Shown piece after piece: positions 1 through 44,115 of a stretch of DNA of 44,115 nucleotides. The number at the start of each line of letters is the position of its first letter. Within the stretch, counting starts at the first letter, position 1. The translations under genes and the position numbers were made by a program. The stretch is from UHGV virus genome UHGV-0177176; one strand, given 5' to 3'. The DNA comes from a virus. The notes below the pieces were generated by a model, which was given only the letters and a program-made list of their open reading frames with translations, did not search any database and was not told the DNA's origin.

Positions 1-3000
1 TAGCAGTGCGCACTGCTATCCGCGCAGCGGATGTAGGTACGGCTGTTTATGCACAGGACCAACTGGGTCAGTCTGCGGCAGTTACTGCTCTTGTAGCAGG
101 TGTAGCTGGTCTAGACCAACTATGGGATATCCGTAGGGCAGTGCGCGCGTCTACGGTAGCTGCCTCAACTACGAGAACTGCTGAGACCGCACCTAATACT
201 GCTACGGCAACTTCCCGCACTGCTCCGGAAGAAGTAGCAACAAGTCGCAATGGGGTAGATTCCCCTGCTGGCCCGTCTAATGCGCAAGCTGATAGTGCCG
301 CGGCTGCTAAAACCACTGACGGTTTACCAGAAGGTTTAAGCTTGAACGTGCTGGATGATGTAGAGCACCACGCTTACTCTGGTGTACGTGTACCTGGTAT
401 AGAGGTAGAAGTAAATCGCGGAGATAAATTGGTTGGTGTTGTGCAGGCTTATCGTGTAGGTGACGATTTACAAGTAGCACATACCTGGGTTGACAAATCC
501 CTGCGCGGCAAGGGGGTAGGCGCGAGCATGTACAAAGCACTGGTTAAGCGCGCTACCGATGCAGGGTATGGCAACTTGTTGTCCGATAGCTCCGTAACTG
601 CGTCTGCTCAGCAGATGTGGCGCAAACTTGGTGCTACCAAAACCAAAGATTTTAAAGAATTAACGGATGGTATTGAGGGGCAGCGTTATGCGGTCTCTGC
701 GGATGAAAAGTCCCCACTCTTTACTTTGGACTTGAAACGTCCTGTGTTTGACCTAGATGCGCCCACAACTCGTACAGCAAGGGATACTAACGTTACCGGA
801 GTAGGAGAGGGAGACACTATCCTCACTAAGGTACTGGATGAACCTATCAAAGTTCGCCGAAACAACACTGCTGCTGTTAACATGAAAGCACAGGACGTAG
901 TCCGTTTCCTTAAGACCTCTGAGCACTTATCTAAAGGTCAGAAGGCTATCCTAGACACACTGAGCGACGCGGTACAGGACGTTGATTTTAAGTTGGTGGC
1001 AGGCTCTTCTAACCGTAGCCACTACAGCTTTCCACTGGTATCAAGAACTGATAGAGGTTTTGTATCTTTACGTGCCCCTAAGAAAGCTAATGGAAGTACT
1101 TGGACAACTGTAGGTGATGCCCTACGCGCCATGGACGCCGATACTAGTCGAGTAGCAGTACACGAGCTGATTCACGCTGCCACCACTAGGGCCCTTAAGC
1201 GGAACCCTGAAATTGCTAGTAAGCTGGAAGAGGTGCGCGCTGCAATAGCAGCCGATTCAACCCTCAGTGACAAGCTTAAGTACTACGCAAGCGATGTGCA
1301 CGAGATGTTAGCTGGACTAGGTGATAGTCCTGAGTGGGTGGAGTATCTCTCTAGAACTCAATCTCCCACTGGTAAGAGTATGCTCCGTCAGATTGGCGAG
1401 TACATCATGAATGCCCTTGGAGTTCGTACTAAAGGCTCTGCTTTGGAAGATGTACTCGATGCGTATGAGGATGCTGTTAAGTGGACTGCAAAAGACTACG
1501 TAGAACAAGTTCAGAGCTTCCGCAGCGAATCCTTCCAGGACCTAGCGGATACATCAGTTAAGAATGAGGCCCTGAAAGCCCAGGCTATGATAGACACAGC
1601 TAAGCGTAAATTCGCTACTATGTTCTCACTCTATGACAATATTGCAGAAGGTAGCGAGGACCTGGCACGCCTGCTGGTATCTGATGCTACTGCTGTAGGT
1701 GGGCGTAAACCGTCTGTGGTGGACTTCAAGCGTAACCTTACGTTGGAGATGGACGCCAGTGCTAGTGTAGTTGAAGATGCTATACTCGGTGCCCTTAAGG
1801 ATAAGGGTGTAGGTTTTCTGGACCGCTTCTTCCATCGTAGCAACTTCAGAGCAGCACGAGCTGACTTAGAAGACCGCTTAGGCCGTTACCTGGACTCCGC
1901 GTACAGTGCTGAGGTTAATGGACGCCCTGTGCCTCTGCCGGACTCTGACTTGGTTCCGCTAGTAGAGGCGTATCGCAACTCCGGTTGGGCCAGTAAGTGG
2001 CATGACCACATGACTGCTGCTGGTTTAGTGGATGACGGTACTCTGGTTAAATCAGATTACTACTTCCCACGCCAGTATAGCTACGATAAGATGCGCCAAG
2101 GTATTGCAAACGGTCGCTCCCTGGATAACTACAGGGATTTATTCCGCCAGGCATTACGTGACGTGTACCCGTCTATGGAACCTGAGGTTGTTCAGCGTGT
2201 CGCTAAGGAAATGGTTGACGGCATCTACAACGGACGCACCTCGGCTTCCGGCCCTATGTGGAAGCAGCTCATCAACGGTATGGGTAATGACGAAGTAGTC
2301 ATGGCTATGCGTAATGCTGGCGTAGACGAGAGCGCAATCCAGAGCTTCCTGGCGGGTAACGTCCGGGAATCCGGTGCTACTTCTCCTGCTCGGAACCTGC
2401 GTCAACGTACTCGCTTCAACATGGACAAAGAGTACATTGTGGATGGTCAGGCTATGCGTATGCAGGACCTGATGGATACTGACGTAGCCAAGGTGATGCA
2501 CGGTTATACCAACCGTATGTCTGGTCGTGTAGGTATGGCTTATGCTGGGGTATCTGACCTCAAGACGCTGGAGACGATGATTAACGAGTCCAAACACTCT
2601 CTGGCCGATTCCGGCAAGTGGGAGAAGACCGTTAACGACGCCATCGACTTTATCCTGGGCGGGGCACCGGCTGATGCCGGGCAGATGCCGGACCTACTGC
2701 GTGCCGCGGGGAATATGGCTAACGCCACCATGCTCAAGAACTCCGGACTATACCAGCTCACTGACACGGCCCTGGCTCTGAAAGAGTTTGGTATGTCCCG
2801 AGTACTGCGCGGTATGCGTGAGCAGCCTTGGTTTAAAGAGGGTGCCGTAGCTATCCGCACCCCGGATATGGCTAGCCGCCTGGACACAATCCTGCGTGGC
2901 AATATCCAGAAGGAGATGCGCTTTCGCTGGTTGAACACCTATGCAGACGACAACTTGGACCTGACCCGTCAGGCTTCCTGGTTTAACGTCACCCAGAACG

Positions 3001-3743
3001 TTGGGCAGGCCGCTCGGCATGTTAACGGTATGAGCATGGTGCACAGATTGCAGGTGAACCTGAACTCCGGGATTGTTGCCGACGAACTCACTCAGATGTT
3101 CAAAGGTGATGCAGAGGCATTTAAACGTCTGGAGCGCTTCGGGCTTACCCGTGACATTGCAGACCGTGCTATTGCTGCCAACAAGGCTAACCCCGGTGCG
3201 ATGTTCCAGCCGGACCTGCAAATGCAAGTCGAGGTGGTAGGGACACGCATGATGGACTACCTGGTGCAACAAGTACGCACCGGTGAGACCTCGCACTTCG
3301 CACAGTTCAACCCTATCGGCAAAGTAATTGTCGGCTACCAGAGCTTCGCCCTGGCCGCCACCAACAAGATTCTGCGCCGAGAGCTGAACGATGCTGGGTG
3401 GATTGGGGTTGCTCACATCATGGCGTACCAGTTCCCGCTGATGCTGCTCGCTACTATGGCTAAGCACGGTATGGATGGCAAAGAGGCCGATACTCAGAAA
3501 CTAATCTCTGAGTCGGTTATGGGTATGAGCGCCATTGGTGGTATCTCGCTTCTGCAGGATATCTTCACTGGGGACTCTCCGCGTCACTCTCTGGCGTCTA
3601 TGGGTTACGTCACCGGGCTGCTGGGTGCTGTGCAAGCCCTGGCTACTGGGAATATGGATATCCAGACCTTTACTAAGCAGGTCCCGTTAATCCAGGAATT
3701 CGCACCTACGCGAGCTATCATCAATAACTTCGGAGACGATTAA
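1..3743 (+). CDS. Internal virion / ejection protein (gp16-like), C-terminal 1246 codons. The start codon and first 173 codons are at 43596-44115, giving ~1420 aa in total
   Basis: Long ORF with no stop upstream in the window. It lies in the same frame (positions congruent to 0 mod 3) as the ORF that runs off the 3' end, and the window length 44115 is divisible by 3. It sits directly before the tail fibre and after the gp15-like gene, as in T7/phiKMV. Stop TAA at 3741-3743. Confidence 0.85.
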   Translation, partial: AVRTAIRAADVGTAVYAQDQLGQSAAVTALVAGVAGLDQLWDIRRAVRASTVAASTTRTAETAPNTATATSRTAPEEVATSRNGVDSPAGPSNAQADSAAAAKTTDGLPEGLSLNVLDDVEHHAYSGVRVPGIEVEVNRGDKLVGVVQAYRVGDDLQVAHTWVDKSLRGKGVGASMYKALVKRATDAGYGNLLSDSSVTASAQQMWRKLGATKTKDFKELTDGIEGQRYAVSADEKSPLFTLDLKRPVFDLDAPTTRTARDTNVTGVGEGDTILTKVLDEPIKVRRNNTAAVNMKAQDVVRFLKTSEHLSKGQKAILDTLSDAVQDVDFKLVAGSSNRSHYSFPLVSRTDRGFVSLRAPKKANGSTWTTVGDALRAMDADTSRVAVHELIHAATTRALKRNPEIASKLEEVRAAIAADSTLSDKLKYYASDVHEMLAGLGDSPEWVEYLSRTQSPTGKSMLRQIGEYIMNALGVRTKGSALEDVLDAYEDAVKWTAKDYVEQVQSFRSESFQDLADTSVKNEALKAQAMIDTAKRKFATMFSLYDNIAEGSEDLARLLVSDATAVGGRKPSVVDFKRNLTLEMDASASVVEDAILGALKDKGVGFLDRFFHRSNFRAARADLEDRLGRYLDSAYSAEVNGRPVPLPDSDLVPLVEAYRNSGWASKWHDHMTAAGLVDDGTLVKSDYYFPRQYSYDKMRQGIANGRSLDNYRDLFRQALRDVYPSMEPEVVQRVAKEMVDGIYNGRTSASGPMWKQLINGMGNDEVVMAMRNAGVDESAIQSFLAGNVRESGATSPARNLRQRTRFNMDKEYIVDGQAMRMQDLMDTDVAKVMHGYTNRMSGRVGMAYAGVSDLKTLETMINESKHSLADSGKWEKTVNDAIDFILGGAPADAGQMPDLLRAAGNMANATMLKNSGLYQLTDTALALKEFGMSRVLRGMREQPWFKEGAVAIRTPDMASRLDTILRGNIQKEMRFRWLNTYADDNLDLTRQASWFNVTQNVGQAARHVNGMSMVHRLQVNLNSGIVADELTQMFKGDAEAFKRLERFGLTRDIADRAIAANKANPGAMFQPDLQMQVEVVGTRMMDYLVQQVRTGETSHFAQFNPIGKVIVGYQSFALAATNKILRRELNDAGWIGVAHIMAYQFPLMLLATMAKHGMDGKEADTQKLISESVMGMSAIGGISLLQDIFTGDSPRHSLASMGYVTGLLGAVQALATGNMDIQTFTKQVPLIQEFAPTRAIINNFGDD
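792..807 (+). promoter_or_regulatory. Copy A of the 16-nt core GTTACCGGAGTAGGAG, inside the gp16-like coding sequence; candidate internal phage promoter
   Basis: Exact 16-mer shared with 12641-12656. Chance expectation for a 16-mer recurrence in 44 kb is about 1e-5. Confidence 0.3.
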
Positions 3744-3744
3744 T

Positions 3745-6060
3745 ATGGCATACAGCTGGCAAGAGTCGGTAAAGCCTGCAGGTACACAGGATATCCAGTG
3801 CGATATTGAGTATCTGGATAAGTCCTACATTCACGTTTACTTAGATGGTGCTGAGACTACTGCCTTCACTTGGACCAGCTCCACCAATATTCGTCTGAAC
3901 TCCCCACTGTCTGCAGAGACAGTGGTGCTCCTCATTCGTAAGACTGAACGAGAGTACCTCTACATTGAGTTTGCTAGTGGTGCTCCGTTCATTGAGGGTA
4001 ACGTAGATACTCAGAACACGCAATTCCTACACCTAGCCCAAGAGCTGGTTGAGGGACGTTCTATCGAGGGATTCTACGGGGACATTAACATGCACCGTTA
4101 CCGCATCACAAACCTGGGAGACCCGGTGGATGCAAGGGACGCTGCGAACAAGCAGTATGTTGATGCCGGGGATGCCCGGCTCGATGCGCGCATAGATGCA
4201 GAGGCAGCTGCTCGCAAAGCTGCTGATGACGCTTTGGATATACGCACTACCAATCTAGAGCAGACATTCTTCAACGCTAACACCAATAGCTTTCCGTGGT
4301 GGATGGTGGTGCCCTATGACACTAAAACCATAACTCCTGGAATACCTTTTACTAAGGCTAAGATTAGGCTGAATGGCGTAACTCAGACTGCAGGTTATTC
4401 TTATAGTATCAACAATGGCACAGTAACGTTCGCAGAGACTGTGCCAGCAGGTACCTTGGTAGATATGACTATTGGTGTAGATACTGATGTTGATACAGGG
4501 GCAGTTGCGAGTATCCTAGGACTGCTTAGTTCAGACAAAGGATTTAACTACATAGGCGGGGTGCCCTTTATTTACCCGGAAGCCTACGCAGATGGTACCG
4601 GGGATTGGCGCATGGCTCTACAGGCCGCCCTGGATGCTGCACATAGTAACGCTCTTAGTGGCTCAGGCCCAACTACGGTGCTCGCCACGGGGCATTACCG
4701 CATATCCTTAAACCCCAACAGTTTGGCGGTTGCTGGTGAGTTGGCCGCAGGTCGGTCCGCACTAAATATACGCTCAGGGGTAACTCTTACCGGGGGAGGG
4801 ACTATCACCCTGAATGGGGGTGTTGGTGGGTCTTCTTCCGGGGCTATATTGACCAACTGGGACGGTAGTGCGGACTCTGTCACAATCTCGAATATAACAT
4901 TCGATGGAAACGTTTCACAGAACGCCGGGACAGGCATTACGTGCGTTAACATTCTAGATTCTGCTAACGTGGTGTGCGAGGGTGTGCGCGTACTCGGCAG
5001 TCCTTCCGGAGGTTTATACTTTAGGCGGGCAGGTTCTGGTACCTATGGCTGCTCCAATCTGACGGTGCGCGGATGTGTAGTGACTAATACTGGGTACATA
5101 GGGATACAATGCGAGCGTCCGGATGGTGCCATTATATCCGACTGTATTCTCCAGAACATTGCCGACAATGCTGTGGACATCTTCGGGAATGACGGCTCAT
5201 CCACAGCCCAGGGCTATGCAAATGGCATAATAGTCAGCGGGGTAGTGGCTCGCAACGTATCCGTGGGGGTATTCTTAGAGTCCTGTGGTAACGCGGATGT
5301 AGTTGGCTGCAGATTCGAGGAGTTTTCAAACTCCGGGGTATTCTTAAACCGGATAAACACGGCCTCGTATCAAGTCAACATTAAGTCTAACACATTCATC
5401 GGGGCCTCCTTAACCTCAAGCCAGGGTGTGCGGATGAAGAATGCTGTCGGTTATTGCAATATTGAGTCAAACATGTTCAGTAACTGTATAGACTCAATTG
5501 CGACTACCGGGGGTATGATTTATACGCATATAGGCAGGAACACGCATGAGAATATAGGGAGATGCTTCCTATATGTACCAAAAACCTCAAACGGTTGTGT
5601 GTACTCTTATATGGAGCGGCAGTATTATCGGGGAGTGCAAACAAACGGCATCCCGTATAACACCACTCCGAGAGGGTACCCATCCAGCGGAAACACTAGA
5701 TTCTACAGATTTGGTGCGGAAGCCCCGTACTCTATGTACGCAGCCGCAGTGGGGGAAGATAATTTCGTAAGGGGTGGAGGGACTCTCCCATCTAACAGCG
5801 GCTGGGGGCCGGCCTACTCCCTGTACAACAACCCGGTTGCAAACGAGACTGTTATAGCATTAGGGTCCTCCAGTCTGGCTGCTGGGGAGTTTATCCTAGT
5901 GGGCGGGTATTATTATCAAATCTATAGTGTGGCAGCATCCTACTCTGTAGTGCGGAAGTGGGATGATAGCAGCCAGGCATTCGTTGCGGGAGATTACACC
6001 TCGCTACTAAACAGCGCACTAGCTTACACTATATACCGACAAGCTTGGGGGACTATATAA
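3745..6060 (+). CDS. Tail fibre / tailspike 1. The N-terminus is a T7 gp17-like particle-binding domain, followed by a right-handed parallel beta-helix (probable polysaccharide depolymerase)
   Basis: N-terminal ~150 aa resemble the T7 gp17 N-terminus (…YRITNLGDPVDARDAANKQYVD…). The downstream region carries PbH1-like repeats (NITFDGN…GITCVN…VRGCVVTNTGYIGIQC…ILQNIADNAVDIFGNDG). The ATG is 1 nt after the gp16 stop. Confidence 0.85.
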   Translation: MAYSWQESVKPAGTQDIQCDIEYLDKSYIHVYLDGAETTAFTWTSSTNIRLNSPLSAETVVLLIRKTEREYLYIEFASGAPFIEGNVDTQNTQFLHLAQELVEGRSIEGFYGDINMHRYRITNLGDPVDARDAANKQYVDAGDARLDARIDAEAAARKAADDALDIRTTNLEQTFFNANTNSFPWWMVVPYDTKTITPGIPFTKAKIRLNGVTQTAGYSYSINNGTVTFAETVPAGTLVDMTIGVDTDVDTGAVASILGLLSSDKGFNYIGGVPFIYPEAYADGTGDWRMALQAALDAAHSNALSGSGPTTVLATGHYRISLNPNSLAVAGELAAGRSALNIRSGVTLTGGGTITLNGGVGGSSSGAILTNWDGSADSVTISNITFDGNVSQNAGTGITCVNILDSANVVCEGVRVLGSPSGGLYFRRAGSGTYGCSNLTVRGCVVTNTGYIGIQCERPDGAIISDCILQNIADNAVDIFGNDGSSTAQGYANGIIVSGVVARNVSVGVFLESCGNADVVGCRFEEFSNSGVFLNRINTASYQVNIKSNTFIGASLTSSQGVRMKNAVGYCNIESNMFSNCIDSIATTGGMIYTHIGRNTHENIGRCFLYVPKTSNGCVYSYMERQYYRGVQTNGIPYNTTPRGYPSSGNTRFYRFGAEAPYSMYAAAVGEDNFVRGGGTLPSNSGWGPAYSLYNNPVANETVIALGSSSLAAGEFILVGGYYYQIYSVAASYSVVRKWDDSSQAFVAGDYTSLLNSALAYTIYRQAWGTI

Positions 6061-6362
6061 TGGCGGGGGCGGCTAAACGCAGTCGCCTCTCGGAGCTGCA
6101 CCGAATGTTCACTGAGGCCTTGATTGAAGAAATCAAGCAGTCCAAGGAAGATGAGGTGCCGCTCCCCGCCGCGGATAAATCCGTTATCGCTAAGTTCTTG
6201 AAGGACAATGACATCACTGCGGACGCAGATTCCGAGGAGATGCAGGACCTTCGTGACGAGTTCGATGACGAACTAGCGGCGCGCAGAGAGGCGCGTAAGC
6301 AAGAGATTCTAAACAAAGTTGGTGGTTCCGACTCTGAGGACTTACTAGAAGGAATTGTCTAA
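6060..6362 (+). CDS. Terminase small subunit (gp18-like, DNA maturase A), putative
   Basis: 100-aa ORF with an acidic C-terminus, lying between the tail fibre and the large terminase as in T7 (18 then 19). Start TAATG-coupled at 6060. The track ORF begins at 6045, but the internal ATG at the upstream stop is preferred. Confidence 0.6.
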   Translation: MAGAAKRSRLSELHRMFTEALIEEIKQSKEDEVPLPAADKSVIAKFLKDNDITADADSEEMQDLRDEFDDELAARREARKQEILNKVGGSDSEDLLEGIV

Positions 6363-8218
6363 TGGTATCGGTGAAGACTGCGCGAAGACTGCGCATGCTC
6401 AACCAGAAACTTACTGGTTATAGTGCGAATCCGCGCAGTATTCCCAAAGAGGAGCGCGAGGACATCGCGATGATGATGGCCGCTGCGCTAAGCGACTTCC
6501 GGGAATTTGCGTACATCGGTATGCGATTCCTGGGGTTTACACTGACGGACATGCAGGCCGACATTGCAGAGTACATGCAGAAGGGCCCTAGGAAGCGCAT
6601 GGTGGCTGCGCAGCGTGGTGAGGCTAAGTCTACACTAGCTGCGCTCTACGCTGTATGGAGGCTCATCCAGGACCAGTCCTGCCGTATCCTGATTGTATCA
6701 GGGGCGGAGAAGCAGGCGTCCGACGTAGCGAACTTAATCATTCGTATGCTGGAAACCTGGCCGCTGCTGTGCTACTTAAAGGCCGACCCTACCCGCGGGG
6801 ACCGTACTTCATTCGAAGGCTACGACGTCAACTGCGACCTGAAACCGCTGGATAAGTCTGCCAGCGTAGCGTGTGTCGGTATTACCGCGTCCCTGCAGGG
6901 GAAGCGTGCTGACCTCTTGATTCCAGATGATATTGAGACCACCAAGAACGGTTTGACACAAACCCAGCGTGAGCAGCTGCTGATGATTTCGAAAGACTTC
7001 GCGGCTATCTGTACGCACGGGGACACGCTGTACCTGGGTACACCGCAGACCAAGGACAGTATTTACAAGACCCTGCCGGGGCGTGGCTTCGAGGTCCGCG
7101 TGTGGCCCGGACGCATCCCGTCTGTTGAAATGGAAGAACGATATGGAAGTACACTTGCTCCTTATATACTGCAGCTCATTGAGCGGGGTTATAAACGCAC
7201 CGGCTTCGGCGTCGACGGGACGCTAGGGGAGAGCACCGACATTGGTCGCTACGACGAGGATGCGCTGATTGAGAAGGAACTGGACTTTGGTCCAGAGGGC
7301 TTCCAGCTGCAGTACATGCTCGACACGACCCTGTCTGACCAGATGCGTACCCGTATCAAGCTGTCGGATATGCTTGTATACTCCGGTAGTCTGGACTCTT
7401 CTCCTGAGACCTTCTCCTACATTGCGGACCGCCGGTACCTGTACCAGCATGAGCATGAAGGGATTATGGGTCAGCAGATGTACTCTCCGGCATTCTACGG
7501 GGATATGCACTTGCCGTATCAGCACAAGGTGCTGGTGGTGGACCCGGCTGGTTGTGGCGGGGATGAAGTCTCCTATGCTGCAGGCGGAGCTGCGAACTCA
7601 TACATTCACCTGTTCTCCGTTGGGGGTTTCCAAGGAGGTGTAAGCACTGAGAATATCGACAAGCTCATTGACCTGTGCGTAGAGTTGGACATCTCGGACA
7701 TGGTGGTGGAGAGCAACATGGGGCACGGCACTGTGTCCATGCTTATCCTGAACCGTTTACGAGAGCGTCGTCTTGCTGGTATCGGTGTGCGTGACATCAA
7801 CAACACCACACAGAAAGAGCGCCGTATTATCGACACAATCAGCCCAGTAACTCGACGTCACCGCCTGGTAGTGCATGAGCGTGCTATCCACGACGATATC
7901 GGAACCTGTATGTTATATTCCCGGGACCGTCGCTGGCTGTACTCTGCGTTCGCGCAGCTCGCGGGTATTACGTATGACCGCGGTAGTCTCGCTAAGGATG
8001 ACCGAGCGGACGCCGTCGCTATGATGGTGGCAGTGCTGAACGGGCACTTGGTAGAAGACGAGAAAGTAGTAGCTGAGCGTGAGTCCGAGAAGATGGCCCT
8101 GGCCTTCATTGAGAATCCGCTGGATTGGGCACAGAACAAAGTGTCTAAGGGACTTCGCGGTGTAGCGGCTCGGTTGCAGAACCGAGGCAGAGGTAAACAA
8201 CATAGAGGAAGAAGATAA
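6362..8218 (+). CDS. Terminase large subunit (gp19-like, DNA maturase B)
   Basis: 618-aa ORF with size and position typical of T7-group TerL. TAATG overlap with the upstream gene. Confidence 0.85.
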   Translation: MVSVKTARRLRMLNQKLTGYSANPRSIPKEEREDIAMMMAAALSDFREFAYIGMRFLGFTLTDMQADIAEYMQKGPRKRMVAAQRGEAKSTLAALYAVWRLIQDQSCRILIVSGAEKQASDVANLIIRMLETWPLLCYLKADPTRGDRTSFEGYDVNCDLKPLDKSASVACVGITASLQGKRADLLIPDDIETTKNGLTQTQREQLLMISKDFAAICTHGDTLYLGTPQTKDSIYKTLPGRGFEVRVWPGRIPSVEMEERYGSTLAPYILQLIERGYKRTGFGVDGTLGESTDIGRYDEDALIEKELDFGPEGFQLQYMLDTTLSDQMRTRIKLSDMLVYSGSLDSSPETFSYIADRRYLYQHEHEGIMGQQMYSPAFYGDMHLPYQHKVLVVDPAGCGGDEVSYAAGGAANSYIHLFSVGGFQGGVSTENIDKLIDLCVELDISDMVVESNMGHGTVSMLILNRLRERRLAGIGVRDINNTTQKERRIIDTISPVTRRHRLVVHERAIHDDIGTCMLYSRDRRWLYSAFAQLAGITYDRGSLAKDDRADAVAMMVAVLNGHLVEDEKVVAERESEKMALAFIENPLDWAQNKVSKGLRGVAARLQNRGRGKQHRGRR

Positions 8219-8592
8219 TGGCATCAATCATTGCGGCTAAAGCTGCGGACGTCCAGTACGCTATTGTAGGTAAGAGCCAGAACCTCGAGAAAGAGGTAGC
8301 CCCGGACTACAATGTAGGCTTCGTAGGTACGACTGCCTTAACTAAGCTGAACGCGTTCTTCACGTACATGCAGTCCCAGGGTTACACGGCTACCCGTGCT
8401 GGTACAGCCTTCAAGGATGATGGGACGCTGCAGGCGCGCCTGTTCAGCATGCTGTCACAGCTCTCTAAGACTGGTTACGTCGCCCTTACGGGTACAGGCA
8501 TGCCGCTCGGCGAGGGTTCTGGTACAGCGTTTGATACTTCGTTCACCGCACTGCAGAGTGCATTCATCGCCGCTACTGACGCGGAAGAATAA
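8218..8592 (+). CDS. Hypothetical protein (124 aa)
   Basis: ORF coupled to the terminase stop (TAATG). No recognisable motif. Confidence 0.6.
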   Translation: MASIIAAKAADVQYAIVGKSQNLEKEVAPDYNVGFVGTTALTKLNAFFTYMQSQGYTATRAGTAFKDDGTLQARLFSMLSQLSKTGYVALTGTGMPLGEGSGTAFDTSFTALQSAFIAATDAEE

Positions 8593-8603
8593 GGAAAGTA
8601 CAT

Positions 8604-8786
8604 ATGGCAATTGCTAAAGCGACTCAAGCACAGCGGCAGGAGCTGTTGCGCCAACTAAACATTCTGGGCAAGGACCTCTATACAATCCTTACTCAGCCAC
8701 AGGATGTAGCCCAGACCGGTGCAGCGTTCGACGCTAAGATTGCTGCCCTAGAAGCTGCTATTGCAGCGGTGAAGGCGGCTAGCTAA
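8604..8786 (+). CDS. Hypothetical small protein (60 aa, Ala/Leu-rich, predicted helical)
   Basis: SD AAGGA lies 8 nt upstream. The ORF ends in TAATG overlapping the next start. Confidence 0.5.
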   Translation: MAIAKATQAQRQELLRQLNILGKDLYTILTQPQDVAQTGAAFDAKIAALEAAIAAVKAAS

Positions 8787-9190
8787 TGCATAAACTGGTC
8801 GCTGGGTTACTGCTCGTAGTTACTCTGACTGGTTGCTCAGCGACCTCTGCACTTACCGGCTTAGTTGGTTCTAAGCCGGAGGTATCTGCACAGGTTGGTG
8901 CTGAGAATACTAAGCAGATGCTCGGATTGAATAATAAGGTGGACTCCAGCACCACCAACAAAACTGATGTGCAGGATTCTAACGTAGGTACACTGGATAC
9001 TTCTAGCAAGAAGCAAGTACAGACTATTAGTACTGGTACAATCCAGGCAGAACGCCTACAGGTAGTTAACAACGATAGTTACAGCCTTATCCTCGCCGGA
9101 TTAGCAGGGGCCAGTATTCCTTTGGTCTTCCTAGTGACCGTTCTGGTGATTCGTAAGCTGTTTAGGAAGAAGGGTCAGCAGGATGATTAA
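8786..9190 (+). CDS. Unimolecular spanin (u-spanin) candidate
   Basis: N-terminal lipoprotein signal with lipobox LTGC (MHKLVAGLLLVVTLTGCS). Middle region is Ser/Thr/Asn-rich and likely periplasmic. C-terminal TMD (LILAGLAGASIPLVFLVTVLVI) followed by RKLFRKK. This is the same architecture as T1 gp11. It is adjacent to the holin and endolysin. Confidence 0.7.
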   Translation: MHKLVAGLLLVVTLTGCSATSALTGLVGSKPEVSAQVGAENTKQMLGLNNKVDSSTTNKTDVQDSNVGTLDTSSKKQVQTISTGTIQAERLQVVNNDSYSLILAGLAGASIPLVFLVTVLVIRKLFRKKGQQDD

Positions 9191-9434
9191 AGTGGGAGAT
9201 GTAGTTGGGGCAGACCTCGCTACCCGGGCAGGAGCAGCTGTTACTGGTGCTACAGTCTCAGGAGGCTGGTTGGCGGAGTTAATGAGTTGGAACTGGAGTG
9301 TTATCAGCTTCATTACTGCAACGGTATGCGCGGTGCTAACCCTGGCGTGGAATGCGTACTATAAACGACGCACATACAAGCTCCTAGAAGAGCATGCACG
9401 TAAGGGGGCAATTAAATATGAGTTTAAGGACTAG
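9183..9434 (+). CDS. Holin (probable pinholin, class II-like)
   Basis: 83 aa. TMD1 is weakly hydrophobic and Gly/Ala-rich; TMD2 is strongly hydrophobic (WSVISFITATVCAVLTLAW); the C-terminus is charged. It overlaps the u-spanin 3' end by 8 nt and sits just upstream of a SAR endolysin. Confidence 0.7.
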   Translation: MIKVGDVVGADLATRAGAAVTGATVSGGWLAELMSWNWSVISFITATVCAVLTLAWNAYYKRRTYKLLEEHARKGAIKYEFKD

Positions 9435-10017
9435 GGTTATAGCGGCACTCGCCGGGGCTACTGTGCTCGGCGGAGCTATTACTGAGGTAGTCCAACACAA
9501 TGAGGGTTTGAGCCTTACGGCCTACAAAGATAGTGCTGGTATCCCTACAATCTGCTACGGGGAGACAAAGGGCGTCAAAATGGGCCAGAAAGCCACTCCG
9601 AGCGATTGTCAGAAGCAGTTGATAGAATCAGCAGGGGCACATGCAAAGGCCCTTGACGGGCTTTCTATGCAGCTTTCTGATGTGGCTCTGATAGGGTCTG
9701 TGGATTTTATCTATAACGTGGGTGTATCTGGCTTCAACAATAGTGCCGTGAAGAGACATCTCAAAAGCCTTGATTATGCAGCTGCCGGAAAAGCCGTACT
9801 AAACTGGCGCTACATTAGCCGGTACCAGCAGAAGTCCCCAGGTCCTGGTTGGGTACACAAAGGAGGGAACCGCTGGACCTTCGACTGCTCCCAGTACATT
9901 AACGGGCAACGTAATAAAGTATGCTGGGGACTATGGGAACGTCGGCAGTGGCAGAGTAAAGCCATCAGTAATCAATTTAACAGTGTTCAAACAGCTGTAA
10001 CTGAATTAAAACGATAA
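9418..10017 (+). CDS. SAR (signal-arrest-release) endolysin, GH24 T4-lysozyme-like muramidase. An alternative start at 9394 is possible
   Basis: N-terminal Gly/Ala-rich weak TMD (LRTRVIAALAGATVLGGAITEVV), typical of a SAR domain. Catalytic E…D…T spacing (EGLSLTAYKDSAGIPTICYGET), as in T4 e / P22 gp19. Confidence 0.85.
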   Translation: MSLRTRVIAALAGATVLGGAITEVVQHNEGLSLTAYKDSAGIPTICYGETKGVKMGQKATPSDCQKQLIESAGAHAKALDGLSMQLSDVALIGSVDFIYNVGVSGFNNSAVKRHLKSLDYAAAGKAVLNWRYISRYQQKSPGPGWVHKGGNRWTFDCSQYINGQRNKVCWGLWERRQWQSKAISNQFNSVQTAVTELKR

Positions 10018-10027
10018 GTGAGGGTAC

Positions 10028-12037
10028 ATGGCCTTAGATAAACTCGTGAAAGTAGCACCGCCGGTGTTAGATCCGTTAGGCTTTACAACTCCGGAACAGT
10101 ATGGGTATGTACCCGGGGCTAGCTCAGCAGCAAACGCTACAAGTATTATGAGTGCATTGGCTGCTGCCAAAGCTCGGAAGTGTCCGTGTAAGTTTTCTGA
10201 GGGTGTGTATTCTAGCGATACCATCTCTCTGGATTATGCGGTGGCTGTGGAGGTAGCGGCAGGTGCCTACTTAGACTTTACCTTGATAATGCAAGGGCAG
10301 CACTTCAGTGCCTCTGCTACTGTAAACACGTCCTTAACGTGGGCAGATGTCCCTGTAGGCAGCACTAGCTTGGCTGGTAACTTCTCTGCATTCTCTGCAG
10401 GAGATGTTGTGGCGGTGAGTTTGAATGACTCTATCGGCGGCAGCGCCTCTCAGGGTAATGAAATTGGTACGGATATTATGATCGTAGCCAGTGCTGATAG
10501 CTCTAAGATTACGTTTACATCGGGTACTCGATACGCCTACACCAATCCCGTAGTACGGAAGCTGACAGCGGCTGTAAAACTGTCGGGGGTAGTGGAGGCA
10601 GGTACTTACAGTATTGCAGGGGATTACACCGCTAAGTTTGCTGCGGGGGACATCTTGAGGGTAGAGAATGTCGATGGGACGGATTCTGTTGAGGCACATA
10701 CCTCATACTTAGAGTTTGTTAAAGTGGTTAGTGTAAGTACCTCGGCCTTAGTGTTAGACCAAGCTCTATACTACACTCACGGGAGTCCGTGGTTAGTGAA
10801 GACTGGATGGGTGGAGGGTGCACATGTATCCGGTGGTGGTAGAATCAAACGTCTTGAGTTGAGGCAAGCAGTACACCCAGAGGTCCAGGACATTGACGTA
10901 GATCGGCTTATCTACGGCTTCACCTACGGCTTAGTTAGCTCCGGCATCTACGCTCGTGGTGTGAAAGAGCCTAGTACTATCAATCACACCTACTGCTTTG
11001 GGCGGATGCAAGTTCATAATATAAAGGCAGGTGGTAGTGTTGCAGTTACAGATAACGCCGCAATCAAGTTCATGTCCTGCCCGGGCGCTCAGATTAGTGG
11101 ACTTACAGTTACGAATACTGCGGCTACTGGTAGCCAGGGTGATTATGCCGTGTTCGTGGATGCTTTCTATACCCCGTACTATTCCTGGAACCGGGATATG
11201 CAGTTGCAGGGTGTAACTTGTGAGTCACCCCGTAGTCCTGTTACTCGAGGTGTGTGGTTCTATGGTGCTGCAGATAGTATGTTTAAGGACATAGTGGGTG
11301 CGCAGGTGTTCTTGCAAGGCTGCTACCGCACTATCCTGCGTGACGTGGTTACACCGCGCTGGCAGATGGAGTTACGGGACCTAGTGCACTGCACCGTTAA
11401 GGACTGCCACGTTAAGAACTTCACCGTTCTTGGCTGTGATAGTACCGAGTTTAGTATCCGCACAGATGGTCTAGGTACAGGTGCAAGCCTAAACATTGCA
11501 GGACGCTTCGGGGGCGGTACGCGCAACCCTGTTACTGGGGAGACGTATAACTTGGGAACAGGCAACCGCATCGGCATTCAAAGCGATAGTACTAGCAGTA
11601 GCGCTATCACCCTTAGTATCGCACAGCAGGACTCCTTCATTATTCTGAGTGGGTGCTGTGACCGTAGCACTGTTAATGCAAGCATCAAACTAGGTAACAA
11701 TGTAACGAATCCATTCATGGAGCCTAATAGCCTTCGCGGCGCAATTGATGCAGGTTCCGGCTGGGCTGGTCCAGTGCAGAAGGGTGGTATTGAATTCCGA
11801 GGTGATTACCGGGATGGTTATGTTCGGCTCAACGGTTATTACGTGTGGATGTCCAGCACTGGGCAGCTTCGAGCTAGCAGTACTAAACCCTCTTCAGACT
11901 CGCCGTCTGGATTCATCCCGATCGGGCCTAATACTGCTTCGGCGGTAAGTAATAGCTCTGGTACGGATGCAGCTAGTGTAGCTGTGAATGCGCTTATGGC
12001 GAGTCTGCGTGCTGCAGGTATCTTGAAGACCTCATAA
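10028..12037 (+). CDS. Tailspike 2: beta-helix receptor-binding protein / probable depolymerase without a gp17-like N-terminal adaptor
   Basis: 669-aa ORF with repetitive beta-strand-rich Gly/Ser/Thr/Val composition and PbH1-like segments (…ISGLTVTNTAATGSQGDYAVFVDA…). It is the last gene before the terminal non-coding region, as in KP34-like phages. SD GAGGG. Confidence 0.75.
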   Translation: MALDKLVKVAPPVLDPLGFTTPEQYGYVPGASSAANATSIMSALAAAKARKCPCKFSEGVYSSDTISLDYAVAVEVAAGAYLDFTLIMQGQHFSASATVNTSLTWADVPVGSTSLAGNFSAFSAGDVVAVSLNDSIGGSASQGNEIGTDIMIVASADSSKITFTSGTRYAYTNPVVRKLTAAVKLSGVVEAGTYSIAGDYTAKFAAGDILRVENVDGTDSVEAHTSYLEFVKVVSVSTSALVLDQALYYTHGSPWLVKTGWVEGAHVSGGGRIKRLELRQAVHPEVQDIDVDRLIYGFTYGLVSSGIYARGVKEPSTINHTYCFGRMQVHNIKAGGSVAVTDNAAIKFMSCPGAQISGLTVTNTAATGSQGDYAVFVDAFYTPYYSWNRDMQLQGVTCESPRSPVTRGVWFYGAADSMFKDIVGAQVFLQGCYRTILRDVVTPRWQMELRDLVHCTVKDCHVKNFTVLGCDSTEFSIRTDGLGTGASLNIAGRFGGGTRNPVTGETYNLGTGNRIGIQSDSTSSSAITLSIAQQDSFIILSGCCDRSTVNASIKLGNNVTNPFMEPNSLRGAIDAGSGWAGPVQKGGIEFRGDYRDGYVRLNGYYVWMSSTGQLRASSTKPSSDSPSGFIPIGPNTASAVSNSSGTDAASVAVNALMASLRAAGILKTS

Positions 12038-12187
12038 AGCATCTGGCAATCACAGGGGTATCCTTGGAGCGCTCTTGGGGTATCTCTAGGGTATCTCTGT
12101 AGGAGTTCATGGGCGCACGTCTATATCTGGACCTAAAATTTATTAGACTTACGCGAGGGCCTCCCTCACCCTCAGCGCGCCCAATTG

Positions 12188-12233
12188 CCCCCATAGGGGG
12201 GTGCCTAGGGAGAATTTAGGGGGGGGGCACCCC
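12188..12233. repeat. Compound palindrome: CCCCC-ATA-GGGGGG, plus the inverted repeat GGGGTGCC…GGCACCCC flanking a G9 homopolymer
   Basis: Read directly: cccccatagggggg at 12188-12201, GGGGTGCC at 12198-12205, GGCACCCC at 12226-12233, G9 at 12219-12227. Confidence 0.8.
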
Positions 12234-12600
12234 TAGTGGGCTGCTTGGGCCTGCTAGTGCGCACCAGCGGGCCTCAGTGGCTCTCTGCGCTGCGCTAGGG
12301 CTATCGCTAGTGCTACCCTACGGCTATCCCTGTGCGTTCACTGTGGGGCCGCTAGGGCGCTCTATGGGGCGCTGGAGGTGCGCTCTGCCTTGCTTATTTT
12401 GTGCGCCTCAGTGTGGCACCTAGTGGGGCCATAGTGGACCACCTAGTGCGCCGGCAGAGCGTCACAGTGCTATCACTAGTGCGCACTCGGCTATCCATTG
12501 GCTATCCTTAGCGCTTTACATTGTGCTTATTATATGCTACGCTGCGCGCTCCCCACTAGGGCGCACATCCACTATCCGCCACTATCCCTAGAGCTATCCC
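12233..12600. repeat. Array of dispersed short direct repeats (CTAGTG[C/G] at least 6 times; GCTATCC at least 6 times; CTAGGGCGC 2 times)
   Basis: CTAGTG occurs at about 12233, 12254, 12308, 12420, 12443, 12474 (and 12856). CTATCC occurs at about 12300, 12324, 12491, 12502, 12572, 12582, 12594. This is analogous to the short-repeat arrays in T7 terminal repeats. Confidence 0.6.
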
Positions 12601-12633
12601 TTCTATATTCTCTTTCATTCGGAAGCTAGTATG

Positions 12634-12656
12634 AAATGAAGTTACCGGAGTAGGAG
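12634..12656 (+). promoter_or_regulatory. Copy B of the conserved motif AAATGAAGTTACCGGAGTAGGA(G); candidate phage-RNAP promoter in an OL-like position
   Basis: Exact 22-mer shared with 32404-32425. The 16-nt core GTTACCGGAGTAGGAG is shared with 792-807. Confidence 0.4.
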
Positions 12657-12810
12657 GGTTTTAGGGAACTACATACACACTACACACTACTACTCACTAG
12701 TATCCCCTAGTAATGCCCTGTATTACGACCGTAGGGAGTAAGCATTACCTACATATTAACCGCATTGCTCCGTGTCCTTTCACTTCGTACGGACACTACG
12801 CACTGCCTTA

Positions 12811-12860
12811 TGTAGTATTGGTTAGTATTGGTTAGCATTGGTTAGTAGTGGCTAGTGCCA
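12811..12860. repeat. Tandem 10-bp repeat (GTTAGTATTG, about 5 units, degenerate at the 3' end)
   Basis: tgtagtattg|gttagtattg|gttagcattg|gttagtagtg|gctagtgcca. A 10-bp phase suggests an iteron-like or protein-binding array. Confidence 0.75.
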
Positions 12861-12889
12861 TCCATAGTGTGGTTATAAGTCCTTGCCCT

Positions 12890-12960
12890 GCTTACTCTTT
12901 TTGCTCTTAAGGATAAATATTTGCAAAAACTTTAAAATAATACTTGCTTCTTTTGGTCTG
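12890..12960. other. AT-rich island in an otherwise ~53% GC genome
   Basis: ctttttgctcttaaggataaatatttgcaaaaactttaaaataatacttgcttctttt. It lies adjacent to the 10-bp array and upstream of the sigma70-like promoters. Confidence 0.6.
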
Positions 12961-13075
12961 TTGGCGCTATAGTTCAATCACCGGGAGGCACTGAGGCGCT
13001 AACCGGGGTCGAGCCGGGAGGCTCTGCCGGATTAAAGCTAGATGGTGTGAAGGGTTAGATACTCAATAAAAAGAG

Positions 13076-13104
13076 TTGACACCGCGAAGAACATAAGCTA
13101 GATT
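13076..13104 (+). promoter_or_regulatory. Sigma70-like early promoter P1 (TTGACA, 17 nt spacer, TAGATT)
   Basis: Perfect -35 at 13076-13081, 17-nt spacer, -10 TAGATT at 13099-13104, A-rich sequence upstream. It lies ~410 nt before the first early gene, as with T7 A1-A3. Confidence 0.5.
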
Positions 13105-13218
13105 AAATCCAAGCATTACGGCAGGATAGTTGAAGACAGGCCGTTAACTAGGACACTTCCACGTGGCAAGCCACCACAGGGCGCTGTACCGTAACCAGAT
13201 GGCTTAAAAGTAAAACGC

Positions 13219-13247
13219 TTGACAAGTTCGGATTCACCTAGTAACTT
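13219..13247 (+). promoter_or_regulatory. Sigma70-like early promoter P2 (TTGACA, 17 nt spacer, TAACTT), weaker -10
   Basis: Perfect -35 at 13219-13224. The -10 matches at only 3/6 positions. Confidence 0.3.
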
Positions 13248-13520
13248 AGATGGCGAACGATGCAGTAAGCCGATTTGCGGGGAGGCCCAGTACCTTGACT
13301 GGTACGATAACGACCAATCCTAGATAATCAGTGTAGTAAAGAAGTAACATCAAGAGCTGAGATGACAAACGGCTGGGGCGCTGAGGCGCTGCCCCTTAAA
13401 AGAATAGCGCCGAACCCTGAGCCACAGGGTCCACGGTTGTGCAGTGGGTAACAAGGTTAAGAATTAGCGTCCTACTAAATTCTGCTAGGGCGTTAATCAT
13501 TAACTTTGATGAGGTACACA

Positions 13521-13736
13521 ATGAAATATCGTGATAAGTTAGCGCAACAATTTGCCGGGCTGGAGAAGTTATCAGGTGCGGAATTGAGAAAGCGTCGAGA
13601 TGCGTTGAATCGCGCCGGTTATATGCGGATGAAACAATCCGCTACATTCAGCACGAATGTACGCGGTAAAACCAAAACAAAGGGCAGTAGCAAGGCTCCG
13701 CAAGGTTGGTACACTGCCGGGCAGTTCGGACGCTAA
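13521..13736 (+). CDS. Early protein (71 aa, basic)
   Basis: SD GAGGT lies 5 nt upstream of the ATG at 13521 (the track ORF starts at a TTG at 13506). First gene of the early region. Confidence 0.6.
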   Translation: MKYRDKLAQQFAGLEKLSGAELRKRRDALNRAGYMRMKQSATFSTNVRGKTKTKGSSKAPQGWYTAGQFGR

Positions 13737-13745
13737 TTACAGCCT

Positions 13746-13769
13746 ATAGCATCCTATAGGGGGTGCTAT
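13746..13769 (+). promoter_or_regulatory. Intergenic RNA hairpin H1 (9-bp stem ATAGCATCC/GGGTGCTAT, loop TATAGG) with conserved 3' flank GCTATGTGAA; candidate RNase III site or attenuator
   Basis: Starts 10 nt after the stop of the first early gene. Near-identical element at 14528-14549 with a compensatory A-U to G-C change. Confidence 0.5.
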
Positions 13770-13813
13770 GTGAAGTAATTCGTTAAATAAACAACCAATA
13801 AATGAGGTGTATC

Positions 13814-14389
13814 ATGATTAACGCAACCAACAAAGTATTCAAATTAACCGCCGCTGGCAATATCCGCAAAGCACTGGGCGACGTAGTGGAAGTAAAACGC
13901 AATATTACTATCAGTGCGTTGTTCCACGGCCTGATTAGTAGCAACGTTTCTTGGGCGACTGATATGCAGCGCAGTGATGCCGCCGATTTTGATATGGTGC
14001 TGCGTACACTGCTGCCTATCAAGTTCAACAAAGAATCGGGCAAGTACGAGTTCCACGCTAAGAAGTGTTATGCATCGGCTGAGAAGCTGGGCATTGAACT
14101 GGACGCCGTGCGTCTGGATTATAAACAAGCTGACAAACAAGGCCGCGAAGAGATTGTTGCCAGCTTCTACAGCGCTTGCATGGCTCTGTACAACGCTGAA
14201 GCGGATAAGGTGAAGAATGATGCACTTGATGCCGATGCAATGCGTTTACAAGCTCTGGGGCGCGTTAAAAACGCCATCAAGAAGGCAAAAGAGACTGGCG
14301 TAAGCGATTCAGATTTGGTGAGTATGCTTATTAGTCAGGGCGTGGATGTACGCGCTGTGCTGGACGCAACGCTGAAGGTGCCAGCATGA
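13814..14389 (+). CDS. Early protein (191 aa), unknown function
   Basis: SD GAGGTG lies 5 nt upstream of the ATG at 13814. Protein-like composition. Confidence 0.7.
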   Translation: MINATNKVFKLTAAGNIRKALGDVVEVKRNITISALFHGLISSNVSWATDMQRSDAADFDMVLRTLLPIKFNKESGKYEFHAKKCYASAEKLGIELDAVRLDYKQADKQGREEIVASFYSACMALYNAEADKVKNDALDADAMRLQALGRVKNAIKKAKETGVSDSDLVSMLISQGVDVRAVLDATLKVPA

Positions 14390-14517
14390 TTTACAAGGTT
14401 CCGGTTATCAAGTGGTGGGCACTGTGCCCTGCGGCCAACGATGCGGACGCCTTCAACATCCCTACCCGTGGCCGTCACAACAAGTGGCGGTATGAGGGAT
14501 TAGGGGAATACGTATAG
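14386..14517 (+). CDS. Possible micro-ORF (43 aa) coupled by ATGA overlap
   Basis: ATG overlaps the upstream TGA. No SD. Below the 60-aa track cutoff. Confidence 0.25.
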   Translation: MIYKVPVIKWWALCPAANDADAFNIPTRGRHNKWRYEGLGEYV

Positions 14518-14527
14518 TGGCAAGCCT

Positions 14528-14549
14528 ATAGCGTCCTACGGGGCGCTAT
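14528..14549 (+). promoter_or_regulatory. Intergenic RNA hairpin H2 (stem ATAGCGTCC/GGGCGCTAT, loop TACG), paralogue of H1
   Basis: Same flanks (CCTATAGC…GCTATGTGAA) as H1. The stem has a compensatory G-C where H1 has A-U. Confidence 0.5.
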
Positions 14550-14577
14550 GTGAATGCAACTAGCGTATGGGTTTCAA

Positions 14578-14796
14578 ATGAAAGCAATCATGATTTATCC
14601 TGGGCACGCTTTGTGGCTTGGTTGGTGCAATCAAGTACAAGAATATAACTTCTCTGTGCTGATATTCTCCGACCGAGATACTGAGCAAGAGCACCCGCTG
14701 GATATAGTTGACACTAACACCGAACTGGCTGCCCGCACTGTGCTGGACGCCGTGAATCTTGGTATCATCACCGACTGGAGGCAGTTATATGGTTAA
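14578..14796 (+). CDS. Early protein (72 aa, acidic)
   Basis: ORF follows H2. The start is uncertain (ATG at 14554 or 14578). Confidence 0.5.
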   Translation: MKAIMIYPGHALWLGWCNQVQEYNFSVLIFSDRDTEQEHPLDIVDTNTELAARTVLDAVNLGIITDWRQLYG

Positions 14797-15064
14797 TGTA
14801 TTCAATATTATTGTGACCAGCGCTATGCTGGTGCTGGGCAACGATGTAAACAACCCGGTGCCCTACTGTACTGTGCAGTTGCAGCAGCAATCACAGCAAC
14901 CGGCGGCGCAGGAACCGTTAGCGCGTCCTGAGTATGATCTCTTTGAAGACCCTGAGGGTGGTTGTAAAGAGCTGGGCGCGCGTATCCTTGCGGCGGTGCA
15001 GGGGCAGTACCCGGACGCCGCCGTGACACTCACTGTGGACGGTAAGAGCAGTGATGAAATTTGA
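14789..15064 (+). CDS. Early protein (91 aa) with N-terminal hydrophobic helix and Gln-rich segment
   Basis: SD GGAGG lies 7 nt upstream of the ATG at 14789. N-terminus VFNIIVTSAMLVLG is TM-like. Confidence 0.55.
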   Translation: MVNVFNIIVTSAMLVLGNDVNNPVPYCTVQLQQQSQQPAAQEPLARPEYDLFEDPEGGCKELGARILAAVQGQYPDAAVTLTVDGKSSDEI

Positions 15065-15072
15065 GGTTGGGT

Positions 15073-15252
15073 ATGTACGGAAAGAATCCTGAAACGATGC
15101 TGATGCGTAAGCAGCAACCAACAATCGACGGGCTGGCGCGTGAATACAGCGCAAAAGCAGTGTTGCGCCAGCACTATGAGAAACAAGCAAAGCGGCTGGG
15201 CATGACTCTGCGCGGTTACTGTCAACGTTTTAATGTGAGGGGTGTAGTATGA
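15073..15252 (+). CDS. Early protein (59 aa)
   Basis: SD GAGGTTGGG before the ATG at 15073. ATGA-coupled to the next gene. Confidence 0.5.
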   Translation: MYGKNPETMLMRKQQPTIDGLAREYSAKAVLRQHYEKQAKRLGMTLRGYCQRFNVRGVV

Positions 15253-15464
15253 GCAAGAGTACAACTAAGCCTATTAAGTACGATGTATACAAGAGCCCGT
15301 ATGGGATACTATACCGAGTGCGACTACATAGTGCGCTGCACGAGCCTGCCGAGTACTACTTCAAAGTGTGGGGTTGGTGGGCGCAGTCATACGCCACAAT
15401 TGGTGATGTAGTAGCTGGCAGTGGGAGCACGCTAGTGGCCCGCAACGTAGTATTCAAGGATTGA
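15249..15464 (+). CDS. Early protein (71 aa)
   Basis: SD GAGGGGTG lies before the ATG. Confidence 0.6.
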   Translation: MSKSTTKPIKYDVYKSPYGILYRVRLHSALHEPAEYYFKVWGWWAQSYATIGDVVAGSGSTLVARNVVFKD

Positions 15465-15466
15465 AT

Positions 15467-15811
15467 ATGCTCACAGTAGACGAAACTGCTGTTTTCATAT
15501 GGAGACTACTAGAAACGCAGGGCAAGTGCGGCTGCCCGTGGGAAATATTCAAAGAGGTTCCAGATGAACTCAAAGGAATTGTACCGGTCGATCGCCGAAT
15601 ACTTAGAGTGCGCAGGCAAGACACAACGGTTGTGCTCAAAGCATACCGGGAGTATACAGAATCTGCCGCGCGGAAACTGCAAGAGCGCATTGAATTCGAC
15701 GTGGTTTCAACGCTACGGAAGTATGGATATCGCGGAGCTTATACGCAATTTAGAAGAGCACTCCGCTCCTACTACAAGCAGCGACAACTCTCTGCGTGGT
15801 ATGCACGCTGA
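15467..15811 (+). CDS. Early protein (114 aa), basic
   Basis: SD AAGGA before the ATG at 15467. It overlaps the upstream extension of the long ORF in another frame, and is preferred over that extension. Confidence 0.55.
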   Translation: MLTVDETAVFIWRLLETQGKCGCPWEIFKEVPDELKGIVPVDRRILRVRRQDTTVVLKAYREYTESAARKLQERIEFDVVSTLRKYGYRGAYTQFRRALRSYYKQRQLSAWYAR

Positions 15812-15857
15812 ACTTTTAATGTATGATGAGTTACTACTAACACCGGAGACAAAGAAA

Positions 15858-17573
15858 ATGCAAGAGACTAACAAAGTAACCGTAGATGCAAACGTACCTG
15901 CAAATGTACCTGCCTACGAGGGTTGGACCATCAAATTTCCAGAAGGGGCCAATGCTCTTCCACTGAAGGAACAGATGTACTCTTCCGGGGATTACTGGTG
16001 CCAACTTCCCTACCTATCAACTCAAGGCCGTGCGCGCGTGCAAAGTAACAAAATGCGTGCGCTTTTGAATGGCTTTTATATGTTGTCAAGGGTGCTGCCG
16101 GGGTATACTGTAGCACTCGGCAACTTTACAGCTGCAGGAGAGGATTTGGGTGGGTATGCTGGGCCGCTGGGCACAGTTGATATTAGTGACACTCTCCTGC
16201 ATAAGCTCCTTGACTGTGCAGTTACCTGCGACCAAGCATTCGGTTCATATAGCAGAACCTTCTATGATGGCCCCGACGTAGTTACAGAACGCGTAGTAGA
16301 GGCGGTCCAATACTTTACCGGATATAAGGTGCACAAGCAGGCTATTGAGTTGTTTGAAGAGATTATGCTAGCACCTACGTACTCCCTTCGGGCCAAATAC
16401 ACTCGCGGCGCGTACGGTGAGCGTGATAGGGATTACTGGGCAGCAACCTTGCTTATGCAGTTGCACGGATTCGTGGTGTCTAGATTTGCAATCCCCCTGG
16501 GTTTTGGCTTCCGCAACGGTGAGCCGGTAGTAATGCTGGGGCAGCCACGGCTGCACAAAGACTATGCTGCTGTTACTGAGTATCGCTGTGTGGAGATGCG
16601 AGTAGGTAAGTGGCTCGCTAACTATTACGGTAGCGGTGTAGACTTCCGGGAAAGTATTGAAGACCTCAAGGCTATGAATGTAGATCCAACCACATATCTT
16701 TGTAAGACCGAAGAGGAGTGGTACAACGCATACGAGAAAGGCCCGCGTAGCTGCATGACCGGATATAACTTCGAGTATAGCCCGGTGCGTGTATATGCCA
16801 CGACCAGTCACGGATTGCCTGACAATAATCTGCGACTGTTTATTCAGTATACTGGCGAACTTTTTGGTGATGATTTTAAAGTGCACGCCCGTGCTATCGT
16901 TAACATCAATACCAATGAATATGTCCGTGCATACGGGGATGCTGCGCACGCTATCCTGCGTGCTAATGGGTATGTGAACGATACAGACTGCTTAGATGGC
17001 GCACTGCTGGCGCGTATACCACACCCAGAGCATGACGGTGCCGTGCTTATGCCGTACTTGGATGGGAACCAAGACGGGGTGGATGAAGAAGGAGCAGACG
17101 CATTTCGCATCTGCGACTGCTACGACTACGAAGCGCTGGACGCTGATGGGTACATTTGGATTGATGATGGTCGCAGTGCTTGTACAGAGTGCGGGGGACG
17201 TTTCGACGAGGATGACATGTACATAACTTGTGACGGTGGTTATGTATGCCCGCACTGCATCGGTGATACTTACGTACAGGTAGTGGGCCACAGCATAGTG
17301 TACCCATCATTGGATTGCTCATGGTCTGACTACCACGACTCTTGGGTACTTGACCGGGACGTAGAGGATTGTGCTGTAGAGGGTACAGTGCATGACGAAG
17401 AGCCAATGGCGTGCGCACAAGGGTACAATGTTCTAGGTATTCATGCAGAAGAACACCCAGTGCACGGGATGATTCTCACGGAGTATGCTGCATCCGTATT
17501 GGATGAGCCTTACCTCGGCAACGAGGAAGCTAAAGAAGACAAAGAAGCTAACGCAGAACAGGAGGCAGCTTAA
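15858..17573 (+). CDS. Large early protein (~571 aa) with a C-terminal Cys cluster (CTECGG…CDGGYVCPHC) and an acidic tail; function unknown
   Basis: The long ORF is open from 15564. The start at 15858 is chosen because of SD GGAGA 8 nt upstream (alternative ATGs at 15801 and 15819). No ligase KxDG motif and no nucleotide-binding motif was recognised. Confidence 0.7.
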   Translation: MQETNKVTVDANVPANVPAYEGWTIKFPEGANALPLKEQMYSSGDYWCQLPYLSTQGRARVQSNKMRALLNGFYMLSRVLPGYTVALGNFTAAGEDLGGYAGPLGTVDISDTLLHKLLDCAVTCDQAFGSYSRTFYDGPDVVTERVVEAVQYFTGYKVHKQAIELFEEIMLAPTYSLRAKYTRGAYGERDRDYWAATLLMQLHGFVVSRFAIPLGFGFRNGEPVVMLGQPRLHKDYAAVTEYRCVEMRVGKWLANYYGSGVDFRESIEDLKAMNVDPTTYLCKTEEEWYNAYEKGPRSCMTGYNFEYSPVRVYATTSHGLPDNNLRLFIQYTGELFGDDFKVHARAIVNINTNEYVRAYGDAAHAILRANGYVNDTDCLDGALLARIPHPEHDGAVLMPYLDGNQDGVDEEGADAFRICDCYDYEALDADGYIWIDDGRSACTECGGRFDEDDMYITCDGGYVCPHCIGDTYVQVVGHSIVYPSLDCSWSDYHDSWVLDRDVEDCAVEGTVHDEEPMACAQGYNVLGIHAEEHPVHGMILTEYAASVLDEPYLGNEEAKEDKEANAEQEAA

Positions 17574-18607
17574 TGTATGGTGTTGACCTTAAACTACTGA
17601 CAAAGATACTAACAACGCACCGACCTAGCTGGGGTAGTACCAAATGGTTTGAACCTCTACTTAGTAGCGCTCTTGCTGGTGGGGAACACTATGTAAGAGA
17701 CGCTCATGGTAACTACTTTGTGCTTATTGGTGACTCTGAACAGAGTGATGTAGCATTTACATCACACCTCGACACAGTGGCCCGGCCTGGTAGTGCTGCG
17801 CCAGACATTGCAATCACTAACAAGGGTGTAATGTTCCTGCGGAATCCACAGGTGGCGGATTGTCTAGGTGCAGACTGTGGTGCTGGTATTTACCTGATGC
17901 TGGAGATGATTAAGCGGGGAGTACATGGACGTTACTGTTTCTTCGTGGATGAAGAGGTAGGCTGTGAGGGTAGCAGTGCATCCGCCAAGGACGACACTGG
18001 CTTCTGGACGGGGGTCAAGGCGATGATTAGCTTTGACCGCCGAGGTGATGGGATCATTACGCATCAACGATACCAGCGTTGCTGTTCTGATACGTTTGCA
18101 AAGGAACTGGCGGCTCGACTAGGACGAACAGATGCGCACTTACAGAAAGGGGTATACACGGACTCCGCTGAGTTCATGCAGATTATCCCAGAATGCACTA
18201 ACATAGGCGTAGGGTACATGCACGAACATACTCCGGATGAGGTGCTGGACCTTAGCATTCTTGGCAGCGTACTGGAGCACGTACTCAGTCCGGGTACATT
18301 CAAGCACCTGCCGATTGAGCGTGATCCTAAAGTAGTGGAACCGGATGCGTGGTTATCTGCCTATACGCATCCCCTAACGATGCCCCTGGATGTTCCCCCT
18401 GCGGAAGATCCGCATTTACTAGCAGCGTTTAAGGAGGTGTCACAACTTTCTAAGCAGCAACTGATTAGCTGGGTGCTAGATAACCCAGCAAGAGCGGCGG
18501 AATACATCATGGTGTATTCTGACTACGGATTTCGTGATGAGCTGATTGAACTAGGCACCCGAGTTGTAGAGGACTGGGGTGGATACGATAATATTGTGGA
18601 GGGTTGA
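17573..18607 (+). CDS. M20/M28-family metallopeptidase homologue (putative peptidase)
   Basis: Motifs in order: SHLDTV (HxD), GADCGAG (GAxDxK-like), DEEVGCEGS (EE metal ligands), and a late MHEH histidine. SD GGAGG 7 nt upstream. TAATG coupling. Confidence 0.65.
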   Translation: MYGVDLKLLTKILTTHRPSWGSTKWFEPLLSSALAGGEHYVRDAHGNYFVLIGDSEQSDVAFTSHLDTVARPGSAAPDIAITNKGVMFLRNPQVADCLGADCGAGIYLMLEMIKRGVHGRYCFFVDEEVGCEGSSASAKDDTGFWTGVKAMISFDRRGDGIITHQRYQRCCSDTFAKELAARLGRTDAHLQKGVYTDSAEFMQIIPECTNIGVGYMHEHTPDEVLDLSILGSVLEHVLSPGTFKHLPIERDPKVVEPDAWLSAYTHPLTMPLDVPPAEDPHLLAAFKEVSQLSKQQLISWVLDNPARAAEYIMVYSDYGFRDELIELGTRVVEDWGGYDNIVEG

Positions 18608-18609
18608 TT

Positions 18610-19080
18610 ATGTCTAAGTTTAAAGTTGGTGATAAAGTAGTACGCAAATCACCCGACGACAGCTCGTCGTTTAAGAAGCACCAAGGGGATTTTGATTATT
18701 ACACAGTTACAGCTATGTCCTCAGGCGGTCACTGGTTACGGTTGAACAATTATACTATCGATGGTGACTGGTACCCGTGGTATGCATCTAACTTTGAGCT
18801 GTACCAAGAGCCGGACGAAGAGCTGCCGCCTGCACCAACCTCGGTACTTTATTATAATAGTACTACGGATGCAGATAACTTCCAGCATATGCTAGTGCAG
18901 CCACATTGGGAGTTAGAGGGGCACCTCAGTATTGCCATAGTGAAGAGCGGTAAAAAGTTTGACCCCTCGGCTTACGGCGATGTACTATCTCTCAATTTGG
19001 AACCTGACGCAGCCCTGCAACTGGCGCACGACCTTCGTCGCATGGCTATGGATATTAAACGTAAGGGGAAAGCACAATGA
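18610..19080 (+). CDS. Hypothetical protein (156 aa) with N-terminal KFKVGDKVVRK module
   Basis: SD GGAGG before the ATG at 18610. The N-terminus is paralogous to that of the 29331 protein. Confidence 0.6.
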   Translation: MSKFKVGDKVVRKSPDDSSSFKKHQGDFDYYTVTAMSSGGHWLRLNNYTIDGDWYPWYASNFELYQEPDEELPPAPTSVLYYNSTTDADNFQHMLVQPHWELEGHLSIAIVKSGKKFDPSAYGDVLSLNLEPDAALQLAHDLRRMAMDIKRKGKAQ

Positions 19081-19274
19081 GCATTATCCAATACCGGAAG
19101 CAGCATGAAATACTAGTGGGAATCCCATTCACTTGGGGATGCAGATGGGTTTGGGCAATCAAGGTAGATGGTGGAGATATCTACTTCCTAGAAAACGGAA
19201 GGCAGGTGAAGGAGTCGGAGAAGAATATTATCGAGAGCGGCATTGTGTACGCCAATAGCATCGAGATTAAGTGA
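19077..19274 (+). CDS. Hypothetical small protein (65 aa)
   Basis: ATGA-coupled ORF. Confidence 0.5.
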   Translation: MSIIQYRKQHEILVGIPFTWGCRWVWAIKVDGGDIYFLENGRQVKESEKNIIESGIVYANSIEIK

Positions 19275-20062
19275 TGGACCAGCCCTGGCTTAGAGCGTGC
19301 AAGCGCCTGGCCGTGGGGCAGAGGGCACGCTTTCGGTGCTGCGGCAAGGACGCCGCCGGAGTGCTCTACAATAACCCGGATGCCTGGGAATACTATTGCC
19401 ACCGCTGCAAACAGGTAGGCAAAGAGCGCAAGCAGTACCAGCGCATACAGTTACAGGAAGAGCCGAGGGTGCAGCCCTCTGCACCTGCAGATGCAATTTG
19501 CATTAGCCAAGCGCCTGCGGAAACGCAGAGTTTTATTTACGGATTCCTTGCTTCAAAAGGAATCATGCCTGAAATGGTGGAGGATGCAGAGTGGAGCAAC
19601 GAGAAACAGCGGATACTATTCTGTGTAGGGGGTGCTGTACTGGGCCGTGCTGTTCATGCCCGGCAGCAACCGAAGTGGGTAATGTACGGGCAGCCAATAC
19701 CTTTCGCTGCCGTGGGACCTGCCGTAGCACGGGATGTAGCTGCGGCCGCGCCTCTAAAGGTCGTGCTCACAGAGGACTTACTCTCAGCCCGGAAGATACA
19801 GCACGCAGTTACGAGCTACAGTGCGTTGAACGTGCAGGCTATAGCTATGCTGGGTACACGCTTGCCCACGCCGCTGCGAGCCTGGCTGATTCAGAATCGC
19901 CCGGAAGTGATTCTGATGCTGGACAATGACCCGGCAGGGCATGCCGGGGTAGCAGCAGCGCGCAAGGCACTGCGCCCGTTCATGCAGTGCCGAGAACACT
20001 ACTTCGCTGCGGACCCGAAGGACGCAGAAATCAAAGAGATACTGGAGGCGCTTAATGCTTAA
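19274..20062 (+). CDS. DNA primase (zinc-ribbon + TOPRIM)
   Basis: CCGK…CHRC zinc ribbon. TOPRIM motifs (…VLTEDLLSARK…, …LMLDNDPAGH…). ATG at 19274 overlaps the upstream TGA. Confidence 0.8.
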   Translation: MDQPWLRACKRLAVGQRARFRCCGKDAAGVLYNNPDAWEYYCHRCKQVGKERKQYQRIQLQEEPRVQPSAPADAICISQAPAETQSFIYGFLASKGIMPEMVEDAEWSNEKQRILFCVGGAVLGRAVHARQQPKWVMYGQPIPFAAVGPAVARDVAAAAPLKVVLTEDLLSARKIQHAVTSYSALNVQAIAMLGTRLPTPLRAWLIQNRPEVILMLDNDPAGHAGVAAARKALRPFMQCREHYFAADPKDAEIKEILEALNA

Positions 20063-20261
20063 GAACAAATACAGGGTAGTCACAGATACCTATTTGGGAT
20101 ATGAGGCACAGGTAAAGTTCTGGTGGTTCCCAATTAAATGGTGGATGATTAGCCGTAGTGGCCGGGGTGTTGGTATAAATACTAATAGGACTTTGAAAGA
20201 CGCAGAGTTACTCTGCCGTATGCATCGCAGCGGTGCTGGCATATACAAAGTGGAGGTATGA
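20055..20261 (+). CDS. Hypothetical small protein (68 aa)
   Basis: Coupled ORF between primase and helicase. Confidence 0.45.
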   Translation: MLKNKYRVVTDTYLGYEAQVKFWWFPIKWWMISRSGRGVGINTNRTLKDAELLCRMHRSGAGIYKVEV

Positions 20262-20485
20262 TGAGCGTACAACTAATTAGCCATGTTTGCGATTGTGGAA
20301 AGGGGTATCGCTCTTGGCACGACCTGAAATGTGGACACTGTCGCAGTAAGCAAGAGGAGCGCAAGCTGGTACAGTACCACCAAGCATTAGAAGACGCAAA
20401 GCGGCGACTACAGTTAGAATATTTCCGCCACTACGTCCACGAAGTTGGCGGCCCAAACAGGACTATCAGGGTGGAGGTGGTATAA
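20258..20485 (+). CDS. Hypothetical zinc-ribbon protein (75 aa)
   Basis: CDCG…CGHC motif. ATGA-coupled. Confidence 0.5.
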   Translation: MMSVQLISHVCDCGKGYRSWHDLKCGHCRSKQEERKLVQYHQALEDAKRRLQLEYFRHYVHEVGGPNRTIRVEVV

Positions 20486-21766
20486 TTGGACCTTATAGTT
20501 GTTAAGGCGATGTGCACGCAGAAGGTCTGGAACAGACTGCGAGAGCAGATACCCAAGTCTATGCTAGCGCCGGACACCTCGAACCTACTGGACTGGGTAG
20601 GACTGTACTGGAAAACGTACCCGGAGCACCAGGAGGTGCAGTGGGATGCGATGCAGAGCATGCTCAACCTCCGGGCCGGGCACCTATCCCGTGAAGAGCG
20701 GGTGATTATGGACGAGCTTATGCGGGGAGTACAAGCCGTACCACAGGATTCTGTGGTGGGGATTGTGCAGACCCTGAACGAGCTGGCATACAGCGGAGAG
20801 GTTGCAGCGCTCACGCAGCGCTACCAAGACGGGGAGGAAGTTGATTACCTGCTGGAGATGAAGCACCTCCAGCGCAAGTACGGTGATGGTGCTGCTGTTC
20901 ATGATTCGCTACTAGAGTGGGAGAGCGGAAGTGTTGATGAGATACTTGCCGCAACTGATGAAAGTGGCGGTCTTAAGCTGGGCGTATTTGAACAACTCTC
21001 TAATAGCATCCGTGGGCTTCGTGGTGGTGATTGTATTGCTGTGGCTGCCCCTGTTGATTCTGGTAAAACTAGCCTACTCGCTGCTATTGCTGTGGACTTT
21101 GCTAAGCAGATGCAGCAGCAACCGGAAGTATACGGGGATCGTCCGATTCTATGGCTGGTTAACGAAGGCCCGGCGACGCGTACTGTGCCGAGGGTATATC
21201 AAGCGGCGTTGCATTGGACTCTGGCTGAGATTAAAGACAGGCACAGTAGGCAAGAATTTGTGCCAGCCTATCTGGAGAAAGTAGGCAGGGCTGACCGCAT
21301 CCGTATCAAGGCGGCGCACTCCCTTACGATGGCTCAAATCTCTACGCTCATGGAGGAGATGCGTCCAGCGGTAATAATCATAGACATGGTAGCTAACATC
21401 CGTGGTGGCACGATGGAGTCCGAGCACCAGAATCTAGAGGCGAAGTGGCAGGAGCTACGTATCCTGGGGTGTGAGAATGACTGTGCCGTTATCGGTACTA
21501 TGCAGCTTTCACTCGAAGGTTATAACCTGCTGTTCCCACCACTCACAGCAATGAAGCAGAGTAAGATTGGTGTACAAGGTGCTTTGGATTTAGCGATTAT
21601 GATGGGGTGCTTGGACAGGAACGAGCAGCCGCACATGCAAAACATTCGTGGTATCAGTACGCCTAAGAACAAAATGGCACTATCTGGTAAGGAGTCGCTA
21701 CTGCAATTCGAGGTAGCATTCGACCCAGGTAGGTGCCGCTTTAACGAAGGGCAGATTAACAAGTGA
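20486..21766 (+). CDS. Replicative DNA helicase (DnaB/gp4-helicase-like)
   Basis: Walker A AAPVDSGKTSLL. Appropriate size (426 aa). Apparent TTG start with SD GGAGGTGG 5 nt upstream (the next ATG is at 20510). Confidence 0.8.
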   Translation: MDLIVVKAMCTQKVWNRLREQIPKSMLAPDTSNLLDWVGLYWKTYPEHQEVQWDAMQSMLNLRAGHLSREERVIMDELMRGVQAVPQDSVVGIVQTLNELAYSGEVAALTQRYQDGEEVDYLLEMKHLQRKYGDGAAVHDSLLEWESGSVDEILAATDESGGLKLGVFEQLSNSIRGLRGGDCIAVAAPVDSGKTSLLAAIAVDFAKQMQQQPEVYGDRPILWLVNEGPATRTVPRVYQAALHWTLAEIKDRHSRQEFVPAYLEKVGRADRIRIKAAHSLTMAQISTLMEEMRPAVIIIDMVANIRGGTMESEHQNLEAKWQELRILGCENDCAVIGTMQLSLEGYNLLFPPLTAMKQSKIGVQGALDLAIMMGCLDRNEQPHMQNIRGISTPKNKMALSGKESLLQFEVAFDPGRCRFNEGQINK

Positions 21767-21772
21767 CTTCCC

Positions 21773-21795
21773 TAGCGCCTTCTCTGAGGGCGCTA
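21773..21795 (+). promoter_or_regulatory. Intergenic hairpin H3 (stem TAGCGCC/GGCGCTA, 9-nt loop) with GCTATGTAGG flank, related to H1/H2
   Basis: Lies 7 nt after the helicase stop and is followed by a strongly SD-led small ORF. Confidence 0.4.
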
Positions 21796-21817
21796 TGTAG
21801 GTAAATAGGAGGCTACC

Positions 21818-21973
21818 ATGCTTAAACCACCAGACATTAACTATCTCGACGACGAGGTAATCAAGGCGTACGCTGCATCTGCAGGTACTTTCCGTAAACG
21901 ATTCGCGCTGGACAGCAGCCAGCTGATTGTGCACTTGGCTATCAACAAGGCTCGGAGGGCTAAATGGAAATGA
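21818..21973 (+). CDS. Small protein (51 aa)
   Basis: Excellent SD AGGAGG 5 nt upstream of the ATG. Below the 60-aa track cutoff. Confidence 0.55.
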   Translation: MLKPPDINYLDDEVIKAYAASAGTFRKRFALDSSQLIVHLAINKARRAKWK

Positions 21974-22146
21974 AAGTATGGGTATGTGAGACTTGGGAAA
22001 CAGACGGGTATGACCACTTCGGTGAGCATATAACCTTGTGGCACAGAAAGGAAGACGCAGAGGCTCACGGTAAAGCTGTAGCAGATGAATGCACTGCCCA
22101 GTACGTAACAGGTAGATTCCAAGTGTGGGAGGCCGTTGTACAATGA
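21964..22146 (+). CDS. Small protein (60 aa)
   Basis: ORF overlaps its neighbours, and is ATGA-coupled to the DNA polymerase start. Confidence 0.45.
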   Translation: MEMKVWVCETWETDGYDHFGEHITLWHRKEDAEAHGKAVADECTAQYVTGRFQVWEAVVQ

Positions 22147-24509
22147 CAACCAGTATAATGCACATAGACTTGGAGACAGAGAACAATGAATATTACGGCT
22201 CTAAAGCAAGCCCATACTGCCCTGACAACTATGTTGTTGAGTCAGCATGGCGTATCGACACGACACAGGCTGACGGTACTACCACTGTTGGCGCGACTCA
22301 ATCGGTGCGCTTCAATTCAAGAGCTGATTTCTTGGCGGGAAACAGTGCAGCAGAAGGCTGCCGGTGGTTTCATATCCCAGAGGATTGCTGGCTTATTGTT
22401 GCGCACAACGCAGCCTATGAGATTTCTTGGTTTCTCACGTACCAGCGGCAGCAGTTTGAGGCCTTCCTCAAGCGCGGCGGCAGGGTGTTCTGCACAATGC
22501 ACGGGGAATACATCGCCTCGGACTTTCAGAGCATGTATCCGTCACTGGACGAGACGGCTCCTAAGTACGGCGGTACGCACAAAGTAGATGGGGTTAAGAT
22601 CCTCTGGGAGCAAGGTGTGTTAACCTCCCAGATTGATCCTATACTACTGCACGACTACCTAGTTAACGGGGACATCCCGAACACAGCTCTGTGCTTCTAC
22701 GGTCAGTGCAGTATCTTCGCCCAGCGTAATCAGATGCAGTACGTGTGGGAGCGTATGGATGCGTTGCTGGCTTGGGCCTACTGCGAATGGTTCGGCCTGT
22801 TCGTGAACATACCTATTGCACGCAAGAACCAAGAGGAGCAGGAGAAGCGTATCCTGGAGATTAAGCAGGAGCTGCAGCAGTATATCCCCAAGGACTTGCC
22901 GGAGACGTTGGATTTCAACTTCGGGTCTGACTTCCACATGTCTGCGCTGGTGTATGGCGGCCCTATCAAGTACCGCAAGAAGGTGCCCTACGACCCGCCG
23001 CAGTATGTGAAGGTGGATGCCTATCTAGTGCAGGGTACAGAGGGGACGTTTGTACCTTGTGAAAGTACGGATGTCAGTGGTGCACACAACTTCGTTACTT
23101 ACAAGGCCGGTAAGAACAAGGGCTTACCAAAAGTTTTCCGCATAGATACAGAGGAAGAGAAACTCAAATGGGAAGAGGACCTCTACTTCTGCCCGGGCCT
23201 GGTTAACATTCAGGAACTACCCGAGGTACTCCGAGAGAAGTATGCTGAGCGTGGGGAGTTCAGACAAGCCCGGAATCTGCAGGATGGGACACCAATCTAC
23301 AGCACCAGTACTGATGCTATGGAAGCGCTAGCCCGTCACGGATTTGAGTTCTGTCGGTTGGTGAACGAGCTAGGTGCTCTGGAGAAGGACACAGGAACCT
23401 ACTATCTACGAACGGAGTACAACGAAGATGGGTCAGTTAAAAAGACCTCAGGCATGCTTCAATACGTCATACCTCAGAACCCTGATGGTTCAGGTATTAT
23501 CCACCACCGTCTTAACACCTGTGCCACTGTCACCGGGCGACTGTCAGGTTCTAACCCGAATCTCCAGAATCTACCGCGCGACGGGACGAGCCGGGTTAAG
23601 CAGATGTTCACTTCTCGTTTCGGAGAATCTGGTCGCATCACTGAGGTTGACTACTCGGCCCTGGAAGTGGTTATGTCTTGTGTTCACACTGGAGACCTTA
23701 AACTACTGGGGCTGCTGCAGTCCGGCACGGATATGCACTGTTACCGATTAGCATTTAAGGAGAACAAAACCTACGAAGAGATGTATGACCTGTGCCATAA
23801 CGCTGATGGGCCAGACTACAAGTACTGGAAGCAGCAGCGTACGGATATTAAGCCACCTAGTTTTGCTGCGCAGTACGGTGCTACGGCTAAGGGTATAGCC
23901 TTTGCTACTGGGTGTACTGTAGAGTATGCACAGTCATTCCTGGATAATGAGGCTAAGCTGTTCCCAACAACCATCGGATTCCGCGCTATTGTCAAGGAAG
24001 AAGTAGAGCGCACCGGAGCAGCTGGGCGTATATACCGGGAGCAAGCTGATGACGGCAGTTATCGTATCTACCGCATTGGCACCTGGACTAGCCCAGCAGG
24101 TGCTCGCTACAGCTTCCGCCAGAAGGAGCAGTGGAAGGAAGTAGTCCCTGGTCAGCGCAAACAAAAGGTGATGGACTACAAAGAAACTGAGATGGCTAAC
24201 TACTGGTGTCAGGGTGAGGCATTCTTCCTGATGGCGGTAGCAGCTGGTATGGTTCTGCGTGCAATGCTGGCACGGGATTGGTTCAATAATCAGGTGTGCT
24301 TGATTACGAACGTACACGATGCATTGTATCTGGACAGTGCTAATCCAGAGGTAGGCAGAGAAGCGAGCCTGTTGGTTAAGCAGTGTATGGAGGATGCACC
24401 TAAGCGTATACACCAGCTATGGCCTAACTACGGCATCATTGGGCAAGTCCCGTTCCCAGCGGAAGCTGAAATGGGTATGAGTATGTATAGTAAGGAGAAA
24501 GTAGAATGA
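22143..24509 (+). CDS. DNA polymerase, family A (T7 gp5-like) with 3'-5' exonuclease
   Basis: Exo I HIDLETE. Pol motif A DYSALEVV. Motif B R…KPPSFAAQYG. Motif C VHDA. SD GGGAGG. Start chosen at ATG 22143 (the track ORF starts at 22125). Confidence 0.9.
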   Translation: MTTSIMHIDLETENNEYYGSKASPYCPDNYVVESAWRIDTTQADGTTTVGATQSVRFNSRADFLAGNSAAEGCRWFHIPEDCWLIVAHNAAYEISWFLTYQRQQFEAFLKRGGRVFCTMHGEYIASDFQSMYPSLDETAPKYGGTHKVDGVKILWEQGVLTSQIDPILLHDYLVNGDIPNTALCFYGQCSIFAQRNQMQYVWERMDALLAWAYCEWFGLFVNIPIARKNQEEQEKRILEIKQELQQYIPKDLPETLDFNFGSDFHMSALVYGGPIKYRKKVPYDPPQYVKVDAYLVQGTEGTFVPCESTDVSGAHNFVTYKAGKNKGLPKVFRIDTEEEKLKWEEDLYFCPGLVNIQELPEVLREKYAERGEFRQARNLQDGTPIYSTSTDAMEALARHGFEFCRLVNELGALEKDTGTYYLRTEYNEDGSVKKTSGMLQYVIPQNPDGSGIIHHRLNTCATVTGRLSGSNPNLQNLPRDGTSRVKQMFTSRFGESGRITEVDYSALEVVMSCVHTGDLKLLGLLQSGTDMHCYRLAFKENKTYEEMYDLCHNADGPDYKYWKQQRTDIKPPSFAAQYGATAKGIAFATGCTVEYAQSFLDNEAKLFPTTIGFRAIVKEEVERTGAAGRIYREQADDGSYRIYRIGTWTSPAGARYSFRQKEQWKEVVPGQRKQKVMDYKETEMANYWCQGEAFFLMAVAAGMVLRAMLARDWFNNQVCLITNVHDALYLDSANPEVGREASLLVKQCMEDAPKRIHQLWPNYGIIGQVPFPAEAEMGMSMYSKEKVE

Positions 24510-24727
24510 CTATTAAACCGGGTAGTATTGTGGAGATACTAGGACTTGGGCCGGAACCCTTAGAACCTAGACATCGTGATTACTTTGCACCAGGCACTCA
24601 GCATCGTGTGATATCTTATGACCCCGAACTCTGGGAGGTGGAGTTAATCAATCCAGACAACAACTCAGAGAAGCCTGGGGATGGTGTTACCTTCTTCTCT
24701 GGGGAGTACAAACTTATCGTGGAGTGA
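24506..24727 (+). CDS. Hypothetical small protein (73 aa)
   Basis: ATGA-coupled to the DNA polymerase. Confidence 0.5.
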   Translation: MTIKPGSIVEILGLGPEPLEPRHRDYFAPGTQHRVISYDPELWEVELINPDNNSEKPGDGVTFFSGEYKLIVE

Positions 24728-24891
24728 TGATATAGGTGGACCCTTGGGTGGTGTAGGGGGTTAGGGTAACACGAGAATTAGCTGGGGTCAAGCAGATAAT
24801 TAAATAAAATTATTTGTTGACTCTGGCTTGATTCTGTGATTTACCGAGAATTAATGTGATACGAGTAGGAACAACATAAGAGAGGCAACCC

Positions 24892-25869
24892 TTGGCTAAA
24901 ATTAGTTTAATTAACCTGTTCAGCAAAGACCAGCACGAGGAAGTGTTGAGTTACTACAAAGACAATGCAGAGGCAGCCGCAGCCTATACAGCTATGACGA
25001 ACGGGAAATATCCAGTGTCCCGCCAGCTTGTACGCTACTGGCGCAGCATCTTCATGGATAACAAGGGTAGCAAGTCAAAGGCTAACAATGCCCTGATGCA
25101 AGCCCGAAAACTAATTCAACCTTCCCCAACGGATGATATTGGGGATACATTTGTACCTGAAACCTGCAGACGTATACTGGTTATTGGTGATCTGCACGAG
25201 CCTTACACACACCCGGACGCCTACGACTTTTTGCGTAATGTTCGGGATGAATACTGCCCAGACATCGTGGTGCAGATAGGGGATGAAACAGACGGGCACG
25301 CCATTAGCTTTCACGATAGCAGCCCGGAGTTGGATAGTGCTGGGGTGGAGTTAGAGAAGGCCAAGCTCGGTCTGGAGAGGCTTCACGACCTGTTCCCTAA
25401 CATGCTCCTGTGCGACTCTAACCATGGCTCCCTTGTATACCGTAGAGCCAAAGCCCACGGACTCCCGGTGCAGTTCATTAAGAAATACCGGGACATCCTG
25501 TTCCCAGAGCACGGTGCGCCGGGGTGGAGTTGGGGTGATGCTTGGGACTTGGAGACGCCGCTGGGCGTTGTACGGTTCCAGCACCAGGTGTCTGGGGACC
25601 TGCTGCTCAACGCGGCTCATGAACGTAAGTCCATGGTAATAGGACACTTCCATGGGAAGTTAGATATACAGTATGCCGCGAGCAGCACCGCCTTGTACTT
25701 TGGTGCGCACTGCGGTTGTTTAATCGACAATAAGAGTCTGGCCTTTGCTTACGGCAAACTGTCAAGAAGCAAGCCGATTCTAGGGTGTATGGTGATTACA
25801 GATGGATGCCCACAAATCATACCCATGCTGCTTGACGACTCCGGTAGGTGGGTTGGACGTAACCGTTAA
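24892..25869 (+). CDS. Calcineurin-like metallophosphoesterase
   Basis: GDLHEP (DxH), QIGDETDGH (GDxxD), SNHG (GNH), GHFHG (GHxH). Apparent TTG start with SD GAGAGG. Confidence 0.75.
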   Translation: MAKISLINLFSKDQHEEVLSYYKDNAEAAAAYTAMTNGKYPVSRQLVRYWRSIFMDNKGSKSKANNALMQARKLIQPSPTDDIGDTFVPETCRRILVIGDLHEPYTHPDAYDFLRNVRDEYCPDIVVQIGDETDGHAISFHDSSPELDSAGVELEKAKLGLERLHDLFPNMLLCDSNHGSLVYRRAKAHGLPVQFIKKYRDILFPEHGAPGWSWGDAWDLETPLGVVRFQHQVSGDLLLNAAHERKSMVIGHFHGKLDIQYAASSTALYFGAHCGCLIDNKSLAFAYGKLSRSKPILGCMVITDGCPQIIPMLLDDSGRWVGRNR

Positions 25870-25920
25870 GCCCTGCATCTGCACATAAATATTATTTGAA
25901 CTAAACGAGGACATAATTAT

Positions 25921-26754
25921 ATGACTATGAATGCACTGGACACTCTGAACTCCCTGGTTGCTGCTGCGATTGAAACACAAGAAGTTGATATGACCGAGAC
26001 CGCCCAGGGCGGTGCGTACGAGGATGTACTGCTGCCGAAGGGTGAGTACTATGGCTACTTCACCGAGTATGTGGAAATTGGTAAGCGCCTGCCGACCAAG
26101 GGTGGTAAGCCTACCGGTAAACCTGCAGCAGCGAATGTGCGTATCGGGGTTGTGGTGTACGGTCCGAACGGTGAGGTGAAGCGTATCCGTCCGTATCCTA
26201 TGACTATCAGCAACTTTGAGCGCGCTGGCTTCAAGAAATTCTTCGACAAACTCAATTACGATGGCAGCATTAAGCACGCTGCACAGCGACTTGGGCAAGC
26301 GTTTGTATTCCCGGTGGATGAGCACACCAGCGCAGCAGGTAAGAAGTCTAACATTGTAGACCTCGCGGCAATCCGTCCGATTCCGAAGTTTGACCCGAAT
26401 ACCGGTGAGCCGATTAAAATGCCTGAGCTGGATGCTTCAGAGATTAAGCTGTTCTTGTGGAATAATCCTACCAAAGAAACATGGGATAGCTTATATATCG
26501 AAGGGACCAAAGATGATGGTAAGAGTAAAAACTGGATTCAGGAGGACATGTACAAAGCAGTTGACTTCCCGGGCAGTGCCTTGGATATTATGCTGAATGC
26601 TGGTTCGGTTCCGAGTCCTCAATCTATGCAGACACCTGCTGCTCCTACTGCTCCCGCAGCTCCAGCCACCCCGGTTGCTCCAGCAGCACCAAGTGCCCCG
26701 GTAGCTCCTGTAGCGCCAGCGGCTCCTGCAGCGCCTGCTGCGCCACAAGCCTAA
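25921..26754 (+). CDS. Hypothetical protein (277 aa) with a C-terminal ~45-aa Pro/Ala-rich low-complexity tail
   Basis: SD GAGGA. The tail reads PAAPTAPAAPATPVAPAAPSAPVAPVAPAAPAAPAAPQA. Confidence 0.65.
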   Translation: MTMNALDTLNSLVAAAIETQEVDMTETAQGGAYEDVLLPKGEYYGYFTEYVEIGKRLPTKGGKPTGKPAAANVRIGVVVYGPNGEVKRIRPYPMTISNFERAGFKKFFDKLNYDGSIKHAAQRLGQAFVFPVDEHTSAAGKKSNIVDLAAIRPIPKFDPNTGEPIKMPELDASEIKLFLWNNPTKETWDSLYIEGTKDDGKSKNWIQEDMYKAVDFPGSALDIMLNAGSVPSPQSMQTPAAPTAPAAPATPVAPAAPSAPVAPVAPAAPAAPAAPQA

Positions 26755-26806
26755 GCAAGCCTATTACTAACTAATACGGCCCCGCCTGGGGCCTTAGAGG
26801 AAGCCT

Positions 26807-27085
26807 ATGAACATTATCACGTGGGTAAAAGAGCAGTATGCTGTATTTTTGCTATGGCGCGCGCAGTATTTGCTGATGCAAGCAGACGACTGGCGCTGGA
26901 AGGCTAATTCTCATGCACGCAGAGCAAACATTCTAGGCCCCGGGATTAGTGTACAGCGTTATCACTTGAATCACCAGTGCGCCAAGTCCCGCCGTCGTGC
27001 GTACACCTTGGGTGCCAAAGCTACTGCCACCGAGACCAAAGCCCTCAATTTCATTTCAAAACATAAACTGAAAGGATTTGACTAA
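26807..27085 (+). CDS. Hypothetical protein (92 aa)
   Basis: SD AGAGGAAG. It is preceded by the hairpin GGCCCCgcctGGGGCC. Confidence 0.5.
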   Translation: MNIITWVKEQYAVFLLWRAQYLLMQADDWRWKANSHARRANILGPGISVQRYHLNHQCAKSRRRAYTLGAKATATETKALNFISKHKLKGFD

Positions 27086-27459
27086 TGGATAGAGTATTAG
27101 ACGCATATAAGAATCTGGCTATTGCAGTAGGCGATGCAAAGTATGACGCAGTGGCGCACGGGGTACACGCCATACACCTGGATGCAATGTACGACGCACT
27201 GGACAAACTGGCGGCCCTGTACGGTATGGACCTGGAGCTGGCCGCTACCGCCTTCAAGGAACACAACGACCTGGCGGCACATGCTGATAAGTTGAAGGGG
27301 GACGATCTGGCAGTTATCCGCATCGTAGGTACTCTCAGTATCGGGTTGGCGGAGATTGGTTCCTGTATATACGATGTAGACCAGAGCCTGCGTACGCCGG
27401 AAGTAATCGGGGACATGCTTGGTACCGTGCTGGTGCTGTCTGAGTTGGGGTCGTGCTGA
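27085..27459 (+). CDS. Hypothetical protein (124 aa)
   Basis: TAATG-coupled. Confidence 0.55.
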   Translation: MDRVLDAYKNLAIAVGDAKYDAVAHGVHAIHLDAMYDALDKLAALYGMDLELAATAFKEHNDLAAHADKLKGDDLAVIRIVGTLSIGLAEIGSCIYDVDQSLRTPEVIGDMLGTVLVLSELGSC

Positions 27460-27617
27460 TGCTGTACTTACATCGTGCAATTTACGTAGTTTTGATTCTC
27501 CCACTAATCCCCTTGGCGGGACTCTGCTATCTGTGTGATAAGCTCACCAAGGCGAAGTGGGCTGAACGTTGGGTTAACTGGGCCGATAAGAAGGCCCGCG
27601 ATATTACGGGGCGCTAA
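27459..27617 (+). CDS. Small hydrophobic protein (52 aa, one predicted TM helix)
   Basis: ATG in TGATG overlap. IYVVLILPLIPLAGLCYLC. TAATG-coupled to the exonuclease. Confidence 0.4.
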   Translation: MLYLHRAIYVVLILPLIPLAGLCYLCDKLTKAKWAERWVNWADKKARDITGR

Positions 27618-28585
27618 TGATTATCAACGGGGTTGACTTATCCCAGCTCCCAGAGCAGTTAGCTCCGCAGAACTCTGGGAAGATTCTGCTGTATGATGCG
27701 GACTTTTGCGTGTACAAAGCCGCTGCTACAGTGAAACGGCTAGATACCGCGATACGCCGCTTCTATCAGCTGCTGCTTGAGGACATGTTCCTGGTCGGTT
27801 GCTCTGAAGCAGTGGCGTATTTGACTCCTGCTGGTTGTGCTAAGTGTCTGCGTTGGCACCTACCCACAGCTAAGCCGTACCAGGGGCAGCGAGCTAATCG
27901 GCAGGAGCTACCACTGAAGGCGCCTTTGAAGCGGCACCTGATTGATAATCCGGACCAGTATTCTGAGCAAGGTATCCAAGTAGTTAGTAGCGACTTCTTC
28001 GAGGCTGATGATCTATTCATAATGGACTCATACGCTTTCGGTGAGCGCGGTATACTGATGTCACAGGACAAGGACTCCTGGCTCAGCCCTATGGCCAGGT
28101 TTGATATCCCAACCGGTACGGTGTGGCCTGCACTAGAAGACCCGTTCGGGTGGATTAAATGGGATGACACCCAGGCTATGCCGGTAAGAGCGCACGGCAC
28201 TAAGTTCTTCTGGTGGCAGATGCTAGCAGGGGACGACGCCGACAACGTCAAAGGCATCACATTGCTTGATGGGAAGCTCTGTGGCAAGCGAACGGCCTTT
28301 GATGCTATCTACCCTATTACCTCAGAGCAGGACGCCGCAGAATTCGTTGTAGCGGCTTACGCTCGAAACAACCAAGACGTACTCGCAGAGGCTGAATGCC
28401 TGTGGCTGAGGCGCTCCCAGTCAGATTCTGCCTACCAGTATCTGATGTCACTGTTGACTACTCCCAGTCTACGTGACTGGGTGCACTCGCTGCACGAGTA
28501 TCATAAGCAGCACATACAGTGGATACAGGAGAACCCAGACAATGGCGAAGATGTCTGCGAAGGAAATGAGCCTGCGGGCGATTGA
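27617..28585 (+). CDS. 5'-3' exonuclease (T7 gp6-like FEN family)
   Basis: N-terminus KILLYDADFCVYKAA parallels T7 gp6 ILVMDGDWLVFQAM. Position in the DNA module. Confidence 0.75.
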   Translation: MIINGVDLSQLPEQLAPQNSGKILLYDADFCVYKAAATVKRLDTAIRRFYQLLLEDMFLVGCSEAVAYLTPAGCAKCLRWHLPTAKPYQGQRANRQELPLKAPLKRHLIDNPDQYSEQGIQVVSSDFFEADDLFIMDSYAFGERGILMSQDKDSWLSPMARFDIPTGTVWPALEDPFGWIKWDDTQAMPVRAHGTKFFWWQMLAGDDADNVKGITLLDGKLCGKRTAFDAIYPITSEQDAAEFVVAAYARNNQDVLAEAECLWLRRSQSDSAYQYLMSLLTTPSLRDWVHSLHEYHKQHIQWIQENPDNGEDVCEGNEPAGD

Positions 28586-28742
28586 GTTATACTACGAGGG
28601 GAAACATGATGAACTTGAAACTATTCTGGATGCGCTGCGTGAACGAGCACCCAAAACACATCGAAGAACGGTTGAGCATTTGGATTCTCTCATTCACGAC
28701 AATGCTCTGCTGGATGTAGTGGGGGAGATTGAACTATGTTAG
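28542..28742 (+). CDS. Hypothetical small protein (66 aa)
   Basis: SD AGGAG before the ATG at 28542. It overlaps the 3' end of the exonuclease. Confidence 0.4.
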   Translation: MAKMSAKEMSLRAIELYYEGKHDELETILDALRERAPKTHRRTVEHLDSLIHDNALLDVVGEIELC

Positions 28743-28911
28743 AGATGGGTAGAGAGTATACTTGGGGTGCTGCGTGGTGTGTGTACATATTGGAGCCCGC
28801 CCCACAGCAAGGAATACAGGTTCGGTGTACAAACACAGGAGAGGTGATGTCTCCAGTACTAACTTTAGCCCACATAAGGTCTGCGCAACTGTGGGAGGGG
28901 TTCAGATACGT

Positions 28912-29334
28912 ATGAGTCTACGTAAGATTACACGTGCCCAGATTCGTTCTGTGGCAATCAAGCTGGCTAAGGACCAGGGCGGGCTGTGCCTGCTCTGTGG
29001 TAAGCCGTTGGACTTTACAATCAGAGGGGTGACTGGTGATTCTGTTGTTGTTGACCATTGTCACACTACTGGGCGTATCCGGGGTGCTCTGCATCGCTCA
29101 TGCAATGGCGGAGAAGGGAAAGTGGCCTCTGCGGCTGGGCGTTGGATTGTTGGGAGCATGCAATCTTCTAGCGCTATTGCTGAATCTCTGCGTAGAGTTG
29201 CCGACTACCTAGACCGCGAACCCACGGATATGCTATACTATACGCATAAGACGCCGGAAGAGCTGGCGCAAGCACAGAAGCTCAAGGCCCGCAAGGCCAG
29301 AGCACGACGCAAAGCACGGGAGACTATTAAATGA
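28912..29334 (+). CDS. Endonuclease VII-like Holliday-junction resolvase
   Basis: GLCLLCGKPL…VVDHCHTTGRIRGALHRSCNGGEG matches T4 endoVII GKCLICQREL…HLDHDH…RGLLCNLCNAAEG. SD GGGAGGGG. Confidence 0.8.
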   Translation: MSLRKITRAQIRSVAIKLAKDQGGLCLLCGKPLDFTIRGVTGDSVVVDHCHTTGRIRGALHRSCNGGEGKVASAAGRWIVGSMQSSSAIAESLRRVADYLDREPTDMLYYTHKTPEELAQAQKLKARKARARRKARETIK

Positions 29335-29789
29335 GTAAGGTCAAAGTAGGTGATAGGGTGGTGCGTAGACATGAACATCGCAACTATATTTGGGAAGATT
29401 TCTGTCGGCATATTGAGGTTCCTTCGGGGGCCCCTATGCGTATCACCAAGGTACTGGGCGAAAGTGCGCTAATACTAGAGGGTCACGACAAAGCCCCTTG
29501 GTCCATCCCTTGCTTCCATCTGGTAGAAGCTGAGAGTGCACCAGAACGATCGAAATCGGCGGATGCAGTAAACTCACCTCAGCACTACCAGTTATTCCCG
29601 GACCTGGAAGCTATTGTGGTGATTGCCCGCAGCATGACCCAGAACCAGTTCTACGGTTACTGCTTGGGGAACCGACTCAAGTACCGCCTACGTGCCGGGA
29701 ACAAGGACAAGCTGGAGCAGGATATTGCTAAGTCCGACAAGTACTTAGAGCTGTACGAACAGCACAAGGGAGAGTGCATTGACGCCTAG
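29331..29789 (+). CDS. Hypothetical protein (152 aa) with N-terminal KVKVGDRVVRR module and a conserved phage C-terminal domain (SPQHYQ…GNRLKYRLRAG)
   Basis: ATGA-coupled. Confidence 0.6.
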   Translation: MSKVKVGDRVVRRHEHRNYIWEDFCRHIEVPSGAPMRITKVLGESALILEGHDKAPWSIPCFHLVEAESAPERSKSADAVNSPQHYQLFPDLEAIVVIARSMTQNQFYGYCLGNRLKYRLRAGNKDKLEQDIAKSDKYLELYEQHKGECIDA

Positions 29790-29933
29790 TGCATGGTGCC
29801 ACCAGATGTGGCAAGCAGCAATAGAGCGGGGTGATGAAAGCTCCGCTAATGACTACCTGGAGATGTACAATCTCTGGTTAAGTCGAAACCAGTAATTAGA
29901 AATACCGGACATAACCAAGGAGGTTAAGCGCCT

Positions 29934-32402
29934 ATGATTAGCGCCCTGAATACGGTTGTAGTACCAGAGGAAGCACTGGTGGAACGCCAGTTGGAGCTTG
30001 AAGAGACCTACAAGATTCGCGGCATTGAACGTGCTCGCAAATTGATTACCGATGCTCTACAAAACGGCGGGATTATGAACCTGCCTATGACTCAGCGCAT
30101 GCTAACCTCTGCGTACGACGTGGCCTCTGCAGCCATTGAGGAAATGCGTAATGTCAAAGCCCCGGGTATCGGTGGAAAGTACCGCCGATTCCTACGCTTA
30201 GTCCCCTTGGATGTCCTAACTACTCTGAGCCTGTGCACAATGTTTGAGGCGTTCAGTGTTGCCCCTGGTGAGTCCGCCAGTCGCCGCCAGACAGCTCAGG
30301 CAGTGATGTCCGCTCTGGGTAGGAATGTACAGTCAGAGCTGCTGGCCCTACAACTACGTAATGTTGCCCCAGCGTATATGGACCGGGTATATGAATACCT
30401 CACTGAGCGCCGTACTAAGTCGCCTACGCACATTCTGCGTACGCTCCGCGCCAGTGCTGAGAACGTGCACTATGGGCATGAGCCTTGGACCAACGCTCAG
30501 AATATTTCTGTGGGACGTCTGCTGTGTTCCGCAGTGTTTGAGACAGGGCTGTTCCAGTGGAAGACTGGTAGCGGGAACTTGAGTATGCTCTATCCCGCAG
30601 ATAATGTTATGGAAGCATTTCAGCAGTTAGTGGAGTCTGCTGACACTGTAACTATGAAGCCTCCGATGCTGGTACCGCCGGTGCAACATACTACACTGTG
30701 GGATGGTGGATACCTCACCCCAATCGATAACCGTGGGACGTACCACAACTCACACATTGACCACGCCAGACTGCGTGAAGTAGCGGAAGCATTTAAGTCT
30801 GCGGACGGTATCAAGAAGGCGCTTAATAAGGCGCAGGAAACTCCTTATCGCATTAATAAGCGCATCCTAGAATTGGTTCAGGAGGCTCGTGCAAACGGCA
30901 TAGGTATCGGTATGCCTCGCTCAGTACCAGAGCCGAAACCGGAGTGGTACTTAGATGGTGTACCGAAAGAGAATTACACCGAAGAGGAGCTGGACCGCTT
31001 CGGAGAGTGGAAGACGCGTATGTCCTTATGGTACAGCGCCGACCGTAAACGTGTGTCGCAACTACGTAGCCTATTGACCACGCTAGAGATGGCAGAGGAA
31101 TTCAAAGATGAGAAAGCCCTGTACTTCCCAACCTGCGTGGATTGGCGGTACCGGCTGTACTTCAAGTCCTCACTGCACCCCCAAGGTTCTGATTTGCAGA
31201 AGGCACTTCTTGAATTCGGACGAGGTAAACCTCTGGGAGAGAGAGGGTTATTCTGGCTTAAAGTGCACGTCGCTACCTGCTTTGGTTATGACAAAACCTT
31301 ATTCGAAGACCGTGCAGCTTGGGTTGATGCAAACTTTGCAGAGATTGAGCAGCTCGCGGATTCTCCTTTTGATTGCCCTGCTTTTGCCTCCGCAGACAGC
31401 CCCTGGTGCTTCCTAGCAGCCGCTATCGACCTGGTTAATGCTGTACGTTCTGGATGCCCAGAAGAGTATATTAGCCGAATCCCAGTTGCTATGGATGCTA
31501 CAAACTCAGGTGGGCAGCACCTCTCAGCGCTCCTGAGAGACCCTGTGGGCGGACGCTTGACGAACCTGTACTGGGAAGGTAACGACAAGAAAGCGGACCT
31601 GTACATGGACGTGAAGCGCCGTACGGACGAGAAGGTGATACTGGACCTGGACAAAGAGGATTTCGTTATCCAGAGCACGTACTGGAGAGAGAACGAGATT
31701 ACTCGCAGCATGACCAAGCGCCCAAGCATGACCTACTTCTACAGCGCCACGGTACGTAGCTGCAGCGACTACATCTTTGCAGGGGCCTGTGAAGAGGGGT
31801 ATGAAGGAACAGACACGCACAGTCTCTGGAACTTATCCTGCTACCTTGCACCTAGAATGCGTAGCGCTATTGAGGAAGCTAACCCGGCAGCAGCAGCAGC
31901 CATGGGGTATCTGCAGAACCTCGCTAGGCGTGTACCTGCTAGTCAGCACCTGCAGTGGAAGACACCGCTTGGCGGGCTTGTGATGAACCGATACACACAG
32001 CGCGAAGAAGTGCGTGTACGTATTGACTGTATGAACCTCACTATCATGCGTGTGCATAATCGGGATTTCAAGACCTGCAACAAGCGCAAGGCAGCCTCTG
32101 GAATTGCCCCGAACTTTGTGCATAGCCTGGATAGCACGCACTTGATGATGGTGCTCTGCGCGGCGGAGGGGCTGGATATTGTGCCGATTCACGACTCCTT
32201 GGCTACTCACGCAGCTGATGTTGATGCCCTGCACCGACACATCCGGGAGCAGTTTGTGAAGCTGTATGAAGAGCACGATCTTCTGGGGGATATTACTAGG
32301 GCTGCTGCTGCAGCGGGGGCAGACTTAACGGACCTGGACATGCCTGCGGTGGGTACATTGGATATCCGGCAAGTGCTGGAATCACCTTTCTTTTTCTGCT
32401 GA
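29934..32402 (+). CDS. DNA-directed RNA polymerase, single-subunit T7-like
   Basis: Motif A AMDATNSGGQHLSALLRD (T7: AFDGSCSGIQHFSAMLRD). Motif B RSMTKRPSMTYFYSAT. Motif C PIHDSLATH. SD AAGGAGG. The late position immediately upstream of the structural genes is phiKMV-like. Confidence 0.92.
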   Translation: MISALNTVVVPEEALVERQLELEETYKIRGIERARKLITDALQNGGIMNLPMTQRMLTSAYDVASAAIEEMRNVKAPGIGGKYRRFLRLVPLDVLTTLSLCTMFEAFSVAPGESASRRQTAQAVMSALGRNVQSELLALQLRNVAPAYMDRVYEYLTERRTKSPTHILRTLRASAENVHYGHEPWTNAQNISVGRLLCSAVFETGLFQWKTGSGNLSMLYPADNVMEAFQQLVESADTVTMKPPMLVPPVQHTTLWDGGYLTPIDNRGTYHNSHIDHARLREVAEAFKSADGIKKALNKAQETPYRINKRILELVQEARANGIGIGMPRSVPEPKPEWYLDGVPKENYTEEELDRFGEWKTRMSLWYSADRKRVSQLRSLLTTLEMAEEFKDEKALYFPTCVDWRYRLYFKSSLHPQGSDLQKALLEFGRGKPLGERGLFWLKVHVATCFGYDKTLFEDRAAWVDANFAEIEQLADSPFDCPAFASADSPWCFLAAAIDLVNAVRSGCPEEYISRIPVAMDATNSGGQHLSALLRDPVGGRLTNLYWEGNDKKADLYMDVKRRTDEKVILDLDKEDFVIQSTYWRENEITRSMTKRPSMTYFYSATVRSCSDYIFAGACEEGYEGTDTHSLWNLSCYLAPRMRSAIEEANPAAAAAMGYLQNLARRVPASQHLQWKTPLGGLVMNRYTQREEVRVRIDCMNLTIMRVHNRDFKTCNKRKAASGIAPNFVHSLDSTHLMMVLCAAEGLDIVPIHDSLATHAADVDALHRHIREQFVKLYEEHDLLGDITRAAAAAGADLTDLDMPAVGTLDIRQVLESPFFFC

Positions 32403-32403
32403 T

Positions 32404-32425
32404 AAATGAAGTTACCGGAGTAGGA
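32404..32425 (+). promoter_or_regulatory. Copy C of the 22-mer AAATGAAGTTACCGGAGTAGGA; candidate late phage promoter. Its 3' end supplies the SD for the ORF at 32426
   Basis: Exact 22/22 match to 12634-12655. It lies immediately after the RNAP stop (32400-32402). Confidence 0.45.
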
Positions 32426-32869
32426 ATGAAGTTAAAACACACTAGTAAAACACTTGCAGATTACACCTTCAAAGTTCTATATGAACCTAGGGATGTAATC
32501 CAGGTAGTTAAGAAATTACACGTACTGGGCCACGGTATTCAGAGAGGGTTAACACCATCCCAGCATTACTGGAGGGTGCTTGGTTCCGTGTTAGGTAAAC
32601 AACACCTACTAGGAGTCTTTGACTCAACTGGTACCTGTGTAGGAGCTACGAGCTTCTATCCGGAAGCAGTAGAGGATAGCCATTATGTAGAGCCTATTCT
32701 GTATACTGACTTTATGGTGCTGGAACCAGGACATTCAGCAGCGATGCTCCCTATGATTTCTCAGATGCATAAAATAGCAAGAGACTTTGGGGCTGGAAGG
32801 CTGGCAATAAGCAGGGGCGAATCCCATACTACATACAAAACAACTTACTATAAAGTGAGGTCAGAATGA
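32426..32869 (+). CDS. Hypothetical protein (147 aa), first gene of the late module
   Basis: ATG lies directly after GGAGTAGGA. Confidence 0.6.
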   Translation: MKLKHTSKTLADYTFKVLYEPRDVIQVVKKLHVLGHGIQRGLTPSQHYWRVLGSVLGKQHLLGVFDSTGTCVGATSFYPEAVEDSHYVEPILYTDFMVLEPGHSAAMLPMISQMHKIARDFGAGRLAISRGESHTTYKTTYYKVRSE

Positions 32870-33129
32870 GCGGTGGGTTAGGTAAACTATTAGGTAAGGC
32901 CACGGATATGCTCGGCCTTACTGATAATGAAGGATTAGAGCAACAGCAGCGCATGGCGCAGCAGCAGGCTGAAGCAGCAAAACAACAGGCAGCCTTAGAA
33001 ACTAACAGCGCAGCCGATAATATTGCTGAGGTAGACCCATCCGGGGCGGCCTCTGCATCTGCAGATGCAATTACGTCTGAGCAGAAGAAACGGCGACAGG
33101 CAGGGCAGAGCAATCCCCTGGGCCTGTAA
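32866..33129 (+). CDS. Small virion-associated protein candidate (87 aa, Gln/Ala-rich)
   Basis: ATGA-coupled. It precedes the portal gene. Confidence 0.5.
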   Translation: MSGGLGKLLGKATDMLGLTDNEGLEQQQRMAQQQAEAAKQQAALETNSAADNIAEVDPSGAASASADAITSEQKKRRQAGQSNPLGL

Positions 33130-33138
33130 GGAGGACGC

Positions 33139-34734
33139 TTGGACAATAAAAAGACATTGGCAGAGCTGTTCCTGGGGGACCAGGATGCAGGCGTACTGGA
33201 CGCGTCAGAGAAGTTTGCTGAGTGGACACTGCCTACAATCTTTACTCGAGAGCTATATACAGATGGGCGTCGAATGCAGCTCAGTCGGGACTATCAGAGT
33301 ACAGGTGCTCAGTTAGTTAATACAGCTGCAACTAAAATTGTAGGAGCACTGTTCCCCCAAGGCACCAGCTTCTTCCGGTTCTCGAAGAGCGCAGCACTCG
33401 ACAACTTTATTAGTAGCCTAGGAAGTTCTAGCACTGCAGAGTCCCGTTTATCCGAAGTAGAGAACGTTGCATCTCAGAAGGTATTCGAGAAGGATGGGTA
33501 CGCTGCGAAGCTCCAAGCTGTGAAGCTACTGCTTATCACCGGGAACGCATTGGAGTATATCGATGAAAGAACCGGAAAGTCCATCATCTACTCGGTCCGT
33601 AACTTTACCGTTCGAAGGGATGGTAGCGGGAACGTGCTGCGACTCATTATCAAAGAGCGCGCCAGTATCCAGGACCTCCCAGAAGATATCCAAAGAACAC
33701 ACTACAACGGGCGAGACCCGTATAGTGACATCGACATCTATACTGCCGCTTGTCGTAAGATTAAGCACCTTCCAACTGGGGAAGAGGCAGTAAGCTACGA
33801 GGTGTATCAGGAGGTTGATGGTCGTCGCTTAGGTGAGAGTAGCACCTACCCTGAGCTGGAGCTTCCCTATAACGTATTGGTGTGGAACCTAGTTAACGGC
33901 GAGCACTATGGACGCGGTCTAGTGGAAGACTATGCTGGAGACTTTGCGCGCCTGTCTGTGCTGACTGAGGCGCTGACTAACTATGAGATTGAGGCTTCCC
34001 GCCTTATTCCTATGGTCGATGCTAGTTCTGGCTTAGACGTTGACGAGTTCTCCCAAGCTGAGACAGGTGAAGCCGTACAGGTTGGCGGCGGAGGTAGTAA
34101 CGGCAATACCAAATCTCCTGTAACAGCCTATGAGGGCGGTGCAGCTCAGAAGATTCAGTGGATCGCTAGTGACATTCAGATGCTTGAGCAGAAACTGGCG
34201 CGCGCATTCATGTACACCGGTAATGCTCGACAGGGTGAGCGTGTAACTGCTTATGAGATTCGTCAGAATGCCAAAGAGGCTGAGTATGCTATGGGTGGTG
34301 GGTTCAGTATCCTGAGCGACTCCTGGCTGCGTAAACTCGCGTACCTATACACAATCGTAGCGTATCCTAAGTTCAAGGTGTATCTCACCGAAGGCGTAGT
34401 GGATATAAACGTGATGGTCGGTACTGCAGCACTAGCTAAAGCAGCAGCAGCAGATAAATTGCTGGAGGCTACTCAGGCTATGCAATTGGCTATTCCTGTT
34501 CTCAAACAGCTTACCCCACGCTTCAATGAGGATGCTTGTGTAGACTGGTATCTGGATGCGTACGGTATCGTAAGCGGACCGTTCATGCTCACAGAAGAGC
34601 AGTTGCAAGAGAAGCAGCAGGTTCAAGAGAGCGCAGCGGCGGCATCGGCAGCTCAAGCACAATCACAGGTACAAGACCTACAGGCAGCGGATCCTACCGT
34701 AGCAGGACAACAACTAGGCCTGTTACCGGGCTAA
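33139..34734 (+). CDS. Portal (head-tail connector) protein, gp8-like
   Basis: GERVTAYEIRQNAKEAEYAMGGGFSILS matches T7 gp8 TGERVTAEEIRYVASELEDTLGGVYSILS. Apparent TTG start 3 nt after SD AAGGAGG. Confidence 0.88.
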   Translation: MDNKKTLAELFLGDQDAGVLDASEKFAEWTLPTIFTRELYTDGRRMQLSRDYQSTGAQLVNTAATKIVGALFPQGTSFFRFSKSAALDNFISSLGSSSTAESRLSEVENVASQKVFEKDGYAAKLQAVKLLLITGNALEYIDERTGKSIIYSVRNFTVRRDGSGNVLRLIIKERASIQDLPEDIQRTHYNGRDPYSDIDIYTAACRKIKHLPTGEEAVSYEVYQEVDGRRLGESSTYPELELPYNVLVWNLVNGEHYGRGLVEDYAGDFARLSVLTEALTNYEIEASRLIPMVDASSGLDVDEFSQAETGEAVQVGGGGSNGNTKSPVTAYEGGAAQKIQWIASDIQMLEQKLARAFMYTGNARQGERVTAYEIRQNAKEAEYAMGGGFSILSDSWLRKLAYLYTIVAYPKFKVYLTEGVVDINVMVGTAALAKAAAADKLLEATQAMQLAIPVLKQLTPRFNEDACVDWYLDAYGIVSGPFMLTEEQLQEKQQVQESAAAASAAQAQSQVQDLQAADPTVAGQQLGLLPG

Positions 34735-34748
34735 CAACAGAGGTATAA

Positions 34749-35621
34749 ATGGACGGCGTAGAAACCACTCAAACTAACGTAACAACTACCCAGGTAGGGA
34801 ACCAAGGCGGCCCTAAGATTCCGGGCCTAGGCGCACCTCTGAACGCCCCTAATAATCAGGGCGTGCAGGATGCACAGATCTCTACACAGCAGCAACAGGG
34901 CAAAGATTCCCCTGCATCTGCAGTAGTTCCACCAGCAGCCCCGGCGCAAATCCCTCTGGATATCGAAGCCCTAAAAGCGGCCCTTAATGACAAGGGTGGC
35001 GATAGCACCAAAGAGCAGCCCCAGGAGCTGGCTCAGACAGGCAACCCGACAATTGATGCCGGTGTAGCTATGTTGAAGCAAGTCTCTGGGTTAACTGACT
35101 CGGACATGGTGCGGGCACTTAGTAAGGCCCTGGAGTATCAGGACCCTAACCTAATCGATACGGCCTTCATCAAGGAGCGCTTCGGCGAGCACGCTGCGTA
35201 TGCAGAGCTGCTGGCTAAGGCGTATCTTGAAGACCAGGTGGGACAAGCCACTAAGGCTGTACAGGAAGCGTATGACCTCGTAGGCGGGAAGGAGAATTGG
35301 GAGGTAGCAGCGCAGCTGTTTAATTCCAAGGCCCCAGAGCCTCTGCGTAAGGCTGCACGAGTCCTGGCTGATTCTGGTGAGCTTAAACAGGCAGCAGAGT
35401 TAGTGGCAGGTTACTGCCGAGATATGGGTCTTATCAAGACCTCCAATCCATTGGTACGTGGTGTCCCTAGCAATAACGCACTATCTGCTGCGGACTTCAA
35501 AGTAGAATACGCTAAGCTGCGTCAGGAGGCTGGGAATCGAAGCCTAGAATCCAATCAGTTTAGTCAACGTTATCATGATTTACTCGCGCGCCGCGAAGCC
35601 GGTAAACGCGTAGGTCTTTAA
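34749..35621 (+). CDS. Scaffolding protein
   Basis: Lies between portal and capsid. Ala/Gln/Glu-rich helical composition. SD GAGG. Confidence 0.7.
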   Translation: MDGVETTQTNVTTTQVGNQGGPKIPGLGAPLNAPNNQGVQDAQISTQQQQGKDSPASAVVPPAAPAQIPLDIEALKAALNDKGGDSTKEQPQELAQTGNPTIDAGVAMLKQVSGLTDSDMVRALSKALEYQDPNLIDTAFIKERFGEHAAYAELLAKAYLEDQVGQATKAVQEAYDLVGGKENWEVAAQLFNSKAPEPLRKAARVLADSGELKQAAELVAGYCRDMGLIKTSNPLVRGVPSNNALSAADFKVEYAKLRQEAGNRSLESNQFSQRYHDLLARREAGKRVGL

Positions 35622-35645
35622 TATAATTTAAAAGGAAAGTAATAT

Positions 35646-36665
35646 ATGGCAGATACTATTTACAAAGCTGGTGACACTCGTCCACATTGGGGTGGTGCGG
35701 CGTCTGACGTCGATATTCACCTGGAGGTGTATCAGAATGAGGTGGATACCCGCTTCCAGTACCAGGCACTGTTCCTGGGCCTCTCTAGCCAGCGCTCTAT
35801 CAGCGGCTCTAATACCTACCGTATCGACCGCCTGAATACTTCTGCGGTGAAGGGTCGTCGTTCCGGTGAGGCACTGGATAGCACCCCGGTCCGTAACGAT
35901 AAAATGATTATCGTAGTGGATACCGTGCTGTACATCCGTAACCCAATTGATTATCAGGACGACTGGACTGGTCCGGACTTCCTCTCTGAGATGGGCCAGA
36001 ACAACGGTTCCGAGTTCGCAGAGACCTTCGACCAGGCGCACCTGATTCAGCTCATCAAGGGCCGTTCCTGGGTTGCACCAGCGCACCTGAAGCCTGCGTT
36101 CAACGATGGTATCGAAGTAGGTGCCTCTATCCTCGTAGCAGGTAGTACTCCAGATAAGCAGCTGACCCAGGCTGAGATGGAAGCTAACGCCATGAACATC
36201 AACCTGGCTCACAAGGCTGGTATTGATGAGCTCATCAAGCGTAAGACCCCGCTGATGGATATGATTACTCTGGTGGACGTAGATACCTACTCCCGACTGT
36301 TGGAGCATCCGAAGCTGTTAAATATTGAGTTCGGCGCGACCAACGACGACGGTTACAAGAACCGCCGAGTTGTGAAGATGAACGGTGTGCCGGTAGTAGA
36401 GTGCACTGAGTTCCCGACCGAAGCTGGTACGCACCCGCTGGGTACAGCTTACACGGTCACTGAGGATGATGCGAAATGCCGTATGGTGACTTTCAGTAAG
36501 TCCAAGACCTTGGTGACGGTAGAAGCCAAACCGTTCACTTCTCGTATCTGGGATGACCAGCGCGAGTTCAACAACGTTCTGGACTGCTACGCGATGTACA
36601 ACATCGGCCTGCGTCGTCCAGATACCGCCGCAGTGACTAAGTTCACCTTCACCACCAAAGTCTGA
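35646..36665 (+). CDS. Major capsid protein
   Basis: 339 aa, located after the scaffold gene. SD AAGGAAAG. Confidence 0.85.
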   Translation: MADTIYKAGDTRPHWGGAASDVDIHLEVYQNEVDTRFQYQALFLGLSSQRSISGSNTYRIDRLNTSAVKGRRSGEALDSTPVRNDKMIIVVDTVLYIRNPIDYQDDWTGPDFLSEMGQNNGSEFAETFDQAHLIQLIKGRSWVAPAHLKPAFNDGIEVGASILVAGSTPDKQLTQAEMEANAMNINLAHKAGIDELIKRKTPLMDMITLVDVDTYSRLLEHPKLLNIEFGATNDDGYKNRRVVKMNGVPVVECTEFPTEAGTHPLGTAYTVTEDDAKCRMVTFSKSKTLVTVEAKPFTSRIWDDQREFNNVLDCYAMYNIGLRRPDTAAVTKFTFTTKV

Positions 36666-36676
36666 TTGGAGGTTAA

Positions 36677-36853
36677 ATGGCAGTAATCGCCGTGTTCGGT
36701 CTGGAGACTCTCCAGGCCAACGCTGCTCAACGTGAGGCGGTAAAAGCCGCCTCTGAGGTAGCGAAGAATATACAAGTAGGTTCGGTTGAATCTGGCCGTA
36801 AAGCTACTAAACGGACCCGTAAGGCGTCTGAAGCAGTAACAGATAAAGAGTAA
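36677..36853 (+). CDS. Small protein (58 aa) downstream of the capsid gene
   Basis: SD GGAGG 6 nt upstream. Below the track cutoff. Confidence 0.45.
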   Translation: MAVIAVFGLETLQANAAQREAVKAASEVAKNIQVGSVESGRKATKRTRKASEAVTDKE

Positions 36854-36895
36854 TGTACGGTTGAACCCGTTACAATCCATTTAATGAGGAATATT

Positions 36896-37219
36896 ATGAA
36901 GAACTTACGTAACATGATTACCGGAGATACCCGCTTAGAGTCTATTATTCGCGACGGCTTAGCGTACGGTACTGAGGAATGGCACAAACGCGCCACTGGG
37001 TATACTACTGCTACAGCCTTTAAAGTGCTAGCTCACGCTATGCAGCGGCAAGGAAAAGCTGTAGATATGTCCGCATATACAGATACTCCTGATAGTCAGG
37101 AGGCTGCTGAGGTATTGGTTGCGTGTAAGCTTGTTGTGCACAAGCTGGGATTAGTGGGGTTTAAGTTCTTTGACGACTCTCATACACTGGTATGTAACGT
37201 GTTCGAACAGGTAGAGTAA
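36896..37219 (+). CDS. Hypothetical protein (107 aa)
   Basis: SD GAGGA. It is followed immediately by a strong terminator. Confidence 0.55.
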   Translation: MKNLRNMITGDTRLESIIRDGLAYGTEEWHKRATGYTTATAFKVLAHAMQRQGKAVDMSAYTDTPDSQEAAEVLVACKLVVHKLGLVGFKFFDDSHTLVCNVFEQVE

Positions 37220-37224
37220 TATGC

Positions 37225-37261
37225 GCCCCTGGTGCCTTCGGGTGCCGGGGGCTTTTTTTTT
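37225..37261 (+). terminator. Rho-independent terminator (stem GCCCCUGGUGCC/GGUGCCGGGGGC with UUCG tetraloop, then U9), Tphi-like, after the capsid module
   Basis: Read directly: gcccctggtgcc ttcg ggtgccgggggc ttttttttt. The stem contains 3 G-U pairs. Confidence 0.8.
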
Positions 37262-37306
37262 GTCCCTGTCTTAAGGGTCCTAGGGGTCTTTAATAGAGGA
37301 ACAAAT

Positions 37307-37867
37307 ATGAGAGAATTAGATGCTGTGAACTTGACGTTAGAGGCTCTAGGGGAGTCTCGCGTTATGGATATCAACACTTCAAACCCCAGTGCGGGGCTGG
37401 CACGTTCTGCGCTCGCGCGAAATCGCCGAGGCCTGCTTAGTACAGGTTATTGGTTTAACGTAGTTGAACGAGAGATTACCCCTACTGCTGACGGTTTTAT
37501 TAAGATTCCGTGGAACCAATTGGCTGTGTACGATGCGTGCTCCGACAATAAGTATGGGGTACGCAATGGGAATCTTTACAACCTGGTAGAGCAGGATGAA
37601 TACTTTGATTCTCCCGTTAAGGTTAAAGTGGTGTTGGACCTCAACTTTGAGGACCTGCCGGAGCATGCTGCTATGTGGATTGCGAACTATACCGCTGCGC
37701 AGGTGTATCTGAATGACCTTGGCAGTGATGGCAACTACGCTAATTACGCCTCAGAGGCTGAGCGATATAAGTCCCTGGTGCTGCGAGAGCATCTGCGTAA
37801 CCAGAAGTACAGTACCAGCAGGACCAGATTCGCACGTCGTATCCGTCGTGCACGCTTCGTGATTTAA
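37307..37867 (+). CDS. Tail tubular protein A (gp11-like)
   Basis: SD GAGGA. The size and N-terminus resemble T7 gp11. The track ORF from 37232 is a GTG read-through of the terminator. Confidence 0.8.
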   Translation: MRELDAVNLTLEALGESRVMDINTSNPSAGLARSALARNRRGLLSTGYWFNVVEREITPTADGFIKIPWNQLAVYDACSDNKYGVRNGNLYNLVEQDEYFDSPVKVKVVLDLNFEDLPEHAAMWIANYTAAQVYLNDLGSDGNYANYASEAERYKSLVLREHLRNQKYSTSRTRFARRIRRARFVI

Positions 37868-37876
37868 GGAGGGATT

Positions 37877-40255
37877 ATGGCGCAATCATTAGAGGGCACC
37901 ATTCAGAGTCTGCTCCAGGGTGTTTCCCAGCAGATTCCAAGAGAGCGCCAGCCTGGGCAACTAGGGGCGCAACTGAATATGCTTAGCGACCCAGTGTCCG
38001 GGATACGTAGACGGCCACCAGCAGAGATTGTGTGGAATAGCAGTATCGACAACCCCGGTCTGGACTCGCTTTATACAGAGTATGTTGAACGTGGTACTGA
38101 CGGCAGGCACTTGCTGATTAACACTAGTAATGGTAATTGGTGGTTATTGTCCAAAGATGGTAAATCCATTGTAAACAGTGGGAATGACCCGTACTTCGTA
38201 ACCACGGTAGGGCAGACTTCTATTCAGACCGCGAGTATTGCCGGGTTGACCTATATCCTGAATACGGAGATGGCTCCTAATACTACCGTAGATAACACCG
38301 GGCGTATCGACCCAAGCACTACTGGGTTCTTCTACATCAAGACAGTAGCTTTCCAGAAGCGTTGGGAAGTTACCGTATCCTGGACAGGTGGTTCCGTATC
38401 GGGTTACTATAATGCCCCCGACGCAAGTCACAGTGAATCAGCAGAGTGGATTTCCGCGCCATATGTAGTTAGGGCCCTAATCGACGGGGATCCTAATGGT
38501 CAGGGTATAGGCTCAGCTATTACGGCGGCTGGTGGAAGTATAAGCCGTTTCGAAGGGTATATGTATATATCCGGGCTGCCTAATCTCGTAGTTAGTACGT
38601 CTGCTGGAGACACCTACGCCGTGGCATCTGGGCAGAGTAGAGTCCATCAAGAGCAGGATCTTCCTGCACAGTTGCCAGCAGAGGCCAACGGAACGATGTG
38701 CCAAGTGGGTACAGCTTCAGCTGAGACGGCGTGGTATCAATACAACCACAACACTCGCACCTGGTCTGAGGTTGGGGCTTATGGTAGTATCACTAAAATC
38801 ACTAATATGCCTCGGGAACTGGCGGCTGATGATAACATCATTGCCCGTGAATGGGAGGGGCGTCTCGCTGGGAACGATGACAACAACCAAGATCCCGGGT
38901 TTATTGAGAATGGCTACATTACGGGTATAGCTGCATTCCAGGGCCGCCTGGTGCTGCTTAGTGGTAGTGTAGTGGATATGTCAGCCTCAGGGCTGTATCA
39001 GCGATTCTATCGCTCTACAGTTACATCTCTGCTTGATACAGACCGTATCAGTATTAGCTCAGCATCTGCCCAGGATTCAGTGTATCGTACAGCAGTGCAG
39101 TTCAACCGAGACCTGGTCTTGTTTGCAAATAGTATGCAGGCTGTAGTGCCTGGGTCAGCGGTACTCACCCCTACCAATGCCAGTATCAGCATCACCAGCA
39201 CATACGAGTGCGACAGTAGGGTAACGCCAGTGATGGCGGGGCAGACGGTGATCTACCCGAACAAGCGCAACAACAGCTATGCGGGTATTCTAGAGCTCAT
39301 TCCATCCCCTTATACATCCTCACAATATGCTACGCAGGACGCAACTGTGCACCTTCCTCGGTATATTCCTGGACGAGTGCTGCAGATGCAAAGCTCTAGT
39401 GTAACCAATATGGCGTTTGTGCGTATGTCCGGTCAGCGCAAGCATCTGCTAGTGTATGAGTATATGTGGGGTGGTCAGGACGGTGGTAAGGTGCAAGCAG
39501 CTTGGCACCAATGGACGTTCCCGTATAACATCCTGAGCGTGCAGGCACTTGAGGATGAAGTGTTCCTGTATCTGCAAGGACCTAGCCCAGGTAGCAAACT
39601 ACTGATTCTATCTATGGATCCACGCGAAGGGTATAACCTCGGCATGGAGTACACGAACGCCTATTCAGACTTGCAGACACAAGTCACTGTGAGTGGGGGA
39701 GTGCTGGAGGTGCCTGCAGTGCTGCGTCCAGTGGGTTGGGCAGATACCTACAAAGAGGACTTAATCCTTACCTATCCAGCCAATAGCCCCATGGGGCCTA
39801 CTGAGGTGGGGTTGCAGGACATAGCCGGTACCAACCGACTCAGCGTAGTGCGTGGTGTCCCTGATGGGCAGTATACTATGGGTCGAAGGTACAACAGTAC
39901 GTTCACCTTAACGACACCAGTACTTCGTGACCAGAATGATAAGCTAGTTGGTAGCGGGCATGTGCGCTTGCTGCGTCTGGATGTTGCTGTACGCAACTCC
40001 GGACACTTTGACGTGCACGTAACGGATACTCCCCGGGATGTCGATTGGAGCGGAGAACTTACTGGTATCTTGATGAACTCTAAGGAATTGACGCTGGGGG
40101 AAACCTTGCGTATGGACCTAGCTACTATCACCGTACCGTGCCGTACCAATGCAGACACTACGGAAATCACTTTGTATACCAAAGGCTCTCAGGAGCTGAA
40201 CGTGCTGGATATCTCTTATATCTTGCGCTACAACCAACGCAGACGGAGGATTTAA
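37877..40255 (+). CDS. Tail tubular protein B (gp12-like)
   Basis: 792 aa (T7 gp12 is 794 aa). The N-terminus parallels T7 gp12. SD AAGGAGGG. Confidence 0.88.
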   Translation: MAQSLEGTIQSLLQGVSQQIPRERQPGQLGAQLNMLSDPVSGIRRRPPAEIVWNSSIDNPGLDSLYTEYVERGTDGRHLLINTSNGNWWLLSKDGKSIVNSGNDPYFVTTVGQTSIQTASIAGLTYILNTEMAPNTTVDNTGRIDPSTTGFFYIKTVAFQKRWEVTVSWTGGSVSGYYNAPDASHSESAEWISAPYVVRALIDGDPNGQGIGSAITAAGGSISRFEGYMYISGLPNLVVSTSAGDTYAVASGQSRVHQEQDLPAQLPAEANGTMCQVGTASAETAWYQYNHNTRTWSEVGAYGSITKITNMPRELAADDNIIAREWEGRLAGNDDNNQDPGFIENGYITGIAAFQGRLVLLSGSVVDMSASGLYQRFYRSTVTSLLDTDRISISSASAQDSVYRTAVQFNRDLVLFANSMQAVVPGSAVLTPTNASISITSTYECDSRVTPVMAGQTVIYPNKRNNSYAGILELIPSPYTSSQYATQDATVHLPRYIPGRVLQMQSSSVTNMAFVRMSGQRKHLLVYEYMWGGQDGGKVQAAWHQWTFPYNILSVQALEDEVFLYLQGPSPGSKLLILSMDPREGYNLGMEYTNAYSDLQTQVTVSGGVLEVPAVLRPVGWADTYKEDLILTYPANSPMGPTEVGLQDIAGTNRLSVVRGVPDGQYTMGRRYNSTFTLTTPVLRDQNDKLVGSGHVRLLRLDVAVRNSGHFDVHVTDTPRDVDWSGELTGILMNSKELTLGETLRMDLATITVPCRTNADTTEITLYTKGSQELNVLDISYILRYNQRRRRI

Positions 40256-40257
40256 AT

Positions 40258-40845
40258 ATGTCTATGTGGTGGGCTGTCGCCGCCCTAGCAGGCTCTAAGC
40301 TGCTGGGAGCGGGCGCACAGGTTGAGGTTTCTAAAGCACGTAACAAAGCAGTAATTCAGCAGACAGCGAAGCAGCTCAACGACATCGCGCTGCAGCGTGC
40401 CCAGTCCAGGGACCGGACTGAGGTTGCTCTGTTCAACATTCAACAGCAGAAGCTGCAGGCACAGAGCCAGGTAGGACTCCAGGCTGCGGCGTCTGGTACT
40501 ATGGGGGCGTCTGTCAAGGATGCTGTAGCAACCGTAAACACAATAGCAGACCGTCAGGAATCTGGTATTCGGGCCCAGCAGGCCACTCAGGAAGAGGGCT
40601 ACCGCATGATGGTGGATAAGGCTGTGGACAGCGGGCTAGCCAATATGGACCTGGAGAGTGGGTATGACAAGATGTTTAACGCTGCTTTGGGTGTCGGTGG
40701 GCAGTTACTGGGGCAGTATATAGGTAATGAATTATCCAAAAGTACGCCAGACAGTACCGACACCCCCTCGGAACCTACAGCGGATAATTCATTCTTGTAT
40801 GACCTGTGGGGCAGCAAAGGCAGCAGTAAAGTGCATATATGGTAA
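40258..40845 (+). CDS. Internal virion protein A (gp13/14-like) with N-terminal TM helix
   Basis: SD GGAGGA. MWWAVAALAGSKLLGAGA. Confidence 0.65.
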   Translation: MSMWWAVAALAGSKLLGAGAQVEVSKARNKAVIQQTAKQLNDIALQRAQSRDRTEVALFNIQQQKLQAQSQVGLQAAASGTMGASVKDAVATVNTIADRQESGIRAQQATQEEGYRMMVDKAVDSGLANMDLESGYDKMFNAALGVGGQLLGQYIGNELSKSTPDSTDTPSEPTADNSFLYDLWGSKGSSKVHIW

Positions 40846-40861
40846 ACTAGGAGGGAAGTAA

Positions 40862-43546
40862 ATGCCTGTAATTCAACCCAACCGACAGGGTCTAAATATC
40901 GGCGGCGTGCAATTGCAGGCCAACGAGGTTAACTTGCCCTCTACAGTCGGGGATGTAGTAGTAGACACGTCCAAAGCAAACCGCCTTGCAGCACTCTCTG
41001 GCTTCGTCCAGGACTTCGGTATAGGGTTTGATGCAGCAGTAAAAGAAAATGCAGCAGCAGCCACTGTGCGAGGTGCTATGGATGCCCAGGGTGCAGTAGA
41101 TGCAATGGCCTCTAAAGATGAGGCAGTACAGAAGCAGAATCTATTTGTACGAGAAGCCTACCAGGATGGTTATGTATCTGCTGCGGCCTACGATTCTCTA
41201 GCTAAGTGGCGTACGGATAGTATTACTCGCGCTAAGGAGGCAGCTGAGGCTGGACTGACTGATGAGGAATTCCACCAGCAGGAGCAAGAGCATGTTCAAG
41301 CTATGTCTGACAAGCTCGGTATGTATCTTCCGGATATGTCCAAGCAGTCCGCTACGGCGGTACTGCAACAGCTCCGTGCAACCAGCTTAGCTAACTACAC
41401 GGCCTTCCAGAAAGGTCGCGCAGAGTTTGCAGTAGCACAAGCAGACCGTGCGCTGGACCGTGGGCTCAGCTCCTCCGTTGATGAGTTCTATCAGCGCCTG
41501 GATGCTGGGCAGGGTGCTGCTGCACAGATGTCAATCAAGACAGGACTAGACAGTATACTAGCGGCTGAGCACCTGGATAAAGCCAAGAAGCTGGACCGGG
41601 CCAAGCAGTATCTGGTCAGCGTAGCGCAGCAGACCCAGGACCCGCTAATCATCAACCAGTTGCAGGAACTAGCAACTAAAGAGCTGGGTGTTAACTCAGT
41701 AGACGTCAATGCTGCCTTGTATCAGGAATTTAAACGTGCCGGTACTCAGATCGAGACCCAGGCGCGCTTTGAAATCTCCGATGCAATCCAGTCTCTTGAA
41801 GGGCAATCCCCGGAAGAGCAAGAGCAGACAATGCAGCGTATCCGCAATCGTGTAATTGAGCTATCTGCTACGGATGTACTGAGTCCTGGTACCAGTATGG
41901 AATTCTGGAACAAGGCTCAGACTATCCGAGAGAAGACCGCAGATACACAGGCTTTACGCAGTGCTATCACAGGGAATCTACCTACATCCACCTTAGCTGG
42001 GATGTTCGGAGGGGATCTGGATAAAGCACGTACGCAGGTACTCAAAAGCTTCCCAGACACTCCGGAGGGTAACTTGCAGCTACTAGCTTACGGTAGTAAC
42101 AGCAAGGACTCGTGGGCTACCGATGCAGCGTACAAACGTATGTCTGCGGATATGATGCGTACACTAACCACACTGGATCAGCTTGGCGAGGATGGTGAGG
42201 TTTCTCGTGAGAATGTCAACAGCATCAACTTGTGGGTGCAGGCGTATACTACTAGCAAGGACTTAGGGCAGAGGGCACTACTGTCTGAGATCCCATATGA
42301 GTGGAAAGGTATAGTGCAATCAGCAGTTGCACAGAATCCCAATAACGCAAGCAACACCATTCTGGATGACTTGCGTCGCCAATCCCGTAATAAGGCTAGT
42401 GGACGCTACGGTAATATTCAAAGTAACCCTACGGATAAGATGGTTGACCCGAGTCACACTGCTAACTGGTTCAGCTTCTTCGGTACAGCGGATGCACAGC
42501 GCCAGGAGGCGCGCGCCGCTATGGAGGAAGAATACCGGTACGTATACAATCACAACCCAGAGGCCTTAGTTGGTAAGGATCCCGATGACATTAACACTAT
42601 GCTCAAAGGTAATATCCAAGCCCGTAAGCTAGAGTTGGATATATCTGGGGCTCCTAGGCATGTGTACCTGCCAGCTGGGACTTCTATTCAATCCTTAATG
42701 GGAGATTACAGAGGGGACCAGGAGCAGTTCAAGGCATCTCTGCAACAACAGGTTCAGAGTCAGGTTAACGCCTTAACTGACCCTAGCAACCTTGAGCGGG
42801 TAGTGGTGCAGGCAGCCACAGCAGGTAACTCAGCGCAGAATATGACTGTTACTGTATTCGACAAGAAGGGAACTTTCCAGACTATGTCGGTGAACCTGCG
42901 TGACGTTCAAACCACTGCGCAAGATGCATATAGCAAAGCTCTGGCCGGTGAGATGAAGATTGGCATTGAGCAAGTAGGTGTCCGTCCAGCTACCTTCTAC
43001 GACCATGATAACGGCAGAGTTGTAAGTACGCAGGTCAATGGACGTAATGGGGTAGGTGTAGAGCCATCGCTATTCAGTGAGATTCTCGCCAATACCATGC
43101 AGTTTGAAGGGTTCCGGGAAGGTAAAGGTAACGGCAGTGTAGGTTTTGGTCTGCACAACAACTCCGGTATGCCTGTTCCGAAGAAGGTTACTATCGACGA
43201 TGGTATCAGCATTCTGAAATCCTCTCTGGAGCAGCAATATATCCCGAACGTGAACAAGCAACTGCGCGGGCAGGGCCTAAGTGCTTCTGCGGATGCTATG
43301 AAGGTCATGGTTGACTTGAACTATCATGGCGGCAACGGGAGTTCTGGCCCTGTAGCAGAGGCCGTGGCACAGGTACGTAAGGCATCTAAGACCCCTGTAG
43401 GGGCTTACCAGTATCCTGTATCTGAGGCCCAAGGTAAGGCTTGGCAAGCACTGCGCAATACTCCAGCTTACAAGCAGGCACAGCCTAAACGTAAGAAATA
43501 TCTGGAGCAAGGACTACGTAACTGGATGTTTGAGGTAACACACTAA
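40862..43546 (+). CDS. Internal virion protein B (gp15 / phiKMV gp36-like, 894 aa)
   Basis: SD GGAGGGAAG. The size matches phiKMV gp36 (898 aa). Position between gp14-like and gp16-like. Confidence 0.75.
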   Translation: MPVIQPNRQGLNIGGVQLQANEVNLPSTVGDVVVDTSKANRLAALSGFVQDFGIGFDAAVKENAAAATVRGAMDAQGAVDAMASKDEAVQKQNLFVREAYQDGYVSAAAYDSLAKWRTDSITRAKEAAEAGLTDEEFHQQEQEHVQAMSDKLGMYLPDMSKQSATAVLQQLRATSLANYTAFQKGRAEFAVAQADRALDRGLSSSVDEFYQRLDAGQGAAAQMSIKTGLDSILAAEHLDKAKKLDRAKQYLVSVAQQTQDPLIINQLQELATKELGVNSVDVNAALYQEFKRAGTQIETQARFEISDAIQSLEGQSPEEQEQTMQRIRNRVIELSATDVLSPGTSMEFWNKAQTIREKTADTQALRSAITGNLPTSTLAGMFGGDLDKARTQVLKSFPDTPEGNLQLLAYGSNSKDSWATDAAYKRMSADMMRTLTTLDQLGEDGEVSRENVNSINLWVQAYTTSKDLGQRALLSEIPYEWKGIVQSAVAQNPNNASNTILDDLRRQSRNKASGRYGNIQSNPTDKMVDPSHTANWFSFFGTADAQRQEARAAMEEEYRYVYNHNPEALVGKDPDDINTMLKGNIQARKLELDISGAPRHVYLPAGTSIQSLMGDYRGDQEQFKASLQQQVQSQVNALTDPSNLERVVVQAATAGNSAQNMTVTVFDKKGTFQTMSVNLRDVQTTAQDAYSKALAGEMKIGIEQVGVRPATFYDHDNGRVVSTQVNGRNGVGVEPSLFSEILANTMQFEGFREGKGNGSVGFGLHNNSGMPVPKKVTIDDGISILKSSLEQQYIPNVNKQLRGQGLSASADAMKVMVDLNYHGGNGSSGPVAEAVAQVRKASKTPVGAYQYPVSEAQGKAWQALRNTPAYKQAQPKRKKYLEQGLRNWMFEVTH

Positions 43547-43548
43547 CA

Positions 43549-43566
43549 GAGGCCCTTCGGGGCCTC
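43549..43566 (+). terminator. Stable hairpin (GAGGCCC-UUCG-GGGCCUC) between the gp15-like and gp16-like genes; partial terminator or RNA stability element
   Basis: Perfect 7-bp GC-rich stem with a UUCG tetraloop. The downstream U-tract is interrupted (CCCCUUAUCAAAAUUCUUUU). Confidence 0.4.
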
Positions 43567-43595
43567 CCCTTATCAAAATTCTTTTAGGAGATAAT

Positions 43596-44115
43596 ATGGC
43601 TCAGTTTCTGAACCAAGAACCGAATCCACAGGAAAAGGATTCTGCTAAGGGCGCAACACTTAAATCTGCGCCTGCAAGCGTAGATTGGAATGATGCAGGA
43701 GATGATGGGCTGAATGCACTGGAGCGTGCCTCTTTACTAGCACAGGCCAAGACTCCTGCTACTACAGCCGCAGAGAGCTTTGCGTCTGGTATGGGTAATA
43801 GCATCATCGCTGCAGCTATCCGTAAAGCCTCTGCCCCGGCATTTGTCCCAGAGCAGGGTTTTGATGCTAAGAAGCAATTAAGCACTGATTCGCGGGCTAA
43901 ACTCTATATCCCTAATCAAGAAGAAATTGATTACTTACATGGAGCAGTGTCTCTGGAGGACTATAACTACCGCATACAGCAGATGCTTGATCAGCGTCAT
44001 CGCGATCGCTTAATGGCTGACAACACAATAGCTGGGTTCGCTGGTGCTATAGCAGGTGACTCCCCGTTTCTCCTAGCTCCGATGTCTGCGGCAGGTATCG
44101 CTGGTCGGACTGGCT
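43596..44115 (+). CDS. Internal virion protein gp16-like, N-terminal 173 codons (continues at window position 1)
   Basis: ATG at 43596 with SD AGGAG 5 nt upstream. The ORF is open to the window end and is frame-continuous with 1-3743. Confidence 0.85.
   Translation, partial: MAQFLNQEPNPQEKDSAKGATLKSAPASVDWNDAGDDGLNALERASLLAQAKTPATTAAESFASGMGNSIIAAAIRKASAPAFVPEQGFDAKKQLSTDSRAKLYIPNQEEIDYLHGAVSLEDYNYRIQQMLDQRHRDRLMADNTIAGFAGAIAGDSPFLLAPMSAAGIAGRTG

Follow-up and report, generated by a model that had tools for sequence, protein, structure and literature searches.

The window, meaning the whole 44,115-nucleotide stretch of viral DNA analysed here, is a circularly permuted KP34-like (Drulisvirus) genome of a Klebsiella-type phage, and a short repeat that it carries in three copies very probably marks the strong promoters (class S, Drulisvirus/KP34 type) that are read by the single-subunit RNA polymerase (RNAP) of the phage itself. 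This assignment, which upholds the first-pass annotation, is drawn from homology, synteny and covariation of the sites with the polymerase, with function resting on homology to KP34. Transcription would be initiated at all three sites in the window phage. The predicted promoters and the polymerase gene are as follows:

12637 to 12652, plus strand: predicted left-end phage-RNAP promoter, TGAAGTTACCGGAGTA; homologue of KP34 S2 (nt 475-490), predicted +1 G at 12653.
32407 to 32422, plus strand: predicted main late promoter, TGAAGTTACCGGAGTA; homologue of KP34 S1 (22197-22212), predicted +1 G at 32423.
788 to 803, plus strand: predicted internal promoter, TAACGTTACCGGAGTA; homologue of the KP34 copy at 33721-33736, predicted +1 G at 804.
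29934 to 32402, plus strand: single-subunit (T7-family) RNA polymerase gene, 822 aa (PF00940, E=1e-89; T7 RNAP in the PDB, E=1e-68).
32040 to 32051, plus strand: RNAP specificity-loop codons 703-706 (T-I-M-R), which covary with promoter position -7; aligned by phmmer to T7 RNAP 753-756.

A search of the window for the 22-mer AAATGAAGTTACCGGAGTAGGA returned exact plus-strand matches at 12634-12655 and 32404-32425, and none of 100 shuffled sequences held a match with up to three mismatches allowed, so the duplication described in the first-pass annotation is real. The 16-nt core GTTACCGGAGTAGGAG was likewise found where it had been reported inside the gp16-like gene (792-807, exact), with a second exact match at 12641-12656 and a match with one mismatch at 32411-32426. 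The functional unit is better described as a 16-mer followed by a G at +1, occupying 12637-12652, 32407-32422 and 788-803; the third copy therefore starts 4 nt further upstream than had been marked, and the additional six nucleotides of identity in the 22-mer are 3 nt of flank on each side. These three sites, TGAAGTTACCGGAGTA twice and TAACGTTACCGGAGTA once, are the only perfect promoter matches in the window. All lie on the coding strand, each is followed directly by GGA, and no minus-strand copy was found in the window.

The reference for these sites is phage KP34, with which the whole window is collinear. The strong promoter of KP34 RNAP was defined by in vitro transcription and 5'-RACE as 5'-T(A/G)ATGTTACAGGAGTA-3', with the next G as +1 (Lu et al. 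2019, Front Microbiol 10:2487, PMC6834552). In the same study the enzyme started at nt 22213, immediately 3' of TAATGTTACAGGAGTA, the 16-mer was required (a 14-mer being much weaker), copies were located at 475-490, 22197-22212 and 33721-33736, and run-off transcription established that KP34 RNAP alone is enough to initiate at the homologous sequence. The earlier statement that no promoter consensus exists for this lineage is thus wrong; in addition, the PhageProm study used repeats inside each genome to predict 467 KP34-like promoters, spread over 135 genomes (NAR 2025, gkaf140; PMC11880802). The window promoters belong to the same category; in that study, protein-DNA covariation was run for T7-like pairs only (PMC11880802).

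The three window sites align one-to-one with KP34 475, 22197 and 33721, in homologous flanks, in the same orientation and with the same GGA start after a 16-bp element. TGAAGTTACCGGAGTA matches KP34 S2 at 14 of 16 bases and TAACGTTACCGGAGTA matches S1 at 14 of 16, the differences being confined to -13 and -7, two positions that vary naturally from one relative to another. The window has C rather than A at -7 at all three sites, and A or C rather than T at -13. The cognate polymerase, an open reading frame of 822 aa that the first-pass annotation had correctly read as a phage RNAP, is 96% identical to the KP34 enzyme (locus L014, 822 aa), but its specificity loop reads TIMR where that of KP34 reads SAVL, a dimorphism of SAVL and TIMR type that is listed in PMC4411677, Table 5. 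Sequence, three syntenic and co-directional locations, a cognate RNAP and, as judged indirectly from covariation, protein/DNA co-adaptation are all shared with KP34-type strong promoters.

Conservation was assessed in 64 IMG/VR genomes fetched via the RNAP protein alone. The pattern GTTAC[AC]GGAGTAGG followed the RNAP gene, directly before the ATG of the next gene, in 63 of the 64, and remained adjoining that ATG even where about 350-490 nt had been inserted after the RNAP stop. The motif was kept at the three syntenic sites across about 60 genomes, the conservation in relatives that had been proposed as a check on the promoter reading. A scan of viral contigs with GTTACNGGAGTAGGA gave matches of which those listed were mostly chance occurrences in unrelated contigs, and longer and flank-anchored patterns were used instead.

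Position -7 was found to follow the specificity loop without exception. Among about 60 related genomes, -7 was A at 78 of 78 sites where RNAP residues 703-706 read SAVL, and C at 69 of 69 sites where they read TI(M/L/V)R, although RNAP identity within this sample is 92-100% and few truly independent events therefore stand behind these counts. None of the three locations, 12-20 kb away from the RNAP gene, broke the association; at the left-end sites, sampled by flanking sequence with no use of the motif, agreement was 21/21 and 18/18. Within 60 nt on either side of each site, -7 was the sole column fully associated with loop type, the association of other columns reaching at most 0.65, 0.31 and 0.46 at the three sites. 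When NJ trees were made from the RNAP outside the loop, loop type required 3-8 changes on them, so that the link is not a single clade split. In the internal copy both -7 A and -7 C leave the codon as Thr (ACA/ACC), which indicates that the constraint acts on the DNA. No mention of a link between -7 and the specificity loop was found in the searchable literature, and a literature search for GTTACCGGAGTA returned no paper.

The beta-hairpin of a T7-type specificity loop reads roughly positions -7 to -11 of the promoter. Window residues R696, D698, R706 and H708 align with T7 R746, N748, R756 and Q758, with moderate posterior support in the loop. Because of that support, and because Eriksson et al. 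number the loop substitutions 751-755 as against 753-756 here, the equivalence of R706 and R756 is uncertain by one or two residues. The arginine of T-I-M-R would most likely contact the template-strand G opposite -7C. More tentatively, and at a little under even chances, Drulisviruses may hold two co-adapted pairs, SAVL with -7A (KP34 type) and TI(M)R with -7C (the window, F19, SU503 and SU552A); the base preferred at -7 would depend on the loop patch and be switched mainly through Leu to Arg at 706, and cross-discrimination would be strong enough for selection to purge mixed recombinants.

Further elements bearing on the promoters are:

12163 to 12385, no strand: inferred direct terminal repeat in a single (collapsed) copy, from alignment to the KP34 ends.
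24852 to 24869, plus strand: promoter look-alike of degenerate sequence, TAATGTGATACGAGTAGG, lying between genes downstream of the DNA polymerase cluster.
32355 to 32374, plus strand: homologue of the KP34 'weak promoter' W, ACTTTGGACATCCGTCAAGT (17/20 match), in the 3' end of the RNAP gene; W itself is described in PMC6834552.
37225 to 37252, plus strand: hairpin and T-run terminator after the capsid gene cluster, same in sequence as the annotated KP34 terminator (PMC4411677, Table 3).

Window position 12163 aligns with KP34 nt 1, and 12073-12385 with the KP34 right end (43504-43809). This puts the 12637 promoter about 475 nt in from the inferred left genome end and about 250 nt inside of the inferred terminal repeat, between that repeat and the host early promoters and reading rightward. 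The phiOL-like placement proposed by the first-pass annotation, about 440 bp ahead of sigma70-like promoters, was borne out by a TTGACA-17-TAGATT promoter at 13076-13104, which begins 442 nt downstream of the 22-mer and is the first sigma70 promoter, 424 nt from the 16-mer. In GenBank records of relatives, host-type promoters are annotated and no others. The 32-nt hairpin motif of Eriksson et al. (window 13741 and 14523), once put forward as the phage promoter, was rejected as such, as KP34 RNAP does not transcribe it in vitro (PMC6834552).

The second copy of the 22-mer is situated, as had been noted, between the RNAP stop (the ORF ends at 32402) and the next ORF (beginning at 32426), with the 16-mer starting 4 nt past the stop codon. 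With +1 predicted at 32423, the transcript would have a leader of 3 nt ahead of the ATG at 32426, an awkward fit with its translation. The terminator at 37225-37252 is likely an attenuation point for transcripts from this promoter. The internal copy is within the gp16-like internal virion protein gene (codons ~261-267, N-V-T-G-V), where -7 and -13 are both synonymous third-codon positions.

The element near 24862 had been annotated as a further, half-site copy of the motif. The octamer GAGTAGGA is indeed present at 24863-24870, and TTACCGAG at 24841-24848, but membership of the same class was not upheld because the site is a degenerate 18-mer that is invariant in 9 relatives spanning both RNAP types and so shows no covariation. 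It matches KP34 S1 at 13 of 16 bases and has 4 mismatches to the window-type consensus. From its sequence it is a conserved, degenerate promoter look-alike and a candidate element; a scan of the 24600-25000 gap for a sigma70 promoter found none.

Localized single-strand nicking, as in phiKMV-like phages, was considered as another role for the motif and is very unlikely. The nick consensus is 5'-CGACNNNNNCCTACTCCGG-3' (PMC4482731; bioRxiv 10.1101/619015); the reverse complement of its last ten bases (CCGGAGTAGG) is exactly window -8 to +2, and the nick motif occurs three times in phiKMV. The phiKMV consensus, however, is on the coding strand, opposite in orientation to the window, which has only the decamer, on the opposite strand. 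Each of the three window sites lacks the CGAC-N5 half: on the top strand, where GTCG should follow 5 nt further on, there is none. KP34-type genomes carry CAGGAGTAGG, yet those sites are proven promoters (PMC6834552), and the one nick detected in Drulisvirus fHe-Kpn01, at nt 7873, is not at a promoter position. Orientation, the missing half, the KP34 sites and the fHe-Kpn01 nick all count against nicking as the primary function, which was rejected.

In a still less probable reading, the motif is mainly a translation signal, GGAG/AGGA being a Shine-Dalgarno sequence and the repeat a reused ribosome-binding module. GGAG at 32417-32420 lies 5 nt before the ATG at 32426, and the arrangement GGAGTAGG[AG]ATGAA is retained in all 63 relatives; this GGAG probably does act as a Shine-Dalgarno sequence on read-through transcripts. 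The 12637 copy, however, is not followed by an ORF start (over 850 nt separate it from the first ORF), the 788 copy is within a reading frame, and both the conservation from -16 to -7 and the covariation of -7 with the RNAP loop are left unexplained. Equally improbable is a neutral duplication or gene-conversion remnant, or the binding site of another protein (for example one that acts in replication or packaging): three further bases on each side are indeed identical between the left-end and post-RNAP copies, and the left-end-like TGAAG form of the post-RNAP copy in 16 relatives hints at copy-to-copy conversion, but a neutral remnant would not be expected to persist at the three syntenic sites of about 60 genomes with variable flanks, nor to change a single base together with the RNAP loop, and KP34 RNAP alone suffices in vitro at the homologous sequence (PMC6834552).

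Under the promoter assignment, the RNAP would bind the 16-bp duplex T(A/G)A(N)GTTAC(C)GGAGTA, melt AGTA and start at the next G, giving transcripts that begin with GGA. The 32407 copy would fire the late structural operon right after the polymerase gene, and the 788 copy, from within the gp16-like coding sequence, would re-initiate for the distal late genes (the rest of gp16, tail fibre, terminase, lysis genes and tailspike). The 12637 copy, just inside the left terminal repeat and upstream of the host-type early promoters, would act like T7 phiOL.

This layout resembles the phiOL and class III promoters of T7 in that one phage-RNAP promoter precedes the host promoters close to the left end and a few strong late promoters are present as well. 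Unlike in T7, there are 3 strong sites rather than 17, the RNAP gene is at the end of the middle region, and the sequence is largely unrelated, with only a TAAT-like 5' start and TA followed by G across the initiation site in common. The RNAP promoters of LUZ19/phiKMV, 5'-GgtTATGTCACacACAnnGG-3' (Putzeys et al. 2024), are also few and share the layout, one position following the RNAP gene and another falling within the structural region, but they differ in sequence, and in Phikmvvirus a copy also runs antisense in the early region, against no minus-strand copy in the window. KpnP RNAP (PMC12272871), a T7-like 907-aa enzyme with an unrelated promoter, was discarded as a comparison.

The promoter class itself is already known, and is in biotechnology use because KP34 RNAP gives clean 3' ends; the window carries a one-base variant of it that matches a change in the DNA-reading loop of the RNAP. 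For annotation, three phage-RNAP promoters with predicted start sites can be placed and the layout of late-gene transcription is explained. The perfect coupling between -7 and a patch of four specificity-loop residues adds modestly to this, as a directly testable hypothesis on how KP34-family polymerases read their promoters and on orthogonal pairs. If true, the two-pair proposal would provide a minimal natural specificity switch in a second phage RNAP family, and orthogonal in vitro transcription systems.

The 22-mer AAATGAAGTTACCGGAGTAGGA was found perfectly matched at 12634-12655 and 32404-32425, both on the + strand, and its 16-nt core GTTACCGGAGTAGGAG recurs without mismatch at a third place, 792-807. 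None of 100 dinucleotide-preserving shuffles matched the 22-mer with three mismatches allowed, confirming the repeat reported in the first-pass annotation, a reading made from the sequence alone that proposed the motif as a promoter for the phage's own RNA polymerase (RNAP).

The window is the genome of a KP34-like phage (Drulisvirus, Autographiviridae). Its left-end region matched 243 phage records in a database search, with Klebsiella phages in the majority, and KP34 (NC_013649) is collinear with the entire window at 72-91% identity. The window is permuted relative to KP34 in a circular fashion: KP34 nt 1 aligns at 12163 and the KP34 right end at 12073-12385. The direct terminal repeat is therefore present as one collapsed copy at ~12163-12385, and the left physical end probably lies near 12163.

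Promoters of KP34 RNAP have been defined by in-vitro transcription with the purified enzyme and 5'-RACE (Lu et al. 2019, PMC6834552). Initiation occurs at KP34 nt 22213, directly 3' of the 16-mer TAATGTTACAGGAGTA, which lies 5 nt downstream of the RNAP stop codon and has a second copy at 33721-33736, while KP34 475-490 carries TGATGTTACAGGAGTA; both 16-mers were equally active in transcription, and the 14-mer common to them was far weaker alone (PMC6834552). KP34-like promoters have since been predicted 467 times across 135 genomes (PMC11880802). In the list below, S1 and S2 are the strong forms of the KP34 promoter; the 16-mer is numbered -16 to -1, and +1 is the next G.

Predicted promoters and surrounding features of the window
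788-803, + strand: predicted promoter TAACGTTACCGGAGTA, inside the gp16-like gene; KP34 counterpart 33721-33736; predicted start G 804
12637-12652, + strand: predicted promoter TGAAGTTACCGGAGTA, left end; KP34 counterpart 475-490 (S2); predicted start G 12653
13076-13104: sigma70-type promoter TTGACA-17-TAGATT
24852-24869: degenerate promoter look-alike TAATGTGATACGAGTAGG, matching KP34 S1 at 13/16, with 4 mismatches to the window-type consensus
29934-32402, + strand: T7-family single-subunit RNAP ORF, 822 aa (PF00940, 1e-89; T7 RNAP structures, 1e-68)
32355-32374: ACATTGGATATCCGGCAAGT, within the RNAP gene at its 3' end; homologous (17/20) to W, the 'weak promoter' of KP34
32407-32422, + strand: predicted promoter TGAAGTTACCGGAGTA, after the RNAP gene; KP34 counterpart 22197-22212 (S1); predicted start G 32423
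32426, + strand: start of the first late ORF, next after RNAP (ORF scan)
37225-37252: conserved hairpin terminator, 3' of the capsid cluster

Alignment paired the three window copies one-to-one with the validated KP34 sites, with homologous flanks and a shared GGA start, and the promoter interpretation is therefore correct. The accompanying claim that the lineage lacks a promoter consensus is contradicted by the published definition and predictions: the promoter class is already known, and the window is a further case of it. The exact 22-mer match reduces to the 16-mer extended by three bases of flank at either end. A scan of both strands gave only three perfect consensus matches, all on the + strand. 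Matches to the 18-nt consensus with four mismatches were found on the + strand at 1682, 28056 and 36104, each within a long + strand ORF, and none on the other strand, against an expectation in shuffles of ~1 over both strands.

Relatives were gathered from IMG/VR through the RNAP protein alone, giving 65 loci, 64 of which cover the downstream region. GTTAC[AC]GGAGTAGG lies directly 5' of the first late gene's ATG in 63/64, so that the motif is present at the syntenic position after RNAP. The post-RNAP 16-mer was TAATGTTACAGGAGTA in 31 loci, the window form TGAAGTTACCGGAGTA in 16, TAATGTTACCGGAGTA in 15 and TGATGTTACCGGAGTA in one. In about a dozen relatives the promoter stays beside the first late gene despite ~350-490 nt inserted after the RNAP stop (for example loci L025, L026, L028, L009 and L058, with the promoter at ~5820-5956 versus 5472); the GenBank relatives KMI3/5/6 and ZX11 have an HNH endonuclease annotated at the insertion position. 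Locus L056, with an RNAP identity of only 58%, is without the KP34-type motif and has in its place, at ~5450-5560 just downstream of the RNAP gene, two copies of GAGACACGTT[GA]TAGAG[GA]GACA, a candidate promoter of that lineage.

The base at -7 follows residues 703-706 of the RNAP specificity loop (window numbering) without exception. Across all three genomic locations, SAVL loops were paired with A at 78/78 sites and TI(M/L/V)R loops, of which the window's TIMR is one, with C at 69/69; sites were joined to RNAP loci by shared contig, and there were no mixed genomes. When left-end sites were anchored on the flank CTTTCATTCGRAAGCTA instead of the motif, the pairing held at 21/21 (SAVL) and 18/18 (TI(M/L/V)R). 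Within +-60 nt of the sites the association is complete at -7 alone, other columns reaching at most 0.65, 0.31 and 0.46. Loop type needs 3-8 changes on NJ trees of the RNAP minus the loop, so the genomes are mosaic and the pairing does not go back to one split between clades. The A/C change at the internal site is synonymous (ACA/ACC, Thr), indicating constraint on DNA, not protein. All three controls speak against the pairing being a simple effect of clade.

The left-end copy is more tolerant of change than the other two: eight TIMR-type genomes have TGAAGTAACCGGAGTA (-10 T to A) at that site only, and in one SAVL genome the left-end promoter has C for G at -6. Window RNAP codons 211-212 (T211/G212, close to where the intercalating hairpin begins in the T7 alignment) have the state usual with SAVL loops, yet the loop is TIMR, a combination that points to recombination inside the RNAP gene.

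A Shine-Dalgarno role holds for the 32407 copy alone, whose GGAG is 5 nt upstream of the ATG at 32426; it accounts neither for the two remaining copies nor for the covariation. It is very improbable that the motif is a phiKMV-type nick site. Reverse-complemented, window -8 to +2 (CCGGAGTAGG) reads exactly as the conserved decamer in the phiKMV-group nick consensus CGACN5CCTACTCCGG, but the phiKMV motif is on the coding strand, the opposite orientation, the CGAC half is missing at the window sites, the nick of Drulisvirus fHe-Kpn01 maps to nt 7873, away from promoter positions, and the real phiKMV/LUZ19 promoters differ in sequence. Chance or distant kinship may lie behind the resemblance; in phiKMV (L276) the decamer motif occurs on the coding strand at 6323, 13995 and 24137, just ahead of major gene blocks. 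A neutral repeat is excluded by the conservation and covariation.

As promoters, the three copies suggest a transcription layout. The 32407 copy lies between the RNAP stop and the first late gene and the left-end copy upstream of a sigma70-type promoter, both as first annotated; the latter has the placement of T7 phiOL, inside the left end and upstream of host promoters. Late structural genes would be driven from 32407, and transcription of distal late genes would be re-initiated at 788. The predicted +1 at 32423 is just 3 nt ahead of the first late ATG, a spacing equally tight in KP34 (TSS 22213, gene 38 start 22216). Given this gap and the position of the GGAG, translation of the 32426 ORF may rely chiefly on transcripts that read through or start at W, or else on a near-leaderless mRNA. 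The gp16-like ORF (6-3743) has a GNAT acetyltransferase domain (PF00583, 5e-07) at residues 136-226, in the N-terminal part of this internal virion protein and shortly upstream of the embedded promoter (codon ~261).

The hairpin-containing motif AGCCTATAGC...GCTATGTGAA, with copies at 13741-13774 and 14523-14554, was proposed as a phage promoter by Eriksson et al. 2015 (PMC4411677), and is rejected as such: KP34 RNAP gives no in-vitro transcription from it (PMC6834552). An element near 24862 had also been considered related. TAATGTGATACGAGTAGG does resemble the promoter, but it is degenerate, and it is unchanged in 9 relatives covering both RNAP loop types and hence does not covary at -7. It lies in a very conserved intergenic gap downstream of the DNA polymerase cluster, around which a sigma70 consensus scan found none, and could serve as a weak promoter, a middle promoter or in some other role.

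In the T7 RNAP-promoter complex, specificity-loop residues R746, N748, R756 and Q758 read bases ~-7 to -11. Their window equivalents by phmmer are R696, D698, R706 and H708 (an alignment of moderate confidence; Eriksson numbering is off by 1-2 residues), which places the variable patch in the DNA-reading hairpin. KP34 RNAP differs in having Leu at the position of Arg706. A C at -7 presents a template-strand G, the classic partner of arginine, and Arg706 would contact this G. The SAVL/TIMR dimorphism itself had already been listed in a published table (Eriksson et al. 2015; PMC4411677, Table 5). A link from the dimorphism to a promoter base was not found in the searchable literature, and the modest new point is the coupling of loop residues 703-706 to promoter position -7.

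Follow-up and report, generated by a model that had tools for sequence, protein, structure and literature searches.

Introduction

The gene order spanin, holin, endolysin, made up of a unimolecular spanin (u-spanin), a pinholin and a SAR (signal-arrest-release) endolysin, has been put forward as a trait that defines the genus "Kp34likevirus" (Eriksson 2015, PMC4411677), and the same cassette was also described by Buttimer (2018, PMC6115819) and in the JKP2 paper (PMC10194101). For this genus, the cassette with its order of genes, the identification of the u-spanin and the inferred pairing of pinholin and SAR endolysin have all been known since 2015 and recur in many genome papers. The spanins of KP34, F19 and NTUH-K2044-K1-1 were placed in the family of T1 gp11, whose members nearly all have a pinholin and a SAR endolysin as neighbours, and T1 gp11 itself complements a lambda Rz/Rz1 defect (Kongari 2018). 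Drulisvirus phages are widely used therapeutic candidates against Klebsiella. Experiments on the lysis proteins of Drulisvirus were looked for in the searchable literature and none was found, so the functional assignments presented here rest on homology and on sequence features.

Results

The window analyzed in this work, the whole stretch of 44,115 nucleotides of UHGV virus genome UHGV-0177176, is a circularly permuted Drulisvirus (KP34-like podophage) genome, and its DNA is 83-91% identical to that of more than 230 Drulisvirus records with the same three lysis genes. At positions 8786-10017 it carries, on the + strand, three overlapping genes in the order spanin, holin, endolysin. As in KP34/Drulisvirus, the terminase gene and then two small genes precede the cassette. 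Even the closest records reach at most about 91% identity over the cassette, and the genome is a fresh sequence variant of the Drulisvirus cassette. We also observed that the stop codon of a 60-aa gene located upstream overlaps the ATG of the spanin gene (TAATG). A scan for promoters and terminators across 6000-13600 gave, inside the cassette, nothing above shuffled expectation.

Conservation was judged from a 50%-cluster search, the best 120 matches of the large protein search being all 96-100% identical and uninformative for this purpose. The cysteine of the spanin lipobox is invariant in 38/38 diverse homologues, a C-terminal transmembrane domain (TMD) followed by K/R is present in 36 of the 38, and the same gene geometry is found in 65 of 83 related loci; as all three are conserved, these features of the cassette do not arise by chance. 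The spanin shares a lysis cassette with the holin and the endolysin in 82 of those 83 loci. Taken together, the three genes very probably form the standard host-lysis module of the KP34-like (Drulisvirus) Klebsiella phages, that is, a real but ordinary one.

The holin gene (9183..9434, + strand) encodes a protein of 83 aa that matches PHROG 20 'holin' (8e-17) and, through residues 27-67, the Pfam family PF04971 (P21 holin S; 27.6 bits, E 2.8e-6, the cut-off being 26 bits), pointing to a distant kinship with phage 21 S. The Pfam score is marginal, since holin relatives of 65% identity obtain 20.5 bits and the distant ones 16.5 against the same cut-off. Residues 16-34 are weakly hydrophobic and contain 12/19 G/A/S/T, residues 38-56 are strongly hydrophobic and the C-terminus is basic. 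The first of these segments closely resembles TMD1 of S21, with summed Hessa values of 6.5 and 6.4, respectively, and 12/19 G/A/S/T in each. The partner of the holin is the overlapping R21-like SAR endolysin encoded downstream. The assignment to a pinholin-like protein of the phage 21 S type, which the original prediction had made, is thus supported, with a match that is marginal and with a published TMD count of one. Nanometre-scale holes that would exclude a folded endolysin are the predicted property of such a protein. As to the topology, insertion of TMD1 into the membrane is inferred, the published TMHMM/TOPCONS runs on the KP34-type holin calling a single TMD (Eriksson 2015, PMC4411677; JKP2 paper, PMC10194101).

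Those published runs suit another reading, according to which the protein would be a canonical single-TMD holin (class III-like, N-out/C-in) forming large holes, the Gly/Ala-rich segment would never be in the membrane, and depolarisation would merely release the SAR endolysin. The composition of the first segment, which contains E32, is flanked by D11 and R15 and has a Kyte-Doolittle mean of only about 1.0, can be read in the same way, as can the marginal P21 S membership that is lost in relatives. However, S21 TMD1 is equally weakly hydrophobic and is also missed by simple thresholds, and the match of our holin lies above the curated Pfam cut-off. Furthermore, all but two members of the T1 gp11 family occur alongside a pinholin and a SAR endolysin, and in S21 itself TMD1 is out of the membrane once the protein is active, which gives the same end state. 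We therefore consider a single-TMD holin unlikely, although it deserves some weight, and we retain the pinholin-like assignment in what follows.

A Shine-Dalgarno-like sequence, GGAAGAAGGG (9165..9174, + strand), is located inside the spanin gene and precedes the ATG of the holin by 8 nt; phage Putnam has an annotated ribosome binding site at the corresponding position, and the start context of the holin is kept in 60/61 relatives. The sole nearby in-frame alternative that could provide a dual-start (antiholin) motif, M1-I-K-V4(GTG), was discarded, since 32 of the 61 relatives have GTA as codon 4.

The third gene (9418..10017, + strand) encodes a protein of 199 aa of the GH24/T4-lysozyme type, with a PF00959 (Phage_lysozyme) score of 76.3 bits, well over the cut-off of 22.3. 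Its best match among solved structures is R21 (3HDE), in an alignment that begins inside the SAR domain, and the protein can be aligned from residue 2 with R21 (3HDE/3HDF) and with RrrD. By alignment to the SAR domain of R21, the corresponding domain comprises codons 7-25 (9436..9492, + strand), VIAALAGATVLGGAITEVV, and comes after R4 and R6; 10 of its 19 residues are G/A/S/T, one is Glu, and it is conserved in relatives. The putative catalytic triad, placed by alignment to R21 EGVSYIPYKDIVGVWT, consists of E29, D38 and T44 with eight and five residues between them (9502..9549, + strand), the motif as defined in the literature. As a comparison for the cassette the KBNP1315 lysis paper was set aside as irrelevant, for the phage it deals with is SP6-like and its endolysin is a different one. 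Residues 1-45 contain no Cys and position 38 is Asp, which argues against disulfide caging of the P1 Lyz type. These data support the identification of the third gene as an R21-type SAR endolysin, already made from the sequence in the original prediction; uncleaved Sec-dependent export and release on depolarisation are predicted for it.

The start of this gene had to be revised. The ORF finder and the Kpn13 record place it at an ATG at 9394, which is present in 4/61 close relatives, whereas the ATG at 9418 is conserved in 60/61, together with TAAGGGG; the Shine-Dalgarno sequence AAGGGGG (9402..9408, + strand) lies inside the holin gene, 9 nt upstream of this second ATG. We therefore assign the start to 9418. 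The original prediction of three overlapping genes holds in its positions, but not in the start at 9394.

The spanin gene (8786..9190, + strand) encodes a protein of 134 aa that matches PHROG 1804 'Rz-like spanin' (E 3.5e-50) and is 40% identical to T1 gp11 over 126 residues (BLASTP, E 3e-26); it also finds the T1 genome by tblastn (E 8e-15). In Klebsiella phage Putnam, 'u-spanin' is the annotation at the same relative coordinates. The matches to NCBIfam models were below threshold (spanin2_3, 20 bits against 80; BgtA, 47 against 315). The lipobox, L14-T15-G16-C17 (8825..8836, + strand), contains the cysteine column described above as invariant, and scores 16.3 bits with Pfam LPAM_1, below the cut-off of 20. 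Residue +2 after the lipobox cysteine is Ser18, and Asp is absent from that position in all the aligned homologues; since Ser at +2 is no Lol-avoidance signal, sorting to the outer membrane is expected. C17 is the sole cysteine of the protein, which leaves none in the periplasm; a lack of periplasmic cysteines is reported for all u-spanins, unlike two-component spanins (Kongari 2018). Just after the lipid anchor there is a nearly invariant AQVGAENTKQ motif. The C-terminal transmembrane helix spans about residues 100-122 (9083..9151, + strand; Kyte-Doolittle 2.4-2.6, with a mean of 2.4 for residues 101-122) and is directly followed by the basic tail RKLFRKK; the two homologues, of 38, without this helix and basic tail look frameshifted. 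In the AlphaFold monomer, residues 98-133 form a helix with pLDDT 78-94. The original prediction of a u-spanin with an LTGC lipobox and a C-terminal TMD thus agrees with the identity to T1 gp11 and with the conservation of both features, and we consider that the first gene is supported as a T1 gp11-type unimolecular spanin. It is predicted to be lipidated at Cys17, to be anchored in both membranes and to complement the Rz/Rz1 lysis defect. The same prediction had called this type of spanin rare, which is valid in relative terms only, the family being present in 1141/50,697 phage records (tblastn).

The same gene could also be a non-spanin lipoprotein, for instance one for superinfection exclusion of the T5 Llp or Cor type, located beside the lysis genes by chance. 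Many records say just 'lipoprotein' or 'hypothetical protein', and the spanin role of the Drulisvirus protein is itself homology-based. However, the identity of 40% to T1 gp11, a protein which does complement the lambda defect, extends over the whole mature length, and the C-terminal TMD that is needed to span both membranes is conserved. Moreover, the gene adjoins the holin and endolysin in podophage and siphophage lineages in spite of their differing gene orders, and the window offers no other spanin candidate, all of which makes a non-spanin lipoprotein highly improbable. As for a hidden two-component Rz/Rz1-type spanin with an embedded or overlapping o-spanin gene, suggested by the labels 'Rz-like spanin', 'RzlA' and 'Rz1-like' in PHROG 1804 and many GenBank records, its probability is negligible, given that such 'Rz-like' labels are generic naming, that the lipobox and the TMD lie on one and the same ORF, that this is the sole lipobox ORF within 8200-10100, where no second lipoprotein ORF was found, and that no + strand ORF of at least 30 aa exists in other frames within 8786-9190. 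We thus continue with the u-spanin.

The published description of the T1 gp11 family predicts a periplasmic domain made of a short helix and, after it, at least four beta strands. In our AlphaFold2 monomer of the spanin, built on a 35-sequence alignment, confidence is limited to the helices at the two ends, and the remainder, residues 36-77 included, has pLDDT below 50; the periplasmic domain is thus of low confidence, and the model shows no beta strands. A speculative and rather improbable interpretation is that this domain (residues about 30-95), to which the AQVGAENTKQ motif belongs, could be intrinsically disordered in the monomeric state, its folding taking place only when the protein oligomerises or the membranes are brought into apposition. 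If that were true, u-spanins would work in another way than by the 'class II fusion-protein-like beta sheet collapse' suggested in 2018.

Another aspect is the relationship between the overlaps and translation. The spanin stop and the holin start overlap by 8 nt, ATGATTAA, and the holin and the endolysin by 17 nt when the start at 9418 is considered (the ATG at 9394 would make it 41 nt). Overlapping stops and starts of this kind would allow some translational coupling. The strict coupling of the three genes that had been deduced from them is an over-reading, since each gene of the cassette has its own Shine-Dalgarno sequence and 16/42 gene junctions in the whole genome overlap; besides, in 2/4 distant relatives the spanin/holin junction is a gap of 4-5 nt with no overlap.

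Discussion

From the homologies described above, the following course of lysis can be proposed for the KP34-like phage of the window. Late in infection, the spanin, the holin and the endolysin would be made together, as the lysis module of a late operon. The endolysin would be exported by the host Sec system, with the weakly hydrophobic N-terminal SAR domain tethering the inactive enzyme in the inner membrane, where the 83-aa holin would build up until, at a set time, small holes collapse the membrane potential. On depolarisation the SAR domain would leave the bilayer, and the released lysozyme would refold to its active form, in the manner of R21 and without a disulfide switch, and degrade the peptidoglycan. 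The spanin, lipidated at Cys17, would be anchored in the outer membrane and, through its C-terminal helix, in the inner membrane, one polypeptide bridging the periplasm; once the peptidoglycan mesh is gone it would disrupt the outer membrane, probably by fusing the two membranes, the mode of action proposed for T1 gp11. It is also conceivable, though rather improbable, that the spanin-first order, together with the conserved 60-aa gene joined to the spanin start by TAATG, serves to fix the ratios of expression or contributes a regulator.

In practical terms, two annotations should be corrected: the endolysin start should be moved to 9418, and 'Rz-like spanin' should be replaced by u-spanin.

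The closest described system is that of KP34/Drulisvirus ('Kp34likevirus'), which has the same three genes (u-spanin, 83-aa holin, SAR endolysin) in the same order and with the same overlaps. The described members show 93-100% identity to our spanin and holin and 80-88% to our endolysin, and nothing of substance differs between their cassette and the one in the window.

The logic of pinholin, SAR endolysin and unimolecular spanin is also that of T1 (gp13 holin, gp12 SAR endolysin, gp11 u-spanin). The similarity to T1 is 40% for the spanin (E 3e-26, as mentioned above) and 29% for the endolysin (E 1e-14), and for the holin it is weak and covers TMD2 and the tail (E 6e-6); the T1 holin, unlike ours, has no PF04971 match. 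The order also differs, being holin-endolysin-spanin in T1 and in 13/13 T1-like siphophage loci, and spanin-holin-endolysin in 69/69 podophage-type loci.

With phage 21 the likeness lies in the holin and the endolysin. The endolysin of the window aligns with R21 over the SAR and catalytic domains alike, retains the E/D/T triad and has an extra tail of about 55 residues. The holin resembles S21 in its putative TMD1, which is weakly hydrophobic, and its strong TMD2, and it passes the Pfam cut-off; in contrast to S21 it is without the dual-start (antiholin) motif, and in the alignment S42, T45, A46 and A50 stand at the S21 positions G40, G43, S44 and G48, so that the glycine-zipper residues of S21 are replaced by Ser/Thr/Ala. 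Phage 21 has Rz/Rz1 and not a u-spanin.

Finally, phiKMV (pinholin KMV44, SAR endolysin KMV45) also belongs to the Autographiviridae and follows the same pinholin/SAR-endolysin logic, which was experimentally tested in that phage (Briers et al. 2011). The similarity between the phiKMV and the Kp34likevirus cassettes is about 30% over 22% coverage (Eriksson 2015, PMC4411677). Unlike the window, phiKMV carries a two-component spanin (Rz/Rz1) after the endolysin; the contrast with the Rz/Rz1 pair of phiKMV and T7, which had also been drawn from the sequence, is correct and is the same as the published one.

Organization of the lysis cassette and its close relatives

Positions 8786-10017 (+) contain three consecutive ORFs, each overlapping the next; the original prediction was correct in its description and coordinates. 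They are a spanin of 134 aa (8786-9190, +; N-terminus MHKLVAGLLLVVTLTGC), a holin of 83 aa (9183-9434, +) and an endolysin of 199 aa (9418-10017, +; N-terminus MSLRTRVIAALAGATVLGGAITEVVQHNEG). The holin ATG lies within the final spanin codons (ATGATTAA, an 8-nt overlap), and holin and endolysin overlap by 17 nt, counted from ATG 9418. This endolysin start, preceded by AAGGGGG at a spacing of 9 nt, was preferred to the ATG at 9394 chosen by the ORF finder because an ATG at the equivalent position together with TAAGGGG is present in 60 of 61 close relatives, while the codon equivalent to 9394 is ATG in only 4/61 and AGG in 53/61. Among GenBank relatives the endolysin start is annotated at either of two ATGs.

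The 1.5-kb cassette region matched 245 phage records, with DNA identities of 83-91%. Almost all are Klebsiella podophages (genus Drulisvirus; Autographiviridae, Slopekvirinae) and annotate spanin, holin and endolysin at the corresponding place; the first 25 kb of the window are collinear with the same phages. Every plausible gene is on the + strand. The genes for internal virion protein, tail fibre, terminase and lysis come in this sequence and are followed by the early genes, an order that shows the window to be a Drulisvirus genome in circularly permuted form. The annotation of phage Putnam comes from specialists in lysis genes; there, the three genes lie at exactly equal relative coordinates, are named u-spanin (unimolecular spanin), holin and endolysin, and have each a separate ribosome-binding site annotated. 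A spanin identical to that of the window is already present in public metagenome assemblies (P0001).

GenBank records of relatives do not annotate the cassette consistently. For the spanin they give 'Rz-like spanin', 'RzlA', 'putative lysis Rz1 protein', 'lipoprotein' or 'hypothetical protein', and one record names the holin 'minor tail protein'. Some records with near-identical cassettes (spanin, holin, endolysin) are labelled Acinetobacter or Shigella phages, and an 8-kb 'Listeria phage' record has a holin 58% identical to that of the window (phage records H9, H7 and H122). A lysis system suited to the Gram-negative envelope makes these hosts implausible, and contaminated or mislabelled records may be the cause.

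The spanin

The spanin begins with a short basic N-terminus, followed by a hydrophobic core and the lipobox LTGC, whose Cys17 is the only cysteine of the protein and has Ser as the +2 residue. Near the C-terminus, residues about 100-122 are strongly hydrophobic (Kyte-Doolittle 2.4-2.6) and are followed by RKLFRKKGQQDD. The protein matched PHROG 1804, a lysis family (E 3.5e-50), and is 40% identical over 126 residues to the product of T1 gene 11 (E 3e-26, pairwise), located directly after the T1 holin and endolysin. The presence of lipobox and C-terminal TMD in one protein, together with this similarity, upholds the assignment as u-spanin. Many records carry the generic label 'Rz-like spanin'; a two-component Rz/Rz1 arrangement is nevertheless excluded, since this is the only lipobox ORF in 8200-10100 and alternative frames inside the spanin gene contain no ORF of at least 30 aa.

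The topology had been called rare, which was overstated: tblastn found relatives in 1141 phage records. They include about 250 of the Drulisvirus type with >90% identity; T1-like siphophages, phage T1 included, account for hundreds more at about 40-50% identity. A search of 1.84 billion cluster representatives gave only 49 clusters, and the family is therefore compact. In an alignment of 38 of these, the lipobox Cys is invariant and AQVGAENTKQ, just downstream of it, almost so; 36/38 homologues end in a hydrophobic helix and then 2-5 Lys/Arg, and the two without the C-terminal TMD (P0121 and P0141) are apparent frameshifts. In the AlphaFold2 model, the signal peptide and the C-terminal TMD (98-133, pLDDT 78-94) are the only confident helices, the periplasmic part being without secondary structure at pLDDT <50; a beta-rich architecture has been reported for the T1 gp11 u-spanin family (PMC6139136).

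The endolysin and the holin

The endolysin matched Pfam Phage_lysozyme (76.3 bits). Among solved structures, its closest sequence matches are R21, the SAR (signal-arrest-release) endolysin of phage 21 (3HDE/3HDF), and RrrD of E. coli. As the alignment begins at residue 2, it takes in the SAR domain; the N-terminus has two Arg and then a Gly/Ala-rich segment, and E29, D38 and T44 form the E-8aa-D-5aa-T motif, all of which sustains the SAR call. The protein also aligns from residue 1 with the T1 endolysin (29% identity). SAR endolysins fall into two classes, R21-type and P1 Lyz-type. Disulfide caging of the P1 Lyz type is impossible because residues 1-45 contain no cysteine; conformational activation of the R21 type would be expected. 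The tail (9835-10017, residues about 140-199) extends about 55 residues past the R21-aligned region, carries Cys157 and Cys169, and varies in length, giving proteins of 199, 202 or 203 aa in close relatives and 180 aa in the distant locus L064.

Holin residues 16-34 are weakly hydrophobic, residues 38-56 strongly so, and the C-terminus is basic. Residues 27-67 narrowly exceed the curated cut-off of PF04971, the Pfam family of bacteriophage P21 holin S (27.6 against 26 bits). For comparison we used what we take to be the sequence of the phage 21 pinholin S21 71, as it scores 122 bits against PF04971. With presumed values of a Hessa-type scale, the first segment sums to 6.5 in the window holin and 6.4 in S21 TMD1, and the second to 0.5 and 1.0, respectively; G/A/S/T content is 12/19 in both first segments. 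In the BLAST alignment with the presumed S21 sequence, the small holin residues S42, T45, A46 and A50 stand at S21 G40, G43, S44 and G48. A relative holin at 65% identity scored 20.5 bits; the 79-aa holins from podophages that are more distantly related scored 16.5 bits, although to the eye they look more S21-like. Homology to PF04971/S21 is thus marginal. Published TM predictions for the 83-residue holin give one TMD (Eriksson et al. 2015, PMC4411677; JKP2 paper). For both reasons we keep to 'pinholin-like', as originally predicted; it is the best reading, resting on weak homology and on the endolysin partner being of SAR type.

Gene order and overlaps

Of the 83 loci with a gene for a spanin relative, 65 have spanin-holin-endolysin with the geometry of the window. 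The same order is found in 4 podophage-type loci that are more distant and have another, S21-like holin of 79 aa (missed by the BLAST screen). The order is holin-endolysin-spanin, as in T1, in 13 loci of T1-like siphophages (on contigs of about 50 kb); one locus had too little sequence for a call. From this split, the spanin-first order is a trait of this podophage lineage.

Close relatives share the overlaps of 8 and 17 nt, and translational coupling of the lysis genes, which the original prediction regarded as strict, is possible in view of them. That it is strict cannot be read from the sequence: each gene has its own Shine-Dalgarno sequence, 16 of the 42 junctions between consecutive + strand ORFs in the window overlap (by 1-17 nt), the gene 5' of the spanin also overlapping its start (TAATG), and of the four distant loci, two have spanin and holin overlapping by 4 nt and two have them separated by 4-5 nt.

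Flanking genes and regions

The gene overlapping the spanin ATG (8604-8786, +) encodes a 60-aa helical protein (phrog_7375, function unknown), and is preceded by a 124-aa gene (8218-8592, +; phrog_7128, function unknown). Even distantly related podophages (loci L064, L068-L071) have kept the 60-aa gene immediately 5' of the spanin, and there its N-terminus (MAYANATKAQKQALRDA...) resembles that of the preceding larger gene (MTFKTATVTQRMAVRDS...); this likeness suggests that the two are paralogues.

Directly after the endolysin, a 669-aa ORF (10028-12037, +) had no Pfam, PHROG or NCBIfam match. It matched only 21 phage records, all at ≤46% identity, some of which annotate their matching gene as tail fibre (e.g. 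Mimir124 and SH-KP152226-like podophages). Its position makes it likely to be a second receptor-binding protein or capsule depolymerase, of divergent sequence, besides the 771-aa tail fibre (3745-6060).

Further downstream, 12423-13506 (1.08 kb) has no ORF of at least 45 aa and a GC content of 47% versus 51% for the genome. A terminator-like hairpin (12365-12387) lies 5' of it; within it are four tandem units of the 10-nt repeat TAGTATTGGT (12813-12852) and, at 13076-13104, the sigma-70-like promoter match that ranked best in the scanned region. The stretch probably corresponds to the genome ends, with the early promoters, in an assembly that is permuted. The two ends of the window have no mutual overlap.

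Comparison with known lysis systems

The three-gene cassette is already known, and the copy in the window is a sequence variant of it; the original observation is confirmed and its interpretation supported, except for the coupling and the rarity. No experimental study of any Drulisvirus lysis protein was found in the literature search. For KP34, SU503, SU552A, NTUH-K2044-K1-1 and F19, the order was described as 'successively: spanin-holin-endolysin', with an 83-residue holin inferred as a pinholin, a SAR endolysin and a u-spanin (Eriksson et al. 2015, PMC4411677). The same cassette has been reported in Phimunavirus (Buttimer et al. 2018), and its ORF overlaps were remarked on in the JKP2 paper. 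KP34, F19 and NTUH-K2044-K1-1 are also included in the 28-member T1 gp11 u-spanin family, in which all but two members have pinholin and SAR endolysin neighbours; the same work recalls that gp11 complements a lambda Rz/Rz1 defect (Kongari et al. 2018, PMC6139136). The order in T1 is holin-endolysin-spanin, whereas in the window the spanin comes first. In phiKMV the order is holin-endolysin-Rz-Rz1, in contrast to the window-type cassette with its u-spanin placed first; the latter cassette was taken as a defining character of the genus (PMC4411677).

Follow-up and report, generated by a model that had tools for sequence, protein, structure and literature searches.

The gene-free block that follows the last late gene of the virus genome UHGV-0177176 raises the question whether the physical ends of the phage DNA lie there and, if so, at which bases. 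A sequence-only reading of the window (the whole stretch of DNA analysed, 44,115 nt) had placed the probable genome terminus at positions 12038-12660, within a 1.47-kb block free of open reading frames. The block itself is as described: between 12038 and 13505 no coding-strand ORF of at least 60 amino acids is present, the largest being 48 amino acids. An Rfam scan of 11900-13700 gave a chance match only (NEAT1_2, E 0.74) and no known RNA element.

The window is a complete Drulisvirus genome (KP34-like; Autographiviridae, Slopekvirinae), circularly permuted and opened inside a virion gene. Its last 170 and first 170 bases align as one unbroken piece within an internal virion protein gene of relatives, and no overlap was found between the two window ends; therefore, the genome is complete and the circle was opened at an arbitrary place. 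Approximately 250 Klebsiella, Escherichia and Shigella Drulisvirus phages match both the non-coding block and a 4.8-kb core segment, with identities of ~80-93%. In the phage collection, the best whole-length match of the core segment has ~91% identity, with partial matches of up to 92.8%. Because no whole-length match exceeds ~91% identity, the phage is regarded as a new species-level relative and not as a deposited phage. The long ORFs are all located on the plus strand; a lysozyme is also encoded, based on Pfam matches. The genes that bear on the position of the ends are the following.

6045-6362, plus strand: small terminase subunit (T7 gp18-like; Pfam PF11123 DNA_Packaging_2, E 2e-19)
6362-8218, plus strand: large terminase subunit, T7 type (Pfam PF22530 Terminase-T7 RNaseH-like, E 1.3e-30)
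10028-12037, plus strand: last late gene, tail fiber or tailspike ('tailspike 2'; PDB 7vul 'non-contractile tail fiber protein', E 8e-168)
13521-13736, plus strand: first early gene, 71 amino acids (phrog_6352, E 8e-45), the first annotated CDS in relatives
29934-32402, plus strand: single-subunit RNA polymerase (Pfam profile matches; PF00940 and PF14700 found)

The tail fiber or tailspike protein encoded at 10028-12037 has no Pfam match and no PHROGs match, and at most 46% identity to anything in the phage collection.

A T7-type terminase and a phage single-subunit RNA polymerase occur together in this one-strand genome, and a non-coding gap separates the last late gene from the early promoters, as expected for a T7-type direct terminal repeat. 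Hallmarks of cos or headful (pac) packaging were not found: the terminase is of the T7 type, and the ends of relatives are blunt and fixed and carry an exact repeat. Judged by homology, the gene-free block is very probably a T7-type concatemer junction, in which case the assembler would have circularised the genome through the direct terminal repeat and left a single copy at approximately 12164-12385.

12164-12385, plus strand: predicted direct terminal repeat, 222 bp, single collapsed copy (alignment to the experimental fHe-Kpn01 ends and to the records of relatives)

PhageTerm together with restriction mapping, ligation and Sanger sequencing has defined the termini of fHe-Kpn01 as blunt ends with a 222-bp repeat (PMC7291057). 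The fHe-Kpn01 record carries an exact 222-bp duplication at its two ends, with the repeat starting at …GGGCCTC|CCTCACCCTGAACG and stopping at …GGGCGCTC|CGTCTTACCTATTTTG. Aligned to the window, these ends fall at 12164 and 12385, again 222 bp apart, and support the proposed location of the physical termini. The predicted left end at 12164 (±1) reads CCTCACCC…, and the predicted right end at 12385 (possibly 12387) reads …GTGCGCTC|TGCCTTGC. This prediction of the ends has homology at ~80-85% identity as its entire basis. With both repeat copies, the physical genome would measure ~44,337 bp.

Both boundaries are matched by end duplications in KP34 (216 bp), KpV41 (214-216 bp), AttikonH5 (215 bp), Pokalde001 (247 bp) and SAA231 (268 bp), and prefix and suffix are exactly identical in the records of five relatives. 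The comparison with KP34-group termini that had been proposed thus places the KP34 ends at the predicted boundaries, and the record right ends of both KP34 and KpV41 align to 12385. Where the records differ in repeat length, the cause is indels within the repeat. No fewer than 10 additional records have their first or last base at positions 1-3 or 222-224 of the predicted repeat. Among records the left boundary shifts by ±1 nt, and the right boundary of SAA231 lies 2 nt further on. In total, 177 records cover at least 80% of a 224-nt query (12164-12387) at ~78-88% identity. Homology to Drulisvirus repeats extends over the whole repeat, with boundaries that match the experimentally mapped ends, and the flanks are conserved as well: …GGGCCTC precedes the left cut and TGCCTTGCTTATTTTG follows the right one. 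The GC content is 0.62-0.65 over 12100-12400, compared with ~0.50-0.54 in the flanking coding DNA.

The earlier suggestion that the repeat had been collapsed in a circular contig is likewise borne out by homology: the window ends are contiguous in relatives and do not overlap, and the palindrome of the repeat (see below) occurs once in the window, which indicates one repeat copy.

Conservation was assessed by aligning eight reconstructed junctions (right-unique, repeat and left-unique sequence). Near-invariant stretches are 12113-12203, which spans the left cut and includes CTCCCTCACCCT and TGCCCCCATAGGGGGTG; 12284-12345; 12378-12401, which spans the right cut; and approximately 12464-12570. 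Variable sequence is found in the spacer that adjoins the tailspike gene and to the right of the G-run. Both predicted cuts sit in the best-conserved DNA of the block, with variable DNA next to it.

12038-12112, plus strand: variable right-unique spacer with GGGTATCTCT repeats (12056, 12078, 12089), poorly conserved
12113-12163, plus strand: conserved block just outside the left cut (GCGCACGTCTATATCTGGACCTAAAATTTATTAGACTTACGCGAGGGCCTC), which holds GGACCTAAA; mostly invariant, with the second G and the T of this 9-mer as exceptions
12284-12345, plus strand: near-invariant repeat core (…GCTAGGGCTATCGCTAGTGCTACCCTACGGCTATCCCTGTGCGTTCACT)
12386-12401, plus strand: conserved TGCCTTGCTTATTTTG directly outside the right cut, near-invariant
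12402-12620, plus strand: left-unique continuation of the CTAGTG/GCTATC(C) array, including the conserved stretch at ~12464-12570 (motif positions and conservation)

Several deposited records annotate the repeat differently. The 'left direct repeat' of SU552A begins with the base that follows the G-run and runs to the canonical GTGCGCTC|TGCCTTGC. In KP-Rio/2015 the repeat is annotated in two pieces, of which one begins at the canonical CCCTCACCC and halts inside the palindrome, and the other runs from the end of the G-run to the canonical right boundary. SU552A therefore agrees with the predicted right boundary, and KP-Rio/2015 with both the right and the left. Because the truncated annotations coincide with the G-run and the palindrome, their breaks look like sequencing stops at a palindrome or homopolymer, suggesting that they are artefacts and that both records support the canonical boundaries. 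True disagreement is limited to NKA196, at both ends (its repeat corresponds to window 12079-12252), and to KPPK108.2 and F19, whose shorter repeats differ at the right end.

The sequence-only reading had drawn on the T7 left end, and had quoted it correctly: the T7 end reads TCTCACAGTGTACGGACCTAAAGTTCCCCCATAGGGGGTACC. The T7 palindrome motif CCCCCATAGGGGG(G) is present in the window at 12188-12201 as its sole copy.

12188-12201, no strand assigned: C5-ATA-G6 palindrome CCCCCATAGGGGGG, beginning at repeat nt 25 and homologous in position to T7 nt 26-38, invariant in relatives

A 13-mer common to T7 and the window is far beyond chance, and a run of at least five C followed by (A/G)T occurs once only on the coding strand of the 44-kb window, at 12188. 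By its sequence and its distance from the predicted end (nt 25 of the repeat versus nt 26), the palindrome CCCCCATAGGGGG is considered a true positional homologue of the T7 element. A hairpin-based explanation of the compound palindrome found no energetic support; as single-stranded DNA it folds at -12.3 kcal/mol, no better than shuffled sequences (z = +0.79).

The comparison was extended to the left ends of other Autographiviridae. Each of the 12 ends has a run of at least four C with its start 25-29 nt from the terminus, and in eight of them it is the only such run in the first 500 nt. In the window, the C5 at 12188 has an offset of 25 from 12164. The ends of other phages read as follows.

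T3 left end: C-run from nt 26, C8-ATAG
SP6 left end: C-run from nt 29, C4-ATAGGG
K1-5 left end: C-run from nt 25, C4-ATAGGG
phiKMV left end: C-run from nt 26, C5-GTAGG
LKA1 left end: C-run from nt 26, C5-ATG
LIMElight left end: C-run from nt 25, C4-ATC-G4
Syn5 left end: C-run from nt 25, C6
RSB1 left end: C-run from nt 26, C5-ATG
JG068 left end (out of sample): C-run from nt 28, C5
AS11 left end (out of sample; 38% GC): C-run from nt 26, C6

The records of SP6, K1-5, Syn5 and RSB1 have no repeat annotation and are assumed here to start at the physical end. The signature is empirical, derived here from the 12 ends, and not a published criterion. The JG068 and AS11 ends were fetched after the rule had been framed, and both fit it. 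Run-off sequencing has established the JG068 ends (PMC3765740).

At the right boundary, the first bases past the repeat are TGCCTY in LKA1, LIMElight, AS11 and the Drulisvirus group; phiKMV has this motif 4 nt further on. In its place, T7, T3 and JG068 have (A)TCTGT. It is conceivable, albeit doubtful, that a C-run of at least four C (usually followed by AT, and often part of a C-run/G-run palindrome) 25-29 bp inside the left end, together with TGCCTY past the right end in phiKMV-like lineages, constitutes a family-wide end code of the Autographiviridae. A literature search with the motif strings of the C-run signature gave no relevant match; older T7/T3 packaging papers lay outside the searched scope, and a prior description is possible.

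These data can be weighed against other interpretations of the block. The ends could lie in the block at other boundaries, either NKA196-like at ~12079-12252 (~170 bp) or from 12164 to ~12342 as in KPPK108.2, and the records of these two phages do contain exact end duplications, 167 and 170 bp long, at such boundaries. However, few records are annotated in this way, and no experiment is described for them. Sequence conservation is poor at the NKA196 boundaries, the right repeat of this phage starting at the last base of the tailspike CDS and its left repeat ending ~20 nt past the G-run, and the truncated repeats of SU552A and KP-Rio/2015, which break at the G-run or the palindrome, suggest artefacts. 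As the experimental fHe-Kpn01 ends and most other records concur on 12164 and 12385, the alternative boundaries are unlikely.

The resemblance to T7 might also be coincidental, the palindrome then being peculiar to the lineage, for instance a site bound by a protein or a hairpin resembling a terminator, with no part in end formation. GC-rich non-coding DNA can produce palindromes of this length by chance, and T3, LKA1, Syn5 and AS11 have kept the C-run but not the palindrome. This interpretation has to account for an exact 13-mer identity with T7 at an equal distance (25 versus 26 nt) from an experimentally defined end, and for a C-run located at +25 to +29 in all 12 ends, unique within the first 500 nt in eight, when the chance of such a placement is 0.01-0.05 per phage; it is considered highly improbable. 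Even less probable, to the point of being nearly negligible, is a genome with no fixed ends (headful packaging, circularly permuted), in which the block would be a regulatory or replication leader with repeats that bind transcription or replication factors. The early host promoters in the block and the clustered short repeats reaching beyond the predicted repeat would suit such a leader, but the T7-type terminase speaks against headful packaging, as do the exact, non-permuted terminal repeats of many relatives, one of them with experimentally blunt fixed ends, and the presence of the family-wide left-end signature in the block at the right spacing. A T7-type concatemer junction with a repeat at 12164-12385 is thus the preferred interpretation, and the remaining elements of the block are described on this basis.

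Not all resemblances to T7 that had been pointed out belong to the end. The 9-mer GGACCTAAA is present at 12129-12137 as the only exact copy in the window, but as a homologue of the T7 terminal motif it was rejected: it sits outside the repeat, 27-35 nt away, the second G and the T vary among relatives, which read GAACCCAAA, GAAACCAAA or GGACCTGAA at this position, and one shared 9-mer is expected by chance between regions of a few hundred bp. The match to T7 is thus probably due to chance.

A second inverted repeat had been described around a G9 homopolymer. Its arms exist, GGGGTGCC at 12198-12205 and GGCACCCC at 12226-12233, but the G9 at 12219-12227 does not lie between them and forms part of the right arm.

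12198-12233, no strand assigned: second inverted repeat GGGGTGCC/GGCACCCC, with G9 (12219-12227) in the right arm (sequence inspection)

The G-run is 4-14 nt long in relatives, and the right arm is not retained in KP34, KpV41, Pokalde001 and fHe-Kpn01; the inverted repeat was therefore dismissed as a conserved structure. The three reported GGGTATCTCT-like repeats were all found, exact at 12078 and 12089 and with two mismatches at 12056. They were rejected as a conserved terminal array, as they are not conserved across the eight junctions.

The count of at least six CTAGTG(C/G) copies is correct, with six plus-strand copies in 12038-12660 (12233, 12254, 12307, 12420, 12443 and 12476) and a minus-strand copy at 12553. 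The corresponding count of at least six GCTATCC copies was too high: four are exact (12323, 12490, 12501 and 12593), and six are reached only via the cores GCTATC or CTATCC. The window-wide numbers of the short motifs are unremarkable (for CTAGTGS, 23 sites with 18.7 expected). The sites are clustered, with 7 of 23 plus-strand CTAGTG and 6 of 20 CTATCC copies lying within ~1.4% of the window, for which a binomial estimate gives ~1e-8 for each motif with windows chosen post hoc. The array spans the right boundary, three CTAGTG and two GCTATC copies being inside the repeat and four of each beyond it. About half of the array thus lies beyond the repeat. A putative role of the short repeats in concatemer processing is an assumption.

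Downstream of the repeat, the block continues as a leader with the following elements.

12645-12654, minus strand: CCTACTCCGG, core of the phiKMV-group nick consensus, also found near this position in 7 of 10 relatives
12813-12856, plus strand: tandem array, 4.4 copies of the 10-bp unit TAGTATTGGT, with related TAKTRKTGG copies in most relatives
13076-13104, plus strand: early host (sigma-70) promoter TTGACACCGCGAAGAACATAAGCTAGATT, identical to a KP34-like host promoter listed in Table 3 of PMC4411677
13219-13247, plus strand: second early host promoter TTGACAAGTTCGGATTCACCTAGTAACTT, TTGACA-N17-TANNNT (PMC4411677, Table 3)

The two promoters are the only TTGACA-N17-TANNNT sites in the whole window, and the pair matches the published host promoters of KP34-like phages (PMC4411677, Table 3). 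The order is accordingly terminal repeat, non-coding leader, host promoters and early genes. The phiKMV-group nick consensus is 5'-CGACxxxxxCCTA/CTCCGG-3' on the non-coding strand (PMC3517423). The exact 10-nt core CCTACTCCGG has three sites in the window, all on the non-coding strand (796-805, 12645-12654 and 32415-32424); the full consensus CGAC-N5-CCTACTCCGG was not found, the upstream CGAC being absent at all three. The nick-like signal reported for fHe-Kpn01 (nt 7873) was also considered as a CCTACTCCGG site, and no such motif is present there.

In T7, neighbouring genomes in a concatemer are joined through a single repeat, terminase cutting is site-specific, and DNA synthesis supplies the second copy (PMC10438801). 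From this paradigm and the mapped ends of relatives, we infer how the ends of the window phage may be formed. Replication would yield head-to-tail concatemers with one repeat copy between genomes. The T7-type terminase (TerS 6045-6362, TerL 6362-8218) would cut sequence-specifically at 12163|12164, giving a left end 5'-CCTCACCC, and a second time at 12385|12386, giving a right end …GTGCGCTC-3'. DNA synthesis would duplicate the repeat, so that both ends of every virion DNA carry it, and the ends would be blunt as in fHe-Kpn01. The conserved blocks spanning the cuts are the likely recognition elements, namely C5-ATA-G6, 25 nt in from the left end, and TGCCTTGCTTATTTTG, which adjoins the right end on its outer side, and the C-run may act as a fixed-distance element ~2.5 helical turns from the left cut. 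The remainder of the gene-free block would be a non-coding leader that enters the cell first, with the host promoters at 13076 and 13219 starting early transcription.

A terminal repeat at this location is an ordinary, well-documented feature of KP34-like phages and adds little as a finding. Its practical consequence is that, for correct linearisation, 12164 should be the first base of the record and 12164-12385 should be repeated at its end (~44,337 bp). In many Autographiviridae records the repeats are missing or annotated inconsistently, and the conserved C-run and the right-end motif could serve as a simple check on deposited ends, as well as a starting point for mapping T7-type terminase recognition. 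The family-wide end signature is the sole part that might be new. If this end code represents terminase recognition or measuring elements, undescribed so far, physical ends would become predictable from collapsed assemblies, and it would offer a defined DNA substrate for studies of T7-type terminase cutting.

Compared with the nick sites of the phiKMV group, the candidate sites of the window match in the core and the strand, whereas the upstream CGAC is missing.

The closest correspondence is with fHe-Kpn01, KP34 and KpV41. In these phages, too, the repeat lies between the last tailspike gene and the early host promoters, and the first bases CCTCACCC, the last bases GTGCGCTC, the palindrome, the conserved core and the flanking blocks are common to them and the window. 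The repeat of fHe-Kpn01 also equals the predicted one in length (222 bp). Identity between Drulisvirus repeats and the window is ~80-88%, and the window ends are predicted by homology whereas those of fHe-Kpn01 are experimentally mapped. The window differs in its G9 run and a palindrome with six G, compared with a G-run of 4-14 nt and five G in relatives, and its spacer before the left cut has GGGTATCTCT repeats of its own, unlike those of fHe-Kpn01, KP34 and KpV41.

The T7 junction, a 160-bp terminal repeat flanked by CCTAAAG arrays, is more distant. Apart from the palindrome there is no overall sequence similarity between T7 and the window; the arrays of the window are built of different units (CTAGTG, GCTATC) and extend into the repeat, unlike in T7. 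The 9-mer GGACCTAAA is inside the repeat in T7 but outside it in the window, and the first bases after the right cut are TGCCTT in the window and ATCTGT in T7. On the other hand, both have a T7-type terminase, late and early regions that are separated by a short exact repeat with adjoining short-repeat arrays, a left end that begins YCTCAC and carries CCCCCATAGGGGG at nt 26 (T7) or 25 (window), and a non-coding leader followed by host promoters, so that the order of repeat, leader, host promoter and early gene at the T7 left end is the same as that of the window.

All 12 Autographiviridae phages compared, which represent at least nine genera, have a run of at least four C that begins 25-29 nt inside their physical left end (for SP6, K1-5, Syn5 and RSB1 the start of the record was assumed to be the physical end), and the corresponding site in the window is position 12188. 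The run is usually followed by AT, often forms a palindrome, and is the sole run of at least four C within the first 500 nt in eight of the 12. No account of such a pattern was found in the searchable literature.

The G-run within the predicted terminal repeat (12219-12227) varies from 4 to 14 nt in length among relatives (L001-L007, L014, L016 and L017), and several deposited "repeats", such as those of SU552A and KP-Rio/2015, begin right past the G-run or end within the palindrome. Because of this variable length and these breaks, the G-run looks like a trouble spot for sequencing and assembly that has corrupted repeat annotations.

The last gene (10028-12037), which precedes the predicted repeat, matches a non-contractile tail fiber protein (PDB ID: 7vul; E 8e-168), has no match in Pfam or PHROGs, and is at most 46% identical to any entry of the phage collection. 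Its product is probably a receptor-binding protein with new specificity. The contig opening (44115/1) falls within the internal virion protein gene, so that the ORF listed as 6..3743 (1245 aa) is truncated at its start, the remainder lying at the window end.

On the other side of the repeat, 4.4 tandem copies of TAGTATTGGT occupy 12813-12856 and precede the first host promoter by approximately 220 nt. Their period equals one helical turn, and related copies occur at the equivalent position in most relatives. Farther on, AGCCTATAGCATCCTATAGGGGGTGCTATGTGAA (13741-13774) matches a conserved motif that is listed for KP34-like phages as a "putative phage promoter" (PMC4411677, Table 3); according to that paper, the motif could instead be a nick site. 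The stretch around 19483 (19424-19542) shares 99% identity with the place in the relative fHe-Kpn01 where a third PhageTerm peak, a putative nick, lies (nt 7873, within the primase gene); the stretch is palindromic (GGTGCAG…CTGCACC, TGCAAATTTGCA) and lacks the motif CCTACTCCGG.

Three exact copies of CCTACTCCGG are present in the window versus approximately 0.08 expected, all on the non-coding strand:

796-805, minus strand, copy 1, exact match
12645-12654, minus strand, copy 2, near the left end, exact match
32415-32424, minus strand, copy 3, exact match

Two of the three share 20 nt (CCTACTCCGGTAACTTCATT), and the copy near the left end was found in 7 of 10 relatives. The nick consensus of the phiKMV group, CGACxxxxxCCTA/CTCCGG (PMC3517423), has a core identical to CCTACTCCGG, whereas its upstream CGAC is missing at the copies in the window.

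At the predicted right cut, one motif directly follows the predicted repeat:

12386-12391, TGCCTY-type motif

TGCCTY forms the first unique bases past the terminal repeat in Drulisvirus, LKA1, LIMElight and AS11, with the position in the loci of that set (L023, L024 and L030) counted from the end of the annotated repeats, and in phiKMV it is displaced 4 nt farther past the repeat. In T7, T3 and JG068, (A)TCTGT stands past the repeat in place of TGCCTY. Taken together, these likenesses suggest that the sequence context of the right cut is conserved.

Follow-up and report, generated by a model that had tools for sequence, protein, structure and literature searches.

Introduction

Short tandem repeats near the genome ends are a recognizable part of phage T7. 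In the T7 sequence record the terminal repeat (1-160) is followed by arrays of CCTAAAG units at 174-340, with a 13-bp period and TRF scores of 56-90. After these arrays come, in order, the phiOL promoter, an AT-rich stretch, the promoters A1, A2, and A3, and gene 0.3, and CCTAAAG heptamers also precede the right terminal repeat. Dunn and Studier reportedly named these repeat-flanking arrays SRL and SRR in 1983. To our knowledge they have never been given a function, so an analogy with them names a kind of element and not a mechanism.

Three other well-described arrangements resemble a phased repeat array beside an AT-rich segment: (i) replication origins, (ii) head-to-tail operator arrays, and (iii) promoters with an AT-rich UP element. 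In T7 the primary origin is found about 15% of the way into the genome, downstream of T7-polymerase promoters and not at the host promoters, and there is a secondary origin at the left end that uses the AT-rich stretch after phiOL, a layout that is visible in the T7 record. Proteins that assemble head-to-tail on direct repeats are represented by ParR on the 11-bp repeats of R1 parC, omega protein on its heptads, OmpR/PhoB on direct repeats, and the lambda Xis microfilament. In promoters of the rrnB P1 type, the region from -40 to -60 is contacted by the C-terminal domains of the RNA polymerase alpha subunits.

End formation in T7-like phages is poorly understood, according to a recent review (PMC13595956), and the paper describing the genus Kp34likevirus lists predicted sigma70 promoters with no mention of leader repeats (PMC4411677). 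Here we analyze a 10-bp tandem array and the AT-rich island next to it in UHGV virus genome UHGV-0177176; the window is the whole stretch of 44,115 nucleotides.

Results

The array lies in the non-coding leader near the left genome end

A 2-kb query around the array matched 250 phage records at ~80-85% identity, nearly all of them Klebsiella Drulisvirus (Autographiviridae, Slopekvirinae), and judged by its sequence the window is a circularly permuted Drulisvirus genome (KP34-like, T7 supergroup) of ~44 kb. Records that begin at virion ends (KpV74, SAA231, AttikonH5, Kp_Pokalde_001, and fHeKpn01) start at query positions 164-167, which correspond to window positions 12163-12166; the physical left end therefore lies at about 12164, and the window is permuted. 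The putative terminal repeat (12164-12389, + strand) is present as a single copy in the permuted assembly, and a concatemer-junction-like motif covers 12379-12401 on the same strand. Relatives carry annotations for a terminal repeat (150-255 bp), for a "concatemer junction," for between two and four promoters of the host type, and for a small gene that comes first.

Late genes extend up to 12037 in the window and early genes begin at 13521, which places the array within a non-coding leader of ~1.3 kb, ~650 bp from the left end and ~420 bp past the end of the terminal repeat (~12389). The original prediction placed the array just 5' of the early promoters, and this context is correct; the promoters are of the host-polymerase type, and the region is non-coding and near the left end of the genome. 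No plausible small open reading frame was found (only frames of 40 aa or fewer, terminating in the array), and an Rfam search of 11900-13900 returned nothing beyond one chance-level match. The first coding sequence 3' of the promoter cluster (13521-13736, + strand) encodes a basic protein of 71 aa (phrog_6352), and a homologous CDS is annotated in all relatives.

None of the seven early open reading frames has a Pfam or PHROG function or a match to an initiator family. The second early gene (13802-14389, 195 aa, phrog_5277) is restricted to these phages. Its AlphaFold model is confident and mostly helical (pLDDT 84), with no relative in the PDB by sequence or by fold. The product is labeled "putative DNA-binding" in NNA-G4; we considered it as a candidate binder of the array and found the label unsupported.

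Five phased 10-bp units form the strongest short-period repeat of the window

The array consists of five head-to-tail 10-bp units with the consensus nTAGTAnTGG at 12811-12860 on the + strand. The units are (T)GTAGTATTG, GTTAGTATTG, GTTAGCATTG, GTTAGTAGTG, and GCTAGTGCCA; by eye, their TAG trinucleotides recur every 10 bp, at 12813, 12823, 12833, 12843, and 12853. TRF reports 12813-12856 with a period of 10, 4.4 copies, 88% matches, and a score of 67, which makes this the top short-period repeat of the whole window. Five in-phase 10-mers arranged head-to-tail had been predicted at this site; the TRF result and the TAG spacing bear this out, with the count corrected to 4.4 to 5 units. The self-match at a lag of 10 is 32/40, the best of any lag from 5 to 15 anywhere in the window. 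Over the same lags, 100 first-order Markov simulations gave a mean of 23.4 and a largest value of 26, and the array is far beyond chance.

All TAG...TGG units are on the + strand. The pattern TAGnnnTGG occurs in the leader only at 12813-12843, and the unit has no dispersed copies elsewhere in the genome. When we searched 185,579 prokaryotic genomes for two phased units, we found only scattered matches in unrelated taxa, at the level of chance (our own estimate of the expectation is ~280, for 16 specified bases in 596 Gb).

Two properties that a phased array might have were considered and rejected. Predicted static curvature at the array is unremarkable, at only the 79th-89th percentile in two wedge models (after Bolshoy/Trifonov and De Santis), and does not support a static bend there. 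The predicted curvature peaks lie at 12713-12720 and in the AT-rich patch. The other candidate was a six-frame stop array, in which TAG would pass through all frames because the repeat period is not a multiple of 3; as a general principle this was rejected, as the SP6 array has a period of 12 bp.

The array varies among relatives and is replaced by an HNH gene in some of them

We compared the locus across 36 IMG/VR loci and GenBank records, anchored on an invariant promoter sequence (P1, described below). Conservation of the phasing in relatives had been proposed as a check on the array, and this comparison provides it: the 10-bp phase is kept, as 3 to 6 strictly in-phase TAG units, in 23 of the 37 distinct sequences, and others carry degenerate versions. 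The unit types found in relatives are GTAGTATT(G/A)G, ATAGTGTTAG, and CTAG(A/T)(T/A)GTGG. Copy number ranges from 0 to 6, with the SU552A lineage degenerate. The last unit lies 74-157 bp from the -35 hexamer of P1, and these distances take all residues modulo 10, without a common helical phase.

Taken as a whole, the array has a pairwise identity to relatives of 0.58-0.74, which is not above that of 4-fold degenerate sites in two adjacent genes (0.61-0.73). This overall divergence appears to be about neutral, and the array may have no function at all. Four successive units, compared across 30 genomes, each show conservation of ~0.9 at TAG, at the T in position 8, and at GG, with positions 1, 5, and 7 free to vary; this pattern hints at some periodic sequence constraint, with the reservation that alignment of tandem repeats may inflate position-specific conservation, the aligner being free to choose which units it pairs.

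In RothJ, KMI6, and five IMG/VR genomes (L007, L015, L022, L023, and L037), a gene for an HNH endonuclease with its own ribosome-binding site stands in place of the array after ~1.3 units. The gene is free-standing, at 1467-1808 in the RothJ record (L041) and 1402-1794 in that of KMI6 (L042). At the junction, …TTTGTAGTATTGGTTC gives way to AACCTAAGGAG…ATG, and native sequence returns at CTAAGTATTTGCCC, just before a conserved box, so that the HNH gene replaces ~110 bp between GTAGTATTGGTTC and CTAAGTATTTGCCC. The leaders of RothJ and KMI6 have no such array elsewhere, and isolates with the replacement keep the promoters P1-P3 intact. RothJ and KMI6 form plaques with the array replaced; hence, the array is dispensable for plaque formation, and the HNH site is both a natural array deletion and a permissive insertion site.

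The AT-rich island adjoins an invariant sigma70-like promoter

AT content reaches 72% over 12890-12960 and 82% over the core at 12905-12944 in a genome of 51.4% GC, and no other 40-bp or 70-bp window of the genome is as rich in AT. An AT-rich patch had been predicted here at about 75% AT in a 53% GC genome. The patch is present and extreme for this genome; its AT content is 72%, and the GC content of the genome is 51%. An insertion of ~10 bp at about 12915-12924 (AAATATTTGC) is specific to this phage, and the island is longer than in relatives.

Immediately 3' of the island is a putative promoter that we call P1 (12944-12973, + strand), with a -35 hexamer TTGCTT at 12944-12949, an 18-nt spacer, a -10 hexamer TATAGT at 12968-12973, and a predicted start near 12980. 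The -35 hexamer has only 3/6 consensus matches, which is why a consensus scan missed P1. Both hexamers and the next 17-24 bp are invariant in 41 related sequences, the 3' half of the spacer varies, and an identical 30-mer is annotated as a promoter in KpV48. The sequence AAAAA(C/G)TTTAAAA just 5' of the -35 hexamer is near-invariant among relatives. In this phage AAAAACTTTAAAATAATAC adjoins the hexamer upstream; its A5, T3, and A4 tracts are conserved in relatives, and A/T tracts are present at about -40 to -60 of P1.

The core of the island (12905-12943, + strand, 82% AT) occupies about -36 to -75 of P1. Because it abuts an invariant sigma70-like promoter, we read it as a UP-like element of P1, and not as the unwinding element suggested earlier. 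In having an AT-rich island directly 5' of conserved -35 and -10 hexamers, the locus resembles promoters of the rrnB P1 type; it differs from them in its weak -35 hexamer (3/6), its 18-nt spacer, and an island lengthened by a phage-specific 10-bp insertion.

The region from 12876 to 13115, comprising an upstream box, the island, P1, the P1 leader, and a second promoter P2, is the best-conserved part of the leader, with column identities of 0.90-0.98. Pairwise identity to relatives is 0.86-0.92 over the P1-P2 block, against 0.58-0.74 for the array and 0.61-0.73 for 4-fold sites. The upstream box TAAGTCCTTGCCCTGCTTACTCTTTTTGCT (12876-12914, + strand) has column identities of 0.93-0.96 and forms the right-hand border of the HNH replacements. 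In KP-Rio/2015 and SU552A it bears the annotation of a weak sigma70 promoter, but the -10 of this promoter is not kept in relatives.

Two perfect TTGACA boxes had been noted at 13076 and 13219. They are at exactly these positions, both are annotated as host-type promoters in relatives, and we assign them to the next two predicted early promoters after P1. P2 (13076-13104, + strand, TTGACA-17-TAGATT) is annotated in KP-Rio/2015, SU552A, KpV74, and KpV48 and is among the promoters listed in PMC4411677. P3 (13219-13247, + strand, TTGACA-17-TAACTT), recognized from its sequence, is annotated in KP-Rio/2015 and KpV74.

Two further observations concern sequences around these promoters. The motif CTTGCTTNTTTTG occurs exactly twice in the genome, at 12389-12401, on the right boundary of the terminal repeat, and at 12943-12955, where it covers the -35 hexamer of P1; among 100 shuffles, a single one yielded as many as two matches. 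The copy at the terminal repeat boundary is annotated as "concatemer junction" in Kp_Pokalde_001, and the pair could be a pause signal of the phage polymerase reused at a promoter, or a coincidence. In the conserved transcribed leader 3' of P1 and P3, 10-mers resembling CCGGGAGGC occur three times (12980-12989, 13013-13022, and 13277-13286) and may be RNA structure or processing signals.

Other repeat families fill the leader

A sister array with the same 10-bp period (array A; 12675-12715, + strand) lies ~130 bp 5' of the array described above (array B). It is made of CACTAC and CACTAGTA units, shares the TAGTA core with array B, and is reported by TRF at 12675-12699 with a period of 10. In SU552A-type phages and several other relatives, array A is the dominant lag-10 array. 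In the leader between 12040 and 12900, the strand-specific motifs GSTATCY, TAGTA, CACTAS, and CTAG are 5- to 16-fold enriched, with CTAG at 19 per kb in the leader against 3 per kb; counted over 12040-12870, CTAG is ~6-fold enriched (16 in 831 bp, compared to 3.1 per kb elsewhere).

The motif with 16-fold leader enrichment is G(G/C)TATC(C/T), which occurs on the + strand only, both within the putative terminal repeat and on either side of it. Its sites are at 12057, 12079, and 12090, left of the terminal repeat, and at 12323, 12490, 12501, and 12593. This motif is a closer analogue of the heptamers that flank the T7 terminal repeat than the 10-bp array is. The gap between the terminal repeat and array B is occupied by such other repeat families (GSTATCY and CACTAS). 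We also note an inverted repeat, GTGTCC…GGACAC, at 12779-12803. In KP-Rio/2015 and NKA196 it reads GTGCCC…GGGCAC, with both arms changed and pairing kept; the SU552A lineage lacks it.

The layout parallels that of T7, T3, and SP6

We read the layouts of T7, T3, SP6, and phiKMV directly from their sequence records. T3 has arrays of CCTAAAGT units, SP6 has arrays of CTTAGTAACTAC units after its terminal repeat (L045 260-318), and phiKMV has only a weak array. In common with the T7, T3, and SP6 arrays, array B is non-coding and strand-specific, consists of imperfect, near-tandem short units, and sits between the terminal repeat and the host-polymerase promoters. What follows is also alike in these phages and in Drulisvirus, namely an AT-rich stretch, three sigma70 promoters, and the first gene. 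Since T7, T3, and SP6 have the same layout, the order of terminal repeat, short tandem arrays, AT-rich stretch, and host promoters can be regarded, from these records, as a family trait of which the array is the Drulisvirus version of one part.

The arrays differ in three respects. The period of array B is 10 bp, compared to 12-13 bp in the T7 group; ~420 bp separate array B from its terminal repeat, compared to 14 bp for the T7 arrays; and the array B unit is confined to the right-hand side of the terminal repeat, but T7 has its heptamers on both sides. The SP6 unit CTTAGTAACTAC shares a TTAGTA core with the array B unit GGTTAGTATT and the array A unit CACTAGTA, and T7 and T3 use CCTAAAG(T). 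There is a hint of a short shared core, yTA(A)AGT, across subfamilies.

Searches for origin elements

Consensus scans for DnaA, IHF, Fis, the 13-mer of DNA unwinding elements (DUE), GATC, and Chi found nothing in the array or the island. Allowing up to 1 mismatch, no DnaA box is present in 12040-13505, and one 13-mer-like site has 3 mismatches. The consensus for phage-polymerase promoters matches only at ~13743 and ~14525, with no match in 12040-13500, a scan that a divergent promoter class could escape. At the first of these sites (13742-13850), the phage-polymerase promoter AGCCTATAGCATCCTATAGGGGGTGCTATGTGAA precedes the 70-bp window that ranks second in AT content in the genome (73% AT). 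This segment is formally more like a T7-type origin than the array locus is, but gene 2 has its ribosome-binding site and start within it.

Plasmid oriV and the lambda origin have direct repeats beside an AT-rich segment, as does the Drulisvirus leader. The Drulisvirus units are 10 bp and not 17-22 bp, however, and no initiator gene, DnaA boxes, or 13-mer repeats were found with them. The AT-rich segment here appears to be part of a promoter, and natural isolates can do without the array.

Discussion

With moderate confidence, we favor a reading in which the array is a slippage-prone, non-essential leader repeat block of the T7 type, the AT-rich island is a UP-like part of P1, and the locus is not an origin. 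The island would recruit the C-terminal domains of the RNA polymerase alpha subunits to the first kilobase that enters the cell, with P2 and P3 following. The array would be one of the blocks in the repeat-rich DNA that separates the terminal repeat from the promoters, itself a counterpart of the short-repeat region of T7, T3, and SP6, and would grow, shrink, and drift by replication slippage. Weak selection may keep a periodic motif on one face of the helix (TAG...TGG once per turn), perhaps as a non-essential docking site or bendable tract for a protein that acts on the leading end of the genome.

A possible, though rather doubtful, alternative is that selection plays no part. The array would then be a neutral product of slippage, an irrelevant spacer in a tolerant leader, and its periodic conservation would reflect common ancestry and the aligner's choice of units. 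Much of the variation among relatives fits such a view: copy number runs from 0 to 6 with degenerate versions in the SU552A lineage, viable isolates carry an HNH gene in its place, identity is no higher than at 4-fold sites (0.58-0.74 against 0.61-0.73), and neither a known factor motif nor marked predicted curvature is present. What speaks against it is the pattern inside the units, where, across 30 genomes, four units in a row keep TAG, T8, and GG and let positions 1, 5, and 7 vary. In addition, the order of units is common to lineages (for example, ATAGTGTTAG is second), which indicates that those units evolved side by side, and compact T7-like genomes of several subfamilies still keep such arrays.

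Two readings assign the array a binding protein. In the first, which we consider unlikely, the TAG...TGG, TAGTA, CCTAAAG(T), and CTTAGTA arrays would all be versions of one cis element, and at each helical turn one unit would be occupied by a conserved protein of the T7 supergroup that deals with the leading end of the genome. The protein could be, for example, the small terminase, the primase-helicase, or a core protein that is ejected, and its role could be to protect the end, to position the final lagging-strand primer a short way inward of the terminal repeat, or to pass the DNA to host RNA polymerase. If true, this would give a testable function to the T7 short repeats, which have gone unexplained for four decades.

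In the second, the array would be an operator or enhancer on which a phage early protein or a host protein oligomerizes head-to-tail, one unit per turn, and tunes the early promoters. The binders we have in mind are winged-helix proteins of the OmpR/PhoB type, ribbon-helix-helix proteins, or Xis-like proteins. A phage-regulator array of this sort is possible on the sequence pattern, and IHF, Fis, or a phage regulator had been offered as an alternative in the original prediction. The array does resemble the described head-to-tail operator arrays in having several contiguous, directly oriented copies with one unit per turn. Direct repeats at exactly one helical turn with position-specific conservation (TAG, T8, and GG in four units), a location 95-135 bp 5' of the P1 -35 hexamer, and the sister array with a TAGTA core 130 bp further 5' all fit an operator. 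It differs from those arrays in that no cognate protein, fixed promoter position, or genome-wide motif was found. Among relatives neither the distance to P1 (74-157 bp) nor the helical phase is fixed, the array contains no IHF or Fis consensus, the early proteins match no DNA-binding family, and the rest of the genome makes no use of the motif. Viable isolates with intact P1-P3 lack the array. On this evidence we regard an operator function as improbable.

That the locus is a replication origin, as originally suggested, with an initiator bound to the phased repeats and the island melting beside them, is in our view very improbable: the repeats do adjoin the most AT-rich stretch of the genome, and the T7 secondary origin offers a left-end precedent, but an origin of the T7 type needs a phage-polymerase promoter just 5' and none is found in 12040-13500, DnaA boxes are absent there, the AT-rich core spans just 40 bp and can be put down to the conserved promoter P1 next to it, the units measure 10 bp compared to 17-22 bp in iterons, no initiator-like gene was recognized among the early open reading frames, and viable relatives have the array deleted, with an HNH gene in its place.

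Read as a T7-type leader repeat block followed by a UP-like promoter element, the locus allows the left end of Drulisvirus to be described in T7 terms, as a terminal repeat, a short-repeat tract, a UP-like element, and three host promoters. Drulisvirus phages are widely used candidates for Klebsiella therapy. Two reference genomes annotate a first promoter other than the one that we find most likely, and the natural HNH replacements mark the array as a safe, non-essential site for engineered insertions. If the weak periodic constraint on the array reflects protein binding, the natural copy-number and deletion variants of Drulisvirus would provide material for testing what the leader repeats of T7-type phages do.

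Follow-up and report, generated by a model that had tools for sequence, protein, structure and literature searches.

What do the hairpins between the early genes of KP34-like phages do? The window analyzed here, the whole 44,115-nucleotide stretch of genome UHGV-0177176, is a KP34-like (Drulisvirus) genome of the phiKMV-like type, i.e., of a podophage of Klebsiella/E. coli. Three sense-strand intercistronic hairpins (H1, H2 and H3) had been noticed in it, and we added two more (H0 and H4) to the set in this analysis (Table 1). The motif of H1 and H2 has been published as a “putative phage promoter” of Kp34likevirus (Eriksson et al. 2015, PMC4411677, Table 3), with the consensus AGCCTATAGCGTCCTACGGGGCGCTATGTGAA; the sequence is identical, and so are both positions. 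Eriksson et al. took the motif for a promoter in the DNA and named nicking as a second option, whereas here it is read as an RNA element. Their paper does not describe the outer stems, the hairpins H0, H3 and H4, the covariation or the occurrence in other genera. Because the hairpins behave as folded RNA in comparisons and fit the rules of RNase III, they are most likely marks for cutting and stabilizing the early mRNA, and we read H0–H4 as candidate RNase III processing and stabilizer sites, as in phage T7. The searchable literature holds no cleavage, transcript-end or rnc-mutant data for these phages, and a search for transcript-derived contigs turned up none.

Hairpins and their genomic context

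Table 1. Hairpins and context features in the window, with paired segments and predicted folding energies
Feature	Coordinates	Strand	Inner stem	Outer stem	Energy (kcal/mol); z	Description
H0	13452..13508	+		CAAGGUUAA/UUAACUUUG	-25.5; -4.66	Diverged family member; 5' leader of first early gene (ATG 13521)
H1	13735..13780	+	13745-13754/13761-13770	13735-13740/13775-13780	-18.7; -3.66	Published KP34-type element, site 1; H1/H2 covariance model R1, 60.8 bits; between first early gene (stop TAA 13734-13736) and 191-aa gene (ATG 13814)
H2	14508..14568	+	14527-14536/14541-14550	14515-14522/14555-14562, extension 14508-14513/14563-14568	-24.1; -3.49	Published KP34-type element, site 2; model R1, 72.6 bits; 3' of 43-aa gene (stop TAG 14515-14517)
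H3	21766..21802	+	21773-21782/21786-21795	21766-21769/21799-21802	-18.7; -1.82	Between helicase gene (stop TGA 21764-21766) and gene starting 21818
H4	37259..37305	+				T7-flavored hairpin CUUAAGGGUCC UAG GGGUCUUUAAUAG; late region; 5' of gene starting ATG 37307
Sigma-70 early promoter	13076..13104	+				TTGACA-17-TAGATT; context feature
Second sigma-70 early promoter	13219-13247	+				Context feature

The two sigma-70 promoters, whose sequences agree with the host promoters that PMC4411677 (Table 3) gives for KP34-like phages, produce the host-polymerase transcript on which H0–H3 lie; the RNA polymerase gene of the phage itself sits late within the DNA-metabolism block. H1 and H2 are near-identical, with CCTATAGC...GCTATGTGAA common to both, and differ by one pair, A-U in H1 (13751/13764) and G-C in H2 (14533/14544), and by two additional loop bases in H1, the loop of H2 being a UACG tetraloop. 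In both, the inner stem ends at a C x U mismatch (C13744 x U13771; C14526 x U14551), beyond which come a C-G pair (C13743-G13772; C14525-G14552), an AG/AA internal loop and the outer stem, which with its extension brings H2 to a total of about 24 bp. The first-pass annotation had located H1–H3 correctly, and all three fold. Its inner hairpin stands, with a stem of 10–11 bp and not the 9 bp given, but it had missed the outer stem beyond the small internal loop, which is present in each element. In H1, H2 and H3 the stop codon of the preceding gene is in the 5' arm of the outer stem or just 5' of it.

H3, which is nearly invariant across the genus, continues from its stem into C x U, C-G, C x U and a 4-bp outer stem (ACUU/AGGU). 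It was not matched by the H1/H2 covariance model at E<=10 and is more distantly related to H1 and H2, as had been suggested for a looser third member after the helicase gene. With H2 it has in common the 11-mer GGGCGCTATGT, letter for letter, as well as the hairpin context; none of 100 shuffles contained the pattern TAGCGNC...GGGCGCTATGT. The conserved 3' flank GCTATGTR that had been proposed as a family mark occurs, as an 8-mer alone, at chance level (4 seen, 4.9 expected), and its fourth copy, at 37670, is plain coding sequence.

H0 has a 2x2 internal loop and an inner stem with GCGUCC/GGGCGU, including the conserved U.G; the H1/H2 model matches it weakly (16.5 bits, E 0.034), and it is kept in relatives with a variable apex. 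H4 was detected solely by the RNase III pattern scan described below. It is kept in about 55 related loci regardless of the downstream gene, and all its changes are one-sided and pair-preserving. The whole window is without any Rfam match at the gathering threshold, and at E<=1 nothing relevant appeared around H0–H3.

Stable G+C-containing hairpins directly 3' of genes could also be factor-independent attenuators or terminators without a U-tract, an option raised in the first-pass annotation. We consider this highly improbable: a consensus scan found no terminator-like site at any of H0–H3, and their downstream flanks have no U run. The genuine terminator of the phage lies at 37225-37261, has a U9 tract and is directly followed by H4 as a separate hairpin.

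Pairing and conservation among relatives

The proposed search of relatives for further covarying pairs yielded 63 distinct copies at about 50 related loci, with four other Autographiviridae lineages among them. The helix has two tiers, with a nearly invariant 10-bp inner stem, the C x U mismatch, the C-G pair, the 2x2 loop and the outer stem. Among the 63 copies, 93.3% of cells are paired, compared to 77% in shuffles (0/500 reach the observed value) and 21–43% in slid controls, and double changes are found at 11 of 19 pairs. The A-U versus G-C difference between H1 and H2, previously taken as covariation, is weak evidence as a single pair, but the relatives bear it out (G-C in 32/63, A-U in 30/63, unpaired in 1/63). 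The outer stem occurs as at least six unrelated sequences, all pairing in one register: TAATTAC/GTAATTA, GGTTAAT/ATTAACC, TAGTAGCA/TGCAACTA, TAATGGTA/TACCGTTA, UGGCUGAU/AUCAACCA and AGUAGCAC/GUUCUACU. Within the “invariant” box, U-A is replaced by C-G in two loci (L089 and L095), with a C.A intermediate in L099, and a diverged copy (Kc261 gap 1745) has three consecutive pairs swapped while both U.G wobbles and the C x U are retained. The register of the outer stem and the compensatory changes in the inner stem indicate that intrastrand pairing is under selection.

By covariation alone, an RNA hairpin and a hairpin in the + strand of DNA are indistinguishable. The annotation as a promoter, which also appears in the SU503 and SU552A records, would make the motif a start site for the phage single-subunit RNA polymerase, possibly one that works in hairpin form on supercoiled or single-stranded DNA only. 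From a PCR fragment bearing the motif, however, KP34 RNA polymerase made no RNA in vitro (Lu et al. 2019, PMC6834552); the fragment assayed was linear only, a point in favor of the promoter reading. The experimentally defined promoter, T(A/G)ATGTTACAGGAGTA, is present in the window as three variant copies at equivalent positions (788, 12637 and 32407; shuffle expectation 0.07), and the hairpin motif has no resemblance to it. Moreover, covarying flanking stems are unnecessary for a promoter, and we give this explanation hardly any weight. A site-specific nick of the kind known from phiKMV-like phages, which Eriksson et al. (PMC4411677) proposed as their alternative, or a replication or priming hairpin, is very unlikely too. 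The only mapped Drulisvirus nick, at nt 7873 of fHe-Kpn01, is inside the primase gene (PMC7291057), and the motif copies of that phage are at 1664, 2769 and 9999. The phiKMV nick consensus, CGACxxxxxCCTA/CTCCGG on the non-coding strand (PMC3517423), has no match at any hairpin, and the loop containing CCTAC varies freely.

All strong copies are on the coding strand and intercistronic, with the upstream stop codon within the outer stem. Some copies are rearranged. The outer stem is broken in three recombinants (L076, L097 and L057), in which the 5' flank of site 1 is joined to the 3' flank of site 2 and the intervening genes are deleted. An extra copy is present in L045, L061 and L018, site 1 of L045 being a hybrid with an A.C mismatch. 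L073 and L065 retain a truncated copy with the 5' half only, and in fHe-Kpn01 the positions of the elements relative to genes differ and site 1 has an upper-stem defect. The recombinant, truncated and defective copies count against the RNase III reading. The rearrangements speak for repeats that are primarily recombination or cassette-boundary elements whose hairpin has no processing role. We regard this as improbable, since recombination requires sequence identity alone and would leave unexplained the covarying, non-identical outer stems, the sense orientation and the fit to RNase III; H0, H3 and H4 are, furthermore, single-copy yet conserved.

Drulisvirus, Bonnellvirus, Phimunavirus and Wanjuvirus have nearly the same core, AGCCUAUAGCGUCCUNCGGGGCGCUAUGUGAA, despite different flanking genes. 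These 32 nt hardly change from one subfamily to another, and that holds for the unpaired A, G / A, A and the C x U as well; unpaired positions 10, 11, 13, 40 and 41 show little or no variation, and both U.G wobbles are retained and not “repaired”. Such invariance exceeds the primary-sequence conservation known to be needed by RNase III, and it counts against the RNase III reading. So does the lack of a G.U bias among sporadic mismatches (20 G.U versus 17 A.C). The core could instead serve a dedicated binding factor and not RNase III in its nuclease role. Such a factor might be an RNA-binding protein of phage or host that controls translation of the early transcript, its stability or the processivity of the polymerase, or RNase III itself binding without cutting, as uncleaved sites can be bound by the enzyme acting as a binding protein (PMC1540722); a phage regulator had been among the options of the first-pass annotation. 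We consider such a factor unlikely, but less so than the other alternatives. A search for a candidate binding protein among ten small early proteins returned only DUF7267 (Pfam) and PHROGs of unknown function, and the element is not bound to any single neighboring gene family. The paralogues of the T7 RNase III sites are conserved to a comparable degree, and the swapped pairs of the diverged copy fall among the supposedly invariant ones.

Comparison with the determinants of RNase III

We compared the hairpins, position by position as a base-pair ladder, with the published E. coli determinants (PMC1540722), which can be grouped as follows: (i) a quasi-continuous double helix of about two turns, in which coaxial stacking of short helices is allowed; (ii) a distance of at least 11 bp from tetraloop to cleavage site; (iii) a distal box with U-A and then U.G at ladder positions 2 and 3, in which each tested substitution weakens binding; and (iv) a proximal box with A-U/U-A at pb2, G-C preferred at pb1 and A-U at pb3, and G-C/C-G as antideterminants at pb2 and pb4. 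Helices of about two turns are formed by H2 (6+4+3+1+10 pairs), H1 (6+1+10-11), H0 (9+12-13) and H3 (10+1+4 pairs plus mismatches). In H1 (6-nt-loop register), H2 and H3, ten contiguous pairs, starting with the loop-closing C-G, lead up to a C x U at position 11, the very arrangement of T7 R1.1 and R0.5. The distal box is U-A, U.G in H3, a full match, and C-G, U.G in H0, H1 and H2, a half match; the U.G at its second position is present in H0–H3 and in 60/63 copies. Natural T7 sites (R0.5, R0.3 and R1) also deviate from the optimal distal box. In the proximal box, pb2 is A-U in 63/63 copies and pb4 is C x U as in R1.1, and neither position has G-C/C-G. At pb1 H3 has G-C and H1/H2 have U-A, and at pb3 H3 has U-A and H1/H2 have U.G; the preferred proximal-box pairs are therefore partly present. 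The deviations of H1 and H2 from the optimum (C-G in place of U-A at the first distal-box position, U-A at pb1 and U.G at pb3) count against the RNase III reading. In sites of the R1.1 class, an internal loop or mismatches at the target site confine cutting to one strand and leave a 3' hairpin. The mismatches at the target site are C x U / C-G / C x U in H3, C x U / C-G / GxA / AxA in H1 and H2, and AxC / GxA in H0. The target site of T7 R1.1 is C x U / U-A / C x U, the same pattern as in H3 except for the C-G in the middle, and H3 equals R1.1 at 8/14 ladder positions, including both distal-box pairs.

A scan of both strands for this RNase III pattern gave four hits on the + strand (H1, H2, H3 and H4) and none on the - strand, with 0.03 expected. 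A covariance model built from the five early RNase III sites of T7 only (R2) ranked H3 first over the window (19.8 bits, E 0.008), followed by H2, H1 and H0 at ranks 2, 4 and 6 with scores that are individually not significant (E 0.7-3); H4 was absent from its match list for the whole window. The same model also matches hairpins between early genes in Bonnellvirus and Phimunavirus loci (best E 5.7e-5), where one gap is taken by a KP34-type element and the gaps next to it by T7-like hairpins (ACUCAAG...CUUUAUG). The earlier proposal of a selected RNA structure at places where T7 has its RNase III sites is thus favored by the pairing, the RNase III determinants and the T7-site model. On balance, the hairpins are probably RNA elements of polycistronic phage transcripts, recognized by host RNase III like T7 R0.3–R1.3.

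Under this RNase III reading, the enzyme would bind the coaxial helix, and the mismatch and internal loop at ladder positions 11–14 would limit cutting to the 3' strand. The cut would fall about two nucleotides below the C x U, with predicted sites between 13773 and 13774 in H1, 14553 and 14554 in H2, and 21798 and 21799 in H3. The stable inner hairpin would then form the 3' end of the upstream cistron and shield it from 3' exonucleases, and the start codon of the downstream cistron would lie 20–40 nt behind a newly made 5' end. As a side effect, because near-identical copies are repeated, they also serve as recombination points for the gain and loss of early gene cassettes.

Relation to T4-type cassettes and T7 sites

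In T4-type phages, promoter-early stem-loop cassettes are repeated, intergenic, flank small early genes and coincide with gene gain and loss; these cassettes include a promoter. The hairpins of the window are likewise repeated and flank small early genes with gene gain and loss; however, the promoters are elsewhere, and the hairpin itself bears the conserved features. With the early sites of T7 the primary sequence differs (CCUAUAGC...GCUAUGUGAA versus CUCAAGGUC...GGCCUUUAUGAU), and H0–H2 have a symmetric 2x2 loop and an extra C-G, unlike the loop of T7. The T7 sites are cleaved, whereas here, in a phiKMV-like phage, a processing role is predicted from sequence. Conversely, the T7 sites R0.3, R0.5, R1, R1.1 and R1.3 are intercistronic in a host-polymerase early transcript, with one in the leader, and the same arrangement is found here. 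Both sets have an upper stem of 9–13 bp, a mismatch or internal loop and a lower stem; a C x U stands at position 11, and the distal box contains U.G. In each set the members are paralogues whose flanks are conserved and whose loops vary.

Genome setting and two-tier hairpins

The genome in the window is complete and circularly permuted and belongs to a KP34-like podophage (Autographiviridae, Slopekvirinae, Drulisvirus); every gene lies on the + strand. Over the 9 kb that surround the hairpins, identity is 88-90% to Escherichia phages Minorna, AV102 and ZH5, as well as to many Klebsiella phages. An exact-match search for a window protein returned whole-genome metagenome contigs only, and the exact 191-aa early protein is also encoded on a 44,170-bp metagenome contig. 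Early promoters and genome ends lie at about 12.0-13.4 kb. The genome-end region, presumably the terminal-repeat and packaging region, is non-coding and dense in short direct repeats (CTATCC, CACTAG/CCTAGTG, GGTTAGTATTGGTTAG...), with a G9 run at 12220. Very stable structures (-51.6 and -52.0 kcal/mol, respectively) are predicted for two long intergenic gaps, one following the DNA polymerase block and one preceding the RNA polymerase (RNAP) gene; these structures include a long A/U-rich hairpin at ~24790-24850.

The intercistronic hairpins H1, H2 and H3 of the first-pass annotation are present where they were placed, and all three fold. As described there, H1 and H2 have CCTATAGC...GCTATGTGAA in common and differ in one A-U/G-C pair; they also differ in two loop bases, and the stem, given as 9 bp, is actually an inner stem of 10-11 bp. 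Outside it we found a C x U mismatch, a C-G pair, a 2x2 loop (AG vs AA), and an outer stem that had been overlooked. In all three hairpins, the stop codon of the upstream gene is inside or just before the 5' arm of the outer stem. Of the proposed conserved 3' flank, the 8-mer GCTATGTR alone is not above chance (the copy at 37670 is ordinary coding sequence). An 11-mer with its hairpin context, common to H2 and H3, occurred in no shuffle.

Two hairpins were added. H0, a weak match of the H1/H2 model (13451-13509), adopts the two-tier fold as well (-25.5 kcal/mol, z -4.66) and has GCGUCC/GGGCG in common with H2. Its place is the first early gene's leader, an arrangement paralleled in T7, where R0.3 precedes gene 0.3. 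Relatives conserve H0 too, their copies varying at the apex but not in the outer stem. H4 follows a strong intrinsic terminator, the one reported for KP34-like phages, within 10 nt, and precedes a gene with its ATG at 37307; its sequence, CUUAAGGGUCC...GGGUCUUUAAUAG, is reminiscent of T7 flanks and not of the KP34 motif. H4 is kept in about 55 relatives, even with a different downstream gene, and its changes are only one-sided and pair-preserving; a search for related loci through the 111-aa protein upstream of H4 found none. H3 is nearly invariant across the genus (it is missing from L095) and therefore offers conservation but no covariation evidence; the site is too conserved for any to have been obtained.

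Coordinates of hairpins and other features in the window
Feature	Position	Strand	Sequence or remark
H0	13452-13508
H1	13735-13780	+	predicted cut between 13773 and 13774
H2	14508-14568	+	predicted cut between 14553 and 14554
H3	21766-21802	+	predicted cut between 21798 and 21799
H4	37259-37305	+
Intrinsic terminator	37225-37261	+	GCCCCUGGUGCC UUCG GGUGCCGGGGGC then U9
Host-type promoter	13076-13104		TTGACA-17-TAGATT
Host-type promoter	13219-13247		TTGACAagttcggattcacctagTAACTT
KP34 strong-promoter variants	788-803, 12637-12652, 32407-32422	+	TAACGTTACCGGAGTA once, TGAAGTTACCGGAGTA twice
191-aa protein	13814-14389	+	directly after H1
Genome-end region	12040-12900	+
Long intergenic gaps	24728-24891, 29790-29933	+
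Similarity to nick surroundings	19454-19513	+	within primase gene
Nick consensus 3' half	12646-12656, 797-807	-	CCTA/CTCCGG
Start-stop mini-ORFs	13769-13774, 14549-14554, 21795-21800	+	rejected
T7-model match	32888-32929		noise
T7-model match	1178-1216	-	noise

Selection on intrastrand pairing

Copies of the H1/H2 motif, the KP34-type element, were gathered from 38, then 61 related IMG/VR loci, from phage fHe-Kpn01 and from five more distant annotated phages. Fifty distinct copies form a gap-free alignment, in which column i pairs with column 51-i; a second alignment, made with a covariance model, includes 85 copies (63 distinct). In the 50-copy and 63-distinct alignments, 92.5-93.3% of the cells are paired, compared to 77% in shuffled controls (0/500 reach the observed value) and to 21-43% with partners slid by 1-3 columns. 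Double changes are found in ten or eleven of the 19 pairs in these alignments. The covariation first proposed from a single pair holds in relatives, and the original hairpin observation is both confirmed and extended.

The outer stem is the most informative part, with at least six unrelated sequences that are complementary in one common register throughout: TAATTAC/GTAATTA at site 1, the H1 position (TAGTTAC/GTAACTA in L037); TAGTAGCA/TGCAACTA at site 2, the H2 position (TAATGGTA/TACCGTTA in L003); GGTTAAT/ATTAACC in an extra copy carried by some phages; UGGCUGAU/AUCAACCA in Bonnellvirus; and AGUAGCAC/GUUCUACU in Phimunavirus. The hairpin loop varies freely (UACG, UAUG, UGCG, UUCG, CACG, plus insertions). 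At its 'invariant' base, the inner stem shows compensatory change as well: U-A is replaced by C-G in L089 and in L095, the most distant relative, with a C.A intermediate in L099. A diverged copy in Kosakonia phage Kc261 has three consecutive pairs swapped (A-U, U-A, A-U to G-C, C-G, U-A) and retains both U.G wobbles, the C x U mismatch and the C-G pair. It follows that intrastrand pairing is under selection, a constraint that a protein site on double-stranded DNA would not impose. Strong model matches are all on the coding strand; a bias of G.U over A.C in sporadic mismatches, which would serve as strand proof, is absent (20 vs 17, the two invariant wobbles excluded). It should be noted that broken outer stems are tolerated in some genomes.

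A BLAST search with the 50-nt H2 element found it in 260 phage records, mainly of Klebsiella phages; the other carriers are Escherichia, Shigella, Pectobacterium, Dickeya, Cronobacter, Enterobacter and Kosakonia phages, including Phimunavirus CB5, Bonnellvirus Kc261, megetsur and HHU8, and Wanjuvirus Arno160. A 32-nt core is nearly the same in every one of them. We also considered that the element is tied to one downstream gene, which is true only in part: the neighbor gene in CB5 belongs to the same PHROG as the 191-aa protein of the window, the Kc261 neighbor has no significant similarity to that protein (BLASTP E 0.6), and the Arno160 copy precedes primase. The 191-aa protein itself belongs to PHROG 5277 and has no Pfam domain; its counterpart adjoining the same element in CB5 (L102 1829-2398) is 49% identical.

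The repeats also serve as recombination points. Hybrid elements, with the 5' flank of site 1, the 3' flank of site 2 and the intervening genes missing, are found in three loci (L076 1245-1293, L097 1256-1304, L057 4288-4336); some relatives carry an extra copy about 80 nt past site 1; the site 1 copy of L045 (1522-1659) is a hybrid, with an A.C mismatch, of the kind that gene conversion leaves; and only the 5' half is retained in two loci (L073 5031-5081, L065 4727-4777). These recombination events are real, and the same repeats mark sites of early gene gain and loss; however, recombination leaves the covarying stems unexplained.

Promoter, nick and terminator readings of the motif

The motif is already known, but under a refuted label. 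Exactly the H1/H2 sequence, two per genome, was listed as a 'putative phage promoter' of Kp34likevirus, with nick sites offered as an alternative (Eriksson et al. 2015, PMC4411677, Table 3), and the SU503 and SU552A records label it 'promoter'. A PCR fragment with the motif gave no RNA with purified KP34 RNA polymerase, and the real KP34 promoters were mapped to T(A/G)ATGTTACAGGAGTA (Lu et al. 2019, PMC6834552). A promoter for the phage RNAP is excluded for linear DNA by this result, and the sequence gives the promoter reading no support. A full-text literature search with the motif sequence yielded no further interpretation. In the window, three variants of the strong KP34 promoter are at positions equivalent to the three promoters of KP34, with one copy 5 nt downstream of the RNAP gene; evidently, this phage group has ...GTTACCGGAGTA in place of ...GTTACAGGAGTA. 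The two host-type promoters match those listed for KP34-like phages.

As for nick sites, only one has been mapped in a Drulisvirus, at nt 7873 of fHe-Kpn01; it is within the primase gene, away from the motif copies of that phage. A segment of the window's primase gene has 59/60 identity to the surroundings of this nick (...CCCTCTGCA, then, past the nick, CCTGCAGATGCAATTTGCAT), and the window's phage may have the same nick near 19483. On the non-coding strand, the phiKMV nick consensus has the 3' half CCTA/CTCCGG (PMC3517423), of which the window's promoter start region ACCGGAGTAGG is the exact reverse complement; in phiKMV-like phages, the 'nick' motif and the phage promoters may be at the same places. 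A terminator is disfavored by the absence of a U-tract, and the attenuator without one that the first-pass annotation suggested is unsupported, no terminator-like site having been called at H0-H3.

Reading the element as an RNA-processing site explains why the motif failed as a promoter. Such a reading would correct the 'promoter' annotation of the element, which is carried by some records among the about 260 sequenced genomes that have it, including many therapy-candidate Klebsiella phages.

RNase III determinants and comparison with T7 early sites

The target of E. coli RNase III is an 11-bp helix from tetraloop to cleavage site, with a distal box (U-A, then U.G) and a proximal box (G-C, A-U/U-A, A-U, A-U/U-A); G-C or C-G prevents binding at the second proximal-box position (pb2) and cleavage at the fourth (pb4), where a 'UC pair' stands in natural R1.1 (Pertzev and Nicholson 2006, PMC1540722). 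Typical substrates are two helical turns long, and internal loops confine cutting to one strand, leaving a protective 3' hairpin (PMC1540722). We numbered stem positions from the loop-closing pair outward, the distal box being positions 2-3 and the proximal box 8-11; the register on the folded T7 R1.1 stem was set by the published numbering (C9:G30 as pb2; U12:G27 and C13:G26 as middle box).

Stem positions 1-14 of T7 R1.1 and of two window hairpins
Site	1	2	3	4	5	6	7	8	9	10	11	12	13	14
T7 R1.1	C-G	U-A	U.G	A-U	C-G	U.G	G-C	G-C	A-U	A-U	CxU	U-A	CxU	AxG
H3	C-G	U-A	U.G	C-G	C-G	G-C	C-G	G-C	A-U	U-A	CxU	C-G	CxU	U-A
H2	C-G	C-G	U.G	G-C	C-G	G-C	A-U	U-A	A-U	U.G	CxU	C-G	GxA	AxA

H3 equals R1.1 at 8 of the 14 positions; among these are the two distal-box pairs, pb1, pb2 and pb4, along with the CxU/pair/CxU loop. 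H1 is like H2, and both depart from the optimal distal box, pb1 and pb3. In their class, U.G is kept in 60/63 copies, pb2 is A-U in 63/63, CxU stands at pb4, and the inhibitory positions are without G-C; this fit offers a reason for the invariance of the wobble and the mismatch, which would otherwise be puzzling. In H0, position 3 is U.G, the proximal box is all-A/U, and AxC is mismatched at position 11. Scanning the window for ten contiguous pairs with a loop of 3-6, U.G at 3, A-U/U-A at 9, CxU at 11 and a pair at 12 gave four matches on the + strand (H1, H2, H3 and the new H4) and none on the - strand, compared to a mean of 0.03 in one hundred Markov resamples.

Given the established structure, selection on structure, placement and fit to RNase III determinants, the T7-type reading suggested at the outset is the best supported: we consider it fairly probable that H1-H3 are RNase III-type processing and stabilizer sites. 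By analogy with R1.1, RNase III would bind the coaxial helix and cut the 3' strand about two nucleotides below CxU. The stable inner hairpin would then form the 3' end of the upstream mRNA, and the new 5' end of the downstream mRNA would be 20-40 nt before its start codon. In T7, R1.1 is reportedly cut after CCUUUAU, a position attributed to Dunn and Studier. The 2-nt stagger relative to the 5'-strand site (PMC1540722) agrees with the R1.1 cut position. If the hairpins are such processing sites, they would be natural compact processing/insulator elements and safe cassette-insertion points for phage engineering.

The core may instead be bound by another factor, given that the 32 nt are conserved far past what RNase III should need, across four Autographiviridae lineages infecting Enterobacterales; however, Pfam and PHROGs provided no candidate protein. 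That the core is a dedicated cis-acting RNA signal for a phage or host factor, with the T7-like geometry a partial explanation, appears unlikely to us. Such a signal could be a switch coupling the end of upstream translation, the stop codon being in the outer stem, to how the next early gene is processed or translated, or an RNase III 'binding without cleavage' site. A start-stop mini-ORF in the 3' flank (AUG-UGA in H1/H2, AUG-UAG in H3), with GGGG/GAGGG in the stem four bases upstream of the AUG, was dropped as probably coincidental because L010 and L083 have AUGCGA, some relatives have GUGUGA, and T7 R1 and R1.3 are without AUG.

To return to RNase III processing, the five early sites of T7 fold as a similar family: each has an upper and a lower stem, the flanks CUCAAGGUC...GGCCUUUAUGAU are conserved, and the loops vary. 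When both window strands were searched, filters off, with a covariance model built from these five sites alone, H3 was the top match (19.8 bits, E 0.008); H2, H1 and H0 ranked second, fourth and sixth with individually insignificant E-values. Two other matches were rejected as noise: 32888-32929 is within an ORF and folds no better than shuffles (z -0.31), and 1178-1216 has three broken pairs. In Bonnellvirus and Phimunavirus loci, the same model matched early intergenic gaps (E 5.7e-5, 0.005, 0.01 and 0.06). Nearly every early gap there contains a two-tier hairpin (L103 1056-2842, L102 2398-2462, L106 3585-3888), one gap has the KP34-type element, and the hairpin at Kc261 1391-1464 carries T7 flanks, GACUCAAGCCAUCUUGCGAGGUGGCUUUAUGG. 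Several of these hairpins have a common lower stem, GCGUGAU/AUCAUGC, and some have T7-like flanks, ACUCAAG...CUUUAUG. They look like an undescribed set of RNase III-type sites in the two genera. With T7-like RNase III hairpins in the gaps neighboring the KP34-type element, both therefore occupy the same niche. In phiKMV-like phages, host polymerase is presumed to be the first to transcribe the whole early and DNA-metabolism block, which lies upstream of the RNAP gene; if confirmed, these results would extend the T7 paradigm, in which host RNase III shapes and stabilizes early phage mRNAs, to the phiKMV-like phages of enterobacteria.
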